NCBI GenBank assembly: GCA_036172245.1
Contig: JAYWIR010000071.1
Coordinates: 62,001 to 126,000, forward strand
Direction of reading: 5' to 3'
Origin: Raillietiella orientalis
Lineage: Eukaryota
DNA length: 64,000 nt
Shown here: piece after piece, positions 1 through 64,000 of the stretch
How the letters are laid out: every line of letters starts with the position of its first letter
How positions within the stretch are numbered: the first letter of the stretch is position 1
The notes under the pieces: generated by a model
Told to the model about the DNA's origin: nothing
Database searches by the model: none
The model's input: the letters and a program-made list of their open reading frames with translations, nothing else
Made by a program: the position numbers and the translations under genes

Positions 1-366
1 GAAAGAATGCACTCCTAAGATGGATTGTTTTGTTTTAGTCGTTTTGTTCCATTTTTTTGCCAAGGATTTTGTGACTTGGAAACCTTTCTGTGTCTGTAGA
101 ATTAGGCAGATTACGATAACCAAAATCTGTGCGAACTGAAATTCAGTTGAACACAGAATCTTGACGTGGGTAAATGATTGCTATTAAGGAATATTTGAAC
201 CAGCAAAATAGTAATTTTGCTGGTTTAACGTTTTATAGCTCCATGATTGTTTCAGTGCATTTTGATAAGATCATTATAAAAAGAAATAAAATCTCAAACA
301 AGTAAGACTGAATTACACGAGGATTTGTGAAAGTGAGAAATCCTCTTTTAATGTGGGTACTCAGTT

Positions 367-410
367 CTTCCAACTCAGCAAGGACTCAGAATTCCTTGCT
401 GAGTTGGAAG
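367..410. repeat. Perfect palindrome, 18-bp arms, 8-nt loop
   Basis: CTTCCAACTCAGCAAGGA-CTCAGAAT-TCCTTGCTGAGTTGGAAG. Confidence 0.95.
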
Positions 411-705
411 TAGAGTTAGGAGAAGTATGTAAAGGGTAAAAACAAAAAGATAAGAGGGTAAAGAGGGTAACTGACATGCCTAATGAACTCTGTATAGACT
501 GGGTACTACTGTGGTTTGTGATAAAAAGGTACAACAAGTAAATTCTGGTATTTGTAATTTACTTTTGGCATTCTGGTATTCATGTTAAGTTAATGTATAA
601 TCCAGCAGGTTTTGGATATTAGAGTGACTGCCTGTGTTTGAAGATGCCAATGCAAAGAAAATGCTGAGAAATTCCAATATGGAATTGTTGATGAACTGAA
701 GAATT

Positions 706-758
706 TTCAATTTCCACACTGAAGATGTGGCAACCACATCTTCAGTGTGGAAATTGAA
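706..758. repeat. Perfect palindrome, 25-bp arms, 3-nt loop
   Basis: TTCAATTTCCACACTGAAGATGTGG-CAA-CCACATCTTCAGTGTGGAAATTGAA. Confidence 0.95.
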
Positions 759-2517
759 TGTGGTTTCTTATTGAAATTGATAACACTGAAGTTCGTCTAT
801 GGCTTGTGATTTTGATGCTTTCTTTGATGATGGCATAGCTCTTATTGTGTTTCCACTGCTCTCTGGATAGTTTGGAAACAGGACAGTAGTACATAGTTTT
901 TCATGATTGTTTCTCAGCATGAGCATTTTATTCAGCACTATAGTTTGGAGTGGAATTTGATGCATTGAGGAAACAAGTGCACTGTGAGATTGTTGCACAA
1001 AAAAATTCCAAATTGCAAGTTTTCGATTGATTCCTGGTAATTGTTTAAATTATTGTCATGACAATTATGATGGTAGAAGGACTGCACTGACTGAATGTGG
1101 AAGCAAAATCAAAGTCTTTTGGTCTTAGAGTGCACCGCTTTTAAGATGATGTGTTGTATCTATCCTGATTTACTATCTTTTCTTTTTGGTGTTTATGACA
1201 TAGTTTGCGCTCTCAAAGTTGAGCATACGTTTATTTCCATGCACCAAAGCCAATATTGTTTTCTGTTTGCTAATCAGTGTGCTTCTGATCATAAGTTGGA
1301 AAGCTGTTGCTTAGTCATCCTACTGAACTGCAGATTCTATTGAGTCTTTGTTAGTATGCTGCTTCTAGTAAAATAATATAAGCCTTACAGATCAACGGGG
1401 TCATTACATGGCTTTCTTCAAGTTGTATGGAATTAGAAAACAAAGGAAAACTTGATACTGTAACACCTAATAAAGCAAACATTTCAATGGACTTATTCTT
1501 TGGAGGATATCTGGTTCCATGGTTATTGTGTGTGTGTGAAGGAACTTGTAACAGTGTTTCAGCCTGGTTTGACTTGCTGCTTTGCCTTTTTAAATGAGAT
1601 TTACACATTGTTGTTGTATATTAACTTGCTAGTGCTTCCACCATCAAATTTCTTCACATTCCAGCTTCTCAGAAGCTCTTTGATGCACTTACATTGTGGA
1701 ACAACTGGTGGCCACAGCAAGTAGCATGAAATGGACACTCCCGTTTGTGTGTTTTTTCCTTACACTGGTGGTTTGTCCTGTAACCAGTTTGTAGCATTTA
1801 TTACAATCACAAGCCAGTGGTACAACAAGATATTTTTGGAGGAAGGGAATGATGGGTTCCAAACCAACTTGACAGTAATGGCATTCATTTATTGTGCAGG
1901 CTAATTGTGATGGGATGCACAGGGGTGATGTACTGGTAAGGAAACGTTTGTGGGAGACAACCATGCATCAAAAGAGTTGTCTCATCAATGCTTCTCCGCA
2001 TTGAAATATCAACTTGGCAAAGAAAATTCTGTGGTAGCGGAAAACTGTTATGTATTTTGCTATGGATGCTCAGTTGCCATCGTTTGATAGTCGTTACCTT
2101 GGTTCGGAATGGTCCGTTCTTGGTTTTTGCAGGGAGAATCACTTTTTCGTTAAGTTCATTTAAGATGTCAATGATCCACAAAAGATGGGTCGTGTTCGAA
2201 AACCTCGAGAATGTTCTGATTCTATACCCCTGAATTTCCACAGTATGAATTATTGGCAGTTTTCTGGGAAACTCCTAACATATGCGTGATCATTCTGCTC
2301 ATTCAGAAAGTGCTAATTCAAACATTTAGTGCATCTTTGTATTGTATAAAGGAACTGGGCCTCTTTGAATTTGTGTTCTTTGCGAGTTTGTTGTAAGGTA
2401 TTTTTTAAGCACTTAGAATCCATGCATCGTGATGCAATAAGTACAGATTGTGAGGTTAGGTGCGACGTGAACAGTACCTTTTTTTTTTTTTTTTTTTATC
2501 AGATTCATCGTCCGTGA

Positions 2518-3974
2518 CAGTGATGGCGAACCTTTTTATTTGTGCGTGCCAATAATTTACAAATAATGTTTATCGAGATGCTAAGGTCATGGGGTTTGGA
2601 AAAAAAGGAAAGTTGCTCATAGCAGGATTTTAATAAAATAATTTGAAAGTTAAGGTAAAGTGATTCAAAGTAGCATAAAAAAATTCATGTATTCGGAACT
2701 TGATATATTTGAAAAATTAATGGAATTTTCGTTGTATTTTTGATGCTCAATGTTTTGCATCGGTTTCATATTTAGGGCATTGAAGTGTAGCATTTAATTG
2801 ATTTGAATTTTAGCACGAATTATTAAAAAAACATTAGTATTGGAAGCTACTCGATGTCCAGTAACTGATTGTATTTGTGAATGATGTTTTTCATAATGTA
2901 AAAAGTCCAACCTCATGTAAGCACTCAACAAATCTTGGGAGGACCTTTCGACCACTTAACCATCGGACCTTGTTGTGCATAAGCAAGCCATTGTCCACTG
3001 CATGTATTTCATTGAATGATTCTAAAACTTTTCGTTTCTTTAAAGCGCGTGCAGGTATAAAAATTAACCCGTTTTGTTAGAAGGCTCATAATATCATCCA
3101 CTGGCTTGAGACTTGGCTTTGCGCGTAAAACCTGCTGCTGTTTAAACTGCAATGCAGTTTAGACCCAGAATTGAATGCCCAATGTGTTTGGTGAAAATTA
3201 ACAAAGCCATTTTCCTCCTTATTCGTGCTTCGAACGCCATCAGTCATTACTGATACAGTTTTAGAATGACATGTTTCTCTTTCATTAAGTGCGTGTGCAA
3301 TCGTATTGCAATTTTGTATTCCTCTCGTTTTTGCTGCTAATGATTTTATGTCCATGAACCCTTGAAGTTCTTAGTAGAATGTGACATGTAAATTGCTAAA
3401 CAAGAGGATCCAGTGATGTCTGCACTTTTATCAAGACTAAGAGAGATTTAGGCGGAAGACTTTCATTTGAATCTTCTGCCTATACGTCGAATTTTAAGCC
3501 ATTTCCAATATTCCGTTTTTTATGTTGTTTGTGGCCAATGGCATATGTTTTATTCTTGGAATGATGTTCCTCTTGTTCTCCAAATCTTCAGAGAACTGGT
3601 ATACAATTTAAGCATGCTCCTTTATACATTCACCATTATTAAAAGGTTTTCCGTGTTTGGCAATTACATGCGAGTCAAAAACATTAGCGGCAGTTATATC
3701 GGAAATCGTTCCTGGAACGATTTCCGATAAAGTCCATCAGGGCATTTGATTGAATGTTTCCGTTTTCAATTGCCTGAGCAATGAATCTTTTGTGGTCGTC
3801 TTTTCTCAAGGGGCGATTTATGTTTCCTCTCATAATGGTGACGTCCTACATACAACTAACTGTTCCTGAAAATACAACACACAGCTTTATGATCTTCGTG
3901 AAGCGTGCCATAATGTTTAGTCCACCAGGTTTGGGAATGTCAGTTGCTGGATTCAGATGGGTTTTGTTTTCCAT
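2518..3974 (-). mobile_element. Decayed hAT (Charlie/SPIN-like) DNA transposon
   Basis: Frameshifted transposase motifs WTKHYG..KAVC, IAKHGKPFNNGECIKE, SLSLDKSADI, VSVMTDG and HNKVRWLSGRKVLPRFVECL; hAT-type terminus CAGTGATGGCGAACCT at 2518. The second TIR was not found. Confidence 0.85.
3697..3729. repeat. Perfect palindrome, 16-bp arms, 1-nt centre, inside the hAT remnant
   Basis: TATCGGAAATCGTTCC-T-GGAACGATTTCCGATA. Confidence 0.95.
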
Positions 3975-5420
3975 TTTGGCTAGTCAAATCGAAATAGTGA
4001 AGGAGATGATTCATCGGTGGAGAGGAAGTTTTGGATAAGTGTTGTGGCATGGGTCTTTCACCCGGGTGAGCCGGAGCTTTTATTATTAAAATTTTTGACA
4101 TCGACAGAAATTTCATAGCAAAGTCTTTTTTGTTAAGTCTTTTAGGTCAGCACTGTAATTGTTTCTGTATTTTGGCATGGGTGCGACTGGAGGGACGGGA
4201 TTTTTGAGTGATGAGTTGATTGTTTCAGATGGAGGAATGGGTGGTCCTTTCCTCGGTGGAAACGTTCTGCTTTCACGACCCTTGGTTTTTCGATCCGACT
4301 TGGGCGGGCGGCTGTAATCGTAGGAAGTTATCACTGCTTGTTTGCATTGTAACTGCAGCTCTGAGAATGAGTCTGGTAGCTGCTGGTGTTGAACCGCTTT
4401 TGAAAAAGTTAAAAACGGGGAAACGTACCTCTCCAATTCGCTTCTCGTGCATTCAGTTCGTATGTCCTTTCGGAGGCTTGTGGAAGAGTAGACACTCAGA
4501 TAATCTGGCATCTTGCCAGATTATCTTTGTCCGCATGGAAACCCATGGAGTCGTACCCTTTAGAATTTTCGCTTCTTCATTTTTTTATCCAGATGTTGCT
4601 GCGTAAACCGATGTAGCTCTAAAGACACGTGATATCCAGAATCGCAAATTACTTTTCTTTGGAATGCACTTCTGTAAAGGTACATTTGTCTGAGGTGCGA
4701 TACCGAACAAGATACGTGAGCAGCGTATTGATGCGAAGCATCCCCACTTCCAGCAGCACCAAGGGAGCTCTTTGATTTCCGTTCTTCCCTTCACTGATAA
4801 ATGCTTACGTGCAGAATGAATCAGTTCCCCCCTGAAAAGCAAAGTAACACAAATACATGAATGTTTGAGATGACGTCTCACCCACAGGCACATTTCTATT
4901 CGGTGAAGACAATGGAAATTTAGTTAATGATGGGCTCGTTAAGAATCAGACAGACCTGGGACTTCATGTCGTGTTCTCGTCACCACGAATACGGTTCGTC
5001 ACCCATCATAGAGTAGACGTTGGAATTATCTCCTGAAGCACATATCTTCAAGTAGTGTTGCTCACCGTTGCGAAGGCAAGTCACGCATATGGCATGGAAG
5101 TGCTACGTGAATAGCAAGCATGCGAGAGGTCGAGCTTTCAAAGGGTAGCAAGCAAACGCCAATTAGGGAAATGCGAAAACATTTCCCCAAAGACGTCTGC
5201 GCAACTGCCATCGCCTACGTGGTACCTTTTAGCATGAGTCAAGCACAAATACGAAATGCGATCCTTTACCACGTTGGGACCTACAGGTGCGTCAGCGAAA
5301 AGGTGTCGTTAGCGGCTGCGTACTAACGACTGCAATTTCCCTATACAGTTGTCTGGCCTTCGCCTTCTTATCTCTTGCTGCTGAGTCATGATCTCTGTGA
5401 GATCTTAACCTAAGTGGTAA

Positions 5421-7877
5421 CCGTCGATACGCCGTTCTTCCCCTGGCGTCCCGGGAATACCTAATCTCGTCCAGGATGTTCAAGTCACCCACGACGATGA
5501 TGATGTCCTTCGGTGGCACTCGTTTGCGGAGTTCTTCTTGCAGTTTCTCCGCGCACCGATGCTTGATCTTGTGCGGTCCGTAAACGTTCACCAGGAAGAG
5601 GTGAACGTTACTGGACCAGGACAGTCGCACGCCGATTCTCTGCCAGTTACCGGACAGATGGTTTCCAGAATGGTGTGGGCTAGCTCGTTCTTGATGAGAC
5701 TCGCCACATCCATGGTACTCTTCTGTTCTTCGCTGGCGAACAGTTGTTCGTTTAAACGGCGTTCTATCTCCAGGGTGATCTGATGCCCGATACGGTGGGC
5801 TTCTGAAATGGAAAGCATATCTTGTCTTGCGATGGTCCGGATGCCACTTTTGCTCTTGCCTTCGTTAGTAGGGCCATTGAGGTTCCAGGAGGCGATGTTA
5901 ATTCACCTGACGGTGGACAGCCACGAGGCCTAAAACGGGTTTATTTACTTGTTTTTCTTGCTTTTCTTAGCATCTGCTGGGGAGACCTTTGCTGTTTCCC
6001 TGCAGAAGAAGCGGGTTTCTCACTACCGGCATCGCTCTCGGTGCCGGTGTGGTCGGTGGACTCGGGATCTTCTCCGGAGCGTTCCGCCTTGGCGATCACC
6101 TTGCGCGGGAGGGTCTCCAGGGAGACCGTCGCGCAGTAGGCCGCCTTGACGTCTGAGAGCTGGGCCTCCATCTTCTCTCGCTCCGGCTCCACAACCATAC
6201 GGTTGACTTCGTCTTGAGCCACGGAGATGCGGGTCAGGAGTTGCTCCTGTTGCGCCTCTGTCTGGCCTTGACGAACCTCCTCCGCCAGTTTGACCACCTC
6301 CTCGATGAGTTGAAGGGCCTCCTGCGACTCCGGGGTGGGTTCCGGCATCTTCACCACTTCCTCTGCTACCTCCATCGTCTCGCCTTCCACTGCTGCAACC
6401 TCACGAGTTGGGGGGGTTTGTTTCTCCCTTACGAGCATCTTCCTCTTCCCCTTTTTCCCTATCTCGACGAGCCCGTCCGCCGAGACCGGAGCGGCCTCCC
6501 TCACCTTCTTTTGTTTTGCTAGCTGAGGTTTAATCACCTCAGCTAGCACTCTTTCCCTCACGTGGGATTCTCCACGTATTGTCCGGTAGTTAGCAAACTC
6601 CGGACAACTGCATTTCGCATGCCCGGGTTGTTTGCAGAAAGAGCAAACTTAGGGCATGGTACAATTTCGGACCACGTGGCCCATCTTTCCGCACCGGAAA
6701 CAGCGCGACCTAGGGCACGCGCCCATCCGGTGGCCAAAGTTTTTGCAGCCGGTGCAAAAGATCGGCTGCTGCCTGTATCGAATTGAGACGTCCTGCGACG
6801 CCTCGTCGATGTGGACGTTTCCGGGGATTTGCGCCCCCTCCTTTAATTCTATCTTGGCGATCAGCTCGCCCGAGAAGGTGCTTCCGGAGATGTTCTGGGT
6901 TTTCATCTCCAGAACTTCTCCGTATTGGGACAGGAAGTCCCACACCGTTTGCCTCTCGGTGAGGATGCCAAGACCATTCACGAAGACGGTCGTGTAATTC
7001 ATCTCGCCGATGCCTTGCACCATCTTCCCCTGGATATTGATGCCCTTTTCGATAAGGGCCTCCCGCAGCTCCTCCCAGTCGGTGTAGAGGATGAATCCCG
7101 CTGAGTTCGGGATTATCGCCTGCAGCCGGTCAAAATCTACGTTCGTCTTATAGAGGGCGCAGTACACCTCCCTCACATTGTTGAACCGCATCAGTACGGT
7201 TTTTAAAATTATCGGCTTGGACGCTGGGCTGAGTCGAACCATCGGCTCCTTCGTTCGAGTGATGATTTCACTCGCCGGTTTGCCGAATGCTCTGTTTGGT
7301 TGGGCAGAGGCCTGCCCCGCCGTCACCGCCGCATAGGAAAACGGCGGCTTTACCGCCGTCGCCGAGCAAGATGGTGTCGCACCTTGCACTGTGTGCGCCG
7401 CGTGGACGCCCGCGGCTCCCGCCTGGGACGCCGCCGTCGCCGCTGCGGGCGCAACCCTCGTCGTCGCCGTCGCCGATGTCGCCGTAGGCGGGACCTTCGG
7501 CATCGCCGCCGCCGGCACGACCTTCCCCGCCGCGGGCGCGATCCTCGGCGTCGCCGCCGCGGGCACGACCTCCATCGCCGTCGCCGCGGGCACGACCCTC
7601 GGCATCGCCGCCGCCGGCGCAGCAAAGCCTGCCGCGGGCGCGACCCTCGGCGTCGCCGCTGCCTCCTCGCCACTGCCGCATATTACCTCCATGTGTTCTT
7701 CCATGGGGGTCGACGGCTGCTCCACTTCCTGACGGTGCCTCCTTGCGGCTGCCGTTGCTGCCGCACTTCCTGTTTGGAGGACTTCCACCTCGGGTCCTTC
7801 GGCGCTGCGGCTGCTTCTGCTGTCGGGTATTTCCGTCGGTGGCACAGTCACTTCCACACTATGTTTCACTAGGCACT
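5421..7877 (-). mobile_element. E6: Tx1-like element, family A-related, decayed and 3'-truncated within the APE domain
   Basis: ORF1 has a nonsense codon at 6649-6651. The ORF2 ATG is lost near 5931, with a TGA and frameshifts after it. Homology to E4 stops at ~5421 (AYRR). Confidence 0.88.
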
Positions 7878-7988
7878 TGCCCTCTCGGGGCACGCAAAAA
7901 TTGCCGCGGCAGTGGTTTTACGCACTGCCTTGGCGGGGTATTGGGTAAAGTTTTCAACTAGCAATAATCGCGGCTCAGTCGCCTTCCT
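7878..7988 (-). ncRNA. U4: 5'-truncated U4 snRNA copy (nt 30-140) between E5 and E6
   Basis: 111 nt matching U4 nt 30-140. Confidence 0.93.
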
Positions 7989-8079
7989 TTCCCCAGTCCG
8001 GCGTGCGGTGGGGTATATTTATTTTAAACAATAACAAAAGACACTTATTATAAATGCTGCGGCCCAATCGGGTGCATCT

Positions 8080-11000
8080 TCACACCGTCCCGGCCGCACA
8101 TTGCACTATCCTGAGGCAATGTTGGAAGGTCCACGAGGGGACTCTCCCGCATGCTCGAATGTTTATTTCCTTTTTCAAGAGTCCGCAAAGGACGTCCAGG
8201 GCACTGCACGATTCACCTAGGCCTAGCTTAAACCTTCGTATGAGAATACTTCTCATGAAGGAGGCCACGATCACTCTCACGGTGGGATTGTAGCGGGGTA
8301 CTCCGTCTTCGCCCTCGAAGAGTCCTCTCAGGATCTCGAGCGTCGACATTTCCTCCATCCTCACCGCCCTCCTCACGGTCTTCCAGTTTCTCGCGAGGGT
8401 GCGGCAGGTGTATATGTGAAGGTCATCCTCGATTGACCCACATCCTGGGCACCCGTCGTCGTCGGGATTTCCGGTCCAGTGCTGAAGCCTCGTGCCACAC
8501 AGTATGCCTCCGTGATAAAACATCAGCAGGCAGTCCTGTATGTCCGGTGGTAACGAGGATCTCCATAGGACCATCCCGATTGCCTGTGCGTGGACGCCGG
8601 GATTGCCTAACCTACACTTGATCTTCATCATCGCCTCGGACGGTGTTGTTTCCTGGAGACTAAGGAGGTTATTGTTCTGGAGGTTTACCCTGGACCATTG
8701 GGAGCCCTGATCTTTCCAGAGCTCCCGGGTTTTATGGGTTATCTTCCCCTCCAGCTGACGTTTGTATGCGAGGACTCGGCGGGCGTGTATAACTACGCTA
8801 TTCGCCAGTCGCTCCGTGTCTTCCATGGTGATCTTTCGGGTCTTCCTGATCCACTTTTCAGTGTCCCACGGTACGTTCATGAACAGGGGAATCACCTTGG
8901 TGACTTCCCTGTTCCAGACTTCTTTACTTCGGGGTACCACTCGCAGTTTCAAAGTCCATGTTAAACGCTGGATTCGAGGCCACGTAGGGTCCACTTGGTC
9001 CCAGCCGCCCGCGGTGAGCGTCACGGCTGACGTGAGGCCGTCGGTTCCGTGCACCATTCTTGCGAAGGCACGGTGGAACGCGAACGGCCACTCGTCCCAT
9101 GCGCTGACCATTCGGACCAGGTTTTTCAGGTCCTGGAGTTTCACGGCACTTGCGACTGTGCGCATGCCGGTTCCTCCTTCCGTCCGCGGGCGGCACAGGT
9201 ACCGCAATTTCGTCTTGGGTCGTTTCCCGCTCCAGACAAGGTTCCTCTGGATGGCGGCCAGGTGTTTTGCCGTCCTCGGGGGAAACGATGAAAAGGACGC
9301 TGCGAAGAGAAACTTCGGCGCCATCACCCCGTTCCACAGGTTCGCCTTGTCCTTCTGGGAGAAGGATCTTCCGGTGTATTGGCTGGCTTCTTCGCGCAGC
9401 TTGGCCAAGATGTTGGACCATTGCTGCGCCTCCAGGGCAGGTGTTTCTTCGCCGATGCGTATCCCCAGGTACTTCACGTTGTCCTCGATCTGGTAGCCGT
9501 GGGCGTGCAGGACGGTGACGTCCGGGATTCCCACGGCGAGCAGATGGGACTTGTTGGGGTTCACTCGGAGTCCGAGGCCGCACTCCATGGCCTGCACGAC
9601 GTCCAGGAATGACTCCTGGTCCTGCTCGTCGGTCATGACGAATACCAGGTCGTCTGCGTAGGCCAGGTGTGTGATCTTGGGTTCTTGTTCGCCGAGGTCG
9701 ATACCCTTCAGTTGGCTCTCGTGTTCAACGAAGGCACTGACTGCCTCCATGTACAGTACGAAGAGCATGGGACTCAGGGCATCTCCCTGTCGGACTCCTT
9801 TTTCCATCTTGATGCTAGTCGACGATAGCCCGTTGACGACTATCGAGAAGTTGGCCTCTTCCAAGGTATGAGCCACGTGCTGCACGAATCTCCCCTGGAA
9901 GCCAAGTTTTCCGAGGATTTTCAGCAGCATGGCGTGGTCCACCGAGTCGAAGGCCTTCTCGATGTCGGTGAAGCCCAGTACCAGGTCCATTCCTACGGTA
10001 CGGCTGTACCCTCGGAGGGCCTGGATACACTTCAGGTTATCCCACATGCGTCTGCCTGGCACGGCACACGTCTGTGTGGGGGAAACCGCGGACTTCATGC
10101 ATTGGCTCAGCCTGTTTGCCCAGATCTTCGCCATCCATTTCGCGTCCGAATTCAGTACGGATATGGGTCTCCACTGCGTGACGCTGTGGAGGTCCCCGCC
10201 GCTCTTGGGGAGCAGCCTCATCCTGCTTCGGTGAAAGGAGGCGGGCAGTCGATGTTCCTGGTCGATGCATTCCAGCAGCTGACGGAACAGGCGCAGGTAG
10301 TGCGTTACGTGCCTCTGATAGTGCGTTACGGGGACGCTATCCGGGCCCGCAGCCACATCCTTGCGCAATCCGTCGAAAGCCGCTTTGATCTCCTCGACTG
10401 TAAATTGCTTTTCCAGGTCGTTGATTTCTTTGGAGGTCAGGCGTTTCTTCACGCAACGGAGGATCCGCTCCTGACCTCCCGGGTCCAAAGTCGCTATCTT
10501 GAATAATTCGGTGTAGTGGTGTTGGAATGCTTCCAGCACTTGCTCCGAGGTCCTGTAGTCCTTATCCTGGTAACGGACATGGAATATGTCCGTTGCCAGG
10601 TTTCGCTTCTCCAGCCGTCCGATGTCCTTTTTCACGCTTTTCTCGAGGAAGCGACTCTGGTACTGTTCCCAGTACACGGAGTGGGAGGGATGGAATTCAC
10701 ACATCTCCCTGTACGCTTCCTCGCGGGGATCCCGATCGCCGTACTGCATGTTGGAGAAGAGGTGGATGGTGTGTTTCAGGGCATCCCAGTCGTCCACGCG
10801 CAGGATGTTGGTCGTGGCAAGGATGGTTTCCACGACGCGCTGGTACGGCGGAAAACGTTCGTACCATTCGGGCATGCAGATGAGTGCGGCCCGAGGTGGT
10901 GCGTTTTCCTTCCTGGGATTCCTGGATGTCATTCTCCATTTCAGCAGGGGATGGTCCGAGATTCCGGTACTCAGTTCCCGGATCCCCTGCATGCGGTTCG

Positions 11001-11592
11001 CCAGAGTTCCCGAGTGCAACACGTAGTCGATGTGCGTCGCGTTCGCTCCCGTGCACAGGAGGGACAGTTCCTCCATCATGCAGCGGTACACGTCGTACGC
11101 ACCCGACTCGTTGTGCCGACAGCCGTCCAGGCGGACGTTAAAGTCGCCTGCAATCACGACGACGTCTTTCGGGGTGATCTTGCTCTGGACTAGGCCTGCA
11201 AGACTTGTCGCGAAGGCTTTCTTGTTGAATAGTGGCCCGTACACGTTCACTACAAGTAGGTGAACGCTTCCGGACCACGCCATTCTCAATCCCACGACGC
11301 GGCCATTCCATCCGATGAAAACTTCCAGGACGGTAGGCGCAAGGGTCTGCTTGAGGAGAATGGCCACACCTTTGCGGTTAGTCGAGCCCTGGTTGACATG
11401 GACGTCGACTTGCAGTTCTCTTTCCAGTTCTTGGCATGCTTCGGGCGTCATGAAGTGGGTTTCCTGCAGGCAGCAGATTGCCTCCTGTCGTAAGAGCCAC
11501 TTCATATGTTTCCTGCTCATCGGGTTCGTGCATCCGTTGATGTTCCAGGATGCGAACCCGATTTTCCATGCTGACGATAGGTACTGGATCAT
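8080..11592 (-). CDS. E5 ORF2, APE-RT (1170 aa)
   Basis: SWNING, LQETH, GDFN, IDY, SDH; WRPISVLNSD, GVRQGD, YADD, YLG; CPGC...H...C. Confidence 0.95.
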   Translation of the reverse strand: MIQYLSSAWKIGFASWNINGCTNPMSRKHMKWLLRQEAICCLQETHFMTPEACQELERELQVDVHVNQGSTNRKGVAILLKQTLAPTVLEVFIGWNGRVVGLRMAWSGSVHLLVVNVYGPLFNKKAFATSLAGLVQSKITPKDVVVIAGDFNVRLDGCRHNESGAYDVYRCMMEELSLLCTGANATHIDYVLHSGTLANRMQGIRELSTGISDHPLLKWRMTSRNPRKENAPPRAALICMPEWYERFPPYQRVVETILATTNILRVDDWDALKHTIHLFSNMQYGDRDPREEAYREMCEFHPSHSVYWEQYQSRFLEKSVKKDIGRLEKRNLATDIFHVRYQDKDYRTSEQVLEAFQHHYTELFKIATLDPGGQERILRCVKKRLTSKEINDLEKQFTVEEIKAAFDGLRKDVAAGPDSVPVTHYQRHVTHYLRLFRQLLECIDQEHRLPASFHRSRMRLLPKSGGDLHSVTQWRPISVLNSDAKWMAKIWANRLSQCMKSAVSPTQTCAVPGRRMWDNLKCIQALRGYSRTVGMDLVLGFTDIEKAFDSVDHAMLLKILGKLGFQGRFVQHVAHTLEEANFSIVVNGLSSTSIKMEKGVRQGDALSPMLFVLYMEAVSAFVEHESQLKGIDLGEQEPKITHLAYADDLVFVMTDEQDQESFLDVVQAMECGLGLRVNPNKSHLLAVGIPDVTVLHAHGYQIEDNVKYLGIRIGEETPALEAQQWSNILAKLREEASQYTGRSFSQKDKANLWNGVMAPKFLFAASFSSFPPRTAKHLAAIQRNLVWSGKRPKTKLRYLCRPRTEGGTGMRTVASAVKLQDLKNLVRMVSAWDEWPFAFHRAFARMVHGTDGLTSAVTLTAGGWDQVDPTWPRIQRLTWTLKLRVVPRSKEVWNREVTKVIPLFMNVPWDTEKWIRKTRKITMEDTERLANSVVIHARRVLAYKRQLEGKITHKTRELWKDQGSQWSRVNLQNNNLLSLQETTPSEAMMKIKCRLGNPGVHAQAIGMVLWRSSLPPDIQDCLLMFYHGGILCGTRLQHWTGNPDDDGCPGCGSIEDDLHIYTCRTLARNWKTVRRAVRMEEMSTLEILRGLFEGEDGVPRYNPTVRVIVASFMRSILIRRFKLGLGESCSALDVLCGLLKKEINIRACGRVPSWTFQHCLRIVQCAAGTV

Positions 11593-11612
11593 CGACGGGC
11601 TGTGGAGACGGT

Positions 11613-13115
11613 CTATTTGACCTTTCTCTTCTTTTTGGACAGTGGTGCCCTTGTCTGGGCGCGCCTGTCCTTCTTTCTATTTCCCCTGTTTCCCTGGTCT
11701 CTAGCGCCCTCCTCCTCGGAGTTGTCCTCTTCCGAGTTGCAGGAGAGCACTACTTGGATTTCCGCTTCCTCCCCCTGTTTAGGTTTCTCCTCCTTAAGTA
11801 CGAGGGGGGTTAGGCTGACGTACACTTGCTCCTCAAGGTGCATCGCTGCCTGAGGCGAGATTGTCTCTTGCCTCAGGCTTTCCAGCAGCTCTTTCGACTG
11901 CTGGAATGCCAGCCCTTTTTCTTGGTCGTTCGCGACCTCGCTAATTGTTGAGCGAAGGTCGTCAATTTTCGCCTGCAGGTCGCTCGTGGTTGCCTCGTGC
12001 CCGATTTCTCCCTTGGGAGTCTCGTCGGTGGAGGCTACGGGCTCTTTTCGCTCCCTGCTTCTCCCGCTGTCGATTGGTGCCGCCTGGGTTTTCCTTTCTG
12101 GAGTAGGGGGAAGAGAAGGCTTGGAAGTCTCCACCGGAGTTTCGGGAGAGCTCTCCTTTTGCTTTCTCCTCTCTTCCTGGAAGGCTAGCCAATCTTGGTA
12201 TTTGTGGCATTCCTTCCTCTCGTGCCCCCCGGCCTTGCAAAAGTAGCAACGCTTGGGGCGTTCGCATGCGGCATCAGCGTGCTTCGCCTTGCCGCAGTGC
12301 TTGCACCTTCTCTCCGGGCAAACCACCGTCCTGTGACCGAAAACCATGCAGGTGCGGCAGAAGTCCGGTTGTTCACGGTACGCCACGCGTACTAGGTGCG
12401 AGTTCTCGTCGATTCGGACCAGGGTAGGGATCTGCGCCCCTTTCCGCATCCGGATTTTCACGATGGCTTCTCCACCGTACCTTTTCTGGTGGTAGCCAAT
12501 TTCGTTCATGCGGACGACTTCGCCGTATTGATCGAAGTATTCCATCACCGCGTCTACTTCCGTCATCGGATGCACTCCGGACAAGTACACCGACGTAGCC
12601 GCGAGTTCGGAAACTCCGCGGATGATGTGGCCGTTTATTTCGAGGCCGTTCTCCACCAAATCGTCGATGAGCTCGGGTTTATCCGTATACACGGCGAAAC
12701 CCCCCACGTAAAAAACGATGGCTTTCACATCTTCGAAGTCGATCCTCTTACGGTGAATCGCGAGGTATATCTCGCGAACGGAGTTGTTGGTCAGTCGACC
12801 CATGAGAAAAGTGACCGCAGTGACCTCCGGGCCGAATTTTCGCATGGGGCCTGAACCCCTCTTCAACTCTCTCCCGACGATAACGCCGTTTCCCACTGCT
12901 GATGCAACTCCCGAACTGGACGCAGCCACGCTCACGTACGACGGCGCTGCGGGTACCTGACCTGCTGTCGCAGCTGCGGACGTCGTTGCGATCGCCGTGG
13001 AGGGTCCAGCTTGCACTTGCATCCTGGATTTCTTTTCCCCTCTCTTCCCTGGAATTCCTGTATTCCTCGGTTTCCCACGTGCGTTGGTGGATAGTGAAGG
13101 GTCCACCTTCCTCAC
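11613..13115 (-). CDS. E5 ORF1 (RRM-like + 3 CCHC knuckles); first ATG at 13022
   Basis: CRTCMVFGHRTVVC, CKHCGKAKHADAAC, CYFCKAGGHERKEC; basic C-terminus SKKKRKVK. Confidence 0.87.
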   Translation of the reverse strand: MRKVDPSLSTNARGKPRNTGIPGKRGEKKSRMQVQAGPSTAIATTSAAATAGQVPAAPSYVSVAASSSGVASAVGNGVIVGRELKRGSGPMRKFGPEVTAVTFLMGRLTNNSVREIYLAIHRKRIDFEDVKAIVFYVGGFAVYTDKPELIDDLVENGLEINGHIIRGVSELAATSVYLSGVHPMTEVDAVMEYFDQYGEVVRMNEIGYHQKRYGGEAIVKIRMRKGAQIPTLVRIDENSHLVRVAYREQPDFCRTCMVFGHRTVVCPERRCKHCGKAKHADAACERPKRCYFCKAGGHERKECHKYQDWLAFQEERRKQKESSPETPVETSKPSLPPTPERKTQAAPIDSGRSRERKEPVASTDETPKGEIGHEATTSDLQAKIDDLRSTISEVANDQEKGLAFQQSKELLESLRQETISPQAAMHLEEQVYVSLTPLVLKEEKPKQGEEAEIQVVLSCNSEEDNSEEEGARDQGNRGNRKKDRRAQTRAPLSKKKRKVK

Positions 13116-13147
13116 TTTGCACCGAACACTGTTTTTTCACGATCACT

Positions 13148-13268
13148 TGCCCTCTCGGGGCACGCAAAAATTGCCGCGGCAGTGGTTTTACGCACTGCCT
13201 TGGCGGGGTATTGGGTAAAGTTTTCAACTAGCAATAATCGCGGCTCAGTCGCCTTCCTCGCCTACGAT
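13148..13268 (-). ncRNA. U4: 5'-truncated U4 snRNA copy (nt 20-140) between E4 and E5
   Basis: 121 nt matching U4 nt 20-140. Confidence 0.93.
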
Positions 13269-16200
13269 TTTCCCCAAGTCCCACAGGGGGTGGGGTAAAT
13301 TTATTTTCTATAAAAATACAATTTTACATTCACACTCACATTCACTCTATGTTTACTCTTTGTCTTTCACTTTGAAGTCCTGGGGGGGTACACTAGAGTA
13401 CTGCTTTTTACTTCAGGGTGGATTTCCAGCTGGATGGTCCCGGGCGTCGTCCTCAATCCTCTTCAGGATGAATCTGTACGTCCAGGCTTGGATGCGTCCA
13501 CAATTCCTGATGCCGATCTCCTTCTTGATGAGTCCTTGCAGGATCTCCATCGGGGTTGCGGCTCTGCTGGCTCTTCTCATCTTCCACCACCGCACAAGTA
13601 TGGCGGTGATGAAGAGGGCAATGGTCGTCCTCACCATGGGATTGTAACAGGGAACATTACCATTTCCCTGAAACATCCCGGCGAGGATCTCCATCACGGA
13701 ACTGGTCGTCATTCCAATGATCCTTTTCAGGATCAGCCAGTCGTGAAGGAGTGTGGGACACGTCAAGATGTGAAGTCTTGTATCGTTGTCACCACACGCC
13801 GTGCAGTCTCCGTCTTCCCGTCTTCTGGTGAAGTGCTTGAGTCTGGACCCGCTCAGGATACCTCCATGGTAAAACATCAGGAGGTTGTCCTGGGTGTCCG
13901 GCGGAAGGTCACTCCTCCAGAGCGTTGTGCCGATCGCCAACAGGTTGATGCGATCGCTCCCGTAGCGGTCGGCGGCTTCTTGGAGGGCACTGGTGTCCTT
14001 TTCTTCGTCTCTGATCATCTTCCGGAGGTTCATTTTGGTCACCCTCGACCACGCGAAGTCGTTGTGGTTAATCCACACCTCGCGGGTCTGGTGGGTGAAC
14101 CTCCCTAACATCATCTCTATGTACCGGAGTACACGAGAATGATGTAGGTATCCTCCTCGGCGCCATTCCTGGATCCGTTGCAGGGTAACTCTGGGCCGCT
14201 GGTAGATCCAGCTTCTCGTGTCCGGAGGGACCGGAAGCATCCAGGGGATCACCAGGATGGACTCGTCCTGCCAGAGTTCCCTGCTTCTTGGCACGATCTT
14301 CATCTTGTGCTTTCGCACAAGCCGCTGTTTTCTTCTCCAGGTAGGGTCGATGGTGATCCATTCCCCTGCTCGGCCTAGCAGCGCAGTCATCAGGCCTTTC
14401 GAGTTGTTCAGCAACAACGCGTAGGCCCTGTGCGCCGCATACGGCCAGTCATCCCAGTGAGTGGCTATGTCCAGGATGTGTCGCGTATCCATGATTTCCA
14501 TGGAATGTGCAGGCGACTTCATCCCGGAACCGCCTTCTTCCCTGGGACGACACAGAGGTTTGAGACGGACTCTTGGGCGATAATGGCCCCACAAAGTTTT
14601 CCTTTGCAGCTTTTCTACTTCCCTCGTGGTATCTTTATTCATTCTTGCGAAGGCCGCCCCGAAGAGTATCTTTGGTAGAAGTACTCCGTTCCACAGGTTG
14701 GCTCTTCGCTTCATGTTAAAGTCCACTCGAGTGTACTTCGCTGCTTCGTTGGCCGTTTTCCCCAGGATTTCCGTCCACAGCAGTTTCGACGCAGAGTCGT
14801 CGCCGATGTAGACTCCCAGGTACTTGGCCGTGTCCACCGTACGGAATCCACTCCCCGTTAGAGTGGAGAGGTTCAGGATTCCGACGGGCAAAAGCTGGCT
14901 CTTTTGGGCATTGATTTTCAAGCCCAGTCCCTGTTCCATGAGGTCGACCACATCCAGGAACGCTCGTTGATTCCTCTCTCCCTTGATGAAGAAGAGGAGA
15001 TCATCTGCGTATGCCAGATGGGTCAGGTGCTGACCATCAATGGAAATCCCTGATAGACGACCGCTTCTCTCGATGTAAGAAGACAGCGCCTCCATGTATA
15101 TGACGAACAGCATTGGACTTAGCGAGTCGCCCTGCCGGACTCCTCGTTCCATCCTAATTGCTGCCGTCTCTTGGCCGTTGATTTTGATACGGCAGTACTG
15201 GTTTTGGAGTACCGCCCTCACGAAGTTGCTGAAGTGTTCCGGAAGCCCAAGCTTCTCCAGAACCTTCAGCAGCATCCCGTGGTCGATGGAGTCGAAGGCC
15301 TTCTCCATGTCAGTGAACACCAGCACCAGGTTCTCGCCGACGTATCGGCTGAGTCCGACGGTGGCCTGGGCGCACTTGACATTGTCAGACATGTGTCGTC
15401 CTGGGACTGCACACGTCTGGACCGGAGAGATCAGCCTCGACATGACCCTGCCTAAGCGGTTGGACCAGATCTTCGCCAACCACTTGGCATCTGAGTTTAG
15501 GATCGAGATCGGCCTCCATTGAGCGATCTGCGTGAGATCGCCTCCTTTTGGCAGCAATCTCATCCTACTCTCGTAGAAGGATTCCGGAAGTCGTCCTTCT
15601 TCTCGGATGCAGAGTGTCAACTGGTGGAACAAACGCAGGTAGGCGTGCAGGTACCGCTGATAGTGCGAGATGGGTACACTATCAGGGCCTGCTGCCACAT
15701 CCTTGCGAAGCTGCCCAAACGCAGTCTTCACTTCCTCTTCGGAGAACTCCTCCTCCAGTCTACTTCTTTGGAGGTCGTCCGTCCTCTTCTCGAGGTAACC
15801 CAGGAAGGCTTGCTGACTCGAGCGGCAGAGATCTTGTCGTCGGAAGTGTCTCGCGTAATGCCTGTGAAAGGCTTCCGCGATATCCTCCGACGTGTGCCGC
15901 TCTTGGCCGTCGTACTGGATGCAGAAGATATCTGTCGCCAGATTCCTCTTTTCCAGCACGCCGACCTCCCCTTTCGTGTTCTGGAAGACGTACCGACTCT
16001 CGTACTGATCGAAGTACTTCGAGAGGGAGCGATCTTGAATGTCCAGCTCCCGGTACGCTTCCTGCCTCATACGCTTGCAAAAGTACTGCATGTTGCAGAA
16101 CAGATCGATCCTGTGCTTCAACCTGTCCCAGTCGGCGACTCTGCGTATGGTGGTGTCCCGCAGAATAGCCTCGATGACCTCCTGGTGACAGGGAAGCGTT

Positions 16201-18850
16201 TCCAACCAGGCGGGCATGCAGATGAACGCCGCCCTGGTGGCCTTTTCCCTACGGGGATTTTCAGTGCGGAGTGTAAACCGTATCAATGGGTGATCGGACA
16301 ACAGATGTGGAATGTCGCGAAAACCCAGGATGCGGTTGTCTACCTCCGCACTGTGGAGGACGTGATCGATCGGTTTGTGGCTAGCTGTTCGCCACAAAAG
16401 TCCGAACTCGTCGGACAGCCGCCGATACGCCGCTCTTCCCCTTGCATCCTGAGAATACTTGATTTCATCAAGGATGTTGAAATCCCCAGCGACGATGACT
16501 ATGTCCTTCGGTGCCACTCGTTTGCGGAGTTCTTCTTGCAGTTTCTCCGCGCACCGATGCTTGATCTTGTGCGGTCCGTAGACGTTCACCAGGAAGAGGT
16601 GAACGTTACTGGACCAGGACAGTCGCACGCCGATTACTCTGCCAGGTACCGGACAGAAGGTTTCCAGAATGGTGTGGGCGAGCTCGTTCTTGATGAGGAT
16701 CGACACCCCCATGGTCTTCTTCTGTCCCTCGCTGGCGAACAGTTGTCCGTCGAATCGGCGTTCCATCTCCAGGGCGTTCTGCTGCCCGAGACGGTGGATT
16801 TCTTGTAGGCACACCACATCCTGTCTTGCGATGGTCCGCATGACACTTTTTCTCTTTCCCTGGTCCGTCAGTCCATTCACATTCCAGGAGGCGATGTTAA
16901 TCCTCCTGGCACTGGACAGCGACGAGGCCATGAAAGGGGGGGAGTCCTTCTTCACCTTTCTTGCCTTCCTTAGCTTCTTCTGCTGGGGAGACTTGTTCAG
17001 TTTCCCCGCTGAAGAAGTGGGTTTTTCACTGCCGGCATCACTCTCGGTGCCGGTGTGATCAGTGGACTCCTGTTCGTCCACAGAGCGTTCCGCCTTGGCG
17101 ACCACCTTGCGCGGAAGGGTCTCCAGCGAGACCGTCGCACAGAATGCCGCCTTCAGGTCGCCCAGCTGGTCCTCCAGCTTTTCCCGCTCTGGTTCTACAA
17201 CCATGCGGTTGACGTCGTCTTGGACCTCGCAGATTCGGTTCAGGATTTTCACCTGATCCGCCTCCTTTTGGCCCTGACGGACCTCCTCTGCCAGTTTAAC
17301 CACCTCCTCGGAAAGTTGCAGGGCCTCCTGCGTTTCCGGGATGGGTTCCGGCGTCTTGACTTCCTCTTCTGCCTCTAACGCCACCTCCATTTTTTCGCCT
17401 TCAACCGCTTCCACTACCGGGGTAGAGGGAATCTGTTGCTCCCTGGCAATCATCTTCCTCTTCCCCTTCTTCCTTACCTCCACGAAACCGTCTGCCGAGA
17501 CCGGAGCGGTCTCTCTCACCTTTTTCTGTTTTGCTAGCTGAGGTTTTATCACCTCAGCCAGCATCCTTTCCCTCACGGGGGATTCACCTCTTATTGTCCG
17601 GTAGTTGGCATACTCCGGACACGACCATTTCGTATGCCCAGGCTGTTTGCAAAAAGAGCAAAGCTCGGGCATGCTGCAGTTTCGCACCTGGTGGTCCAAC
17701 TTCCCACAGCGGAAGCAACGCGACCTTGGGCAGGCGCCCAAGCGGTTCCCGAAATTTTTGCAGCCGGTGCAAAAGATCGGCTGCTGCCTATATCTGACGG
17801 AAACGTCTTGCGACGATTCGTCGATGTGCACATTGCCTGGGATCTGCGCCCCGTCCTTCAATTTAATTTTGGCGATCAACTCGCCCGAGAAGATGTCTCC
17901 GGAGATGTTCTCGGTCTTCATTTCCAGAACTTCTCCGTATTGGGACAGGAAGTCCCATATCGCTTCTTTCTCGGTGAGGATGCCAATTCCACTTAGGAAG
18001 ACTGTCGTGTAAGGCATTTCGCCAATGCCTTGCACCATCTTCCCCTGAATGTTGATGCCCTTTTCGATAAGGGCCTCCCGGAGCTCTTCACCATCAGTGT
18101 AGAGGATGAATTCCGCTGAGTTCGGGATTATCGCCTGCAGCCGATCAAAGTCGACATTTGTTCTATACAGCGCACAATACACCTGCCTTATGCTGTTAAA
18201 CCGGACCAGCCCGGTTTTAAAGGTGATGGGTTTGGACGCTGGGCTCAGCTTCACCATCCGTTCTTTGGTTCGAGTGATGTTTTCACTCGCAGGCTTCCCG
18301 AATTTCCTGTTTGGCAGGGCAGAGGCCTGCCCCGCCGTCACCGCCGCATAAGAAAAAGGCGGTTTCGCCGCCGCCGCCAAGCAAGATGGCGTCGCACCTT
18401 GCGCCGCGTGGACGCCCGCGGCTCCCGCCTGGGACGCCGCCGCCACCGCGGGCGCAACCCTCGACGTCGCCGTCGCTGATGTCGCCGTAGGCGGGACCTT
18501 TGGCATCGCCGCCGCCGGCACGACCTTTTCCGCCGCGGGCGCGATCCTCGGCGTCGCCGCGGGCACGACCCTCGGCATCGCCGCCGCCGGCGCAGCAAAG
18601 CCTGCCGCGGGCGCGACCCTCGGCGTCGCCGCTGCATCCTCGCCACTGCCGCATATTACCTCCATGTGTTCTTCCATGAGGGTCGACGGCTGCTCCACTT
18701 CTTCCTGGTGCCTCCTTGCGGCTGCCGTTGCTGCCGCGCTTCTTGTTTGGAGGACTTCCACCTCGGGTCCTTCGGCGCTGCTGCTGCTGCTGCTGTCGGG
18801 TATTTCCGTCGGTGGCACAGTCACATCCACACTATCTTTCACTATTCACT
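13269..18850 (-). mobile_element. E4: Tx1-like element, family A, with ORF1-ORF2 fused
   Basis: Single 1809-aa ORF; 3' end joined to U4 nt 20. Confidence 0.93.
13413..18842 (-). CDS. E4 fused ORF1-ORF2 polyprotein (gag-like + APE + RT + zinc finger)
   Basis: Continuous frame ...RKVKKDSPPFMASSLSSARR...; the first knuckle has H->N (CTGCKNFGNRLGAC); ORF2 ATG at 16932. Confidence 0.9.
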   Translation of the reverse strand: MKDSVDVTVPPTEIPDSSSSSSAEGPEVEVLQTRSAAATAAARRHQEEVEQPSTLMEEHMEVICGSGEDAAATPRVAPAAGFAAPAAAMPRVVPAATPRIAPAAEKVVPAAAMPKVPPTATSATATSRVAPAVAAASQAGAAGVHAAQGATPSCLAAAAKPPFSYAAVTAGQASALPNRKFGKPASENITRTKERMVKLSPASKPITFKTGLVRFNSIRQVYCALYRTNVDFDRLQAIIPNSAEFILYTDGEELREALIEKGINIQGKMVQGIGEMPYTTVFLSGIGILTEKEAIWDFLSQYGEVLEMKTENISGDIFSGELIAKIKLKDGAQIPGNVHIDESSQDVSVRYRQQPIFCTGCKNFGNRLGACPRSRCFRCGKLDHQVRNCSMPELCSFCKQPGHTKWSCPEYANYRTIRGESPVRERMLAEVIKPQLAKQKKVRETAPVSADGFVEVRKKGKRKMIAREQQIPSTPVVEAVEGEKMEVALEAEEEVKTPEPIPETQEALQLSEEVVKLAEEVRQGQKEADQVKILNRICEVQDDVNRMVVEPEREKLEDQLGDLKAAFCATVSLETLPRKVVAKAERSVDEQESTDHTGTESDAGSEKPTSSAGKLNKSPQQKKLRKARKVKKDSPPFMASSLSSARRINIASWNVNGLTDQGKRKSVMRTIARQDVVCLQEIHRLGQQNALEMERRFDGQLFASEGQKKTMGVSILIKNELAHTILETFCPVPGRVIGVRLSWSSNVHLFLVNVYGPHKIKHRCAEKLQEELRKRVAPKDIVIVAGDFNILDEIKYSQDARGRAAYRRLSDEFGLLWRTASHKPIDHVLHSAEVDNRILGFRDIPHLLSDHPLIRFTLRTENPRREKATRAAFICMPAWLETLPCHQEVIEAILRDTTIRRVADWDRLKHRIDLFCNMQYFCKRMRQEAYRELDIQDRSLSKYFDQYESRYVFQNTKGEVGVLEKRNLATDIFCIQYDGQERHTSEDIAEAFHRHYARHFRRQDLCRSSQQAFLGYLEKRTDDLQRSRLEEEFSEEEVKTAFGQLRKDVAAGPDSVPISHYQRYLHAYLRLFHQLTLCIREEGRLPESFYESRMRLLPKGGDLTQIAQWRPISILNSDAKWLAKIWSNRLGRVMSRLISPVQTCAVPGRHMSDNVKCAQATVGLSRYVGENLVLVFTDMEKAFDSIDHGMLLKVLEKLGLPEHFSNFVRAVLQNQYCRIKINGQETAAIRMERGVRQGDSLSPMLFVIYMEALSSYIERSGRLSGISIDGQHLTHLAYADDLLFFIKGERNQRAFLDVVDLMEQGLGLKINAQKSQLLPVGILNLSTLTGSGFRTVDTAKYLGVYIGDDSASKLLWTEILGKTANEAAKYTRVDFNMKRRANLWNGVLLPKILFGAAFARMNKDTTREVEKLQRKTLWGHYRPRVRLKPLCRPREEGGSGMKSPAHSMEIMDTRHILDIATHWDDWPYAAHRAYALLLNNSKGLMTALLGRAGEWITIDPTWRRKQRLVRKHKMKIVPRSRELWQDESILVIPWMLPVPPDTRSWIYQRPRVTLQRIQEWRRGGYLHHSRVLRYIEMMLGRFTHQTREVWINHNDFAWSRVTKMNLRKMIRDEEKDTSALQEAADRYGSDRINLLAIGTTLWRSDLPPDTQDNLLMFYHGGILSGSRLKHFTRRREDGDCTACGDNDTRLHILTCPTLLHDWLILKRIIGMTTSSVMEILAGMFQGNGNVPCYNPMVRTTIALFITAILVRWWKMRRASRAATPMEILQGLIKKEIGIRNCGRIQAWTYRFILKRIEDDARDHPAGNPP

Positions 18851-18967
18851 TGCCCTCTCGGGGCACGCAAAAATTGTTGCGGCAGTGGTTTTACGCACTG
18901 CCTTGGCGGGGTATTGGGTAAAGTTTTCAACTAGCAATAATCGCGGCTCAGTCGCCTTTCTCGCCTA
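18851..18967 (-). ncRNA. U4: 5'-truncated U4 snRNA copy (nt 24-140) between E3 and E4
   Basis: 117 nt matching U4 nt 24-140. Confidence 0.93.
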
Positions 18968-19130
18968 TTTTCCCCAGGTCCCACAAGGGGTGGGGTAAAT
19001 TTATTTTCCTATAAAAACATTCACGCTACAATCACATTCATACACTTTCACTTTTCCTCACTTATCACTGGTCACTTTGGCACTTGTCCTTGAAGTTCAC
19101 TTCTGGGCGTCTGAGAAGTCACTGCTCTAC

Positions 19131-22100
19131 TTACCTTGGATCCGCTTGGGTTCGGAGACTTCCTTCTATCCTTCTCAGGATGTGTCGGTAGTTCCAAACT
19201 TGCACTCGTCCGCAGTTTCGGATGCCAATCTCCTTCTGGATCAACCCTTGCAGGATCTCCATCGGAGATATGGCAGTCCTCGTGGTCCTCATCTTCCACC
19301 ACCGCACAAGGATGGCGGTGATGAAAAGGGCGATGGTCACTCTGACCATGGGATTGTAGCGTGGAACCGTTCCAGTTCCCTGGAACATTCCTGCCATTAC
19401 GTGCATGGTCGAGGCGTTGTTCAGCCCGATGACCCTTTTCAGGGTTGTCCACTCGGATTGCAATCTGGGGCAGGTCAACACGTGTCTACCTGAATCCAAT
19501 CCACCACATGCTTTGCAGGTTTCTTCTTCTCGTCGTCCCGTGAAGAGCGCTATTCTCGTGCCGCACAGGATCCCCCCATGATAAAACATGAGGAGATTGT
19601 CCTGTGTATCCGGCCAGTCGTCCCAGTTGGAAGACATCTCCAGGATGTGTCGCACGTCCATGTTGTTCAGGACGTGTGCAGGCGACTTCATCCCGGTTCC
19701 TCCCTCCTCCCTCGGACGACAAAGTGGCTTCAGGCGTACTCTCGGACGGTATCCTCCCCACAGGGTCTTCCTCTGTAGCTTTTCCAGTTCTCGCTTGGTG
19801 TCTTTCGACATGTTGCTGAAGGCCGCTCCGAAAAGTATCTTCGGAAGGAAAACTCCATTCCAAAGGTTGGCCCTCTGCTTCATGTTGAAGTCCGAGCGCG
19901 TGTACTTCGCTCCTTCTTCAGATACTTTCCCCAGGATTTCCTTCCACAACAGTTGGGATGCGGATGCATCACCAATGTGGATACCTAGGTACTTGATCGT
20001 GTCCACCGTACGGAAACCTTCACTCACGAGTGTTGTGAGGTCCAGGATGCCGACGGGCAAGAGTTTGCTTTTCTGGGCATTGATTTTAAGCCCCAATCCT
20101 TTCTCCATGAGCTCAACCACATGCAAGAAGCCTCGCTGATCTCTCTCCCCTTTGAGAAAGAAGAGAAGGTCGTCCGCGTAGGCGAGATGGGTGAGTCTCT
20201 GTTGGTCAACTTTGATTCCTCGGAGATACCCGGTTCTGTCGATGAACGACGAGAGGGCCTCCATGTAGATGACAAACAGCATCGGACTTAGCGCGTCGCC
20301 CTGACGGACTCCGCGTTCCATCCTGATGGCTGCTGTCGCTTCCCCATTGACGGTGATGCGGAATTCTTGGTCTTCTAGTACCATCCTGACGAAGTTGCTG
20401 AAGTATTCCGGGAGGCCCAGTCTTCCTAGAATCTTCAGCAGCATCCCATGGTCTACCGTGTCGAAGGCTTTCTCCATGTCAGTGAAGCTCAGCACCAAGT
20501 TCTCGCCTGTGTATCGGCTGAGTCCTATGGTGGCTTGAGCACACTTGACATTGTCCGACATGTGACGACCGGGCACCGCACATGTCTGGACCGGAGATAT
20601 AAGCCGCGGCATGACCTTGCCTAAGCGGTTGGCCCAAATCTTCGCCAACCACTTGGCATCGGAGTTCAGGATCGAGATTGGCCTCCATTGAGTGACCTGC
20701 GTGAGGTCACCGCCTTTCGGCAACAATCTCATCCGACTCTTGCTGATGGACTTTGGTATTCTTCCTTCTTCTTTGATGCATAGCGTCAGCTGGAGGAAGA
20801 GTCGCCGGTAGGCATGCAGATACCTCTGATAGTGGGAGATTGGAATACATTCAGGGCCTGCCGCCACATCCTTGCGAAGTTCCTCGAACGCAGCTTTCAC
20901 TTCTTCATTGGAGATATCTTCTTCCAGCATCTTCTTGCTCTTCTCGTCAATCCGGTTTTCCAGATGTTTCAGGAATCCTCGTTGATAGGTCTCGTCCGGT
21001 TGTTTCCTACGGAAGTGTTCTGCATAATGCCTGTGGAAGGCTTCTGCGATGTCTTCCGTCTTGCTCTTCGTCTGGCCTGCGTACTGGATGCTGAAGATAT
21101 CTGTTGCCAGATTCTTCTTCTCCAGTACGCCAACTTCACCCTTGATGCTGTTGAAGACGTAGCGGCTCTGATACTGTTGCCAGTACTTGGAGAGCGAGCG
21201 ATCTTGGATGTTGAGCTCGCGGTACGCCTCCTTCCTCAGTCTCTTGTCTCCAAACTTTATGTTGCAGAACAAATGGATGCGGTGCTTGAGGCTGTCCCAA
21301 TCGGCGACCCTGCTGATGGTTGTAGTTTGCAGGATCACCTCCATCAGATCTTGATGATGGGGATGGGTCTCGAACCATTGGGGCATGGTGAGAATTGCCT
21401 CCCTCGTTGCCTTGCTTCGTCGAGGGTTTTCCGTCCGCAAGGTGAACCTCATCAACGGATGATCGGACACAGAGTGGGGAGTGTCTCGAAAACCGAGGAC
21501 TCGGTTCCCAATGTCGGCACTGTAGAGGACGTGGTCGATCGGCTTGTGGCTCGCAGTCAGCCACTGAAGTCCGAACTCGTCGGAAAGCCGCCGATACGCC
21601 TCCCTTCCTCTGACGTCCCGGGAATAGATGACTTCATCCAGGATGTTGAAGTCCCCAACGATGATGACGATGTCCTTCGCCTGCACTTTCTGGCGGAGGG
21701 CTTCATGAAGCACCTCCGCGCACTGGTGCTTTAGGTGGTGCGGCCCGTAAACGTTCACCAGGAAGAGGTGAACGTTCGCGGACCAGGACAATCGTGAGAC
21801 GAGAATTCTTCCAGGGACGGGACAGAAGACTTCCAGGATGGTGGCGGCAAGGTGGTTCTTGATTGCCGTTGCCACCCCCATGGTGTACCTCTGTCCCACG
21901 CTGGTGAACAGCTGGACGTTCATTCGTCTCTCCAATTCCAGGCTGATCTGCTGCCCCATCTCGTGGGTTTCCTGCAGGCAAACAATGTCGAAATGCCTGA
22001 TCTTATGGGCTATTCTTCGTCTTCGCACCTGATCTTGCATTCCATTAACGTTCCAGGAGGCGATGGTCAGTCTCCCGGCTGTCGACAAGGATGAGACCAT
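19131..22100 (-). CDS. E3 ORF2, APE-RT with in-frame deletion of ~181 codons between RT and the zinc finger
   Basis: SWNVNG, GDFN, SDH, GVRQGD, YADD. WDDWP is joined directly to DTQDNLLMFYHGG, which are 181 codons apart in E4. Confidence 0.9.
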   Translation of the reverse strand: MVSSLSTAGRLTIASWNVNGMQDQVRRRRIAHKIRHFDIVCLQETHEMGQQISLELERRMNVQLFTSVGQRYTMGVATAIKNHLAATILEVFCPVPGRILVSRLSWSANVHLFLVNVYGPHHLKHQCAEVLHEALRQKVQAKDIVIIVGDFNILDEVIYSRDVRGREAYRRLSDEFGLQWLTASHKPIDHVLYSADIGNRVLGFRDTPHSVSDHPLMRFTLRTENPRRSKATREAILTMPQWFETHPHHQDLMEVILQTTTISRVADWDSLKHRIHLFCNIKFGDKRLRKEAYRELNIQDRSLSKYWQQYQSRYVFNSIKGEVGVLEKKNLATDIFSIQYAGQTKSKTEDIAEAFHRHYAEHFRRKQPDETYQRGFLKHLENRIDEKSKKMLEEDISNEEVKAAFEELRKDVAAGPECIPISHYQRYLHAYRRLFLQLTLCIKEEGRIPKSISKSRMRLLPKGGDLTQVTQWRPISILNSDAKWLAKIWANRLGKVMPRLISPVQTCAVPGRHMSDNVKCAQATIGLSRYTGENLVLSFTDMEKAFDTVDHGMLLKILGRLGLPEYFSNFVRMVLEDQEFRITVNGEATAAIRMERGVRQGDALSPMLFVIYMEALSSFIDRTGYLRGIKVDQQRLTHLAYADDLLFFLKGERDQRGFLHVVELMEKGLGLKINAQKSKLLPVGILDLTTLVSEGFRTVDTIKYLGIHIGDASASQLLWKEILGKVSEEGAKYTRSDFNMKQRANLWNGVFLPKILFGAAFSNMSKDTKRELEKLQRKTLWGGYRPRVRLKPLCRPREEGGTGMKSPAHVLNNMDVRHILEMSSNWDDWPDTQDNLLMFYHGGILCGTRIALFTGRREEETCKACGGLDSGRHVLTCPRLQSEWTTLKRVIGLNNASTMHVMAGMFQGTGTVPRYNPMVRVTIALFITAILVRWWKMRTTRTAISPMEILQGLIQKEIGIRNCGRVQVWNYRHILRRIEGSLRTQADPR

Positions 22101-22112
22101 AAAAAGGTGGTT

Positions 22113-23741
22113 TTAGTTTTTGGCCTTCCGCAACTTCTTCTGGCGGGGAGACCTTTCTCTCCTTACCGCCGTCGAAGCTGGCTTCTCACTCCCGCCATCG
22201 CTCTCTGTGCCGGTGTGGTCTGTTGTATCGTTATCTTGTTCGTTGGAGCGCTCTAGCTTGGCGACTGTTTTGCGCGGAAGGGTCTCCAGGGAGACCTTGG
22301 CGCAGTAGTTCGCTTTTACGACGCAGAGCTTGTTCTCCAGCCTGCCGCGTTCTTCCGGGTCTATGAGGGCGTTGATTCCCTCCTGTGTTTCACCAATGCG
22401 TGACAGGAGCTTCGCCTGCTGCACTTGGTTCACCTCCGTCTGTACTTCCTCCGCCAGCTTCACCACCTCCTCGGTGAGCTGCGCCGCCTCTTGCGAAGCC
22501 GGGGTAGCTTCGGTGATTTCCATCACCTCAGCTTCCGGCACTCCCTTCTGCGCAACAACCTCCTGCTGTTGCTCCACTACCTCGCCAACCGCCTGCTCGC
22601 CAACCTGCTGCATCTCCTCGCCTACCTGCTTCTCGGCCTGTGCAGAGGAGGAGGATTCTGGCTTCCTCACGAGCATCCTCCTCTTGCCGCCCTTCCCCAC
22701 CGTAGTAAAGCCGTCCTCAGAAACGGGAGCGGCCTCCTTCGCCTTCCTCTGCTTCAGTGCTCGTTGAGGCTTGATCACCCCTTCGAGCACTCGCGCCCTG
22801 ACCGGTGACTGGCCCCTCATCGTCCGGTAATTGGCAAACTCGGGGCAGCACCATTTTGCGTGCCCTGGGGCCTTGCAAAATGAGCATACCTCCGGCATGC
22901 TGCAATCACGGACTTGGTGGCCTTGCTTCCCACAGCGGAAGCATTTGGACCTTGGGCAGACGCGCTGCCTGTGTCCGAAGGATTTGCAACCGTTGCAGAA
23001 AACGGGTTGCGCCCTGTACCGCACAGAGACTCCCTGGTCATCCCCCTCGAAATGTATGGTCCCAGGAATCTGGGCATCTTCCAACAGCTTTATCTTCACC
23101 GTTGCTTCACCCGAAAAGATCTTCCCCGAGATGTTGTGGAAATTGCTGTCCAGTACCTCGCCGTACTGCGACAGGCGTTTCCACACCGCCTTCTGTGTGA
23201 TAAACGGCCCTAGCCCGCTCAGAAAAACGGTGGTGTACGGCATTTCGCCGACTCCACACACCATTTTGCCCTGGATGTTGATTCCTTTTTCGATGAACTC
23301 CTGGCGGAGTTCATCGCACTCTGTGTAGATCGTGAACCCGAATGGCCCGGGCACGATCGCCTGCAACTTATCAAAGTCTACCTGTTGCTTGTACAGCGCG
23401 AGGTAGACTTCCCGAATGTTATGCATTCGGATTAAACCGGTCTTGAACGTGACCGTCTTGACGTTTGGGCCCAACTTGAATATGGGCTCGTCAACGTCCC
23501 TGATCGGCCCGGACTCGGGCTTTCCGAATTTTCTCTGCGGCTGGGTTGTTGCCGTCCCAGCCGCCACCGCCGCATAGGAAAACGTTGCCGCCGCCGGCGG
23601 CCGCCCCACGGTCGCAGCCGCCGCGCAAGATGGCGTCGCGTCATTAGCAACGGTTTGGCCTACGAGCCCTGCCGTTGCTAGGGGCGCTTCCGCCGTCGCC
23701 GCCGCCTTCGCAGCCACCACCGTGGCCTGCCTTGCCACCAC
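22113..23741 (-). CDS. E3 ORF1 (RRM-like + 3 CCHC knuckles); in-frame TAA at 23769-23771 separates it from the upstream ATG
   Basis: CNGCKSFGHRQRVC, CFRCGKQGHQVRDC, CSFCKAPGHAKWCC. Confidence 0.82.
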   Translation of the reverse strand: MVARQATVVAAKAAATAEAPLATAGLVGQTVANDATPSCAAAATVGRPPAAATFSYAAVAAGTATTQPQRKFGKPESGPIRDVDEPIFKLGPNVKTVTFKTGLIRMHNIREVYLALYKQQVDFDKLQAIVPGPFGFTIYTECDELRQEFIEKGINIQGKMVCGVGEMPYTTVFLSGLGPFITQKAVWKRLSQYGEVLDSNFHNISGKIFSGEATVKIKLLEDAQIPGTIHFEGDDQGVSVRYRAQPVFCNGCKSFGHRQRVCPRSKCFRCGKQGHQVRDCSMPEVCSFCKAPGHAKWCCPEFANYRTMRGQSPVRARVLEGVIKPQRALKQRKAKEAAPVSEDGFTTVGKGGKRRMLVRKPESSSSAQAEKQVGEEMQQVGEQAVGEVVEQQQEVVAQKGVPEAEVMEITEATPASQEAAQLTEEVVKLAEEVQTEVNQVQQAKLLSRIGETQEGINALIDPEERGRLENKLCVVKANYCAKVSLETLPRKTVAKLERSNEQDNDTTDHTGTESDGGSEKPASTAVRRERSPRQKKLRKAKN

Positions 23742-23969
23742 CGCCGCTGTGGCGCCAGAAACACACGATTACCCTACCTCCATGGGCTGAGGCTTCTCCG
23801 TGGTTCCCATCCACCGCTGCTCTTGCATCTTGACGGGGTGCTGCTGCACCGCCGCCGGGGAGGGTCGCGACTCCTCCACCTTGGACTCCCTATGGCTGCT
23901 GCTGCTGCTGCTGCACTCGCTGTGGGACGTCCTGAGTAGCGCACTCACTGTTTTTTTTCACTATTCACT

Positions 23970-24089
23970 TGCACTCTCGATGCACGCAAAAATTTCCGCG
24001 GCAGTGGTTTTACGCACTGCCTTGGCGGGGTATCGGGTAAAGTTTTCAACTAGCAATAATCGCGGCTCAGTCGCCTTCCTCGCCTCGAT
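23970..24089 (-). ncRNA. U4: 5'-truncated U4 snRNA copy (nt 20-140, T24 deleted) between E2 and E3
   Basis: 120 nt; 1-nt deletion at U4 nt 24; variant terminal hairpin TGCAT-CGAGA-GTGCA. Confidence 0.93.
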
Positions 24090-24243
24090 TTTCCCCAAGT
24101 CCCACAAGGGGTGGGGTAAATTTATTTTCTATAAAAATACAATTTTGCATTCACACTCGCATTCACACTCACATTCACTCTATGTTTCCTCTTTGTTTTT
24201 CACTTTGAAGTCCTGGGGGGTACACTAGAGTACTGCTTTTACC

Positions 24244-27200
24244 TCAGGGTGGATTTCCAGCTGGATGGTCCCGGGCGTCGTCCTCGATCCTCTTCAGGAT
24301 GAATCTGTACGTCCATGCTTGGATGCGTCCACAATTCCTGATGCCGATCTCCTTCTTGATGAGTCCTTGCAGGATCTCCATCGGGGTTGCGGCTCTGCTG
24401 GCTCTTCTCATCTTCCACCACCGCACAAGTATGGCGGTGATGAAGAGGGCAATGGTCGTCCTCACCATGGGATTGTAACAGGGAACATTACCATTTCCCT
24501 GAAACATCCCGGCGAGGATCTCCATCACGGAACTGGTCGTCATTCCAATGATCCTTTTCAGGATCAGCCAGTCGTGAAGGAGTGTGGGACACGTCAAGAT
24601 GTGAAGTCTTGTATCGTTGTCACCACACGCCGTGCAGTCTCCGTCTTCCCGTCTTCTGGTGAAGTGCTTGAGTCTGGACCCGCTCAGGATTCCTCCATGG
24701 TAAAACATCAGGAGGTTGTCCTGGGTGTCCGGCGGGAGGTCACTCCTCCAGAGCGTTGTGCCGATCGCCAACAGGTTGAAGCGATCGCTCCCGTAGCGGT
24801 CGGCGGCTTCTTGGAGGGCACTGGTGTCCTTTTCCTCTTCTCTGATCATCTTCCGGAGGTTCATTTTGGTCACCCTCGACCACGCGAAGTCGTTGTCGTT
24901 AATCCACACCTCGCGGGTCTGGTGGGTGAACCTCCCTAACATCATCTCTATGTACCGGAGTACACGAGAATGATGTAGGTATCCTCCTCGGCGCCATTCC
25001 TTGATCCGTTGCAGGGTAACTCTGGGCCGCTGGTAGATCCAGCTTCTCGTGTCCGGAGGGACCGGAAGCATCCAAGGGATCACCAGGATGGACTCGTCCT
25101 GCCAGAGTTCCCTGCTTCTTGGTACGATCTTCATCTTGTGCTTTCGCACAAGCCGCTGTTTTCTTCTCCAGGTAGGGTCGATAGTGATCCATTCCCCTGC
25201 TCGGCCTAGCAGCGCAGTCATCAGGCCTTTCGAGTTGTTGAGCAACAACGCGTAAGCCCTGTGCGCCGCATACGGCCAGTCATCCCAGTGAGTGGCTATG
25301 TCCAGGATGTGTCGCGTATCCATGATTTCCATGGAATGTGCAGGCGACTTCATCCGGAACCGCCTTCTTCCCTGGGACGACACACAGGTTTGAGACGGAC
25401 TCTTGGGCGATAATGGCCTTACAAAGTTTTCCTCTGCAGCTTTTCTACTTCTCTTGTGGTTTCTTTATTCATTCGTGCGAAGGCCGCCCCGAAGAGTATC
25501 TTTGGTAGAAGTACTCCGTTCCACAGGTTGGCTCTTCGCTTCATGTTAAAGTCCACTCGAGTGTACTTCGCTGCTTCCTTGGCCGTTTTCCCCAGGATTT
25601 CCGTCCACAGGAGTTTCGACGCAGAGTCGTCGCCGATGTAGACTCCCAGGTACTTGGCCGTGTCCACCGTACGGAATCCACTCCCCGTTAGAGTGGAGAG
25701 GTTCAGGATTCCGACGGGCAAAAGCTGGCTCTTTTGGGCATTGATTTTCAAGCCCAGTCCCCGTTCCATGAGGTCGACCACATCCAGGAACGCTCGTTGA
25801 TTCCTCTCTCCCTTGATGAAGAAGAGGAGATCATCTGCGTATGCCAGATGGGTCAGGTGCTGACCATCAATGGAAATCCCTGATAGACGACCGCTTCTCT
25901 CGATGTAAGAAGACAGCGCCTCCATGTATATGACGAACAGCATTGGACCTAGCGAGTCGCCCTGCCGGACTCCTCGTTCCATCCTAATTGCTGCCGTCTC
26001 TTGGTCGTTGATCTTGATACGGCAGTACTGGTTTTAAAGTACCGCCCTCACGAAGTTGCTGAAGTGTTCCGGAAGCCCTAGCTCCTCCAGAACCTTCAGC
26101 AGCATCCCGTGGTCGATGGAGTCGAAGGCTTTCTTTATGTCGGTGAACACCAGCACCAGGTTCTCGCCGACGTATCGGCTGAGACCGACGGTGGCCTGGG
26201 CACACTTGACATTGTCAGACATGTGTCGTCCTGGGACTGCACACGTCTGGACCGGAGAGATCAGCCTCGACATGACCCTGCCTAAGCGGTTGGACCAGAT
26301 CTTCGCCAACCACTTGGCATCTGAGTTTAGGATTTAGATAGGCCTCCATTGAGCGATCTGCGTGAGATCGCCTCCTTTTGGCAGCAATCTCATCCTGCTC
26401 TCGTAGAAGGATTCCGGAAGTCGTCCTTCTTCTCGGATGCAGCGTGTCAACTGGTGGAACAAACGCAGGTAGGCGTGCAGGTACCGCTGATAGTGCGAGA
26501 TGGGTACACTATCAGGGCCTGCTGCCACATCCTTGCAAAGCTGCCCAAACGCAGTCTTCACTTCTTCTTCGGAGAACTCCTCCTCCAGTCTACTTCTTTG
26601 GAGGTCGTCCGTCCTCTTCTCGAGGTAACCCAGGAAGGCTTGCTGACTCGAGCGGCAGAGATCTTGTCGTCGGAAGTGTCTCGCGTAATGCCTGTGAAAG
26701 GCTTCCGCGATATCCTCCGACGTGTGTCGCTCTTGGCCGTCGCACTGGATGCAGAAGATATCTGTCGCCAGATTCCTCTTTTCGAGCACGCCGACCTCCC
26801 CTTTCATGTTCTGGAAGACGTACCGACACTCGTACTGATCGAAGTACTTCGAGAGGGAGCGATCTTGGATGTTCAGCTCCCGGTACGCTTTCCGCCTCAT
26901 ACGCTTACAAAAATACTGCATATTGCAGAACAGATTGATCCTGTGCTTCAACCTGTCCCAGTCGGCGACTCTGCGGATGGTGGTGTCCCGCAGAATCGCC
27001 TCGATGACCTCCTGGTGACAGGGAAGCGTTTCGAACCAGGCGGGCATGCAGATGAGCGCCGCCCTGGTGGCCTTTACCCTACGGGGATTTTCAGTGCGGA
27101 GTGTAAACCGTACCAATGGGTGATCGGACAACAGATGTGGAATGTCACGAAAACCCTGGATGCGTTTGTCTATCTCCGCGCTGTGGAGGACGTGATCGAT

Positions 27201-27761
27201 CGGCTTGTGGCTAGCTGTTCGCCACAAAAGTCCGAACTCGTCGGACAGCAGCCGATACGCCGCTCTTCCCCTTGCATCCTGAGAATACTTGATTTCATCA
27301 AGGATGTTGAAATCCCCAGCGACGATGACTATGTCCTTCGGTGCCACTCGTTTGCGGAGTTCTTCTTGCAGTTTCTCCGCGCACCGATGCTTGATCTTGT
27401 GCGGTCCGTAGACGTTCACCAGGAAGAGGTGAACGTTACTGGACCAGGACAGTCGCACGCCGATTACTCTGCCAGGTACCGGACAGAAAGTTTCCAGAAT
27501 GGTGTGGGCGAGCTCGTTCTTGATGAGGATCGCCACCCCCATGGTCTTCTTCTGTCCCTCGCTGGCGAACAGTTGTCCGTCGAATCGGCGTTCCATCTCC
27601 AGGGCGTTCTGCTGCCCGAGACGGTGGATTTCTTGTAGGCACACCACATCCTGTCTTGCGATGGTCCGCATGACACTTTTTCTCTTTCCCTGGTCCGTCA
27701 GTCCATTCACATTCCAGGAGGCGATGTTAATCCTCCTGGCACTGGACAGCAACCAGGCCAT
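24244..27761 (-). pseudogene. E2 ORF2 pseudogene (APE-RT)
   Basis: TAA stops at 26334-26336, 26034-26036 and 25419-25421, plus a 1-nt deletion near 25354, relative to E1. Confidence 0.9.
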
Positions 27762-27777
27762 GAAATGGGGGGGAGTT

Positions 27778-29649
27778 CTACTTCACCTTTCTTGCCTTCC
27801 TTAGCTTCTTCTGCTGGGGAGACTTGTTCAGTTTCTCTGCTGAAGAAGTGGGTTTTTCACTGCCGGCATCGCTCTCGGTGCCGGTGTGATCAGTGGACTC
27901 CTGTTCGTCCACAGAGCGTTCCGCCTTGGCGACCACCTTGCGCGGAAGGGTCTCCAGTGAGACCGTCGCAAAGAATGCCGCCTTCAGGTCGCCCAGCTGG
28001 TCCTCCAGCTTTTCCCGCTCTGGTTCTACAACCATGCGGTTTACGTCGTCTTGGACCTCGCAGATGCGGTTCAGGATTTTTGCCTGTTCCGCCTCCGGTT
28101 GGCCCTGGCGAACCTCCTCTGCCAGTTTAACCACCTCCTCGGAAAGTTGCAGGGCCTCCTGCGTCTCCGGGACTGGTTCTGGCGTCTTCTCCTCCTTCTC
28201 CGTTTCCTCCGCCACCTCCATACTCTCGCCTACCGCTGCTTCAACAACCGGGGTTTGAGGAATCTGTTGCTCCCTTGCGAGCATCTTCCTTTTCCCCTTC
28301 TTCCCCACCTCCACGAAGCCGTCTGCCGAAACCGGAGCGGCCTCTCTTGCTTTCCTCTGCTTTGCTAGCTGAGGTTTGATTACCTCAGCTAGCACCCTTT
28401 CCCTCACCGGGGACTCTCCTCTAATCGTCCGGTAGTTTGCATACTCCGGACAGCTCCATTTCGCATGCCCTGGTTGCTTGCAAAAGGAGCATAGCTCGTG
28501 CATGCTACAGTTCCGGACCTGGTGGCCCTGTTTCCCGCACCTGAAGCAGCGAGATCTAGGGCAGGCACCCATCCGGTGGCCAAAGTCCTTGCAACCGAGA
28601 CAGAAGATCGGTTGCTGACGGTACCTGACGTTCACCTCTTGCGAGGCTTCGTCAATGTGCACCAAACCGGGGATTTGGGCACCTTCTTTAAGCTTAATTT
28701 TGGCGATTACTTCGCCCGAGAAGATGTCTCCGGAGATGTTCTGGAAGTTTACATCCAGAACCTTTCCGTATTTCTCCAGGAAATCCCACACCGTTTCTTG
28801 CTCGGTGAAGATTCCCACTCCTCTGAGGTGGACGGTGGTGTAAGGCATTTCTCCTACTCCTTGTACCATTTTTCCCTGAATATTGATGCCCTTTTCGATT
28901 AGGGCCTCCCGCAATTCCTCGCAGTCCGTGTACAGTGTAAAACCTGACGTGCTGGGAATGATCGCTTGGAGAAGATCAAAGTCGACGTTGGTTGTAAAGA
29001 GAGCACAGTACACCTCTCTTACGTTGTTAAACCGGATCAATCCGGTCTTAAACATAATTGGTTTCGACGCTGGACTTAGGCGAACCATTGGTTCTTTGCA
29101 TCGCGTGATGCGTCCAGTCGTCGGCTTCCTGAATGTTCGGTTTGGCTGGGCAGAGGCCTGCCCCGCCGTAACCGACGCATACGAAAACGGCTTTGTAGCC
29201 GAACCCGAACAAGATGGCGTCGCCATGTACGCCGCGTGGACGCCCGGGGCTCCCGCCTGGGACGCCGCCGCCGCCGCTGCGGGCGCAACCCTCGTCGTCG
29301 CCGTCGCCGATGTCGCCGTAGGCGGGACCTTCGGCATCGCCGCCGCCGGCACGACCTTCCCCGCCGCGGGCGCGATCCTCGGCGTCGCCGCCGCCGGCGC
29401 AGCAAAGCCTGCCGCGGGCGCGACCCTCGGCGTCGCCGCTGCCTCCTCGCCACTGCCGCATATTACCTCCATGTGTTCTTCCATGAGGGTCGACGGCTGC
29501 TCCACTTCCAGACGGTGCCTCCTTGCGGCTGCCGTTGCTGCCGCACTTCCTGTTTGGAGGACTTCCACCTCGGGTCCTTCGGCGCTGCTGCTGCTGCTGC
29601 TGTCGGGTATTTCCGTCGGTGGCACAGTTACTTCCACACTATCTTTCAC
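27778..29649 (-). CDS. E2 ORF1 (RRM-like + 3 CCHC knuckles)
   Basis: CLGCKDFGHRMGAC, CFRCGKQGHQVRNC, CSFCKQPGHAKWSC; open frame. Confidence 0.87.
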   Translation of the reverse strand: MKDSVEVTVPPTEIPDSSSSSSAEGPEVEVLQTGSAAATAAARRHRLEVEQPSTLMEEHMEVICGSGEEAAATPRVAPAAGFAAPAAATPRIAPAAGKVVPAAAMPKVPPTATSATATTRVAPAAAAAASQAGAPGVHAAYMATPSCSGSATKPFSYASVTAGQASAQPNRTFRKPTTGRITRCKEPMVRLSPASKPIMFKTGLIRFNNVREVYCALFTTNVDFDLLQAIIPSTSGFTLYTDCEELREALIEKGINIQGKMVQGVGEMPYTTVHLRGVGIFTEQETVWDFLEKYGKVLDVNFQNISGDIFSGEVIAKIKLKEGAQIPGLVHIDEASQEVNVRYRQQPIFCLGCKDFGHRMGACPRSRCFRCGKQGHQVRNCSMHELCSFCKQPGHAKWSCPEYANYRTIRGESPVRERVLAEVIKPQLAKQRKAREAAPVSADGFVEVGKKGKRKMLAREQQIPQTPVVEAAVGESMEVAEETEKEEKTPEPVPETQEALQLSEEVVKLAEEVRQGQPEAEQAKILNRICEVQDDVNRMVVEPEREKLEDQLGDLKAAFFATVSLETLPRKVVAKAERSVDEQESTDHTGTESDAGSEKPTSSAEKLNKSPQQKKLRKARKVK

Positions 29650-29657
29650 TAGGCACT

Positions 29658-29778
29658 TGCCCTCTCGGGGAACGCAAAAATTGCCGCGGCAGTGGCTTTA
29701 CGCACTGCCTTGGCGGGGTATTGGGTAAAGTTTTCAACTACCAATAATCGCGGCTCAGTCGCCTTCCTCGCCTACGAT
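29658..29778 (-). ncRNA. U4: 5'-truncated U4 snRNA copy (nt 20-140) between elements E1 and E2
   Basis: 121 nt nearly identical to U4 nt 20-140 with a few substitutions; lacks the U4/U6 stem II segment. Confidence 0.93.
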
Positions 29779-32700
29779 TTTCCCCAAGTCCCACAAGGGG
29801 TGGGGTAAATTTATTTTCTATAAAAATACAATTTTTGCATTCACACTCACATTCACTCTATGTTTACTCTTTGTCTCTCACTTTGAAGTCCTGGGGGGTT
29901 CACTAGAGTTCTGCTTTTACCTCAGGGTGGATTTCCAGCTGGATGGTCCCGGGCGTCGTCCTCGATCCTCTTCAGGATGAATCTGTACGTCCAGGCTTGG
30001 ATGCGTCCACAATTCCTGATGCCGATCTCCTTCTTGATGAGTCCTTGCAGGATCTCCATCGGGGTTGCGGCTCTGCTGGCTCTTCTCATCTTCCACCACC
30101 GCACAAGTATGGCGGTGATGAAGAGGGCAATGGTCGTCCTCACCATGGGATTGTAACAGGGAACATTACCATTTCCCTGAAACATCCCGGCGAGGATCTC
30201 CATCACGGAACTGGTCGTCATTCCAATGATCCTTTTCAGGATCAGCCAGTCGTGAAGGAGTGTGGGACACGTCAAGATGTGAAGTCTTGTATCGTTGTCA
30301 CCACACGCCGTGCAGTCTCCGTCTTCCCGTCTTCTGGTGAAGTACTTGAGTCTGGACCCGCTCAGGATACCTCCATGGTAAAACATCAGGAGGTTGTCCT
30401 GGGTGTCCGGCGGAAGGTCACTCCTCCAGAGCGTTGTGCCGATCGCCAACAGGTTGATGCGATCGCTCCCGTAGCGGTCGGCGGCTTCTTGGAGGGCACT
30501 GCTATCCTTTTCTTCGTCTCTGATCATCTTCCGGAGGTTCATTTTGGTCACCCTCGACCACGCGAAGTCGTTGTGGTTAATCCACACCTCGCGGGTCTGG
30601 TGGGTGAACCTCCCTAACATCATCTCTATGTACCGGAGTACACGAGAATGATGTAGGTATCCTCCTCGGCGCCATTCCTGGATCCGTTGCAGGGTAACTC
30701 TGGGCCGCTGGTAGATCCAGCTTCTCGTGTCCGGAGGGACCGGAAGCATCCAGGGGATCACCAGGATGGACTCGTCCTGCCAGAGTTCCCTGCTTCTTGG
30801 CACGATCTTCATCTTGTGCTTTCGCACAAGCCGCTGTTTTCTTCTCCAGGTTGGGTCGATGGTGATCCATTCCCCTGCTCGGCCTAGCAGCGCAGTCATC
30901 AGGCCTTTCGAGTTGTTCAGCAACAACGCGTAGGCCCTGTGCGCCGCATACGGCCAGTCATCCCAGTGAGTGGCTATGTCCAGGATGTGTCGCGTATCCA
31001 TGATTTCCATGGAATGTGCAGGCGACTTCATCCCGGAACCGCCTTCTTCCCTGGGACGACACAGAGGTTTGAGACGGACTCTTGGGCGATAATGGCCCCA
31101 CAAAGTTTTCCTCTGCAGCTTTTCTACTTCTCTTGTGGTTTCTTTATTCATTCGTGCGAAGGCCGCCACGAAGAGTATCTTTGGTAGAAGTACTCCGTTC
31201 CACAGGTTGGCTCTTCGCTTCATGTTAAAGTCCACTCGAGTGTACTTCGCTGCTTCCTTGGCCGTTTTCCCCAGGATTTCCGTCCACAGCAGTTTCGACG
31301 CAGAGTCGTCGCCGATGTAGACTCCCAGGTACTTGGCCGTGTCCACCGTACGGAATCCACTCCCCGTTAGAGTGGAGAGGTTCAGGATTCCGACGGGCAA
31401 AAGCTGGCTCTTTTGGGCGTTGATTTTCAAGCCCAGTCCCTGTTCCATGAGGTCGACCACATCCAGGAACGCTCCTTGATTCCTCTCTCCCTTGATGAAG
31501 AAGAGGAGATCATCTGCGTATGCCAGATGGGTCAGGTGCTGACCATCAATGGAAATCCCTGATAGACGACCGCTTCTCTCGATGTAAGAAGACAGCGCCT
31601 CCATGTATATGACGAACAGCATTGGACTTAGCGAGTCGCCCTGCCGGACTCCTCGTTCCATCCTAATTGCTGCCGTCTCTTGGCCGTTGATTTTGATACG
31701 GCAGTACTGGTTTTGGAGTACCGCCCTCACGAAGTTGCTGAAGTGTTCCGGAAGCCCAAGCTTCTCCAGAACCTTCAGCAGCATCCCGTGGTCGATGGAG
31801 TCGAAGGCCTTCTCCATGTCGGTGAACACCAGCACCAGGTTCTCGCCGACGTATCGGCTGAGACCGACGGTGGCCTGGGCACACTTGACATTGTCAGACA
31901 TGTGTCGTCCTGGGACTGCACACGTCTGGACCGGAGAGATCAGCCTCGACATGACCCTGCCTAAGCGGTTGGACCAGATCTTCGCCAACCACTTGGCATC
32001 TGAGTTTAGGATCGAGATAGGCCTCCATTGAGCGATCTGCGTGAGATCGCCTCCTTTTGGCAGCAATCTCATCCTGCTCTCGTAGAAGGATTCCGGAAGT
32101 CGTCCTTCTTCTCGGATGCAGAGTGTCAACTGGTGGAACAAACGCAGGTAGGCGTGCAGGTACCGCTGATAGTGCGAGATGGGTACACTATCAGGGCCTG
32201 CTGCCACATCCTTGCGAAGCTGCCCAAACGCAGTCTTCACTTCTTCTTCGGAGAACTCCTCCTCCAGTCTACTTCTTTGGAGGTCGTCCGTCCTCTTCTC
32301 GAGGTAACCCAGGAAGGCTTGCTGACTCGAGCGGCAGAGATCTTGTCGTCGGAAGTGTCTCGCGTAATGCCTGTGAAAGGCTTCCGCGATATCCTCCGAC
32401 GTGTGTCGCTCTTGGCCGTCGCACTGGATGCAGAAGATATCTGTCGCCAGATTCCTCTTTTCCAGCACGCCGACCTCCCCTTTCATGTTCTGGAAGACGT
32501 ACCGACTCTCGTACTGATCGAAGTACTTCGAGAGGGAGCGATCTTGGATGTTCAGCTCCCGGTACGCTTCCTGCCTCATACGCTTACAAAAATACTGCAT
32601 ATTGCAGAACAGATGGATCCTGTGCTTCAACCTGTCCCAGTCGGCGACTCTGCGGATGGTGGTGTCCCGCAGAATCGCCTCGATGACCTCCTGGTGACAG

Positions 32701-35393
32701 GGAAGCGTTTCGAACCAGGCGGGCATGCAGATGAGCGCCGCCCTGGTGGCCTTTTCCCTACGGGGATTTTCAGTGCGGAGTGTAAACCGTACCAATGGGT
32801 GATCGGACAACAGGTGTGGAATGTCACGAAAACCCTGGATGCGGTTGTCTATCTCCGCACTGTGGAGGACGTGATCGATCGGTTTGTGGCTAGCTGTTCG
32901 CCACAAAAGTCCGAACTCGTCGGACAGCCGCCGATACGCCGCTCTTCCCCTTGCATCCTGAGAATACTTGATTTCATCAAGGATGTTGAAATCCCCAGCG
33001 ACGATGACTATGTCCTTCGGTGCCACTCGTTTGCGGAGTTCTTCTTGCAGTTTCTCCGCGCACCGATGCTTGATCTTGTGCGGTCCGTAGACGTTCACCA
33101 GGAAGAGGTGAACGTTACTGGACCAGGACAGTCGCACGCCGATTACTCTGCCAGGTACCGGACAGAAGGTTTCCAAAATGGTGTGGGCGAGCTCGTTCTT
33201 GATGAGGATCGCCACCCCCATGGTCTTCTTCTGTCCCTCGCTGGCGAACAGTTGTCCGTCGAATCGGCGTTCCATCTCCAGGGCGTTCTGCTGCCCGAGA
33301 CGGTGGATTTCTTGTAGGCACACCACATCCTGTCTTGCGATGGTCCGCATGATACTTTTTCTCTTTCCCTGGTCCGTCAGTCCATTCACATTCCAGGAGG
33401 CGATGTTAATCCTCCTGGCACTGGACAGCGACGAGGCCATGAAAGGGGGGGGAGTCCTACTTCACCTTTCTTGCCTTCCTTAGCTTCTTCTGCTGGGGAG
33501 ACTTGTTCAGTTTCCCTGCTGAAGAAGTGGGTTTTTCACTGCCGGCATCACTCTCGGTGCCGGTGTGATCAGTGGACTCCTGTTCGTCCACAGAGCGTTC
33601 CGCCTTGGCGACCACCTTGCGCGGAAGGGTCTCCAGCGAGACCGTCGCACAGAATGCCGCCTTCAGGTCGCCCAGCTGGTCCTCCAGCTTTTCCCGCTCT
33701 GGTTCTACAACCATGCGGTTTACGTCGTCTTGGACCTCGCAGATGCGGTTCAGGATTTTTGCCTGTTCCGCCTCCGGTTGGCCCTGGCGAACCTCCTCTG
33801 CCAGTTTAACCACCTCCTCGGAAAGTTGCAGGGCCTCCTGCGTCTCCGGGACTGGTTCTGGCGTCTTCTCCTCCTTCTCCGTTTCCTCCGCCACCTCCAT
33901 ACTCTCGCCTACCGCCGCTTCAACTACCGGGGTTTGAGGAATCTGTTGCTCCCTTGCGAGCATCTTCCTTTTCCCCTTCTTCCCCACCTCGACGAAGCCG
34001 TCTGCCGAGACCGGAGCTGCCTCTCTTGCCTTCTTTTGTTTCGCTAGCTGAGGTTTGATCACCTCAGCTAGCACCCTTTCCCTCACGGGGGATTCTCCAC
34101 GGATTGTCCGGTAGTTAGCAAACTCCGGACAACTCCATTTCGCATGCCCGGGTTGTTTGCAGAACGAGCAAACTTCGGGCATGGTGCAATTTCGGACCAC
34201 GTGGCCCATCTTTCCGCACCGGAAACAGCGCGACCTAGGGCACGCGCCCATCCGGTGGCCAAAGTTTTTGCAGCCGGTGCAAAAGATCGGCTGCTGCCTG
34301 TATCGAATTGAGACGTCCTGCGACGCCTCGTCGATATGCACGTTTCCGGGGATTTGCGCCCCCTCCTTTAATTTTATCTTGGCGATCAGCTCGCCCGAGA
34401 AGATGTTTCCGGAGATGTTCTGGGTTTTCATCTCCAGAACCTCTCCGTATTGGGACAGGAAGTCCCACACCGTTTGTCTCTCGGTGAGGATGCCAAGGCC
34501 ATTCACGAAGACGGTCGTGTAAGGCATCTCGCCGATGCCTTGCACCATCTTCCCTTGGATGTTGATGCCCTTTTCGATAAGGGCCTCCCGCAGCTCCTCG
34601 CAGTCTGTATAAAGGATAAATCCCGCTGAGTTCGGGATTATCGCCTGCAGCCGGTCAAAGTCCACATTCGTCTTGTAGAGGGCGCAGTACACCTCCCTCA
34701 CATTGTTGAACCGGATCAGTCCGGTTTTAAAAATTATCGGCTTGGACGCCGGGCTGAGTCGAACCATCGGCTCCTTCGTTCGAGTGATGATTTCACTCGC
34801 CGGTTTGCCGAATGCTCTATTCGGTTGGGCAAAGGCCTGCCCCGCCGTCACCGCCGCATACGAAAAAGGCGGTTTCGCCGTCGCCGCCGAGCAAGATGGC
34901 GTCGCACCTTGCACTGTGTGCGCCGCGTGGACGCCCGCGGCTCCCGCCTGGGACGCCGCCGCCACCGCGGGCGCGACCCTCGGCGTCGCCGCTGCCTCCT
35001 CGCCACTGCCGCATATTACCTCCATGTGTTCCTCCATGTGGAGCAGCCGTCGACCCCCTTCTTCCTTGTGCCTCCTTGCGGCTGCCGTTGCTGCCGCGCT
35101 TCTTGTTTGGAGGACTTCCACCTCGGGTCCTTCGGCGCTGCTGCTGCTGCTGCTGTCGGGTATTTCCGTCGGTTGCACAGTCACTTCCACACTATTCTTT
35201 TCGAGGCACTTGATCTGTTCTTCCATGGGGGTCGACGGCTGCTCCACTCCTTGGATGTGCCTCCTTGCGGCTGCCGTTGCTGCCGCACTTCTTGTTTGGA
35301 GGACTTCCACCTCGGGTCCTTCGGCGCTACTGCTGCTGTCGGGTATTTCCCTCGGTGGCACAGTCACTTCCACACTATTCTTCGGCAGGCACT
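29779..35393 (-). mobile_element. E1: L1/Tx1-clade non-LTR retrotransposon, family A, apparently intact, directly downstream of the intact U4 gene
   Basis: ORF1 + ORF2 (APE, RT, zinc finger); 3' UTR with AATAAA, terminal hairpin and short A-tail joined to U4 nt 20. Confidence 0.93.
29922..33440 (-). CDS. E1 ORF2, APE endonuclease-reverse transcriptase (1172 aa)
   Basis: APE motifs SWNVNG, LQE, GDFN, IDH, SDH; RT motifs WRPISILNSD, DMEKAFD, GVRQGD, YADD, YLG; C-terminal CTAC...H...C. Confidence 0.95.
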   Translation of the reverse strand: MASSLSSARRINIASWNVNGLTDQGKRKSIMRTIARQDVVCLQEIHRLGQQNALEMERRFDGQLFASEGQKKTMGVAILIKNELAHTILETFCPVPGRVIGVRLSWSSNVHLFLVNVYGPHKIKHRCAEKLQEELRKRVAPKDIVIVAGDFNILDEIKYSQDARGRAAYRRLSDEFGLLWRTASHKPIDHVLHSAEIDNRIQGFRDIPHLLSDHPLVRFTLRTENPRREKATRAALICMPAWFETLPCHQEVIEAILRDTTIRRVADWDRLKHRIHLFCNMQYFCKRMRQEAYRELNIQDRSLSKYFDQYESRYVFQNMKGEVGVLEKRNLATDIFCIQCDGQERHTSEDIAEAFHRHYARHFRRQDLCRSSQQAFLGYLEKRTDDLQRSRLEEEFSEEEVKTAFGQLRKDVAAGPDSVPISHYQRYLHAYLRLFHQLTLCIREEGRLPESFYESRMRLLPKGGDLTQIAQWRPISILNSDAKWLAKIWSNRLGRVMSRLISPVQTCAVPGRHMSDNVKCAQATVGLSRYVGENLVLVFTDMEKAFDSIDHGMLLKVLEKLGLPEHFSNFVRAVLQNQYCRIKINGQETAAIRMERGVRQGDSLSPMLFVIYMEALSSYIERSGRLSGISIDGQHLTHLAYADDLLFFIKGERNQGAFLDVVDLMEQGLGLKINAQKSQLLPVGILNLSTLTGSGFRTVDTAKYLGVYIGDDSASKLLWTEILGKTAKEAAKYTRVDFNMKRRANLWNGVLLPKILFVAAFARMNKETTREVEKLQRKTLWGHYRPRVRLKPLCRPREEGGSGMKSPAHSMEIMDTRHILDIATHWDDWPYAAHRAYALLLNNSKGLMTALLGRAGEWITIDPTWRRKQRLVRKHKMKIVPRSRELWQDESILVIPWMLPVPPDTRSWIYQRPRVTLQRIQEWRRGGYLHHSRVLRYIEMMLGRFTHQTREVWINHNDFAWSRVTKMNLRKMIRDEEKDSSALQEAADRYGSDRINLLAIGTTLWRSDLPPDTQDNLLMFYHGGILSGSRLKYFTRRREDGDCTACGDNDTRLHILTCPTLLHDWLILKRIIGMTTSSVMEILAGMFQGNGNVPCYNPMVRTTIALFITAILVRWWKMRRASRAATPMEILQGLIKKEIGIRNCGRIQAWTYRFILKRIEDDARDHPAGNPP

Positions 35394-35409
35394 TGCCCTG
35401 TGAGGGCAC
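33457..35409 (-). CDS. E1 ORF1, gag-like RNA-binding protein (RRM-like region + 3 CCHC zinc knuckles)
   Basis: CTGCKNFGHRMGAC, CFRCGKMGHVVRNC, CSFCKQPGHAKWSC. The open frame begins at a GTG inside the U4 3' hairpin; the true start is probably a downstream ATG (MEE...). Confidence 0.88.
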   Translation of the reverse strand: MPSQGKCLPKNSVEVTVPPREIPDSSSSAEGPEVEVLQTRSAAATAAARRHIQGVEQPSTPMEEQIKCLEKNSVEVTVQPTEIPDSSSSSSAEGPEVEVLQTRSAAATAAARRHKEEGGRRLLHMEEHMEVICGSGEEAAATPRVAPAVAAASQAGAAGVHAAHTVQGATPSCSAATAKPPFSYAAVTAGQAFAQPNRAFGKPASEIITRTKEPMVRLSPASKPIIFKTGLIRFNNVREVYCALYKTNVDFDRLQAIIPNSAGFILYTDCEELREALIEKGINIQGKMVQGIGEMPYTTVFVNGLGILTERQTVWDFLSQYGEVLEMKTQNISGNIFSGELIAKIKLKEGAQIPGNVHIDEASQDVSIRYRQQPIFCTGCKNFGHRMGACPRSRCFRCGKMGHVVRNCTMPEVCSFCKQPGHAKWSCPEFANYRTIRGESPVRERVLAEVIKPQLAKQKKAREAAPVSADGFVEVGKKGKRKMLAREQQIPQTPVVEAAVGESMEVAEETEKEEKTPEPVPETQEALQLSEEVVKLAEEVRQGQPEAEQAKILNRICEVQDDVNRMVVEPEREKLEDQLGDLKAAFCATVSLETLPRKVVAKAERSVDEQESTDHTGTESDAGSEKPTSSAGKLNKSPQQKKLRKARKVK

Positions 35410-35533
35410 ACAAAAATTGCCGCGGCAGTGGTTTTACGCACTGCCTTGGCGGGGTATTGGGTAAAGTTTTCAACTAGCAATAATCGCGGCTCAGTCGCCT
35501 TCCTCGCCTACGATACTGCCCGTGCGCAAGGCT
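35394..35533 (-). ncRNA. U4: U4 spliceosomal snRNA, full length (140 nt)
   Basis: Minus strand reads AGCCTTGCGCACGGGCAGTATCGTAGGCGAGGAAGGCGACTGAGCCGCGATTATTGCTAGTTGAAAACTTTACCCAATACCCCGCC...GCAATTTTTGTGTGCCCTCACAGGGCA, colinear with human U4 (AGCTTTGCGCAGTGGCAGTATCGTAGCC...GCGATTATTGCTAATTGAAAACTTTTCCCAATACCCCGCC). It has the U6-pairing stem II and stem I, a K-turn (GGC-GAG-GA...GA-GCC), an Sm site AATTTTTG and a terminal hairpin. Confidence 0.96.
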
Positions 35534-35594
35534 GGCGATTAAAGTTTTTGATGGTCCGGATTCCGCGGGCAGTATTTGTGCGTAGTTACGTATG

Positions 35595-36076
35595 CGTTTT
35601 ATTTGTGGTAGGTTTTGTTGAATTGGTGTTTTTGAGAGTATTGTTTAGTGGTTTTTTTATTTTGCTTTTTGTTTTGGTTTTTTTTGTCTTTCTTGTTATT
35701 TGAGTTTGTTTTTGACTTTGTGTTAGTTTGTTATTTTTCGCGGTTTTGTGAATTTGCTTCATGCTTCCCTCTTTGTTTTGATTCTTGAACTATTTTTTTT
35801 TCTATTATTTTACCATTTTTGTTGTGTGTAGTGATTTTTTTTTTTTCTTTGTTCTTTTTTGTGTGTTTCGTCTATTTTTCGTGTGATGTGTTTTTTTTCT
35901 TCGTTTATTTTGAAATTTTTTTTATTTCGTGGTTTGATTTTCTTCCACTAGATGCTGCTAGTTTCGTGTTTTGAATTTGGCCGTTTTTTGAATTTTCTTT
36001 GGATGCTCTTCGTGATTTTTCGCCCAAGGTAACGAATTGCTGTAAGAGGAGTACTTGTTTTTTTTTTTTTTTTTTT
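35595..36076. repeat. T-rich low-complexity tract upstream of the U4 gene, ending in poly(T)
   Basis: Strong T skew on the + strand; long T run at about 36058-36076. Confidence 0.85.
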
Positions 36077-38008
36077 AACTACGCATAAGGGCAGGTTGGG
36101 TGAAAGGAAGCGACGTTACCTCTTCTGTATTTACTGTGGGAAGAAAGATTGTAAACACGGTGTAGAGAATGATATTTCTCCATCCTTTGACGTTATGTGC
36201 TCGTACTTATGTGTGTTATATGTGGGTAGTACTGGAAAATTTTTTCATTTAAGTCTTTTCTGCCAATGTGTTGAAGTACTTTTTGTTTTATCTTAATGTG
36301 AGGAGTCTTTGGCAGGTTTTGGAGCGGCGGTTGCTGCTGATCCTGCGCGTTTCTTCCGATTACACCTTTTCTATTTCCTTTTGCAGTTTGCCCCATCGAA
36401 CACATGTCCATCGGCTGTACGAATCGGTTGTTCATGTTGCTGTGCAACGTGTGAGGTGCCACTTCTTTTCGTATCTGTCAAAGTTCTCGCTCTGCAATTT
36501 CGCATTGTATTTCTGCTGTATGGTTCTTTTTGACATGTTCGCACTTTTTGGGGACGCATCTTTTCTTCTTCATCTTCTTTTTTCCATCTATGTTGAGAAT
36601 GCATCCGTTCGCTGTGTGTTTGGCGTGTGCGCTCGTTTTCGCAAGTCTCAATTACGTGCCCGCGGGTGCTCTGCTGAAGAATGAATGGTGCGACCCGCGT
36701 AAGAGGCTGAATTCTTGCTGTTCGAGTTTGTTCTGCAATTTCTCGCTTCGTTATGATTCCTTCATTTTTCAGTGGCGAATGCTGCGGTTCGGCGGATCCC
36801 GTGTGTTCTTTCCATCGAAAGGTGTTTTTTCACCGCTTTCGTTAGCATTTCCTGCTTCCGTTCGGTTGTCTCCTACTCGGGCTTGCAACTTGCCCCCGGT
36901 GTCGAAGAGTGATCGCCAAGAATCTGTTACCTGTTCCGGAAAATTTCTGCATCCCAAAGACTTTTTCTTTTGCAACCACTTGCTGACCAGTGCCGCTCTG
37001 TCCTGCTTGTGCGATCTCTTTCTTGTCCGTGCTGTTCATCTGGCACTTTTCGGGCGCGGGATGGCTTCGTAGAGTTTTCCGGTGCATCTCGTAAAAAAGG
37101 TTGTCCCTGCATTGGTTCGTGTCCGTCGATTTGTTGCCCGGATCAAGGTGGGGAGACCTTCCGCATCCTGCGAGGAGCCTTTTTTTTGGGGTTCTGGCAT
37201 TCCAATCAGTTGCCTTCATGGTATTCCTTCGAGTTTTTGTCTTCCCGAGCCTCAAGATTCGTAGGGTGTGCGATTCGCGATTCGTGTAGTGGTGGTGTGT
37301 TCGGTTGTGTGGTTCGTTCCTTCCTTCTGCGGTTCGTTTTGTGACGTTCTGTGGATTTTCGCTCTTCCGCCTTTCTGCTTTTTCACGACGATGCTGTGTC
37401 TGTCGACCAGGAGTGGTCTCGTCTGCTGTATGGACCATCGCATTCGGCGAACGCGTACGCATCCAACTGCTCTTCAGCTGGGATGCGGCTGTTTTTGTCT
37501 ATTGCTCCTTGATTGCGGACCCGTTGAATGTTCGGCGGCGGCGTGTTCCCGTGGCGCCCGTCTGCTTGCTGAGTGCCATCTCGCGCTTCTGCTGATCACT
37601 TCAGCGTACTCGCGGGCTGTGCACTGAGCAGCAGCGTCGGCGCGCTCGCGTGCGTAAGCGCGCCTTTACCAAACTCCGATTCGTTTGAGCGCTGCTCCTT
37701 CTCTTTTTGGTTTTGTGCGTCCTCACTCGCGCCTGCACGTCGCAGGCTCGGGCAGCCTTCCTGCTCCTGCCGAAATGTTTGCCTTCCGAGTCGCTTGCGT
37801 CCCCCGAACCCTCCTGTTCATTGTACGCAGCAGGAAAGTGCGCCCCGTGCCTCGCAGGCTTTTCGCCGCCCCCTGCGACCGTTCATAGCTCCGGGGAATG
37901 ACATCGCTCGTTTCGTCGTTCCTTGTGCGCCTCACGGGGTTGCATCCCGATCGTCGGTTCCAACGCAAGCTTCTTCTTCGTGATCCTACCCGAAAGAAGA
38001 AATTGTCT

Positions 38009-38029
38009 TGTGTGTGTGTGTGTGTGTGT
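38009..38029. repeat. (TG)n microsatellite
   Basis: About 10 TG units. Confidence 0.9.
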
Positions 38030-41000
38030 ATTTTGTTGTTGTTTCCGTGTTGATGATCCACCTACCGTCGTTTCAGGAGGTCGCGGTCTCAAGCAGCACC
38101 TCGATCCTGTTCTCACCCTCTTGCTGGCGCTTCTTCTCCAAGACGACGTGTGGGAGAGAGCATTGCGGGTTGCAGGGCGGCCAGTTCTGGGCAACGGCGA
38201 TCCAGCCTGTTCTTCCGGGAAGGAAAGCGACCGTTTTTCGGGTGGTGTAGTGCATCCGCGATAGGGTGTGTCGCTCGCCTTACGACATCGATCGAATGCT
38301 TTCCATTTTCTTTTCTTTTATTGTTTCCTCGAGTTTGTTCTGTTACCCTTGGAGACGGGGGAGGTTCGACAATCGGTAGAGCAGGGTTGCCAATTCAGAG
38401 GTTTCCTCCCCAGATCTCCTGTTGCATTCGGTGGAACCCCGCCAGAGGCTGAAATTATTTGATCCAGCCGAACGGGAATTCGAACGGTTTTCGAATCGTC
38501 GGCCGCCAAATGTTACGCCTTTTTCGTGGTTCGAAAGAAACTTTTCGATTCTGGATGTTGTGATTGGTCTCAATTACGATTCCGCATGCTGTTTCCATCT
38601 TGACGTTGGTACATTATGCCATTGTGGTGGATTAACATCATTTTCTTCTTTCATCGTTAATGTGGTTGCGACATTCAAGTTGCGCTTCTCGTGGAGCCGC
38701 GGCGTAGGCGGAGTGAGCTCGTAATTCTGCTCCGTAGCGACGCAGTCGCACCCTTTCGCTTTGTCGGCCGGTGGGTCGCCTGCATTTCCGCAGCGGCCAG
38801 TTGATTCGCACCGGATCTTCGCAGTCCTGGAGCTTCATCGGGGGTGGCGACCTGGCGGGCTCGAATGAAGGACCGACACGTCCCGAAGTAGATGCGCGTG
38901 GCTTGCAAGCCTCCCCATGACGGCACGGAGGCTTCGGCTGTGCAGCTGCAGCCTGCAGGAAGCGCTGCAGAGTTCGGTGACCAGATGCTCCGCTCACCAG
39001 CCGGACCTTGGCAGCGCCGGACCTTCGAGATCCTTCCCAGGAACCTGCGAGAATGGTCCCGGATCCCCTACGCGATTCCCGCGACGCACCATCTCCCGCG
39101 TGGGCGGCCGTGCGGCTCACTCCTCTTAGCGTCGCGGGTTCGAATCCCGCCCGGGAAACGAGAATCGATGCGTCGTGCGTTCCGAGTCCTCCCCTGCAGG
39201 ATAACGCTGATTGGTCTGAAACTTCGGAGGCGACGGTACCGGTGGAAGCCGCTAACCTCCGGATGCCCCTGTTGACTGCCCTCAGGAATCGGTGTAGTGG
39301 ACTCTCCCGGGGGCCTTCCGGGAATCAGGCAGCCCTCCGGGGTTCCCCACCCGCTGCGAAAATGGCGATTCAGCCGGGGGATCCTGTTTTCGAGGGTTGC
39401 CCTCTCCGGAGAGTCGATAAGAAGCGCGCTGCTCCCTTCGAGGGTCTCTTCGGTGGAGGTGTAACGAGGACAGTTTCGCTTGCGTGTTCCCTTGGGAGGA
39501 TTAAAACGGATCACACCCTTCCGGGGGATCCCTCCGCGGATAAGAGGGAAAAGGAGGATTCCTTCGGGGTTCCCTCCCGGGAGCAGGAAGAACGGACTCC
39601 TTCCTCTGGCGGCCTTCCTGGGCTCATGAGGCGGTCCCTTCCCGGGGTACCGCCTATCACTTGAACGGTTGGCACCCAGCCACCTTCCGGCTGCGAGGAC
39701 GGCGTTAAGGAGCTTCGTAAGCTCTTTCCTTCCCTCTCCCGTTCTGCTCCCCTCTCGAAAGGAGGAACGAAAAAAACAAGTCTTCCTCAAAGTCCCCCCC
39801 TGTGATGACGGCGGCCTTGTTGAGCCCCCAGGCTGCGAGTTTCAATCAGGGATCCTCAAAAGGGGGATTCCGCGAAGAAGGAAATGGCTGCAGGACGTGG
39901 GAAGCAGCAGCCAAAAAGGAGCCGGGATCACATCGTCCAGCTGGTGGAGAAACGGGTCTCGCGGACAGGCAGGACCGCTCAGCACAGCTCGTCTTCAGGG
40001 ATCGGCCAGAACACCAGGCCGGGGCTCCGCAGCCAAACGGACAATAGGGCGCTCTTCGGTGAAGGCACGAAGCCACGGGAAAGGAACAGCTGCCCCCCGG
40101 TCGGATGGGAGGAGGTTCGCCGCGGCATCTCGGAAGCGCTCGCTCCGCTTCGTCGCGGCCACGTCCACGCCCCTCCGCTTCCCCCCTCCCCCCCCGCCAG
40201 ATCGCCAACATCGGACAGAGTCCTCACCTTCTGGAACCCTTCGCGGAATCGCGGTGGCGTGCCGCCTGTCCTGCTCGCAAGCGAACCCCGTGCTCGCAGC
40301 TTTTGGTTCCCGCTCGTTGCCCTTCCCTCTCCCCCTCTCATCCCAGTCCGCTGCCCAGCCTGGTCCACCACCACCACCCGTCCTCCGACACTTCGCTCCC
40401 GTGAACCTGCATTCCCGTAGGCGCCTTTCCCATTTCGTCGCCGTCGCCCGTCGGTTCGGAGCGTCCTCTCCGCCTAATGGCGAACCTCAGCTAAACACGC
40501 AAACGTCGGGGATGCACCATCAGACCGCTGCCTGGATCCAGGATCCCTCGCAACAGCACCCAACCGATCACGACTTGGATACGCTGCACCCGCCACCTTC
40601 ACCGGCGGCGGAGCCGCCATCCCGTCCGTCGCTCGAGGTCACTCGTGCCGCCGGCAACGGACGGACGCACCCGTGCATCCACGCCATTTTGCACAGCAAC
40701 CCCACGACCAGCATATTCAGGGAATTGAGCCACTGCGGGAGACCCCGCGCAGCGGCGCCAGCCGTGACACAGACGCCACTCTCCTTCCAGGGTCGTCTTC
40801 CCTAGCTCCTCCGCACCTCCTCCAGGAAAGCAGCCCGCCTTGCGAGTGGCGCACCTAACCCCATCCGCTTACCACCCGCGGCCGCAACCCGCCTCGTCCT
40901 TCGCCCTCGCGCGCCTTGTAGCACTCCGGTTGCATTCCCTTTTCGCGTCTTTCCCTTTTGCGTGGTGTTAGTGCGCAGCATTTATCGCTTGCTGCTCCCA

Positions 41001-44000
41001 ATGACATTTCCAAAGTCCCCTTTTCCAGAGTTCGTTTCTCGAATCTTACGGTTTCCTTGTGCATTTCCATTTGCGTTTTCGCATTTCCTTCGCTCTTTGT
41101 GTGGAATTCGTTTGGTTTTCCTGCCGATGATTTGGTTTCTTTCCTTGCCATCTGGTGCCTCTTCTTCAAATTATCTGTTTGGAGTTCTGCGTGTTCGCTT
41201 GTTATCGTTCCCTTGCTTCTGTAAAGCTCTCTCCCCTTCGTTCGTTGCAACTATTTGTCGTCATTCTTGTTGCATTTGCGCTTTTTCGCGAGCTTTTCCA
41301 GTGCTCCTTGAACTGTTGACCCGGTTTGTTCCCGTTCCTGCTAGATGCTGGTGCCTGCTGCACTTTATGCGTGTTTTCCTGTAATTGTTTCCCATTGGAT
41401 TGCGCGTGCAGAATGTTTCAATTTGCCTTCCTGCCTGCTACGTTCCTGTCTTCCTTGCAATGGTCCTTGATACGGTTGCCCTGTCTTCCTCCTTCCCATC
41501 TCGGGTTGCAGTGCTTTTTTGTTTCCCTCATCAATTGCCTTCGAACGCCATTGAATTGTATGCGCGGTTTTGCTGGTCGCGAAACGTACCGAGGTCGGGA
41601 TATGCGTTCCGTAGATGCTCCGTCTTGCGGGAAGAACTCCTCCTTGCTTGTGCGCATCCCGAAATCGTCGACTGGTGTTCGCTCGTTCCGTCTTTGATGC
41701 AGGTCTTCCGTGTGCTACCTGCTCTTCCGGTTTCTTCCGCCGGAGTTCGTCGGTCCGAGCTGAGTTGCGCGCGTCGTCGTGGTGGATGCGCCGTTTCCGT
41801 CGTGAATGGCGCGAAGGTGATCCGCCTCTGCTCGCTCCGTCGATCCCGCATCTTCGCTTGCGGCCTTCCCGATGATGTTTTTCTTCCGGAGCGCTTTCCT
41901 CCTCCCCTGGTGTTGGCATCGTCCGAGCCCGCTCCGGGTGGTCCCGCAACCCTCCCCTCCTCCCAGATGACCCCTACCTCCTCCGGCATCGCCATCTCTG
42001 GGGATCGGGGAACTGCTCTACGGCTCGGGGAAGCTTCCGCGCAGCCACCGGACCATCGCTACAGGCAACCAACCACCCACGGCTCGCTCGCCCCCGAGCG
42101 GGCGGGTCGCCGTGGTTCCGGCTCGCTTCCAACGCAGCTTCGGTTGGTTGCCTGGTTCCCCCGTGCCGCACGGGATGCTGTCGGAGGTCCTCGGGTCCGG
42201 GGGGACTGCTGAGGACCTCCGTCGGGTGCGGCAGGACTCCACTTTCGGGTTTCTCCCTCCTCCCCCATCCCCGAGGCGAAGTGGCATCCGCTCCCGGAGG
42301 ATCTTCGCGACGACGATCCGCATCCCACGGGCCCACGAGGGCTCCTCCTACGGGATGGACTGCGGCTGCGAGAAGCGCGCGCGCAACGAGAGAACGCACC
42401 CGGGATGCGGGAATGGGTGGAGGCGGCGGGGTGCGCGTCCGCGGCCTTAGGGTCCCCCCTCAAAGGGGACGCCCCCGTGGGGAGGAGGGGGGCGGAACCG
42501 CGCGGGCGGGAGGCGAAAAGTTGGGGCGCGATGGGACGAGGGGAGTTCGCCAGTGGACCCGCGTGACTTCGGAAGTCGGACGTCGACCGCGTTGGCGTCG
42601 CGGATTCGGATCTGCGCCGCCTCCATCGCGTCGGAATGGTCGGCGCCGAGAGCGGGTGGCGCGTCGTGGGCTTCGTGCCCCCTCCTCCCACCCACGGGGA
42701 GCCCCTCGGGGCTTTCAGAGCAGCGACGGGTTCGGATTGCCCCCGTCGGCCTGCAGGCTAACCGCAAGTGCAGCCTCCTGGAATCCCCCCAGGACCCACT
42801 CCGGGTTCTCGGGGTTCCCCCTGCAGTCGTGCAAATCGAGCTGCCAAACCGTGGCGATCGCTGAAACGAGTGCGACGCCAACAGCGGCGTCAGGACCGCC
42901 GCCGGCTTCGACGTCGAGGGCACCGGACGCGTCGCTCATCCCACCACCTCGACCTCGCGTATTCCGAGTTCTCGCGCACATCCTCGGCACCGTCGCTGCC
43001 TCGTTGCCCGAGGAAACGGGAGGACACCTGCGGGAACGCCCTCCCGTCGCGCCTGCGAACGGGAGGGTGAGCCTGTCGGGAGTCCCGGCTCCTTTGGAAA
43101 CCGATCCCTTCTCGCCGATAGAAATGCGCGAGGCGAGGGACGCTTCTGTCCGCGAGGCCGACCCGCAGTGGGAGCCTTCTAGGGCAGCGCGGTGTTCTCC
43201 GGACCGGGCTTTCCCGCGACTCGGCCTGGCGCGGGTGTGCCCCCCTCTATGGTTGCCCGAGGAAGAGCTCCCGCCCGTGAGATTTTCTCTCTGGTCGGTC
43301 TGCCGAAACCGTTCGGATTTCCATTTCCTTACATAGACGTCGCTGGCGCCTGTGCGAGCTCCTTGCCGTTCGCACACTCCCGCCACGCGTCTCCGGGTGG
43401 AAACCCATTCGAACGCCGTGGGCCTATTCTGTATCCGTGGTTCTCACTGGGCGGGGAGGGTGCAGCTTCCTCCCGCACGAAGGGCATGACCGCTGCGGAG
43501 GGCTGGGCATCCGCAGCTGTTTGAGGACGCTAGCACGGAAGGCTGCAAGGAAGCAGCCGCGGGGGGGGGGGGAAGGGGGGCAAAGTAAAGGTGGGTGTGC
43601 GACCGGTTGCTGGGATCGTCGGAACGCAAGCTTCGCTTCTCGGCCGGCCGCGGTTCCCGCGCATTCGCCGTCCCGACTCGACTGCTTGCGACTCCGGGGC
43701 AGGCGGACGGCGGGAATGCGTGTCGCCCGGCCACGCAAAGTGGAGTCTCCGCCCAGAGGTGGTGGCGTCCTCCTGCAGCACGAGAGGCGTGGCGTGGCGT
43801 CGCGTGCTTCTCCCTGCCATGACAGGCGCGCACGGGGCTGGGACGAGTGCTGTGCTCACGCTCCTCGTGCCGCAAAGCGCTTCGGGCAACGCGCGCTGAC
43901 CCCCGTGGGTCATCCACGCCCGCCACGCTGCTTGCGCCCCCGTAGGAGCGGCGAAGGCAGCAGCAGGAATGGAGTCCCGTCGAGAACGGCTGCTGGACCT

Positions 44001-47000
44001 GACCGTGGTGCCACAGCTACAGGGCGGGCTATGACTCGGGGAGGGGAGGACGCTACCACCACCGGGGGCCTCGCCTGCCGCGTGGCCCCTGCCCGCCTCC
44101 CTTCTTCCTTTCGCCCGTGGAGACACAGCGCCCGGCCACGCGGTACAACGGCTCCGCCCAACCTCTTTCCCCGCTCCTCAGGCACGCCCTCGAGAGCTGG
44201 GTCTGGCGAGACGGGCGTTGAGTCCACCCAACCCAGTCTGGAGCACTCTTCCCCTTTTCCCGCGCGGTGCCGGAGGAGGAACGGCTGTGCGCGTTTCCGT
44301 GGCGAGGATGGGCCTTCCGGCTTGCATGCGCAGCTGCGGTCCCGGCGCCACCCCGAGTCGAGTGCGAGCTGCGGGGCCTCTCTTGCCGGCAGCGGCCGCC
44401 CAGCCCACGAACGTGCGTGCGCCCACGGATCGGGTGGCTTTACGGCTTCCATCCGCCCCCCAACTCCAACCTCCCCTCGCGCAGCCAACAAAGTGCGCGC
44501 GCGGGCTGTGCCCTCTTCAGATGCGGGGGCACTGCAAGAAGCGGGAGTTGGCACGAGGAGTCACCGAGCGCGGACGGTCCGACGCGCGCAGGATGCGCGC
44601 CCCGTAGTGGTGATGCAGACGCCGTGACGGCAACGGCGCGGATGGCGGACGATCGATCTCCGTTCTCCCCTTTCCTGACACGACACATCGATGCAGGTTC
44701 GAGTTGGGATGCCCGCAGGGCGTGCGCGCCTGCGCCAGCCAGCGCGTGGTGCAAGTGCACCTACCTTCCTATCCATGCATGTATGTATACGCACTTACAC
44801 AAAAAAAATAAAAACATCCAATCTTTCTCCTCGAAAGAAGGTTCCGGCAAGATAACAACACCCCGCTCTGGCAGTGGCAATGGAGATGTCGAAATTCCGT
44901 TCCACGAACTCGCGCGTTCTCGATAGAAATGCTGAGTAGTGAATCGGGAAATACGAAATGCGTGTCATGGCAACCGCGTGCATTATCGTGCGCGTTTTCA
45001 CAATCCGATTTCGCTAAGCGATGACGCTCCGCAGATGCAGCGGCGGGCGGATTTCAAATGCTGCTGCTTACCAGCAGGTTTTGTGATTCCCGTCCTCTTA
45101 ATAATGACGTCTTCCCTGACTTTCCTGCTCCTCTTAAGGACAGGCAAGCTTCTGAGCTGCTGCAGTTGCCACCATCTCTTTTGTTTAGCCATCCGCCCCG
45201 CCCCTCGCTGGCCCGCACATTGTCCCAACTCTTGAGAGGAGACTTCTCAGTTTCCAACCCTGCATCCGACAGACTTTTGTCCTCGGGTTCCGCCTTCCCC
45301 CCCCCCTCCCCATCCTGCTTCCGTAGCCCACGATTTTGCACTTTTGTTGCTTTCGCAATGAACTCCCCACCGATCATTCTGGGAAGCGATACCAAAATCT
45401 GGACGCACCGCGCCACCCGACCAACCGTTCTTCATCATCCGAGATTTGACCAAGACCACGCACCGTTCACGGGCCTCTTCTTCTCTGTGCAGAGTTGTGT
45501 AATCCGGAGACGGCTGTTTGCTCTCCCATCCCGTCTCTGGTAGCACTCTGCCCGAAGGACTATCTTCTTTCTCTTGCACCACCCTGCGTTCGGCGCCTAA
45601 GAAGCCGGGAGTCATTGCGCTCCTGCTTGGAATTTCAATTCTGGCGATCCTTCCACTCCACAGAGTATGTCCCTTCGCATCGGAGACCATGTGGGGGCTG
45701 AGGTCTTTACGCTTGATACCACCAAGCGTTGCGAGTTCGAACAGTCGTCCAGAATAGACGCCGAGAGATAGGGGATGCGTCATGGATTCGAGTCCCTACC
45801 GCGAGACGGCGCTGGTTAGCCTCCATTCGTTCGGATGCGGCATCGGTAGCGGTTCAAACCGGATGCCCCCCGATTAGTGGCCGGGACAGTGGGAGTCAAC
45901 CCCTGGGGTACTTCCAGGAAAAGGAATCAATGAGTGTGGGGGATCCCCTTCTGGGGACCCTCCATGTCGTGCCATGGAGCTGGTGGATTGATGATAGCTC
46001 TTCAGGGAGTGCAGTGAAGCATGTGCCGCTCCATTCGGAGCGCGCCCTTCTGAGAAATTTCGGAAGTGTCCCTTCGGAGTTCGTCTCCAGTGGAAGAGGA
46101 AACAAAAAGCGGTTCCCTTGCGGGTTCCCTCTAGAGAAGAAATTGATAATGGGAGGATCTTTCCGGGTTCACTCCAGAGAAGAAACGAGGAATGGTTCTC
46201 CCTCCGGAGTGTCCTTCTGGAGAGCATAAGATAGACGGGATTCCCTTCGGGGTTGCCTCCGGAGTCAACTAGAGTATCTCCCCCTCCCCCGCTGTCACGC
46301 TGCCATCCACTAGAACATTCTCTCGTCACGAATCCCATCATTTTTCGATTTCTGGAGCAGAACGGAAACTCAGACGATCACTCCATCCATCCCTTCTCCT
46401 CCTCTAGAGAAGCTGCACGCGATGCACACTCTTCTCAGGACCCGGCTACGTCGCCCCCCTGTCGTGGGTGTTCCGGGCAGCATTCGGTCTGGTCGGACAG
46501 GCCGTTGGGCTGGGGCGGAACCGTAGCGGAAGCGTGGAGAGTGCCTCAGGGGCGTTTTCCTGGCTGCGGTCCGACGGTCAGGACCACCCCTGCTTCTCTC
46601 ATCGACCCCTCTAGGTGGTAGCAGGGCGTCCGTAGAAGTGCTTGGCTGCCGAGACGGGAAGTCGAGGCACGGAGACGACAAGGAGACGAGCCGACCGATA
46701 CCAATGTCGCCCTATAGCGGCCCAGATGACCCCGGCACTCCTTCCCTCCCTCTCCTTTCGTGACCGGATCTTTCGCACCGGACGGACCTTGAGACCGGAG
46801 CAGTCGTATAGTTTGGCGCAGATCCGTGGAGGACCCCGGAAAGCTGGCGACCTTTGTAAAAGCGTGGAAAACACCGGATGGCAGCACTGGACGGCAGGAC
46901 TGCCTGGGGGTTCCTTCGCTGTATTCCTCCTGCTTTTCTTCCCTCTCCCCCTTTTTTCACCTTTTTTCGTAGGGAATCCTTTTTGCTTCTCCTTCCCTCG

Positions 47001-49179
47001 CTTTTCCCTCTTGCGCCCCTGCCCTTCTACTCCCTGTTCCAGCAGGCGCGTCCAAACGGCCCCTGCTGGAACAGGGGGCATCCGGTCAGGAGTAGGGAGC
47101 GTCAGAAGCTCCGAAGGGGGTAGAAAAACTCGTGACGGGAAGCCCGGCAGTCCTTCGTGCGCCCCTTCCTCTGCTGCTTACGGAGGAGGCGTCGAGCGCT
47201 CTCGATGGGTTTGGGATGGATCCCGTAGGCTTCGGAACGATTTTCCTTCTTCCCGTTCGAGATGAAACCAAACCGGAAATCCAGTTGTACCAGCGCGCCT
47301 TTTCTTTATTGGTTCCTGCGAAAGGGCAGAAGCGACGGGGCCAGGAGGTGCATCCCTGGAGAAGGAACCCTCCTCCTGAAGATCCCTCCAAAGCTCAAGT
47401 AGGGAAGACCTCCTGGCCGCCCAAGCTTCCAGGGGGGACATACGAAAGTAGGCCTTCGCTTCGCCTGGAGCCAGACAGACGGGCCGTGGTGGGGTCTCCT
47501 TCTCCGGACAGGGCACAGGAAGATCAATCCGGAGCACCTCATGCCGCTCTCGAGGCTCATCCCTCCCCGGGTAGGTGCTGGGGCGGCGGTCCCTAGGGAG
47601 GGTGGCCTGAAGACCAGGTCGTCATTTGACCTTGAAGATCTTGCTGAGAATGTGCAGCAGCCTCACGACGCGCTGGACTGCTGCCCGCAGGCGGCTGCCT
47701 GAAACTCACATCTGGTGTCGGAAGGAGGTTGACGCGCGAGCGCTGGCGGCTCGCCTGAGAACGGACCAGCGGGAGATTGCTAGGATCAGGGGTTGGCGGC
47801 CGGGAATGGACTCTCCCCCGAGTGCGTTGTAGTCCACGGAGAAGGGGGAATTCCCTAAGGGAGGCAGGGAGCCTTTTGTCTCCTCACGTGTAACAGGGGG
47901 TGCTTCGACCCTCTTCCAGGAGTCAACACCCCCCTTCTCGGCAGCGCATGCGTGTTCTGCCATTTGCGAGGGAACTAGGGAAATCTCGTGGCAACTTCGG
48001 AGTGGTTGCGCGCGGTCGCTACCAGGCCGGCAGCCGATCGAGGGTGCCGCCACTTGGTGGCCCCTCTGAGACTTGAGGGGTGTCCTTAGCCTCCGTTTCG
48101 CGGCCGCAGCTGGGCAACGCGGTGACCTCGGACAAGGAGGCTGTGGCGGCGGCAGAGCCTCCCCTTGACCACGGCAGAGGTGAGTTCGTCACGGAGGGAA
48201 GAGGAAAGACCTCGTCAGAGCGAACTCTTTCCATCCTACGAAAATTCGAGCCCTCGACAGGGAACCGCTGTGCCCCCTCCCTCCCCATTCACTCCAAGAC
48301 GCAGAGCCAGAACGCTCGCTCGCTCGCACGCACGCACGCGCGGAACACGGGCTTTGGAAAACCCACACGCATCTTCCCCTCCCCCTTTCCGCGCCCTCCT
48401 CCCGTTGCCAAGGCCAACCCCTCTGGAGAGGAGTACTCGAAAGCAAACATTCGGGGTGATCCCGGCCGGAGCCCGCCGCCTCCCTAATGAGATTTCCGGA
48501 GCGCAAACAGAGGGGAGAGCAAACAGGAACGGGCTGACGGCATGCCCGGGAACGGACGTTCGGTCTGGGAGCGTTGCCATGGCATCCTCTGTCCCACAAC
48601 GAGGATGAAGAGCCAACCTTCGCGCGCGCGCTCAGGGTGAGCGGGGAGGGAGGGGAGCACAGACGAGATCGGGGCAGTTGGGGACTTGCCCGTCCTCCTT
48701 CCTCTCCCCCCTTGCTCCCTCTGGAGGGATTCCCAGCGCACTCCCCTTTCGCCTCACGGAATCCCCTCGGGAGCGACCGGGAGACCTCTCCCGTGGATTC
48801 GCAGGGGAGGCGGCGTTTTCCTTCCTCCACCCCCACTCGCCCCATCGGGGAAGCGGTGGTCGCTCCGGGAGAGCCCGAGCCTTCCCTTTCTCTTCTCACC
48901 CCCCCCCCTTCCGGGAGCTAAGCCCATAAGGGGCTGCTGTCAGGGATACTCGTCCATCCAAGCCCTGGAGTCTCTTCCCTTCCCCCCAGGACGGAGCGGG
49001 GATCCGATCGGGCTGCACCTGCCAGCGCCTGTCCCCGCCTTGATCGACTGGCGCGTCTTCCCCTACCTCCGGGCGCCCTTCGATCCCTGAAGCAGGAGTC
49101 CGGCGCAGCCCTCGGAGCCCACTCAGGGGAACGTCCTCCTCCCCGCCCCCTCATTCCGTCCGGGGCCGCCCGCCGCGGT

Positions 49180-49220
49180 TCCTCCTCCTCCTCTTCCTCC
49201 TCCTCCTCCTCCTCCTCCTC
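49180..49220. repeat. (TCC)n microsatellite
   Basis: About 13-14 TCC units, reading as poly-Glu on the minus strand. Confidence 0.9.
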
Positions 49221-52075
49221 GCCGCTGCTGGTGTCCTCCTCGGGCCCGCTGAGGATGATCGTTGGGCAGGACGCGCCCCGGCCATCCCTTTCAGCGCGCC
49301 TCTCCCCGGGGCTGAAGAGCAGGAGGCTCCTCGGAGAGGAACCAGCAGGGTCTTGGTCGGGGACCGCCCTCCGGGACCTGCGGAGCGGGCGGGAGAGGGT
49401 CAGGCGCTTCCGCTCCGCTCTGCTCCTCCACGAACCTCCCTGTCCACGTGGTCCGGGCGCCTCCACCATCCCCACCGGAGGGGTAGTCGGGGTCTCCCGT
49501 CGGCTTGGGCCAGGGGGTGTCCCGAGCTCCGGGCGTCCGGAAGGGCTGCTCCCCGGGGAGGCACCACCCCGCGCTGCCTGCGGGCGACGACGATGCGGGA
49601 GCGGACGCCCGGCGGCCCCACCTCTCGGCGGCCCGCGCGTCCATCGGCGGCGGCTCCAGTTGCAGCGAGATCTTGCGGGGCGCCACGTCTTCCATAGGGC
49701 CGGGGGCAACGGGAGAGGCCGACGTTTCACCACCGCCCTTTCAGGAGAGCAGACAGATGAGCCCTCGGTGCGAGTCCCCCCACTCCACCCTTACGCCCCC
49801 CTTCGAAGAATGGGTTCGTCCTGAGGGTTCCCCAGGCGGAGGAGCCCCCAGTACGCGGCCTCACCAGGCGCTTCCCCCGCGAGAAGCGTTCGCGGGAGGA
49901 GCATCCCGGGAAAGACCCCCCATCCCTCGTGCGTGCTCGGCTTCCTTCCCCCCCCCCATCTTTTATCCCTCGGGCCTGTTGCCTTGAGGCGGGAGCCCGC
50001 GCGCGCAGAGCCCGAGGTACCTGCGCTGCTCGACGTCGGTCCTGGGAGGCGCTTCGAGCGGAGGGTCCTGCGGGCCGCTTCCCGAGAGACGAGTCGTCGT
50101 CGGCGCTCCGCTCCCCCTCTGGATGGACTCCCCCACGCGACTGGAGGGAGACCGGCCGGGCGGTCCCAGCTCCAGGCGCCGCGCCGGCGCGCCGGCGCAG
50201 GGGACGAACTCGGCATCCACGACCTCCCCCCACCCCGTCCCCTTTCCCCCAGGCCTCCCTAGCAGGGACATTGGGCGAATTCTGGAGCCCTGAGGGAAGC
50301 CCCACCCTGGGCAGCTGCTCACCAACTTCCAGGCAAGGCAAAAGACCTGCCAGGGAGAACCCCTGAGGGAAGGAGGGGGGGAATACACGAGGTCCGTTGG
50401 CGCGCAGCAGATGCCCTCGGGGGAAGATGCCAATGATCGAGGAGGGCGCGCACTTTGAGACGAAAGCAGGGGCGTGGTCTTTTCTTCCTCCCCTCCTTGG
50501 AGGGGAGGAATTCTCCCTCTTCCCCTCCCTCTGAGTGCTCCGAATGGTCTGCCATTCGTGGAGATGACCAGCGACCCGTGACCACTCTCGGTACACCCCC
50601 GAAGTGGTTGGGCCCGCTCCAGGAGGGGTCGCTGTCCTGAAGAGGAAAGTCCTGCGACGTGCCCGCCAGCCCAGGTTTGTCGGCATCAGAGCCCTTTGCC
50701 CTCGGCTTCCGCTCGGAACCCTCCATGGGCGCCTGCACCCCGCCATCTGAGGCCTCCCGGAAGGCGGAGGGGGTCACCGGCGAAGCCCTCAGCTTTCTGC
50801 CTCCCCGGAGGCAGGCCCTCCGGAAGGGACCACTGGACCGGCCCTCGAGGTGGCGGCCAGCAGCGGCGGTTTCGCTCCGCAGGGGTCCGGGGATGAATAT
50901 TAAGCCGATGGGGATATTAAAAATAAGGAAAGCACTGAAAGAGAATCATTTTTTTTTTTTAGGGAGGGGAACGGGGGGACCGAGGCAGGAACCCCTTAGT
51001 AGGTGGCTGACCTCCCGCTCGGACCTCGATTGCCGATGTGGGGCCGAACTGAGCCACGAGGTCTCCCGGACGACCCCGCTAGCGCTTCTCCAGCTCGGAA
51101 TTCCCCTGAGGACAACTAGAGAAGCCAGAGTCCACTCCGGCTGACCAACGACCCCACGGTCCCACCAAAGCCTCCTGTTGGAATGGACAGCGACTCGAGA
51201 TCTCCCCCCGCTGACAGGAACAGCTCGACGGGAGTCCCTCTGCTCTGCAGCGGTGTCCCCACGTGCCGCCCCGTGGCATCCCTTCCTCGAACGGGGTCGT
51301 CGGGTCTCTGATGACCTCTGTGACCCGCGGATGGCTTCAGTCTCAACGCGAGACTGCGCTTCCTTGGTGGGAAAGGAAGGGCTCTTTCGGCCCGTCGGAA
51401 GTCGGGGCCCAGCGTGGTCACGACCTTTTTCCCCGGCACCCTCCAAGAAGTCTCCGTCCGTGCTTCCTCCCATCTTTCCAGCTTTCGACTTTCCTTTGCT
51501 ACCTCGAAAATCCGTGCAGAAGGGAGCCTCGCCATTCTCCGGGAGAGCAGCGATTGAGGGTGTGCTGGCCCCATGGAGGACTGCAGCAGTGTTCGGGATC
51601 ACCTGCTGGCTTCGGAGCCAACTCCATCCCCCTCCCACAGCCCAGCCAGCTAGCCTCCTCCCCCGTCGGCACCTGGAAGAGATGCCACTCCCTCTTGTCT
51701 GGGGTTCGCAACCTTCGATGCAGCGAAATGGTCAGAAAAGGATTCTCTCGGATGGCAGATCTTCCCAGGCAGAGCATCCCTTTGCTCTGGGGTCGGGGCG
51801 TGCATGGACGACGATGGGGAGGTGTACTCCCGACAGGTGCGCGGTGGATACGGGCACCCGGAGTCAGGGAGTCCAGGAGTCCCCTGCAGGTGGAAGAGCA
51901 CTTCCTTTCCTGCGCGCGCAGCCCCCGTTCCCCCCTCCATTCTTCCCGTTGCCATGGAGGAAGGAGTCCTCATGCGCCGCCGTGGGCGGGGCAGGCTCTG
52001 TTCCTGGCTCCCTCCTGTAGTAGATAGGCTGCCGCGTGCCCCCCAGGCGTTGCAGCAGGAACGACCCCCAGGGGT

Positions 52076-52591
52076 AAAAGGGAGGCACGAGCAACTTCCG
52101 GCTTGGTACCGGGAGAGGAAGGGTTCTGGAAACAAACACTTGCGCTTGTTCTACATTGATCGGTGTACAAACTTATTCTAACGTACGTAGTTTTTCCTAT
52201 TTATTAACGTACATATTATTAACAGTTATATTATTGGAACGCATATATTCATTAACGTCTATTTTCATGCATTCTGTTAATATAATTAAGAAGTTCTTGA
52301 TTATTTGTTGATATTTATATGAAAGATTATAATAAATGGATACATATGCTTGTTACATGTGTTTATACAGAGATTCATATACAGATCAATATATATTACA
52401 AAGATCATAATAAATAAATGTATAGGCTTATCATATATCTTTTACGTTTTCATGTGTCGCAACTTCTTTGTTTCTTTAATTTGCTACCCTTTTTGATCTT
52501 CTTCGGTATTTTTAATTGGACTGATTATTCCCTGCTTTCTGAAATCCGATATTCATATATTCATTAAATGGATATGTATTGTATACATAAG

Positions 52592-52625
<34 letters not shown>

Positions 52626-53064
52626 TAAGTGTACGTAAATACACACACATACTTGCATTAATGTACAAGAATTCCATATGAATATATATTAATGTATGTG
52701 GATATGTATCTAGAATAGCTATGTGCATATTTCCATAAATATGTACATGTATTTGCATTTCTGTATATATATAGATATACATTCATGCACATATTGATAT
52801 GTTGGTGTGTGCATATTCATGTTTGTGTGCATATCTAGATTCATACGCACATATTTAAGTATAATTTATATTCATATACATATCTGTATTCACGTATATA
52901 TATATTCATGTACGCCTTTATATTCAAAGATGTATATGTTTATACGTTCATACATACATATATATATATATATATCCCGATCAATGTAGAACAAGCGCAA
53001 GTGTTTGTTTCGAGAACCCTTCCTCTCCCGGTAGCAAGCCGGAAGTTGCTCGTCCCTCCTTTTT
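52076..53064. repeat. 88-bp inverted repeats (52076-52163 / 52977-53064) flanking an ~810-bp AT-rich, (TA)n-containing spacer
   Basis: GAGCAACTTCCGGCTTGGTACCGGGAGAGGAAGGGTTCTGGAAACAAACACTTGCGCTTGTTCTACATTGATCGG and its reverse complement, about 4 mismatches. Confidence 0.9.
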
Positions 53065-54029
53065 TTGATCAGCACCTCTCGTAGGGCCTACTGGGATTCC
53101 CGGTGTTCCCTAAACCTCCGGAGCCTTCTCTAACTTCCCGGGGAGACCCTTGCTACTCCTTCCTTTCTGAAATGCCCCATGGAGACGGTCCTGAGGCGGA
53201 TCCCGCTTCCTCAGTGATCTGCCGCTTCTTTCTTGGAAGATCCCCCCCCTCTTCCCCCTCTTAGTCCGACTAGATCTCTCGGTATGCTGAAAACTTGCCG
53301 GAACGGTACTCTTCGGTCACAGAAGTCGCCGGGACTCTTCCAAGGTAAACTGGGATCCCTGAGATCGAGGATCTTCCCTCTCCGTTCCCCGAGGAGGGCT
53401 GCTTTTCCTGGGCGAGAGATTCCCTTCAGCTCAAGAGAGGACATGTGAGAGTCATGAAAGGGAAATGGCCGAGCTAAGGACAATCTGCATGTTCGGGAAG
53501 CGCAGGGGACAAATGGGACATAGGGAAGAAGAAGGGTCGATGCAGGTGAAGCCTGAGAACAGCGGGCACCCTGTTGCGATCAGAGGCGGGGGTGCACATC
53601 CCGACTGGAATAAGGAGTTCCAACGCGCAGAGATCGCGCGAGGAGCCGCGGCCCCAAGAAGGGGACTCCCTGCGAGGAAACTTGGAATCTTCTCCTTGCC
53701 CGATTCTGAGAAGCTCGACGCGAGACTCTTCCTTTTCTCCCCCACGTGCCTCCCTAGGCCAGCCTAGTGGCCACATGCCTATCATTGTGCCAAGGGCGCA
53801 CCTGCATCGCTCACCGCGCCGTGCATTCCGCTTTGAAAGCAGAATGAAAGCAGAGCCACAGGTAGAAAGCAGACCGATTGTGGCTCACCAGGTCGATACC
53901 TTGGTCCATCTTTGAGAAGGATTAGTTTTCTTTCTCCCATTGCGCTTTCCTTAATTTCCACAATGCAGATTACTGTTGCAAAATTTCAGTGTTCCCTGAA
54001 ACTGTCCATGGGATGGCTTCTGGTTTTTC

Positions 54030-54872
54030 GAAACCTGTGCTGATCTTCAGTAATCACTGGAGTCTTTCGAAGGAGCTTCTCCACACCTGTTTATAGCAAT
54101 ATTCTTTTCAATACCCCTTCCATTGATTTCATCTTTGCTGTTGTCCATTTTCCATTTCTGTTCTTCCACCTTCTTGTTAAGACTGCTGTAATGAAGAATG
54201 CTGGATACATTCTCACTACTGGATTATACTTTGAAGTGATTATAATTGTCTTCCTCACGTGTCCCAGAATATCTTGGCTCTCATCTGTTAGATTGTTGAT
54301 ACTTATCACGTGTTTCCAGGCGCCCTCCAGAGTGCTACACTGACAAGAGTGCATTTGAGTCATCCCCTCCGCAAGCAGGACCATTGCGGGTACGCTCTGT
54401 TTCGAGATCAGTGCTCAAGTGTTTCTCCATGTGCTAGGGCTGAGTGGCAAAAGAGAAATAAGTTCTCGAATACATAATGAAATAAACTCTGGAGGCAGTT
54501 GGGTCTTCCAAAGAGTGGTTCCGCAGATAAAGCCTGTATTTGATCTCTCGGTCTTTTAAAGGCTTCGAGGTTGTTAGTTTGCCAATCGATTAATTTCACA
54601 ATGTTCCACCCCCCCCCCTTCGCCACCTTCAATAGTTCCCTTCGTGTTTCCATAGTCCCCTTTTCCTGCACGTGGACACCTCATTGTAAGAGCTGATCTG
54701 AATTGTAATGATCTGCTGTATGGACCCTGATAAGGCCAACTTTTCGGCGCTTTCTAGTTTCATAGACCTTCCTGGCATCCATCTCCTTCCTAGAGTATAT
54801 TATCCAATCTTCTAGTTTCTTTACCTTAGGACAATTCATATTTGACTGACCACCATTGTAAGTTGGTCTCAA
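54030..54872 (-). mobile_element. Decayed 3' ORF2 fragment of a fourth, divergent Tx1-like element
   Basis: Broken frames give GTTLWKTQLPPE, ENLFLFCH, (C)PACGGDD and YNPVVRMYPAFFITAVLTRRWK. These match array ORF2 GTTLWRSDLPPD, DNLLMFYH, CTACGDND and YNPMVRTTIALFITAILVRWWK in the same order. Confidence 0.78.
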
Positions 54873-56063
54873 TGTTGTTCGCTTCTAAAGATCCTTGTGC
54901 AATTAGACGCCGAGTCTATCGGTATTAAGTTTGATTTTTTTTTTTCTTGCCGGCTAAAAACGCGTTTTTTTTCCCTCTTAAACACTGGTTTCTCACTCAG
55001 CTATGCCGAAGTACCAAATTTCATGTCAACCCACTCAACGTTTACTCCATCGGTTAACTTTATTTATTTATTTTCCTCGTAAAACGTCGTTCTCTCTCTC
55101 ACGTTTTTATGTTTTATTTTTTGCCGTTTGTTTTTTAAAAAAAAGCTGAAACGGATTCCAAACTATGAGATCACCAGGAAAAAAAGCTGTTAACGACGCC
55201 GCTTGATCAGCAGGAAAACATTCATCATTTACCTGACTGATGCTGTCGCTCGTGACCCCCCCCCCCCATGAAAAGCACGCTGAACTGATGGCAGTGAAAC
55301 GCTTCTCCCCGTGGGTGGCACGTGCAAACAAATTCACGAGTGCAGAAACCGTAGCAGAAACGTCTATTAAGCCTCTTCCAGGGATGTTCAATTCAGAATT
55401 AAACTGTTAAGGTAGTCTTTACCACGTAGTCATTTTACCAAACATTTAAGTCCTGCAGTTAGTAAAACAAGTTTCACACATATAGATGAAACTCCACAAT
55501 TACCATCTGCATTGCACTTTGGAAATCTTTCCCGTGTTATAAATGCGTACAGAAAGAACTCAAACGTGTGAACGCGTCACACGTGTACCATTATTACGTA
55601 CGTTGCTGTCAATGCCTACATAAAGTTTTCTGAGGATGTATCTACTGGATCTCATCTCCAGAAAATATTTGGAGCATAAAACGCGTATAGGGATTCAACT
55701 ATATGCATAAATATGTGAAAATCTTGGTGTTTCAACCACTATAACCATCCATGCTGGTGAGATGCCTGTTAAATCTGTTTACCCCAAACCCATACACACT
55801 TTTAGTTGCAAAGATCTGTTAGAGCTGGTAAATTTCCACTAATTGGTTTCTGAAGTTAAAAAATTTTCGTGGACCAAAAAAGCCAATTAAACTATTATCT
55901 GAAACACTCCAAAAATTCTACACAATAAACCATGTTAAGGTACAGCATTGCTCAAATTTGCGCCTCAGAAAATGATGATCATTTTCACTGTATCATATGC
56001 CATTAAAAGTGAACTCTCTTGGTTAACTTGTTGATGGAAATCTCAAACTTCCATGATGAATGC

Positions 56064-57970
56064 TTACAAGTAGTCTGTACCAACTCCAAATTGTAAGCCT
56101 GGAGAAATCAGATCTGAATGCTGTGTTTGTAGTGGGAAACAGTAATTGAGCTCCACTCTTGCTAACTGGCCTATGCGTATGACAATTCCCATTCCAAGGG
56201 ACAGTCGCATTTTATCCCACAGCTGAACAGCTAACTGAAGTGGGGACTGGCCTATAACACAAGAATTAACCAACAATAATCTGTGAAAACATACCAGGCG
56301 AGATTGGGATCAAGTTGCCACAATTGGAGAATACATGAAATTTTACACAGTTGGACAGCAAACCTGAAGATTCAGGTAAAAATGGAAGGGGAAAATATGC
56401 ATGAAGGCCTGCAGCCCAATATCCCTAAATGAAACATGTTGACTTAGTCACCTTGACACTGTTTCTTACATCAGCTCCTATTCTGGCTCCATCACTCTCT
56501 GGGGCTAAACCCCATAGAGAAAAACCTCTTACATTTAAGGGTCCACCCAAAAAAAACTTATCTATTACAGATGTACTTCCGCCACTATTCAGTCCATGGA
56601 GAAAACCTCCTCTGAGGCATCCCTGAACTACCTACCAAACTTGGAATAAGGAAATGTTTTGCTGGAAACTCACCAAAAAAGAGGCTGCATTGTAATTGGT
56701 TTGCAAATTGGCCTCGGTTTTCAAAAATTTCACATTTCCACCAAGTCCAGCATATTCTGTAGTGAAACTGGCATAGTTGCCATCTTCTGGAAGAATAGAA
56801 CAATCACGGTTGTCAAAGGAGACAACATGGCGAAGGCTGGATTTGAGCGAGTGGCCACATTGCTCCCGGATAAAAAATGGGGTACTATGGTGAAGGCAGC
56901 GTACATCTCTCCAGACTGCTTGATACTGCACACTGTGATTCAACTGGGAAAGAAACAGATGAACTTCCTCCACCTTCACAAACTCACAGGACTGCCATCA
57001 TTGTACAGCAGTTCTAGCAAACCACCTCTATTGATCTGCTTGTATTCTGACCAAGGATACTCTCGACCTTCCTGGAAAGCACCCACTGAAAAACTACTAT
57101 TCGTCGTTACCTACAGTTATACACAACTACTCACTTGCCAAATAATCCCCGGTTGACTAGTGGCTTCTGCAGCAGGACTTGCCAGCCAACATTTCTCTTT
57201 GTACCATGATTGTATTGCAATTGTAACTTTTCCCCCCTTCCCCAGAGATTAGGTGACTGGCCCATGAGGACAGCTGATGCTTCATTGGTGCCCATACTGG
57301 TATGGATGCCAGCACGAATGCGCTTTAGCTCATCCACATGAAATGTAACCTAAATGTAGAGCAGCACTTCAGTTACAAAACATTCTTGGTTTTGTTTCAG
57401 TCAATAACAATCACTATTTGCGATTCAACGGATTTTTTCCTCCTCAAATGTGTTCAACTGACCTCTAATCCATTAGTTGCAACATCAGTTGGAGCATCAA
57501 TCACTGCTGCACCATGTTTGAAACATCCAATGCGCATCAAGTTGCCATGAACCTCATGCACTTTAAGAAGGACCTAAAATGTCATGCAAGCCATCTGGTC
57601 TCTGCTATTCTAGTTGGCATATATGCTCATAATAAACTCTGTGGTCTAACACTGATAAACAAATAGGTATCTTACTTCCTCAAGGTTCTTTGCTTTCATA
57701 AGTGGCTGAACACAGTCAATCACAATATCATCCTTAGTTCTTGAAAGGCCATCTACGTAAACCCGACCTACTTTAGTCTTCAATAATTGCACATTTAATA
57801 CAAACAAAATGACTGCAATTACCTTGATAGCATCCAACCTAAGAGCGTGCCGCTCATTCTCACTAATCGGTTGTGTTGCATCTTCACTAATGTTCTAAGC
57901 AGAAAAACCCAACGACTTGTCGGCAAACACACAAAAAATGGTATCTTACCTTAGCATACACTGTTCCCAT
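56064..57970 (-). CDS. SAMM50: Sorting and assembly machinery component 50 (multi-exon)
   Basis: Exon 1 MGTVYAK (57950-57970, GTAAG donor); POTRA region VYVDGLSRTKDDIV; NLWGRGEKL; RVELNYCFPL; C-terminal beta-signal QFGVGTDYL. Introns of ~45-75 nt; internal exon edges not all mapped. Confidence 0.92.
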
Positions 57971-58843
57971 AAGTAAACTTCATTCAAGGCTTACTCTCGT
58001 TGCTAGTCAAACAATGAATGAGCACTTACCATACAAAATGCCCTCAACGTTGTTTTAGTACGTGAAAACAACCTAAGCAAAATTTAAAGCATGATGCCAA
58101 ATTAACAACAAAATAAAAACGCTGACGCAAATCATGCCGAAAAATACGTAATCAGCTCTATCACTCTACGCAATGCCCCCCTTTCTACTGCAAAACGCGC
58201 CGATACCGGGGAAAATGCACGCATACATCCAGTGCCGTATCCGCTGGCCCTTTTCAAGAGCTCCGCAGCCTTGCCGCCACTTACACGACACATTCATATG
58301 TGTGTCGTGTAAGTGGATTTACGATGCTTCCGTGTACCGGGATTCTGTCCTTGATTTTCCTTGATTACTCAGATTGGAACAGAAACTCTAAAACAACCTT
58401 AAAGGAAAGTTCTCATTCTCTTGAGAAAAAGAAAGGACACACATGTGAGATAGGAGCAAGCGAAGTCTTGAAAGCTCAAGAAACAATAAAGTCACTTCTA
58501 TAAAACTGTGGTAGAGTATAAACATGAGTTGAAACACTAATAATACTCTCGGATTGAATCATCTTAAGTTCCCAGAAAGAAACCGAATAAACACGGCATT
58601 TGAAAAAAGTAATTCTTTCAATCTGATCAGTTTGAAAAGAATGCATACAAGAGATACGTTCGTAGAGAAGGCATTTAAATGAAGATTGGAAAAATGCCAA
58701 CATAACTGATACATCTTCCACGTTATATAGCATTCAGTATGTCTTCAGACATCAAAATACAATATTAAGATACAATTTCTGTTATATGAAATTGATTTTC
58801 TTGTCAAAAGATGGTGCAATCAACAAGATAATATTCCTACAGA

Positions 58844-58877
58844 CTATTGCTTAATATACTATAATATTAAGCAATAG
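58844..58877. repeat. Perfect palindrome, 14-bp arms, 6-nt loop
   Basis: CTATTGCTTAATAT-ACTATA-ATATTAAGCAATAG. Confidence 0.9.
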
Positions 58878-61800
58878 CATACTTCCTTAATATATTATTT
58901 TTTGCCTATTAAGGATAAATTTTGAACATTTCAGCGCCTATAATATAACGATTTACGATGATTCCGTAACACTGATCATGATTCCCCGGTGAATTTCTGG
59001 AAATAATTTTTAGACAAACTTCTGATACTTGTAATTCATCGTCACTTCTATGTGGGAATATTTTAGAGACCAGACAACATTGCTCTGGCTTGGGCTTCTA
59101 TGTCCGTAATGTTTGAACCGTGAAGTCAATTATATTACATAAAAAACAATTGACGTTCATTACTTTAGTACAAGGCAAATACACAGTCATGTAAATATGA
59201 ATAAAACTGATATTCAGTATGTCTTCACATGATTCAATGATTTTAGGTATTGAAAATAAAATCGCATTAACTGAAATAAATATAAAACTCCCAACAGATA
59301 AAACCAAAACAGAAGTTATTAGTTTCCCAATCAGGAGGACTTTCCATCAACAGAAGAGCATCACCTATGTTGAAACCTTATATGAAAGTCAGTCACAGAA
59401 AAACTTGCACTGTTCACATTTTTAATTAAGATTTTCGATGAACATGAACTTTTCAAACACCAGAATCACTAAATGTCCACAAGTGATAGAATAATTCATG
59501 AATGTTTATTATTACATGAATCGTGCAACAGTTGTTGAAGGTTTTTTCTCCCCTTTTCGGTAGTATTTTGTAAATTTAGCCGTTTTACAACTTTAGTTTA
59601 TTTTGAAAATTTTATTTATATGCTATAATTCATCAGATATTTTTTCCCCGAAATAATATAGTCTCCAAAAAATATATTTCTTGTAAAGAAATACTTGGGA
59701 ATGGGATTGTGGAGTAGTTTGAGCTTTGGCGAATTTTTCTTCAAAATTGCTAACGTATTAACGGAGCACTGTAAAAGATATTTCTAGGAAACAGTTGGAG
59801 TAATTGGAGCAGTAGATCGATTAAGGCAGTGGTGATACTACGCACATGAAGAACCGTGATTACACAGTTGTTTCCAATATTTTGAGAGTTCTTACGACTG
59901 ATGCTGAGAAACATGAAATCCAGCAGTGGAAGAGATTCAAAGCTGAGAGTATGTGCAACCCTGCTCATGATGCGATATGCACATTTCCTTGTCTTGAACA
60001 TCCCCATCAGCCTTTCATTGAAGGAATTTGATTGCTTCAATGAAAGAAATAAGCACAAACCTCATCAGAACTAGCGGATGGCACCTGTGAATCGACAGAG
60101 TGCTCATGTGCAGATTCGGATATTATATTCAATATTTCTTTTTTTTCTGGGAAGAAAAAGTCGCAACTGCTACTAGTTTGGATTTGTGTGCAAGAAATTG
60201 TATCAGCATTTCATTCAGTAAAGCACTGCAAAGATGTGGCATTACAAGCACAATATCATGAACATAGCCATTGCTAATCGAAATCCTATCCTATTCTAAT
60301 GAATGGCATGAATCAGAGGTGCTAACTGTGAGCTACATCAGATTGGCTTATTTTCCTGAACAGACAGTTTTAAGCAAAGTGAGACTATCGATCAATGATT
60401 TTTTTTTGCAGCCAAATTTTCAGCTTTTCCATTTACTGGTTTGCCCGCTATTTCCTTTAGTGATTTAGTGCTAATATCTGATTTTGTTCTTCATGAAACA
60501 TGAACTTTTTAGGCATGATTAAAATTTTGGTGTTAAGAAGCCTTCCTCAGCGGTACATCGAACATTACGCTCGTGAACTTAATTTGCATTTCTCTGTAGC
60601 ACCCAAAAAGAGATCCAAAAGGAAAATTCGTGACGAACTCCTTAATTACTTATCTATCCACACTAAATCGTGCATCTACAGCAAACTCCATGAAGAGAGA
60701 GTCACATAAAAACTGTCTACCAAAGGATTTTTATGCAATGTTTGCGTGGGACTTCATTTGAGAGGCAGAGTTTGAAAAAGCATGAATTTCTGCTAAGAAA
60801 TTGAGTAGGTATACGATTTCAAAAAGTATCTTAAGTGTGCAGCTAATTACACATAAGGCCATCTTAGGAGAAAAAGATCCTCAAAATGAAGATTGTTTCA
60901 GAAACAATCGTATGAGTGTTTTGTAGGATAAATTGGTATGACAAAATTCTCTGTATGTGCATTCTTAAAAAAAAAAAAGGAAAGAAAGAAACGCGTGTAC
61001 AGAGAATGAAGCAAAACAAATTTGGATGTGCTCTTCAAAGAGAATAGCGTTGTTACTTCGGTGTCGAGTACCATGAAATGAAGCCAACCATGGAGTGTAG
61101 AACATCCTTTTCCTTGTTCCAAAAGCAAGAGTGCTCCGGAGAATGTAAAAAACTGGAAGGAATATTCAGACAATTCTGGAGAATCGCATACTGCACAGAT
61201 TCAAAGTTTCCTTTGTGCCTCGACACTGATCCGCAGCACACGGAAGTGGCGGTTACATGCAGTGGAATTGGTATGGATGAAGAAAATGAATAAGCTATCC
61301 ATATGTACAAATAGAAACTCTGAACGTCGATAGAGCAAACTCTGATTCAGTCGCAGATATTGACAACTTGTTTTGCAATTAGAGGACTGTTGATTAAACT
61401 CTTTAGTTGGGTTAGATTAAACCATAATCTAGGTGACAATTTTGAATATGCCTCCATTCCATCATTTGCAATTCTATTTTTTTTTTAAAAAAAAAAGAAA
61501 AAAGTTAACATAGTTGATCAAATTTCAGATGTTACCTATGGTTCGCACCGACAAAGAATGGGGTCGCTGTTTCAGGACTCTATCCTTACCTTTAGTGAAT
61601 TCCTGAAGTTACTTCAATGGAGTTGCATAAATTGAAAACGAGCTATTTGTACGAAAACCATATTGATTTTGGAACTCCTAAGCAGCGAATTGAAAAGAAC
61701 CCCGGTAGTTTTTTACGTACCAGGAAAAAAGGAGAACAGTTTGGTGATTTTGGTGATAACGTCAACACGTCTTCGTACTGTACGATAATGACAAGCAGCA

Positions 61801-62585
61801 CGCAGCTCTTCTATAATAATAGATTGAGTGCTTACGATGTTAGACTTCAATCATAAAAAACTACAAATGCTGGAGTTCTAGTTGCAGTCAAACAAAAGGA
61901 TTACACTCTTGCATTTGAAACAGAATGATGGCACTTCTAATGATCCGATGTTAGGCCTCGGAACCCACGAAACACATATGGTAAGCCAGTTTATAGTTGG
62001 TTAGCATGAAGGTGAAACTGAAAAAGACTGCGATTTTGCTACCTTTTATACTTTCGCCCTCATACTAGCCAACGTATGTTCTCCTTTAACTCATGCAAAC
62101 ATATAAAACATGAATTACACGAGTTTCAGAAGAAGTGTTTGTTGGAAGAGCATTCAAAGTTTCGAAATGGAGAGAAAAAGCGTTAAAAATCGTTCTCTGC
62201 TGATGCACTTAAATTCGGACCCTCTTAACTTACATTCATTACATCAGGATACAGCGGGAGCAACACCCTGTTTTGTCTTAGAATTCAAGTCAAAGCACCT
62301 GGCAGAATTAGGTGCTTAGGCACTTTGACTTGAATTCTTAATATTCGCAGACGATATACCCGCAGCTGGGATTTTTCGGAGTCTTGATGATCGGTTAAGT
62401 CAATTAGTTTGCTGACTGGATGTTTTCCGAAAAAGGACCTACAAACACTTGGCTGTTTGGCTAACTGATTTTTTTATATTTGTAAAGTACTTTTCATCCA
62501 ATGTTCTCCAACATTCATTCAAAACAGTTAAACTAAATGAACACGGCAACTCGTTTCAAGAAATATTTCGTATATTTCTGTATCT

Positions 62586-64000
62586 TTATTTCTTATCTTT
62601 GGGTGACCAGTGCCACCATGAATCATTTTGAGTATCATGCACATGCACACCAGCTGCAGATAGTGCACTCCGGAACTCATCACATAGAAATAGCAGCTGA
62701 GAAGCATCTGGTACTAAACGTACGTTTTTAGGTGACCAAACCGTAAGCTGCTTACTTTTATTGTTTCTTTTGGTCTCCAGTGCCATTTTTCTCACGGCAC
62801 AACGAAAATTGATTGCTGAATCAACGATGAAATTCTGATGCTGTTCCTGTGAATGCTCACAAGTACCAAGGCTGAAACCCAATGAACGGAAAAACTGTTC
62901 TACAAATATAAGCAATGTTGCTACAGCAACAGCACTACGACTACTACCAGCAGGCTGCTTTAGGAAATAATAGTTGTCAGATATATGTCTTCTGACCTGA
63001 TTGTGCGGTTGCATCAAGTGATAAACTAGATCAATCATCTTTTTAATCAACTCAACAGCTTTGGGAGTATTGAAGTCATCTGCTAAAGCTTGCTGTATCT
63101 CTAATTTGGTAGCAGCCAACTCTGCATATAAATAGGGCTCATCCTTAATGCACCCATCCTGTTGACCATGAAGGTATGCTCTCCCCCATGACAGAAAATT
63201 TAGGATACGTGAAATCACAAAAGACGCTATCTGCAAAGTATCAGCACTGAAAAAGATGTCTAAAAGACATTCTTAGGTAATCTTCATGATGCTCACTACT
63301 GCGATAAGGAAACAGTACACATAGCATGCGAAATTCATCTGCAGAAGTACCAGAAGCCAGCAGCTGACGGATTGATACACCATTACTTAGTGATTTAGAC
63401 ATCTTACAGCCATCCTGCAAGTGAAGAAGTCCTAAGCAACAGTCATCTGCAGCCAAATACTACCAACCAGTGTGCAACCAATGATGCACCCAAATATCTT
63501 GTCCATGATATGCACAGCTTTGAGCTTCTTCATTCTCATGATGAGGGAACTGAAGATCAATACCGCCACTATGAATATCAACAGTATTCCCAAATAATTC
63601 AGAAGCAATTGCTGAACATTCTACATGCCAGCCTGGTCTTCCCATCCCCTTTCCAAATGGGCATGCCCAAAAGGGTTCATGCTCTTTAACAGCTTTCCAC
63701 AAAGCAAAGTCTCGTGGTGATTTCTTCATTAGTCCCTGATCAGTATCATGACAAGTGCCCAAACCTCTGAGTTTGCCATATGAAGGCATTTTTTCTACTT
63801 CAAAATACACATCACCTAAATTCTGTAAAACAATATTCTTTGATTTCCTAACAGAATTTACCATTTTCAGATTCATAAGCAAAGCCTTTTTGAAGCAACT
63901 TTTGGATAAAATGAATAATACTGGGAATTTTTTCTGTTACACGCACAGACAATGTGGGTGGAATCACATTCAATTTATTCATGTTTTCAAAGAATTCTAC
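62586..64000 (-). CDS. CARS2: Cysteinyl-tRNA synthetase, probably mitochondrial (3' part, multi-exon, runs off the window)
   Basis: [58 protein letters not shown]. The short C-terminus favours the CARS2 type (inference). Confidence 0.85.

Follow-up and report, generated by a model that had tools for sequence, protein, structure and literature searches.

A stacked array of L1/Tx1-like non-LTR retrotransposons behind an intact U4 snRNA gene, probably belonging to a U4-specific lineage

In the window analysed here, a stretch of 64,000 nucleotides of DNA, a complete U4 snRNA gene is followed on the same (minus) strand by six APE- and RT-encoding non-LTR elements, together with a 177-nt remnant of a seventh, which raises the question of whether U4 genes are the target of these elements and how the gene at the head of the array has remained whole. 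The elements are 5.0–5.6 kb each, the last one (E6) being cut at position 5421, and the five internal spacers between them are U4 3' pieces of 115–124 nt. The original prediction had described a complete U4 gene followed by six APE-RT elements in the same orientation, an arrangement borne out by Rfam, Pfam and tblastn, and had given the five junctions as 111–121-nt U4 3' pieces; all five are indeed U4, with the length corrected to 115–124 nt and depending on the U4 end chosen. From the U4 gene onwards, the features are as follows.

35390..35533, minus strand: complete U4 snRNA gene (Rfam RF00015), 144 nt, ending ...GGGCAAGTG
35213..35389, minus strand: 5' remnant of a further family-A copy (approximately nt 1-177), aligned with E2, E4 and E6; the 5' end of E1 gives a double blastn match
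29778..35212, minus strand: element E1, family A; ORF1 of 645 aa (stop to stop), TAG, a 17-nt spacer and ORF2 of 1179 aa, both open
29654..29777, minus strand: U4 piece p1, nt 21-144; 3 substitutions private to this piece
24089..29653, minus strand: element E2, family A, degraded; ORF2 in three parts, interrupted by 3 stops and 4 frameshifting indels, all private
23966..24088, minus strand: U4 piece p2, nt 21-144 without T24, with 5 private substitutions
18968..23965, minus strand: element E3, family B; ORF1 of 551 aa, one in-frame stop, ORF2 of 993 aa
18847..18967, minus strand: U4 piece p3, junction at nt 24, or at nt 21 with nt 22-24 lost; 3 private substitutions
13268..18846, minus strand: element E4, family A; a single ORF of 1810 aa (18845-13416)
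13144..13267, minus strand: U4 piece p4, nt 21-144, with no change from the piece consensus
7989..13143, minus strand: element E5, family C; two open ORFs (507 and 1198 aa) that overlap
7874..7988, minus strand: U4 piece p5, nt 30-144, likewise with no change from the piece consensus
5421..7873, minus strand: element E6, a diverged family-A relative; a stop in ORF1, the ORF2 ATG lost, homology stopping at 5421 inside the APE domain

The identity of the spacers was established with the Rfam U4 model RF00015, a check on the original prediction which gave six U4 matches within the window, 6/6 on the minus strand. The full gene scores 99.5 bits (35533-35396, model 1-138) and four pieces 52–76 bits each, and a match at 18852-18990 has 46.0 bits, exactly the gathering score. 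Since five of these six calls are retrotransposon-borne fragments scoring at or above the gathering score, the snRNA gene counts of this genome will be inflated. A 40-nt U4 core occurs six times in the window (0 expected), and the U4 5' 20-mer, allowing up to 3 mismatches, occurs once (0.01 expected); among the six U4 copies in the window, nt 1–20 are present in the head gene only. In alignment, near-identity of all six copies begins at nt 21, 24 or 30 and extends to ...GGGCAAGTG. The pieces differ from each other by no more than 4% and share one consensus across all families, with 0–5 private changes each and no family-specific changes. Differences between the head gene and the pieces are confined to the terminal hairpin, the loop of which reads CGAGA in 5/5 pieces and TCACA in the head gene, with one more head-gene difference, and the pieces are therefore not simple copies of the present head gene.

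The elements are APE-type non-LTR retrotransposons, with the endonuclease located N-terminal to the RT in one ORF. The domain scan took in E1–E5, and Exo_endo_phos and RVT_1 were found by Pfam in E3, E4 and E5 and by tblastn against E4 in E1 and E2; in E4 the two domains reach 2e-16 (aa 652-852) and 4e-33 (aa 1100-1346), respectively. An all-against-all blastn, a search not aimed at LTRs, gave no terminal repeats. The closest solved structure in a PDB comparison is human L1 ORF2p (E 2.4e-54), R2 proteins following at 1e-21 to 2e-26, and on this comparison the RT is of the L1 type, nearer to L1 ORF2p than to R2-type RTs. Among the matches listed, the best database relatives show 22–32% identity, and most of the 120 relatives listed carry RVT_1, Exo_endo_phos and zf-RVT. 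The ORF1 part contains a zf-CCHC domain, which scores 23.9 bits in E4 and 23.1 in E3 (cutoff 20.8) and is similar to the Lin28 knuckles; of an RRM there is only a hint below threshold, in E5 (15.5 bits, cutoff 27). The ORF of E4 runs from an Ala/Pro-rich N-terminus through the CCHC knuckle, APE and RT to a putative Cys/His C-terminus; its last 395 aa have zero Pfam matches, the C-x2-C ... H-x3-C string being visible by eye in the translation only. A metagenome scan with the RT/C-terminal protein of E4 gave 40 pattern matches, only one of which passed tblastn, with an irrelevant 26 residues at 46% identity. No Rfam ribozyme family was found at the element 5' ends at E <= 1; at the same threshold, the only Rfam matches inside the elements are one to Prion_pknot and one to HOTTIP, both weak. 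The array is flanked by an exon of mitochondrial Cys-tRNA ligase with 46–70% identity to the matches listed, insects coming first and molluscs and fish close, which points no further than to an animal, probably an invertebrate.

The single ORF of E4 is a derived fusion of ORF1 and ORF2, brought about by TAG>AAG and the loss of 1 nt in a C run, and the two-ORF layout of E1 is the canonical form. At least three families can be distinguished by DNA identity, as had been predicted: E1, E2 and E4 (A, with E6 as a diverged relative), E3 (B) and E5 (C). In blastn, E1, E2 and E4 are 93–95% identical to each other and 80–88% identical to E6, while E3 is approximately 73% identical to E4 in DNA and 66% in protein, and E5 approximately 66% and 40–45%; overall, the elements are 5–44% diverged from one another in DNA. 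Relative to E4, dN/dS is 0.24 for E1, 0.22 for E2, 0.20 for E3, 0.32 for E5 and 0.23 for E6 (5/5 below 0.35), with dS ranging from 0.16 to 1.7 and reaching 1.2–1.7 between families, so the copies must have evolved elsewhere as active elements before each reached the array on its own, and are not local duplicates. Private pN/pS values are 0.54 for E1, 0.28 for E2 and 0.26 for E4, although with E4 as baseline the split between lineage and decay substitutions is unstable, so that private changes do not date the insertions. Reading frames are complete in E1, E4 and E5 (three to four copies), so the group is young.

Decay does not match position in the array: E2, second from the head, is broken, and the deeper E3, E4 and E5 are open. 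The proposal that each insertion at the head pushes the previous U4 body downstream does not agree with this state of the copies, and there is no support for strict head-only stacking. Ahead of E1, the 177-nt remnant is followed by CAAGTG, the last 6 nt of U4, and CCT, after which E1 proper begins; the array has thus been rearranged, and its history is not directly readable. Pairing the elements with either their upstream or their downstream pieces was tried as a way of ordering the insertions, and was abandoned as neither pairing gave a clean order. The pieces flanking an element are identical only around E5, p3 and p4 differing at 3 sites and p1 and p2 at 8.

All five 3' ends carry a conserved terminus of approximately 45 nt, AATAAA ... 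GGGGAAAA, with an A run of 2–4 nt; AATAAA sits approximately 30 nt ahead of this short junction A run, and the whole resembles an ordinary LINE 3' end. RNAalifold draws a 3' hairpin here (CCCC-A-CCC/GGG-GGGG) with one compensatory pair, the single-sequence z-score being -0.66 and the E5 tail having been cut off in the input, which gives no basis for a structural claim. The 5/5 internal 3' junctions to U4 fall at nt 21, 21, 21, 24 and 30, and they follow the families, A joining at nt 21 in 3/3 cases (20/21, the base of the 5' stem-loop), B at nt 24 and C at nt 30, so that diverged families do share one U4 junction region (nt 21–30 in 5/5), as was originally claimed. On the other side, 6/6 elements begin 0–3 nt beyond the end of a U4 copy, the motif (A)GTGAAA[A/G]A at the element 5' ends is common to all three families, and a U4 1–20 fragment is found upstream of 0/6 elements. 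The repeat unit of the array is exactly one element plus U4 21-144, placed behind one whole U4, with both unit borders at ...GCAAGTG. This junction focus, seen at one locus and in one contig from outside, is sequence-specific integration into a repeated target, a property of the Tx1 clade, to which the original prediction had assigned the elements and to which they may belong.

The outside contig, 455 nt long and with a depth of 25.9, comes from a public sequencing run and shows approximately 90% identity at the ORF end, has a different 108-nt 3' UTR block, and continues through the tail and the entire U4 piece as far as 29654. As its divergence fits no complete 3' end in the window, it represents a further variant joined to U4 in the same way, in a comparison which excludes E6, the 3' end of which is absent from the window; the outside support is this single contig, and the source run may be the assembly's own sample. 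Contig depth is 60–90 over the 3' part of the elements and 10–19 over the 5' part, but these values are sums over contigs and not copy numbers, and they give only a hint of truncated copies. Contigs of two further runs of the same study were considered as native U4 flanks and rejected, matching only at low-complexity spots (a run of CAG near 29588/35141, TG-rich sequence near 29832 and a run of purines at 33865-33898). No RNA run containing the sequence is listed.

Taken together, these elements probably belong to an L1/Tx1-like lineage specific for U4 genes, the integration of which duplicates or carries U4 nt 21-144 and thereby keeps a whole U4, a specificity based on this one array and the one outside contig. 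The original prediction of insertion in the U4 5' stem-loop with a complete U4 left at the head is partly supported; the pieces, with CGAGA in place of TCACA, are not simple copies of the head. The endonuclease may nick the bottom strand at U4 20/21, where reverse transcription would be primed, and a new copy would then be flanked on both sides by U4 21-144. Because no U4 1–20 fragment lies upstream, simple cutting and insertion would need an extra, hypothetical step. In one route, the top strand would be cut at the U4 3' end and a target-site duplication (TSD) of approximately 124 bp would result, the far edge of which could be set by an R-loop with read-through RNA ending at the U4 3' end. 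Another route would be a template RNA carrying U4 sequence and joined by homology, this sequence being acquired either by co-transcription from the U4 promoter or by the RT switching templates to U4 snRNA. By either route, each insertion would leave an intact U4 with its promoter and so keep the target available, and the array could have been built by repeated insertions and recombination. The single consensus of the U4 pieces across families fits a host U4 as the source at or near each integration, and not inheritance over dS > 1. The loop sequences, TCACA in the present head gene and CGAGA in 5/5 pieces, contradict a plain TSD from that gene; the data are equally compatible with U4 21-144 travelling with the element.

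The main rival, which we regard as unlikely, takes this last possibility further: U4 nt 21-144 would be the element's own 3' module, making the unit element, tail and U4 21-144, with an RNA whose 3' end, formed by snRNA-type 3' processing, is that of U4 and which inserts right behind any U4 3' end, be it of a gene or of an earlier module, so that a further target comes with every insertion and arrays grow by themselves behind a U4 gene that stays untouched. The array is indeed an exact head-to-tail concatenation of such a unit with borders at ...GCAAGTG, and neither a long TSD nor a U4 1–20 fragment (the latter upstream of 0/6 elements) would be needed. The same reading accounts for CGAGA in five modules and TCACA in the resident gene, permits the open-frame E4 and E5 deep in the array, makes the junction nucleotide a family trait (A 21 in 3/3, B 24, C 30), and agrees with the final 6 nt of U4, CAAGTG, standing at the start of the second E1 repeat. 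It is, however, difficult to reconcile with a module consensus that is identical in A, B and C over 115–124 nt despite an ORF dS of 1.2–1.7, for which an inherited module would require extreme constraint or constant exchange. The conserved AATAAA approximately 30 nt before the A run would moreover terminate transcripts ahead of the module, and the pieces look host-derived, differing from the head gene in the terminal hairpin only.

It is also conceivable, though rather unlikely, that U4 21-144 is a working part of the element RNA, in which case the transcripts would be freed and terminated by the snRNA 3'-end machinery of the host, carry a U4-snRNP-like 3' domain and integrate behind any U4 3' end; this section spans the K-turn 5' stem-loop, the central region, the Sm site and the terminal hairpin of U4. 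If such snRNP mimicry were true, the host gene would stay intact, the gene in front would be supplied with GTGAAA[A/G]A as a 3'-flank motif, each insertion would provide a fresh target, and the array would be a self-extending safe harbour.

Improbable is a former tandem U4 cluster, each downstream gene of which was struck at nt 20/21, with the spacer and U4 1–20 deleted by a top-strand cut upstream. The same layout and explanation are given for Utopia in Phytophthora U2 arrays in the relevant section of PMC4640811, and pieces that are independent host genes would fit the common consensus, but with 6/6 5' junctions within 0–3 nt of a U4 3' end the deletions must have stopped at one base every time, erasing all spacer and promoter.

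It is very improbable that a single ancient insertion multiplied on the spot through tandem duplication or unequal crossing-over, without further targeting of U4: the units do lie on the same strand, head to tail, and rearrangement is seen at E1, but this reading is contradicted by dN/dS of 0.20–0.32 (5/5 against E4) with dS up to 1.7, decay in place predicting a ratio of approximately 1, by three to four copies with complete ORFs, and by U4 pieces differing by no more than 4% among elements differing by up to 44% in DNA. We give equally little credence to an artefact or chance, since copies 5–44% diverged are easily told apart in assembly, which speaks against a repeat misassembly, and since clustered untargeted chimeric retrocopies made by an RT switch to U4 snRNA (cf. 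human U6-L1), for which the switching of Tx1/L1 RTs onto snRNAs described for SINEU in part of PMC4494074 offers a parallel, would explain U4 ahead of an element and not the fixed junction of the tail to nt 21 in 5/5 cases and three families.

As regards the favoured reading, a U4-specific lineage, the Tx1 targets listed in the Fig. 3 legend of PMC4494074 are U2, U5, 5S and satellites, and this legend of the SINEU paper thereby adds a Tx1 family in U5 to the snRNA-gene elements named in the relevant passage of the 2015 Utopia paper, which are only Keno and Utopia (U2), Dada-U1 and Dada-U6 (PMC4640811). The original prediction, which was aware of no described U4-specific group, agrees with the literature searched, Repbase and Dfam lying outside that search, in which no U4-targeting element is described. 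Few site-specific LINEs are known for snRNA genes, a lineage specific for U4 would extend the range of their targets, and a complete target gene left ahead of each copy would explain how a parasite can live on low-copy essential genes non-destructively. Site-specific LINEs are natural models for safe-harbour gene insertion, R2 already being engineered, and three diverged families with one junction and several open ORFs would provide material for cloning an endonuclease/RT with a defined 20–30-bp recognition site.

A precedent for a long TSD, which is one of several possible mechanisms here, may be seen in the 28S-specific R9 of bdelloid rotifers, a site-specific non-LTR element with a target duplication of more than 100 bp, reportedly an exceptionally long one of 126 bp. 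R9, however, belongs to the R2 group, has a restriction-like endonuclease and targets rDNA, whereas the array elements are APE-type and joined to U4. For R2 and R1, dependence on the target promoter and the use of co-transcribed target sequence for joining are described, and template switching of RTs onto snRNAs is described for U6-L1 chimeras and SINEU heads, in the sections of PMC4494074 on these subjects; unlike in such snRNA-LINE chimeras, the snRNA part here is 5'-truncated at the integration site, and not 3'-truncated or full length.

Keno is a Tx1-clade APE-type non-LTR element specific for U2 snRNA genes (according to the passage on it in PMC4640811), and the present elements resemble Keno and the Tx1 families of U5 and 5S in having APE and RT and a precise 3' junction in a multicopy small-RNA gene of animals. 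They differ from Keno in their flanks, which are U4 (RF00015), with no U2 match in the window, and from Keno and the Tx1 families alike in a target that is absent from the target lists in the corresponding parts of PMC4640811 and PMC4494074, and in having a whole U4, not a U4 5' fragment, upstream of the element.

A comparable layout is described for Utopia in Phytophthora U2 arrays, where an intact snRNA gene, the element and the 3' part of the gene follow each other by a mechanism left open by its authors, as far as the array section of PMC4640811 goes. In both systems, several families are stacked in one snRNA-gene array, a 3' fragment starting from a fixed nucleotide lies downstream, and intact genes upstream replace the expected 5' fragment (same section of PMC4640811). 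Utopia differs in its PD-(D/E)xK restriction-like endonuclease, located C-terminal to the RT where here an APE lies N-terminal to it, and in its target, U2 nt 39 as against U4 nt 21; and unlike in Utopia arrays, there is zero spacer here between the U4 3' end and the next element.

All six matches to the Rfam U4 model (RF00015) in the window lie on the minus strand: one complete gene (35533-35396, 99.5 bits), four copies of 52-76 bits and a sixth, at 18852-18990, which scores exactly the gathering value of 46. When the six copies were aligned together with their flanks they proved near-identical from U4 nt 21 to ...GGGCAAGTG, nt 1-20 being present only in the copy at 35533; the 20-mer of the U4 5' end has a single occurrence in the window when up to three mismatches are allowed (0.01 expected) and a 40-nt U4 core six times (0 expected). 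The original prediction of an intact U4 gene followed by six same-strand elements with U4 pieces between them is, on the evidence of Rfam and of this alignment, right in all essentials. With the U4 end taken at ...GCAAGTG for gene and piece lengths, the features of the array, numbered from the gene outwards, are:

35533-35390, minus strand: complete U4 gene, 144 nt to ...GCAAGTG
35389-35213, minus strand: 5' remnant of a further element copy, 177 nt, ahead of E1
35212-29778, minus strand: element E1
29777-29654, minus strand: U4 piece p1 (Rfam span 29659-29800)
29653-24089, minus strand: element E2
24088-23966, minus strand: U4 piece p2 (Rfam span 23970-24111)
23965-18968, minus strand: element E3
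18967-18847, minus strand: U4 piece p3 (Rfam span 18852-18990)
18846-13268, minus strand: element E4
13267-13144, minus strand: U4 piece p4 (Rfam span 13149-13288)
13143-7989, minus strand: element E5
7988-7874, minus strand: U4 piece p5 (Rfam span 7879-8014)
7873-5421, minus strand: element E6, homology ending at 5421 within the endonuclease domain

The five pieces (115-124 nt each) differ from their common consensus by 3, 5, 3, 0 and 0 substitutions for p1-p5, counted on the alignment. Truncated as they are, they score as full-length U4 (46-76 bits, at or above the gathering score) because the element tail (CCTTGTGGGACTTGGGGAAAA), which weakly resembles U4 nt 1-20 (GGG.A..A adjoining the junction), is aligned by Rfam to that stretch, and automatic annotation would report six U4 genes here.

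Both junctions are fixed. The last ~45 nt of the elements are conserved between families, the remaining 3' UTR being not alignable; families A and B end in TTTTTATA-GAAAATAAATTTACCCCACCCCTTGTGGGACTTGGGGAAAA, and family C in a variant with changes in both arms of a possible stem. The tail joins U4 at nt 21 in E1, E2 and E4, at nt 24 in E3 and at nt 30 in E5 (the piece following E2 also lacks T24), nt 20/21 being the base of the U4 5' stem-loop in the Rfam alignment. At the other end, all six copies start directly after ...GGGCAAGTG, with three variable bases (CCT, CCT, AAT, AAT, ATC, CCT) and then a motif common to the three families, (A)GTGAAA[A/G]A...A[T/C]AGTG, beyond which they diverge. The array thus consists of one whole U4 followed by units joined exactly end to end, each an element plus U4 21-144.

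The predicted division into three families also holds: E1, E2 and E4 (93-95% DNA identity) form family A together with their diverged relative E6 (80-88%), E3 (about 73%) represents family B and E5 (about 66%) family C; protein identity to E4 is 66% for E3 and 40-45% for E5. E4 carries a single 1810-aa ORF with a CCHC knuckle, Exo_endo_phos (APE) and RVT_1, domains also found in E3 and E5. This ORF is a fusion, through TAG>AAG and loss of one C, of the canonical family-A order seen in E1 and E2 (ORF1, TAG, a 17-nt spacer, the ORF2 ATG); E5 has two overlapping ORFs and E3 two with one in-frame stop between. Imperfect tandem repeats of 24-72 nt at 7480-7663 (E6), 18481-18632 (E4) and 29314-29443 (E2) fall in the Ala/Pro-rich N-terminal part of ORF1 in these family-A copies, so that ORF1 length is variable there.

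Against E4, dN/dS is 0.24, 0.22, 0.20, 0.32 and 0.23 for E1, E2, E3, E5 and E6, at dS of 0.16, 0.17, 1.2, 1.7 and 0.43, respectively. Purifying selection in all five comparisons, including the pairs within family A, indicates that the copies diverged as functioning elements, each reaching the locus separately; to judge from sequence, they are independent arrivals and not duplications made in place. Dating the copies by private substitutions gave an unstable result. Reading frames are open throughout in E1, E4, E5 and possibly E3, and broken in E2 (three private stops and four frameshifting indels) and E6. A strict history in which every insertion entered the head gene, as originally proposed, is argued against by the broken E2 lying second from the head and the open E3-E5 deeper in the array. 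The remnant before E1, which is followed by CAAGTG (the final six nt of a U4 copy), CCT and then E1 proper, is evidence of rearrangement in the array as well.

The array is best read as the product of an L1/Tx1-like retrotransposon lineage that would be specific for U4 genes (Tx1 being a candidate clade, and specificity being judged from one locus and one outside contig), with an unusual integration outcome that would preserve the target gene. Three diverged families with a fixed U4 junction, an ordinary LINE 3' end (AATAAA and a short A tail) and an APE endonuclease argue that reverse transcription is target-primed, starting from a nick in the bottom strand at U4 20/21. U4 1-20 directly precedes none of the six elements and the U4 3' end always does, so U4 21-144 must flank each new copy on both sides; we hold with moderate confidence that integration takes place at nt 20/21 and that U4 21-144 is duplicated or carried. 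Duplication would mean a target-site duplication of ~124 bp, the top strand being cut at the U4 3' end, a border that could be set by an R-loop over nt 21-144 formed by read-through RNA ending there; R9 is reportedly a precedent for a long duplication, of 126 bp. Alternatively, U4 would stand ahead of the element in the template RNA, either because both are transcribed together from the U4 promoter or because the reverse transcriptase switches template to U4 snRNA, and the cDNA would be joined to the target's U4 by homology. Tx1-type reverse transcriptases make such a switch onto snRNA in SINEU (PMC4494074).

A less likely alternative makes U4 21-144 a 3' module belonging to the element, whose target would then be immediately behind U4. 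Four observations suit both this and template-carried U4: the duplicated block stops exactly at the U4 end; the terminal loop is CGAGA in all five pieces, whereas the resident gene has TCACA and one further change; flanking pieces are identical around E5 alone; and the second E1 repeat opens with the final 6 nt of U4. Integration at nt 20/21 by either route is favoured by AATAAA and the A tail preceding the U4 part and by the pieces of families A, B and C sharing one consensus despite element dS > 1, so that they look freshly host-derived. Tandem duplication in place as the main cause is ruled out by dN/dS and by the pieces lying only 0-5 substitutions off consensus.

One public sequencing run contains 54% of the sampled words of E1. 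Its contigs on 29500-35800 have a summed depth of 60-90 over most of the element's 3' two-thirds, falling to 10-19 in its 5' third and to 4-8 at the head U4, a gradient giving only a hint of additional 5'-truncated copies, since depth added up over contigs does not measure copy number. More informative is a single contig of 455 nt (depth 25.9), which shows 17 differences in 172 nt at the ORF end and a distinct 108-nt 3' UTR block, followed by the tail and whole U4 piece as far as 29654 (9 differences in 175 nt). This divergence fits none of the complete 3' ends in the window (that of E6 is absent), so that a further variant is joined to U4 likewise. The run is possibly the assembly's own sample, and its contigs therefore give the assembly no independent check.

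Around the array, base composition ahead of the intact U4 gene is unusual for a promoter: over 500 nt (35534-36033, minus strand), A makes up 55-58% and G only 9-12% of the U4 strand, and no U4 upstream promoter element is recognisable there; a weaker skew extends to about 38000, T being 10-15% out to about 38 kb. A 13-kb block at ~38800-52000 (53-72% GC, long stop-free frames on both strands) gave no Pfam match in five ORFs tested and no Rfam family; probably it is GC-rich sequence without coding function, or else a repeat that went unrecognised. At 52570-52960 (31% GC, with a 34-nt AT-rich TRF repeat at 52851-52927), weak mir-297/mir-466-like Rfam matches on both strands were rejected as microRNA genes, scoring 29-35 bits against gathering values of 85-90 in an AT-rich repeat stretch. 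A short fragment at 54103-54522 (minus strand), which shares 28% identity with the C-terminal part of the E4 protein (aa 1639-1775, E 4e-8), is what remains of a separate, distant L1-like element and adjoins no U4. A single host gene was recognised in the window, a mitochondrial-type cysteine-tRNA ligase of which two exons are present (62586-63936, minus strand), one with a DALR_2 hint (18.6 bits) and the other 46-70% identical to animal proteins, insects first among the matches listed.

The nearest solved structure to the reverse transcriptase is human L1 ORF2p (2.4e-54), R2 proteins trailing well behind at 1e-21 to 2e-26. In a large collection of long proteins, 484 of 7,999 scored candidates had E <= 1e-10, and the 120 relatives listed among them are only 22-32% identical, most with RVT_1, Exo_endo_phos and zf-RVT. 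By these matches the group is classed as L1-like, with no close relative among the collection's long proteins.

As of 2015, snRNA-gene targeting was reported only for Keno and Utopia (U2), Dada-U1 and Dada-U6 (PMC4640811), and the legend to Fig. 3 in the SINEU paper gives U2, U5, 5S, satellites, microsatellites and transposons as Tx1 targets (PMC4494074); U4 is absent from both target lists. No U4-targeting retrotransposon was found in the full-text literature, a coverage outside which lie Repbase Reports, Dfam and subscription journals. The closest architectural parallel is Utopia in Phytophthora (PMC4640811), where several families share the U2 arrays, the U2 downstream starts from nt 39 and the place expected for a 5' fragment is taken by intact U2 genes, through a mechanism that the authors left unresolved. 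As far as these comparisons reach, U4 would be a new target, its unit structure shared only with the unexplained Utopia case.

Follow-up and report, generated by a model that had tools for sequence, protein, structure and literature searches.

Organization of the locus

The analysed window, i.e. the whole 64,000-nucleotide stretch of Raillietiella orientalis DNA (positions 62,001 to 126,000 of contig JAYWIR010000071.1, assembly GCA_036172245.1), harbors an array on the minus strand that starts with an intact U4 snRNA gene at its head and continues with six non-LTR retrotransposons of the APE-plus-RT type (E1–E6). U4 is numbered from position 35533 (nt 1), and the gene as delimited by Rfam spans 35533–35396. 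The array is composed of the following features.

35390..35533, minus strand: intact U4 snRNA gene at the array head (Rfam RF00015, 99.5 bits, model 1-138), plus CAAGTG
29779..35389, minus strand: E1, lineage A; ORF1 (35226-33457) and ORF2 (33440-29922) both open (Pfam, ORF map)
29779..29815, minus strand: example of an element 3′ end, with AATAAA, terminal stem-loop and GGGGAAA(A); same layout in E2–E5
29654..29778, minus strand: U4 nt 20-144 copy following E1; 118/125 positions match the head copy (BLAST, read-out)
24090..29653, minus strand: E2, lineage A, decayed; one frameshift, ORF2 split into three pieces (ORF map)
23966..24089, minus strand: U4 nt 20-144 copy following E2, with a 1-nt gap at nt 23/24 (BLAST, alignment)
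18968..23965, minus strand: E3, lineage C (Pfam, identity comparison, ORF map)
18847..18967, minus strand: U4 nt 24-144 copy after E3 (BLAST; below the Rfam gathering score)
13269..18846, minus strand: E4, lineage A; a single open frame (18677-13413) spans ORF1 and ORF2 (Pfam, ORF map)
13144..13268, minus strand: U4 nt 20-144 copy after E4, zero private changes (Rfam, BLAST)
7989..13143, minus strand: E5, lineage B; ORF1 (13022-11613) and ORF2 (11592-8080) both open (Pfam, ORF map)
7874..7988, minus strand: U4 nt 30-144 copy following E5, which matches the U4 copy ahead of E5 at 115/115 positions (Rfam, BLAST)
5420..7873, minus strand: E6, A-related mosaic; nothing beyond the first roughly 2450 nt, no 3′ junction (sequence comparison)

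The three families distinguished by an earlier, sequence-only reading of this DNA are real: E1, E2, and E4 (A) are 93–95% alike overall, and E3 (C) and E5 (B) are about 74% and about 66% identical to them, respectively. The 5′ UTR of E1 contains an internal duplication of roughly 180 nt, and the open ORF2 of E3 (22100-19131) carries an in-frame deletion of 183 aa relative to A and B.

A Pfam search for host genes in 12 frames at 36–63 kb gave no family above the cut-off. The single additional L1-like piece of the window lies at 54103-54522. It belongs to another lineage, since its protein is merely 27–30% identical to the array elements.

Coding content and element class

Pfam places Exo_endo_phos and RVT_1 domains in E1, E3, E4, and E5, as well as zf-CCHC in E1; ORF1 has three CCHC knuckles in E1, E2, E3, and E5 and two in E4. 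The APE catalytic motifs are conserved in all three lineages. The best PDB match of ORF2 is human L1 ORF2p (E = 7e-56), L1-EN is matched at 3e-6, and no R1 or TRAS endonuclease is matched at E ≤ 0.001 in this comparison. With an ORF2 that combines APE and RT, an ORF1, a 3′ end marked by a poly(A) signal and an A-run, and no LTRs, the elements are APE-type non-LTR retrotransposons of the L1 superfamily.

The RT is 57–81% identical among A, B, and C and at most 36% identical to any of 1.84 billion representatives, so the three lineages form one clade. Two protein searches found no relative above 29% identity in one and above 36% in the other, with the nearest library proteins at 25–36%; a protein atlas returned generic RVT_1/Exo_endo_phos clusters without taxa.

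All five 3′ ends carry AATAAA 29–32 nt ahead of the terminus and a terminal stem-loop, which shows one compensatory pair in B. The termini read GGGGAAAA in A and C and GGGGAAA in B.

The 3′ joins to U4

Each of the five 3′ ends within the window adjoins a 5′-truncated U4 copy, and all joins fall inside nt 20–31. The full U4 and four of the five truncated copies exceed the Rfam gathering score, and BLAST with the full copy recovers all five. The first U4 base is nt 20 after E1, E2, and E4 (29778, 24089, and 13268), nt 24 after E3 (18967), and nt 30 after E5 (7988). The joins were read directly from the sequence and do not rest on chance matching. Those at A20, T24, and A30 of the sequence-only reading are confirmed by Rfam, BLAST, read-outs, and alignment to within one base: because the elements end in GGGGAAA(A), A20 and A30 possibly belong to the element tail, which would set the joins at nt 21, 24, and 31. 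Its structural labels, a boundary at nt 19/20 and a bulge at nt 30, agree with the Rfam alignment, in which nt 1–19 are unpaired, the 5′ stem-loop opens at nt 20, and nt 30 lies inside its 5-nt internal loop.

The last 45 nt of A and C are nearly identical, and their joins are nevertheless 3–4 nt apart; tail microhomology therefore does not explain the A/C difference. Mimicry of U4 nt 1–20 by the element 3′ tail was also rejected, as the best local matches are 5–6 nt long and are equalled by 30–58% of shuffles.

Among sequencing runs, X1 contains 0.56 of the sequence words, X2 and X3 contain next to none, and no RNA run is listed as containing them. At least one junction contig among those listed is A-related, does not correspond to a window copy, and runs gap-free across the nt-20 join; a 108-nt stretch of its 3′ UTR is replaced and 18 of 172 positions are mismatched. 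Summed read depths, which are not copy numbers, are 50–90 for the 3′ part of A, 10–18 for its 5′ part, about 13 for C, and 0.4–3 for B. The lower depth of the A 5′ part may reflect ORF1 divergence beyond the 85% cut-off. In metagenomes, the conserved 3′ UTR motif was matched at 57 loci. These are chance matches because none of the 57 continues into the element stem-loop and U4.

The junction sample hence consists of three window copies (at least two independent) and one read contig for A, and of one junction each for B and C, which are single-copy in the window as had been stated before. The shared nt-20 join of the three A-type 3′ modules in the window and of the A-related read contig is consistent with lineage-typical joining, although weakly. 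The joins differ between lineages, and the three positions among the five junctions in this window are a candidate lineage rule.

Alternatively, all lineages could use one common nick site, with the C and B joins being one-off products of primer resection or later deletion and the A joins partly copies spread by recombination. B and C are indeed represented by single copies. Removal of 3 bp from an A-type join would give the C join, which may have arisen in this way, and the U4 copy after E2 has a 1-bp deletion at exactly the spot where the C and A joins differ. Frequent resection should, however, vary the A joins too, yet all three are the same. The further A-related lineage in the reads likewise joins at nt 20, and the perfect 115/115 repeat from nt 30 around E5 argues against later damage there.

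The 5′ joins and the U4 direct repeats

A point missed by the sequence-only reading is the uniformity of the 5′ ends: all six elements abut the U4 3′ end plus CAAGTG, and the first 2–6 nt following CAAGTG vary among copies of one lineage. The elements thus occupy one defined site in the window at both ends (3′ ends 5/5, 5′ ends 6/6), to which the read contig is added. Each of E1–E5 is flanked by U4 direct repeats of 115–125 bp, and an intact U4 remains upstream. The two repeats are identical at 118 of 125 positions around E1, 115 of 124 around E2, 112 of 121 around E3, 118 of 121 around E4, and 115 of 115 around E5.

From head to tail, the U4 copies carry 4, 3, 5 (plus one deletion), 3, 0, and 0 private changes. 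At four positions of its 3′ stem-loop (nt 124, 131, 132, and 134), the head copy is distinguished from each of the five truncated copies. Those after E1 and E2 have more changes than the ORF2 rates predict (P = 0.006 and 0.001), and changes in the U4 repeats do not accumulate in a simple clock-like fashion.

Several origins of the repeats were rejected. A pre-existing tandem array of U4 genes is at odds with the absence of U4 nt 1–19 and of promoter sequence between the units. The U4 piece is no inherited element tail, as an A and a B element are followed by the same U4 sequence. Insertion always into the head copy, with the youngest element nearest the head, fails because the private changes in U4 do not rise tailward, and this order is also contradicted by the intact E4 and E5 lying distal to the decayed E2.

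U4 repeats on both sides make room for explanations that treat the join as inherited and not as determined by an endonuclease. Read-through or U4-promoter transcripts would then give rise to cDNA that enters a nicked U4 via homology, and the daughter would copy the parental join while U4 is mostly refreshed. Such homology flanks every element. The U4 pieces after A and B are identical over 115 nt despite 66% identity of the elements, so the U4 sequence would be renewed and the joins lineage-typical; in the same direction, the head copy and the piece after E1 differ at 7 of 125 positions, though E1 looks young. In the rDNA-specific R2, homology-guided joining via co-transcribed target sequence is established and offers a precedent. 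A further point in favor is that Tx1 elements and SINEs can gain snRNA sequence at their 5′ ends, which the accessible part of PMC4494074 attributes to template switching. Nevertheless, we consider an inherited join unlikely. The position of AATAAA 29–32 nt before the 3′ end in 5/5 elements suggests that transcripts stop at the element, and the variable 2–6 nt after CAAGTG within one lineage fit 5′ joins that are made anew.

Divergence, exchange, and independence of the insertions

The different joins had been ascribed to diverged APE domains. APE identity is 70% between A and C and 39% between A and B. A special divergence of this domain is not borne out, as A and B are 38% identical in the post-RT region, and with the RT core set aside, the rest of ORF2 is at least as diverged as the APE.

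Three ORF1 alleles with a dS of 0.85–1.6 between A copies all occur on nt-20 elements; ORF1 modules with saturated synonymous divergence sit on almost identical ORF2 backbones. E1, E2, E4, and E6 are mosaics of one another, which shows that sequence has been exchanged among the members of the array or among their sources. In-array recombination or gene conversion could therefore have spread one junction.

The ORF2 of E1 and E4 differ with a dN/dS of 0.205. Among the 30 private ORF2 changes of E4, 19 are synonymous, where the mutation spectrum predicts 8.2 (P = 4e-5). E1 has 10 private changes in 3519 nt, five of them synonymous (P = 0.16), and those of E2 are mostly neutral. Independent insertion, as claimed by the sequence-only reading, is therefore supported by purifying selection for at least E4 vs E1/E2, but this support does not extend to E1 vs E2. 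The interleaving of the lineages, the diverged ORF1 segments of the A copies, and the A-related read contig with its nt-20 join also speak for independent insertion.

These data also bear on the common nick site. The mosaics indicate the exchange among members or sources that it calls for, and the private changes do not support the independence of E1 and E2 from each other; E4, on the other hand, is independent of E1/E2 and has the identical join. On this evidence a common nick site is rather improbable.

A last alternative starts from one element-plus-U4 unit that was multiplied by tandem duplication or unequal crossing-over. The units are regular, head-to-tail, and share a common 5′ join, and exchange between members is evident. 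However, the lineages are interleaved and merely 66–74% identical, ORF1 dS reaches 1.6 between A copies, the differences of E4 to E1/E2 are under purifying selection, and the U4 start points differ between units. Tandem duplication as the sole process is already contradicted and is very improbable as the origin of the array, in keeping with the earlier rejection of a single duplicated unit.

Proposed formation of the array

We give about an even chance to the reading that A, B, and C constitute a U4-specific clade of the L1 superfamily that built the array by repeated separate insertions, with the 3′ join being a heritable property of the ORF2/3′UTR module. The reaction would start with a nick in the antisense strand inside the U4 part that encodes the 5′ stem-loop, at positions that we infer. 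Reverse transcription would then begin exactly at the GGGGAAA(A) end, with the conserved 3′ stem-loop as a putative guide. Subsequently, the element 5′ end would be joined at the U4 3′ end, which would therefore leave 115–125 bp of U4 on both sides and an intact U4 upstream. This 5′ join may be made through a distant second nick, resulting in a long target-site duplication, or through a template jump to U4 RNA with subsequent annealing. The array would be the product of separate insertions by several lineages, into intact U4 as well as truncated copies that retain the site. The ORF2/3′UTR module would set the 3′ join near nt 20 in A, nt 24 in C, and nt 30 in B; most likely, the site of nicking or of primer positioning is particular to the ORF2 protein of each lineage.

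A more far-reaching version is tentative and somewhat doubtful. It assumes an old LINE clade that lives in U4 only and spares the host, since each insertion would restore a functional upstream U4 by the 115–125 bp duplication; its lineages would split a 10-bp stretch of the sequence encoding the 5′ stem-loop via diverged ORF2 endonucleases and exchange ORF1 freely.

Target-specific retrotransposons serve as natural models for safe site-directed gene insertion. A U4-specific APE-type clade, if true, adds a new target, and its insertion apparently leaves the target gene intact via a very long duplication. If the lineage-specific joins are true, nearly identical RNA ends with different joins provide a comparison for finding the ORF2 residues that set the cleavage or priming position. 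The diverged ORF1 modules on nearly identical ORF2 backbones bear on recombination between LINE lineages.

Comparison with known systems

No U4-targeting retrotransposon was found in the literature searched. According to the accessible text of Kojima and Jurka 2015, the known elements with snRNA-gene targets were Keno and Utopia (U2) and the DNA transposons Dada-U1 and Dada-U6 (PMC4640811). Keno, a U2-specific member of the Tx1 clade, is likewise an APE-type LINE at a fixed snRNA-gene site, and the Tx1/L1 group is rich in target-specific families (accessible parts of PMC4640811 and PMC4494074). Its target is U2, whereas Rfam identifies U4 here, and the accessible parts of its description do not mention a long target duplication.

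Several lineages of the U2-specific Utopia coexist in a low-copy snRNA gene and sometimes in one array, as is the case here, and truncated targets without the 5′ end adjoin the element 3′ UTRs in both systems; in the part of the report available, partial U2 duplication upon insertion is left open by its authors (PMC4640811). As described there, Utopia employs a PD-(D/E)xK-type (restriction-like) endonuclease, whereas the array elements carry an APE, and its lineages share one common insertion site, whereas the joins in the array differ by lineage. The elements are members of neither Keno nor Utopia, which are defined by U2 insertion: their target is U4 by Rfam and their endonuclease is of the APE type.

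Unusually long direct repeats of the target on either side of a site-specific or active LINE are also known from R9 of bdelloid rotifers, which has a 126-bp target-site duplication (Gladyshev and Arkhipova 2009, as cited in the accessible part of PMC9977147), and from Dualen-4b of Chlamydomonas with duplications of median 900 bp (PMC9977147, same part). R9 targets 28S rDNA with a restriction-like endonuclease, in contrast to U4 and APE in the array. Unlike in R9, as far as it is described there, the 115–125 bp repeat of the array reaches the end of the small RNA gene, so that a complete copy of the gene is restored.

In U6/L1 and other snRNA/L1 chimeras, too, the 5′ end of an L1-type element is immediately preceded by a full snRNA in matching orientation, which the available portion of the preprint explains by template switch or RNA ligation (bioRxiv 10.1101/2025.02.02.635956). 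These chimeras are described in that portion as rare one-offs at random sites with 5′-truncated L1. In the array, by contrast, 6/6 cases show the arrangement, with full-length elements and U4 on the 3′ side as well. Compared with these systems, the array looks like a known kind of element that has a new target and leaves unusually long duplications.

Array layout

The window harbors one full-length U4 snRNA gene (35533–35396, minus strand, 99.5 bits in Rfam) and four further Rfam U4 matches. With the full copy as BLAST query, five truncated U4 copies are found on the same strand, which start at nt 20 (29778, 24089, and 13268), nt 24 (18967), and nt 30 (7988) of U4. Direct reading of the junctions bears out these start points. 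The sequence-only reading, in which element 3′ ends join U4 at nt 20, 24, and 30, was correct in its U4 coordinates and join positions by Rfam, BLAST, and junction reading. The six non-LTR retrotransposons E1 to E6 are arranged behind the intact gene (head copy) as follows.

Array order, with ORF1 of the lineage A elements and identity of the U4 repeats flanking each element
Position 1, minus strand: intact U4
Position 2, minus strand: E1 (lineage A, ORF1 33457–35226), then U4 from nt 20; repeats identical at 118/125
Position 3, minus strand: E2 (lineage A, ORF1 27778–29484), then U4 from nt 20; repeats identical at 115/124
Position 4, minus strand: E3 (lineage C), then U4 from nt 24; repeats identical at 112/121
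Position 5, minus strand: E4 (lineage A, ORF1 16932–18677), then U4 from nt 20; repeats identical at 118/121
Position 6, minus strand: E5 (lineage B), then U4 from nt 30; repeats identical at 115/115
Position 7, minus strand: E6, only its first ~2450 nt, ending near 5420 at unrelated AT-rich DNA

The elements end in GGGGAAAA in A and C and in GGGGAAA in B, so A20 and A30 may be element bases, which would place the joins at 21, 24, and 31. Behind E2, a single base is missing from the U4 copy at nt 23/24. In the Rfam structure line, pairing of the 5′ stem-loop starts at nt 20, and nt 30 belongs to the 5-nt internal loop of this stem-loop, the K-turn of U4. The head copy differs from all truncated copies at four clustered positions in the 3′ stem-loop (nt 124–134); this stem-loop reads CCCTCACAGGG in the intact gene (35396–35415) and CCCCGAGAGGG or a derivative in the five truncated copies. 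Directly upstream of the intact gene lie more than 450 nt of A/C-rich, strongly strand-asymmetric low-complexity sequence (35600–36060, minus strand; A 58%, C 20%, G 10%, T 12%), in which no recognizable snRNA promoter element was identified.

Element anatomy and clade

The elements between the U4 copies are 5.0–5.6 kb long. In each, ORF1 contains CCHC knuckles, and ORF2 combines an apurinic-type endonuclease (APE) with a reverse transcriptase (RT). Lineages A, B, and C all retain the catalytic motifs of APE. AATAAA lies 29–32 nt ahead of the end in all five elements with a complete 3′ end, and each of these also has a terminal stem-loop, which is conserved across the lineages and shows one compensatory pair in B. 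The families named from sequence are real: E1, E2, and E4 are 93–95% identical overall, and E3 and E5 share about 74% and 66% with them, respectively. The RT part of the ORF2 protein is 81% identical between A and C and 57% between A and B. Among solved-structure sequences, the closest is human L1 ORF2p (E = 7e-56) and the L1 endonuclease matches too; the R1 and TRAS endonucleases gave no match at E <= 0.001. The best library protein reaches 29% identity in one search and 36% in another (1.84 billion representatives). Lineages A, B, and C thus constitute a distinct clade in the L1 superfamily.

Individual copies show further peculiarities. The E3 ORF2 (19131–22100) has an in-frame 183-aa deletion in its C-terminal part relative to A and B, despite which the frame is open up to the normal stop. 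In E4 (13413–18677), ORF1 and ORF2 are fused into a single 1754-aa frame, an indel of 1 nt lies close to where ORF1 ends, and the histidine is lost from the first of the three CCHC knuckles. The first ~180 nt of the E1 5′ UTR (35020–35389) are tandemly duplicated, with the second unit starting again with CAAGTGCCT; E2 and E4 have one such unit. The duplication is reminiscent of the promoter monomers that some L1 elements carry. Tandem repeats of 24/48/72 nt encode an Ala/Pro-rich stretch near the ORF1 N terminus (E6 7480–7663, E4 18481–18632, E2 29314–29443). A remote L1-like fragment of a different lineage (54103–54522, minus strand), whose protein is 27–30% identical to the ORF2 C-terminal part of the array elements, does not adjoin U4.

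U4 direct repeats

In all six elements, the 5′ end directly follows a U4 copy at its 3′ end (…AGGG CAAGTG, then element), so each lies between direct repeats of the 3′ portion of U4. Part of CAAGTG may be element sequence, because the internally duplicated 5′ UTR unit of E1 starts with the same letters. A former tandem array of U4 genes is ruled out, because neither U4 nt 1–19 nor upstream sequence occurs between array units in the window. The net outcome of insertion would be promoter, whole U4, element, and truncated U4, leaving the upstream gene copy whole. The first ~25 nt of the elements (starts at 35389, 29653, 23965, 18846, 13143, and 7873, minus strand) share the motif GTGAAA(R)A..AGTG about 8–20 nt past the U4 3′ end, in 5′ UTRs that are otherwise unalignable between lineages. 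This motif may resemble an snRNA 3′-box, which might leave the upstream U4 processable.

The join as a possible lineage property

The joins observed for the three lineages in the window are confirmed. That the endonucleases would partition the target by lineage is plausible. The A-type ORF2/3′ UTR modules join at nt 20 in 3/3 window copies despite three different ORF1 alleles. A 455-nt contig built from sequencing run X1 (summed depth 25.9) continues without a gap from an A-related ORF2 end over an nt-20 join until the U4 piece ends. Compared with E4, it has a 108-nt stretch replaced and 18/172 letters different; since E1, E2, and E4 are about 95% alike there, it stems from a copy outside the window. 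Microhomology of the RNA end cannot explain the different joins of A and C, because their last 45 nt are almost the same, and the perfect 115-bp repeat of E5 from nt 30 argues against later damage at that join. However, B and C are single observations, as had been noted, the C join corresponds to an A join with 3 bp removed and adjoins the one-base loss of E2, and a junction could spread by exchange within the array. Nor do the APE domains, called diverged in the sequence-only reading, stand out in divergence: A and B share 39% identity in APE, 57% in RT, and 38% in the region past the RT.

Independent insertion and array growth

The A copies are 96–100% alike from about element position 1400–1600 to the 3′ end, whereas their ORF1 centers are only 72–86% alike, gap-free, with dS 0.85–1.6 and dN/dS 0.07–0.11. 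Through recombination, ancient ORF1 alleles have come to sit on one ORF2 backbone; the breakpoints lie near positions 1400 and 1600. E6 (5420–7873) is a three-part mosaic of an E2-like 5′ UTR (97–100%), an E1-like ORF1 center (94–97%), and an ORF1 end plus APE of a third kind, about 80% identical to all A copies; it stops near 5420 inside the APE region, beyond which lies unrelated DNA of about 37% GC. Judged by these sequences, exchange between lineages is frequent, either among RNAs or inside the array.

The ORF2s of E1 and E4 differ at 41/3519 positions (24 synonymous, dN/dS 0.205). The 3′ module of E4 comes from a separately evolving active source, because 19/30 of its private changes are synonymous versus 8.2 expected under a neutral expectation matched to the mutation spectrum (P = 4e-5). 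E2 has one frameshift, and its ORF map implies stop codons; here the count is 19/44 versus 12.6 (P = 0.03). Simple tandem duplication of one unit, already argued against in the sequence-only reading, is excluded by the separate source of E4 and the mosaic ORF1s. The proposed independent retrotransposition is largely supported by these comparisons, as they set E4 apart from E1 and E2; E1 and E2 are not distinguished from each other (E1 5/10 synonymous, not significant).

On the premise that every insertion duplicates U4 from its target site through to the end, E4, with site 20, could not have used the nt-24 copy now in front of it as a target, so E3 must be the later arrival and have entered the U4 copy upstream of E4. 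By the same premise, E5 must have followed E6. This order requires that truncated copies, besides the head copy, served as targets. Head-only, youngest-first growth is contradicted by the private changes of the U4 pieces (4, 3, 5 plus a deletion, 3, 0, and 0 from head to tail) and by a decayed E2 proximal to intact E4 and E5. Behind E1 and E2, private changes exceed those predicted from the element ORF2 rates (P = 0.006 and 0.001). Gene conversion from other U4 genes is a possible source of this excess and of the head 3′ stem-loop differences; equally, a template jump, in which the 3′ end of the upstream copy is copied from U4 RNA, possibly produced them. Excerpts of PMC4494074 describe snRNA sequence added by template switching at the 5′ ends of Tx1-mobilised elements, and U6/L1 chimeras, in the excerpted bioRxiv 10.1101/2025.02.02.635956, are a further precedent.

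Comparison with known systems

The excerpted text of Kojima and Jurka (2015, PMC4640811) names only Keno and Utopia (both U2), Dada-U1, and Dada-U6 as snRNA gene-targeting elements, and describes mixed Utopia arrays in Phytophthora U2 genes. Among the matches listed from openly accessible full texts, no title or abstract describes a U4-specific element, and "Dada-U4" is absent from the 2022 Dada survey. A U4-specific L1-like clade with mosaic ORF1/ORF2 modules and 115–125 bp U4 duplications that spare the intact gene appears to be undescribed, and such a clade with gene-preserving duplications is of more interest than the narrow claim on joins. Long target duplications are on record in the excerpts of PMC9977147 for R9 (126 bp) and Dualen-4b (median 900 bp), which provide a precedent for those in U4.

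Follow-up and report, generated by a model that had tools for sequence, protein, structure and literature searches.

How do copies of a U4 snRNA gene come to stand between retrotransposons that have inserted into that very gene, and were these copies made from the target or brought in by the elements? The window analysed here (the whole stretch of 64,000 nucleotides) holds six L1-like non-LTR retrotransposons with APE and RT domains, stacked head-to-tail on the minus strand (Table 1). The insertion site of all six is nt 20/21 of a single U4 snRNA gene. At least three families are represented (66-95% identity), and the stack consists of six independent insertions of U4-gene-specific, L1-like elements of the APE type. 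U4 nt 21-140 is placed after each element, that is, one near-complete extra U4 copy per insertion. Established here are the anatomy of the stack, its families, the fact that the insertions were independent, and the counts given below.

Anatomy of the stack

Six matches to U4 were found, all on the minus strand. Five scored at or above the Rfam gathering score and the sixth (18852-18990) was obtained at 46.0 bits in an E-value search, so that every piece scores at least 46 bits. Only U4_a has genuine nt 1-20 within the window, the segment of U4 that pairs with U6; in the other five pieces the 5' end of the model is matched by the 3' stem-loop of the element. In all six, the letters after U4 nt 140 are AGTG. 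Among the five element-to-U4 junctions at nt 20/21, two are exact and a third is exact, with one nucleotide deleted 3 nt into U4; the remaining two have lost 3 nt of U4 (family B) and 9-12 nt (family C). The same insertion nucleotide was used by four lineages, which argues for site specificity at the one locus seen. The motif GTGAAA(A/G)A lies 7-10 nt 3' of U4 in every family and is a putative counterpart of the snRNA 3' box.

Table 1. Features of the U4-retrotransposon stack, in window coordinates
Feature	Position	Strand	Description
U4_a	35394..35533	(-)	sole full-length U4 (nt 1-140), carries the upstream flank; Rfam RF00015 99.5 bits, model 1-138
E1, family A, 5615 nt	29779..35393	(-)	ORF1 650 aa and ORF2 1172 aa, both open
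U4_b, U4 nt 20/21-140	29658..29778	(-)	separates E1 and E2; 3 private substitutions
E2, family A, 5568 nt	24090..29657	(-)	ORF2 broken into 475 + 379 aa
U4_c	23970..24089	(-)	5 private substitutions, 1 nt deleted
E3, family B, 5002 nt	18968..23969	(-)	~70-74% identity to family A; ORF2 989 aa
U4_d	18851..18967	(-)	junction: U4 begins 3 nt later; 3 private substitutions
E4, family A, 5582 nt	13269..18850	(-)	ORF1-ORF2 fusion, one 1809-aa frame
U4_e, U4 nt 20/21-140	13148..13268	(-)	equal to the majority sequence
E5, family C, 5157 nt	7991..13147	(-)	~66% identity to A (ORF2 only); ORF1 500 aa listed, ORF2 1170 aa, open
U4_f	7878..7990	(-)	initial 9-12 nt of U4 21-140 missing; the rest equals U4_e
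E6, family A' (80-88% identity to A)	5421..7877	(-)	5' 2457 nt only; ORF1 broken
Element 3' end, example CCCCTTGTGGGACTTGGGGAAAA	29778..29800	(-)	terminal stem-loop; Rfam aligns it with U4 nt 1-20
Same 3'-end motif in other copies	24089-24111, 18968-18990, 13268-13290
Family C version of the 3'-end motif	7989-8008		inner pair compensated, C-G to G-C

The proteins of the elements place them in the APE class. ORF2 of E1, E3, E4 and E5 matches PF03372 (E 1e-13 to 5e-18) and PF00078 (E ~1e-33), the apurinic-like endonuclease domain being N-terminal to the RT, and the Cys/His motif near its C-terminus (C1043, C1046, H1054, C1058) is invariant in an alignment of the three families. A zf-CCHC match is present in ORF1 of E1, E3, E4 and E6 and absent from ORF1 of E5. 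The copies differ in their state of preservation. ORF2 of E1 has 10 private changes in 3478 nt; that of E2 has 42, together with a 1-nt gap at E4 position 4326. E3 lacks ~540-590 nt of the C-terminal region of ORF2 relative to family A, and the fusion of the two frames in E4 results from a 1-nt deletion just 5' of the ORF1 stop (gap at E4 position 1908). E6 stops abruptly at unrelated sequence, so that the array lacks its last U4 remnant as well as its native 3' flank. Beyond the other end of the stack lies a GC-rich block at 36.8-51.6 kb; none of the 10 ORFs scanned there (nine in the block, one in the flank at 62.6 kb) had a Pfam match.

Among E1, E2 and E4, ORF1 is ~13% diverged, compared with 1-2% for ORF2. 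The differences between ORF1 of E1 and that of E2 amount to 7.1, 5.3 and 26.9% at the three codon positions. Since the differences among E1, E2 and E4 are mostly at third positions, these elements diverged as active lineages and were not duplicated in place; the third-position excess rules out in-situ tandem duplication. The 5' end of E1 is composite: a first copy, c1, covers only element positions 1 to ~178, and the letters GATC and a full copy, c2, from position 1 come after it. The start of c2 at element position 1 behind four extra letters shows an RNA whose 5' end lay after U4 and not at U4 +1. The first 17 nt of E1 have diverged from the other elements, and it is before this start, of the CCTGCCGAAGAAT type, that the TCACA hairpin of U4_a stands. 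What looked like a relic of the U4 3' end at element positions 471-490 of E1 and E6 was rejected as chance, with 63/200 and 46/200 shuffles scoring equally well.

Letters, structure and divergence of the U4 copies

Majority and private letters were defined among the six pieces of the window. Each of the 15 substitutions is private, occurring in a single piece (a 4, b 3, c 5, d 3, e 0, f 0), in agreement with the earlier note, which had called the U4 heads copy-specific. The terminal hairpins are also as it had read them, with TGCCC-TCACA-GGGCA before E1 (35408-35394), TGCAT-CGAGA-GTGCA before E3 (23984-23970) and TGCCC-CGAGA-GGGCA before E4, E5 and E6, and the Sm site AATTTTTG is found in 6/6 pieces. 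Its statement that the hairpin is kept does not hold for the piece that it omitted, the one before E2 (U4_b, 29672-29658). Here the letters are TTCCC-CGAGA-GGGCA; the G-to-T change breaks a G-C pair, the canonical stem is lost and the fold amounts to -6.8 versus -9.0 kcal/mol. The 3' hairpin of U4_a can form six pairs with a CAC loop (-8.6 kcal/mol), and all four changes of this piece are at unpaired columns, one of them adding a pair. U4_c shows compensation at one pair (C-G to A-U) and a U-G wobble at another; its hairpin is weakened to -5.1 kcal/mol, and 59/200 shuffles fold equally well. The central stem has one broken pair in U4_c and two in U4_d.

The covariation test covered 25 pairs in 138 cells. 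One pair had changed on both sides, and the outcomes were one compensated pair, one wobble and four broken cells. The simulated chance of at least one pair changed on both sides, for four mutated pieces, ranged from 0.029 (uniform) to 0.070 (3' clustering kept). The claim that the hairpin had been maintained by compensatory change thus reduces to one compensated pair in one copy, which 75/500 shuffles equal and the four broken ones outweigh. Substitutions in paired columns number 7 of 15, against 6.5 expected, so the structure is not conserved, and no selection on the structure of the U4 pieces is observed. Retention of the Sm site was dropped as a sign of function, since 15 substitutions in 116 columns lead one to expect ~1 in the 8-nt site.

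Nor do the heads follow element family in the within-window co-segregation test. Against the proposal that they travel with the element, the family-A heads a, b and d have no derived change in common. The heads before E5 (family C, ~66% to A) and E6 (family A') equal the majority sequence, and that before E4 (family A) has the majority hairpin and three private changes outside it. The small differences between the U4 copies do not show that U4 travels with the elements. The sequencing data comprise three runs of one study (X1, X2 and X3), all as contigs; X1 carries 0.55 of the words of the stretch, and X2 and X3 almost none. In an X1 contig (depth 25.9, among the pieces listed) an A-like 3' end is followed by U4 with majority letters at 29696 and 29741. 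These are two of the three private sites of U4_b, so the majority form is common in the X1 run. Another observation, again among the pieces listed, is one X1 contig that joins the U4 3' end and AGTG to approximately E1 position 489 (30-letter side). The exact U4 pattern had 0 matches in genome_contigs and 0 in viral_contigs.

The two U4 pieces that flank an element should be alike if they arose by duplication of the target at its insertion. Those flanking E1 differ at 7/116 positions versus 0.67 expected (Poisson P = 6.5e-6), the expectation being derived from the 10 private changes in the 3478 nt of ORF2 of an element with both ORFs open. Those flanking E2 show eight differences versus 2.8 expected (P = 0.008) and those flanking E4 three versus 2.0, and the pieces flanking E5, whose ORFs are open, are identical over their shared part, as target-site duplication predicts. 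The doubt cast earlier on a simple ~120-bp duplication gains support at E1 and E2 and runs into the identity of the E5 flanks. With 3% decay the ORFs of E1 would remain open with a probability of 0.0013, and with 1.5% decay the probability would be 0.037. Pooling pieces a-d gives 15 private changes in 464 nt, compared with 82 in 10434 nt for ORF2 of E1, E2 and E4 (Fisher P = 1.4e-5). Heads a-d, with private changes at 2.6-4.3%, somewhat exceed the element 3' UTRs in this respect (8 in 426 nt for E1, E2 and E4 together) and far exceed ORF2. The changes are also clustered, as the last 30 columns, which adjoin the element, hold 11/15 substitutions (P = 1.6e-4; 7/11 and P = 0.009 without piece a). 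The four changes of U4_a fall in the last 17 nt of U4 and adjoin the diverged first 17 nt of E1; the end of U4_a and the start of E1 look like one contiguous donor-type tract.

Origin of the U4 bodies

The reading that we favour, which falls just short of probable, is that a long duplication of the target, with later recombination or mutation, made the U4 copies. Judging from the junctions, reverse transcription would start at a bottom-strand nick between U4 nt 20 and 21, with a loss of target at the nick that varies from 0 to 12 nt, and the top strand would be opened ~120 nt downstream, at the U4 3' end. U4 nt 21-140 would thereby be duplicated, the whole of U4 restored upstream and a 5'-less remnant left downstream. 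The target, and not the element, would supply the U4 body anew at each insertion, so that, private changes aside, one U4 sequence would stand before elements only 66% alike. The heads are indeed target-like and not family-like, with e and f both equal to the majority sequence. Most differences between the copies would be private damaging changes in remnants that have neither the promoter nor nt 1-20. The exception, the 3' end of U4_a with the first 17 nt of E1, may be the product of later recombination or gene conversion with another U4-element locus. Two further observations are consistent with target duplication, the inner copy of E1 behind GATC, by which element RNA ends at element position 1, and the X1 contig with the 30-letter side, which would be a 5'-shortened copy joined at a fixed top-strand break. 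The excess of differences between the flanks of E1 and of E2 argues against it, as does the clustering of substitutions near the element, which a plain duplication does not predict. To invoke recombination or gene conversion as a rescue adds an assumption, and APE-type elements do not usually make a fixed stagger of 120 nt. ORF2 may also be homogenised among copies, which would weaken the dating, and the window holds neither an element-free U4 gene nor the native 3' flank as a reference.

That the U4 body before each element was instead rebuilt from RNA, be it the U4 part of a cotranscript or cellular U4 snRNA, is a possibility of some weight, against which we nonetheless lean. If so, a LINE would repair the essential gene that it cuts by means of a fresh RNA-templated copy, and variant U4 3' ends (TCACA, for example) could spread between U4 loci with the element. 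Such rebuilding could have come about by a template switch, which we regard as unlikely. The RT would copy the element RNA to its 5' end and jump onto the 3' end of U4 snRNA, and the cDNA end would be joined by homology to the upstream half of the cut gene; the upstream body would then be a copy of cellular U4 RNA, mature or nascent, and the downstream remnant would be target DNA. The junction lies at or beside the end of the U4 terminal hairpin in 6/6 copies, a major snRNA source would account for identical heads across families, and U4_a could be a second intact variant, given its four unpaired changes and added pair. Jumps do occur in these elements, as the c1-GATC-c2 start of E1 and the unequal divergence of ORF1 (~13%) and ORF2 (1-2%) indicate, and precedents are described in the excerpted text of PMC4494074, namely U1/U2 5' additions in Tx1-mobilised SINEU and U6-L1 chimeras. 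A jump would nevertheless be needed at each insertion, 6/6, without extra junction letters, whereas the visible jump of E1 has four; the private changes that break pairs in b, c and d would be left unexplained, and so would the diverged end of U4_a that abuts a diverged element start.

The earlier note had proposed a cotranscript. In this model the U4 promoter would drive a U4-element RNA, and reverse transcription would cover the U4 part of that RNA as well as the element; by pairing to nt 1-20 of U4 in the cut target, the end of the cDNA would rebuild the gene, leaving a donor-derived body. This, too, we consider improbable. It would account for the difference between a and b across an intact E1 (7 versus 0.67 expected), for the changed tract that runs unbroken from U4 nt 124 to element position 17, and for a private-change level in heads a-d above that of the 3' UTRs and ORF2. 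The U4-element junction is invariant across four lineages, and a stack growing at its top U4 would keep each head with its own element. Upstream target RNA is, moreover, said to strengthen the specific integration of R2 (Eickbush 2000 and Fujimoto 2004, as cited in PMC4494074). However, across families only 66% alike the heads share one sequence (identical before E5 and E6, with three private changes before E4), and those of family A have no change in common, so there was no long inheritance. The inner copy of E1 points to an RNA 5' end at element position 1, and a single contig suggests that even a copy shortened at its 5' end is joined at the U4 3' end, where an inherited junction predicts otherwise. 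The analogy with R2, in which the element is cotranscribed with its target, fails on processing: the endonuclease is of the APE type, and no self-cleaving ribozyme family is among the 10 Rfam matches at E <=0.1 in the whole window, so there is no processing element. The GTGAAA(A/G)A motif, if it acts like a 3' box, would favour termination over read-through.

A further alternative, which we hold to be very improbable, assigns U4 nt 21-140 to the element upstream of it as a 3' tail. The unit would insert after U4 or after an earlier tail, with U4_a as the untouched host gene and b-f as element tails. U4_a does differ from the other five pieces at the same four positions, the junction state could be lineage-specific (A near-intact, B -3 nt, C -9-12 nt), and the element 3' end is similar enough to U4 nt 1-20 for Rfam to align the two. 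On the other hand, e (after E4) equals f (after E5) over the shared part although the 3' UTRs of E4 and E5 are unalignable upstream of their last ~45 nt, and no mechanism would keep the tails equal across three families. With the end of the array lost, the arrangement that it predicts is indistinguishable from that of the other readings.

Relation to known elements

Site-specific LINEs of multicopy RNA genes serve as models of how insertion can be both targeted and harmless, and relatives of R2 are already in use for genome engineering. No paper on a U4-targeting retrotransposon was found in a search of full-text literature, which leaves Repbase and subscription journals outside its scope, and a LINE of this kind appears to be unreported in searchable papers. 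The elements in snRNA genes named in the excerpted part of a 2015 survey (PMC4640811) are only Keno and Utopia (U2) and Dada (U1, U6). To cut a gene at nt 20/21 and yet leave a complete gene upstream would be a new target-sparing mode. If the restored copy is RNA-templated, it would provide a retrotransposon route by which variants of an essential spliceosomal RNA gene move around the genome. Should a simple target-site duplication hold, the target would still be new and the gene-regenerating duplication unusually long for an APE-type element.

There is a close likeness to Keno, an APE-type member of the Tx1 clade with one fixed site inside U2 snRNA genes, as excerpts of PMC4494074 and PMC4640811 describe it. 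Both are APE-type elements at a fixed site in a Pol II snRNA gene, the present ones with APE and RT domains and a CCHC ORF1. They differ in that the target here is U4 and not U2 and that a duplication of ~118-120 bp restores the gene upstream. Utopia, according to the excerpted text of PMC4640811, has a restriction-like endonuclease, lies in U2 snRNA genes with target-site duplications of 0 or 20 bp, and in one species is found in tandem in its target; it shares with the present elements an snRNA-gene target, a precise 3' junction and a variable 5' side, and is set apart by the APE endonuclease and the ~120 bp U4 duplication found here. Mutsu, specific for 5S rDNA in zebrafish, has subfamilies each with its own target variant, many with intact ORFs, that interrupt a small-RNA gene array and have a gene remnant downstream of each (PMC5340908, in excerpt). 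In contrast, at least three families share one site here (with a possible shift of 9-12 nt for C), and upstream of the element the gene is made whole again. The snRNA 3' ends joined recurrently to retroposed 5' ends in U6-L1 chimeras and U1-U2-headed SINEU (PMC4494074, in part) are similar to our junctions, whereas those chimeras lie at dispersed non-snRNA sites with heads from nt 1, and the inner heads in the U4 gene run from nt 21.

A long duplication has a counterpart in R9 of bdelloid rotifers, a relative of R2 in 28S rDNA, for which the target-site duplication is reportedly 126 bp. R9 has a restriction-like endonuclease and an rDNA target; the duplication described here runs up to the 3' terminus of its target, an RNA gene, and regenerates a complete gene, and its two copies are not always identical. 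For R2 itself, a shared dependence on the target-gene promoter is conceivable, and upstream target sequence in the RNA can aid 5' joining (PMC4494074). The present elements differ from R2 in being of the APE type and not restriction-like, in the absence of an HDV-like or other self-cleaving ribozyme match, and in one element RNA that ended at position 1.

Protein comparisons agree with an L1-like assignment. The closest solved protein is human LINE-1 ORF2p (7.4e-56), with R2 at 9.2e-27; a protein search returned 31 matches at 22-29% identity, plant L1-like proteins among them, and the matches in the Atlas were generic APE/RT clusters only. A metagenome scan with the three-family ORF2 alignment kept 80 loci, in which the match is confined to the first ~200 residues, the endonuclease domain, at 24-40% identity, except at locus L062, which has a wider span than the other loci kept.

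The array of U4 pieces and L1-like elements

An Rfam search of the window yielded six matches to U4 snRNA, all on the minus strand and 5.1–5.9 kb apart. These pieces (U4_a to U4_f) alternate with six L1-like elements, E1 to E6, numbered down the minus strand, each piece lying directly upstream of its element. The U4 terminal hairpin closes every piece and is followed directly by AGTG and the element 5′ UTR. The 20-mer of U4 nt 1–20 occurs only once in the window, in U4_a. The other five of the six pieces start at U4 nt 20/21. Just before them comes the conserved element 3′ end, CCCCTTGTGGGACTTGGGGAAAA, a stretch that the covariance model places on U4 nt 1–20. The last ~23 nt of every element form a stem-loop like U4 nt 1–20, and Rfam therefore reports "full-length" U4; in family C (E5) an inner C-G pair of this stem-loop is swapped to G-C, giving one compensated pair. 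Where the element 3′ end meets U4 nt 21, the sequence may therefore imitate the target as it was before insertion. The 3′ junctions themselves vary. U4 starts at nt 21 in b and e and also in c, where one nucleotide is missing 3 nt into U4; piece d lacks 3 nt of U4 and piece f 9–12 nt. To judge from these junctions, b to f have the look of independent target-primed events. E6 breaks off inside the start of ORF2, perhaps through a deletion, a rearrangement or an assembly break, and beyond it lies unrelated sequence of lower G+C. Because of this abrupt end the array lacks both its last U4 remnant and the native flank 3′ of U4.

Features of the array and its flanks, in window coordinates
Feature	Position	Strand	Remark
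U4_a	35533-35394	minus	uppermost piece; only one with genuine U4 nt 1–20
E1 5′ region	35393-35202	minus	partial copy (element positions 1 to ~178), GATC, full 5′ end from position 1
E1 inversion	35058-35039	minus	20 nt, in the second 5′ copy; template-switch type
5′ start motif, examples	29657-29633, 23969-23945, 13147-13123	minus	first ~25 nt of element
Element 3′ stem-loops	29778-29800, 24089-24111, 18968-18990, 13268-13290, 7989-8008	minus	conserved fold
E3	18968-23969		family B
E4 position 1908	~16943		1-nt deletion just before ORF1 stop
End of E6	5421	minus
G+C-rich block	36800-52000		upstream of U4 gene; G+C up to 69%
mir-297 matches	52570-52802	both	33–35 bits (gathering score 90)

All families begin with AGTG, three to four variable letters and GTGAAA(A/G)A, the remaining 5′ UTRs being diverged. 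GTGAAA(A/G)A sits 7–10 nt past the U4 3′ end and is a candidate snRNA 3′ box, resembling the consensus in both sequence and spacing. Were it a real 3′ box, normal processing of the restored upstream U4 would still be possible. If the native U4 3′ flank reads AGTG...GTGAAAGA, the first ~20 nt of the "element" would be target flank. Outside the array, the G+C-rich block holds many long ORFs on both strands, and none of the nine ORFs scanned there matched Pfam. The weak mir-297 matches are, at a guess, a simple repeat.

Element proteins, families and known relatives

ORF1 of the elements carries a CCHC knuckle, and ORF2 combines a reverse transcriptase with an apurinic-type endonuclease. Among solved proteins, human LINE-1 ORF2p comes closest (7.4e-56), R2 being a weaker match (9.2e-27), and relatives in the protein database reach at most 29% identity. 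E1, E2 and E4 (family A) are 93–95% identical to one another; identity to these three is 80–88% for E6 (family A′), ~70–74% for E3 and ~66% for E5, the last in part of ORF2 only. Differences among E1, E2 and E4 concentrate at third codon positions (7.1, 5.3 and 26.9% by codon position in ORF1 of E1 versus E2), and their ORF1 divergence is ~13% (25–32% at third positions), whereas ORF2 differs pairwise by only 1–2%. The three are therefore separate lineages that evolved under selection and have a mosaic past, and in-place duplication is ruled out. The mosaic points to element lineages having recombined, or else to ORF2 having been homogenised. The deletion in E4 fuses ORF1 and ORF2 into a single frame of 1809 aa. 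E3 lacks ~540–590 nt of the ORF2 C-terminal region of family A, its ORF2 having 989 aa versus 1172 aa in E1.

A long duplication is reportedly known for R9. According to the 2015 Utopia paper, the only elements then known in snRNA genes were Keno and Utopia (U2), Dada-U1 and Dada-U6 (PMC4640811), and in SINEU Tx1-type machinery is described as adding snRNA sequence at the 5′ end (PMC4494074). No U4-targeting element was found in searches of the open-access literature or in a term look-up in the 2022 Dada paper. What appears to be new is thus the target, together with a long duplication that restores the gene, the elements themselves being of a familiar kind.

Variation in the U4 heads and their hairpin

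The earlier note had proposed that the U4 heads travel with their elements, as parts of a U4–element cotranscript, and that the terminal hairpin is kept by compensatory change. Within the window the heads do not follow element family. All 15 U4 substitutions are private to one piece (four in a, three in b, five in c, three in d, none in e and f). The family-A heads a, b and d share no substitution, and that of E4 differs from the majority sequence at three sites outside the hairpin, whereas the heads of E5 and E6, from families C and A′, are both the majority sequence. Had heads been passed down with lineages that are 66% alike, only resetting from a common source could have kept 106–118 nt of them identical. 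TCACA/TGTG variants recurring elsewhere with a CCTGCCGAAGAAT-type element start would favor carried heads.

The hairpin letters quoted in that note are correct, and the Sm site AATTTTTG is in all six pieces, a retention that is uninformative because about one hit is expected from 15 substitutions. The head before E2, which had been left out, has the hairpin TTCCC-CGAGA-GGGCA with a broken G-C pair. We aligned the six pieces and scored the alignment against the structure derived from Rfam (25 pairs, 138 cells). Paired cells make up 96.4%. In piece c, both partners of one pair changed (C-G to A-U) and another pair became a U-G wobble; four cells are truly broken, of which d has two and b and c one each. 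Covariation as observed was reached in 75 of 500 shuffles, and in simulations one or more compensated pairs arose with a probability of 0.029 under uniform placement and 0.070 with the observed 3′ clustering kept. The hairpin of piece c is weaker, at −5.1 as against −9.0 kcal/mol, and paired columns hold 7 of the 15 substitutions versus 6.5 expected. Template-switch mutation can make complementary changes in both hairpin arms without selection. That it occurs in these sequences is shown by the E1 inversion, which matches exactly, in reverse complement, the homologous stretch in the first E1 copy and in E6 (at least 18 of 20 nt match in E2 and E4). Owing to the weak covariation statistics, the broken cells and this selection-free route, compensatory maintenance is not established.

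Origin of the U4 pieces

A plain target-site duplication would give every new insertion two identical flanking pieces. For the datable elements E1, E2 and E4, expected differences were taken as twice the private ORF2 rate of the element over 116 columns, a clock that runs slow if the ORF2 near-identity of E1, E2 and E4 stems from recombination. The argument that plain target-site duplication is inadequate holds for E1 (7 differences observed versus 0.67 expected, P 6.5e-6) and E2 (8 versus 2.8, P 0.008); it does not extend to E4 (3 versus 2.0, P 0.32), nor to E5, whose flanking pieces are identical. Pooled private changes amount to 15/464 nt in pieces a–d versus 82/10434 nt in ORF2 (Fisher P = 1.4e-5). 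Substitutions crowd toward the element, with 11 of the 15 in the last 30 columns (P = 1.6e-4; P = 0.009 without piece a). The four changes in U4_a are all at unpaired columns, one adding a sixth pair, and directly adjoin the first 17 nt of E1, which are themselves diverged. Both ORFs of E1 are open; under simulated neutral decay of 3% they remain so with probability 0.0013, and under decay of 1.5% with probability 0.037. The doubled 5′ end of E1, whose copies differ by 15%, is the mark of a template jump at an RNA 5′ end, and the element RNA, at least in this case, began after U4 and not at U4 +1. The first long ATG frame of E1 runs from the partial copy across the joint into ORF1. No self-cleaving ribozyme family was matched in the window by Rfam.

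The best of the models, to which we give slightly less than an even chance, is a target-derived duplication with later recombination or conversion. A staggered break with one cut at U4 nt 20/21 and the other at the U4 3′ end would duplicate U4 from the target, and an added recombination or conversion event would account for U4_a and E1. We favor it because it best accounts for the common heads across families, the identical E5 flanks, an element RNA that begins at position 1 and a 5′ junction that does not shift; why substitutions cluster at the 3′ end of U4 is left unexplained. The common heads would also follow if reverse transcriptase switched template onto U4 snRNA, which also permits a variant head, but this needs a clean jump at every insertion and is unlikely. 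The cotranscript of the earlier note accounts well for U4_a and E1, yet it clashes with heads independent of family and with an RNA 5′ end at element position 1, and we consider it improbable. That the U4 pieces are 3′ tails is hardly credible, and the remaining probability falls to all other explanations.

Contigs of one sequencing run, X1, cover part of the window. In one of them (depth 25.9), an A-like 3′ end leads into a U4 piece that agrees with the majority at 29696 and 29741, two of the three private sites of piece b. Another joins the U4 3′ end and AGTG to ~E1 position 489. This lone contig, one side of which has 30 letters, hints that shortened copies, too, attach at the 3′ end of U4.
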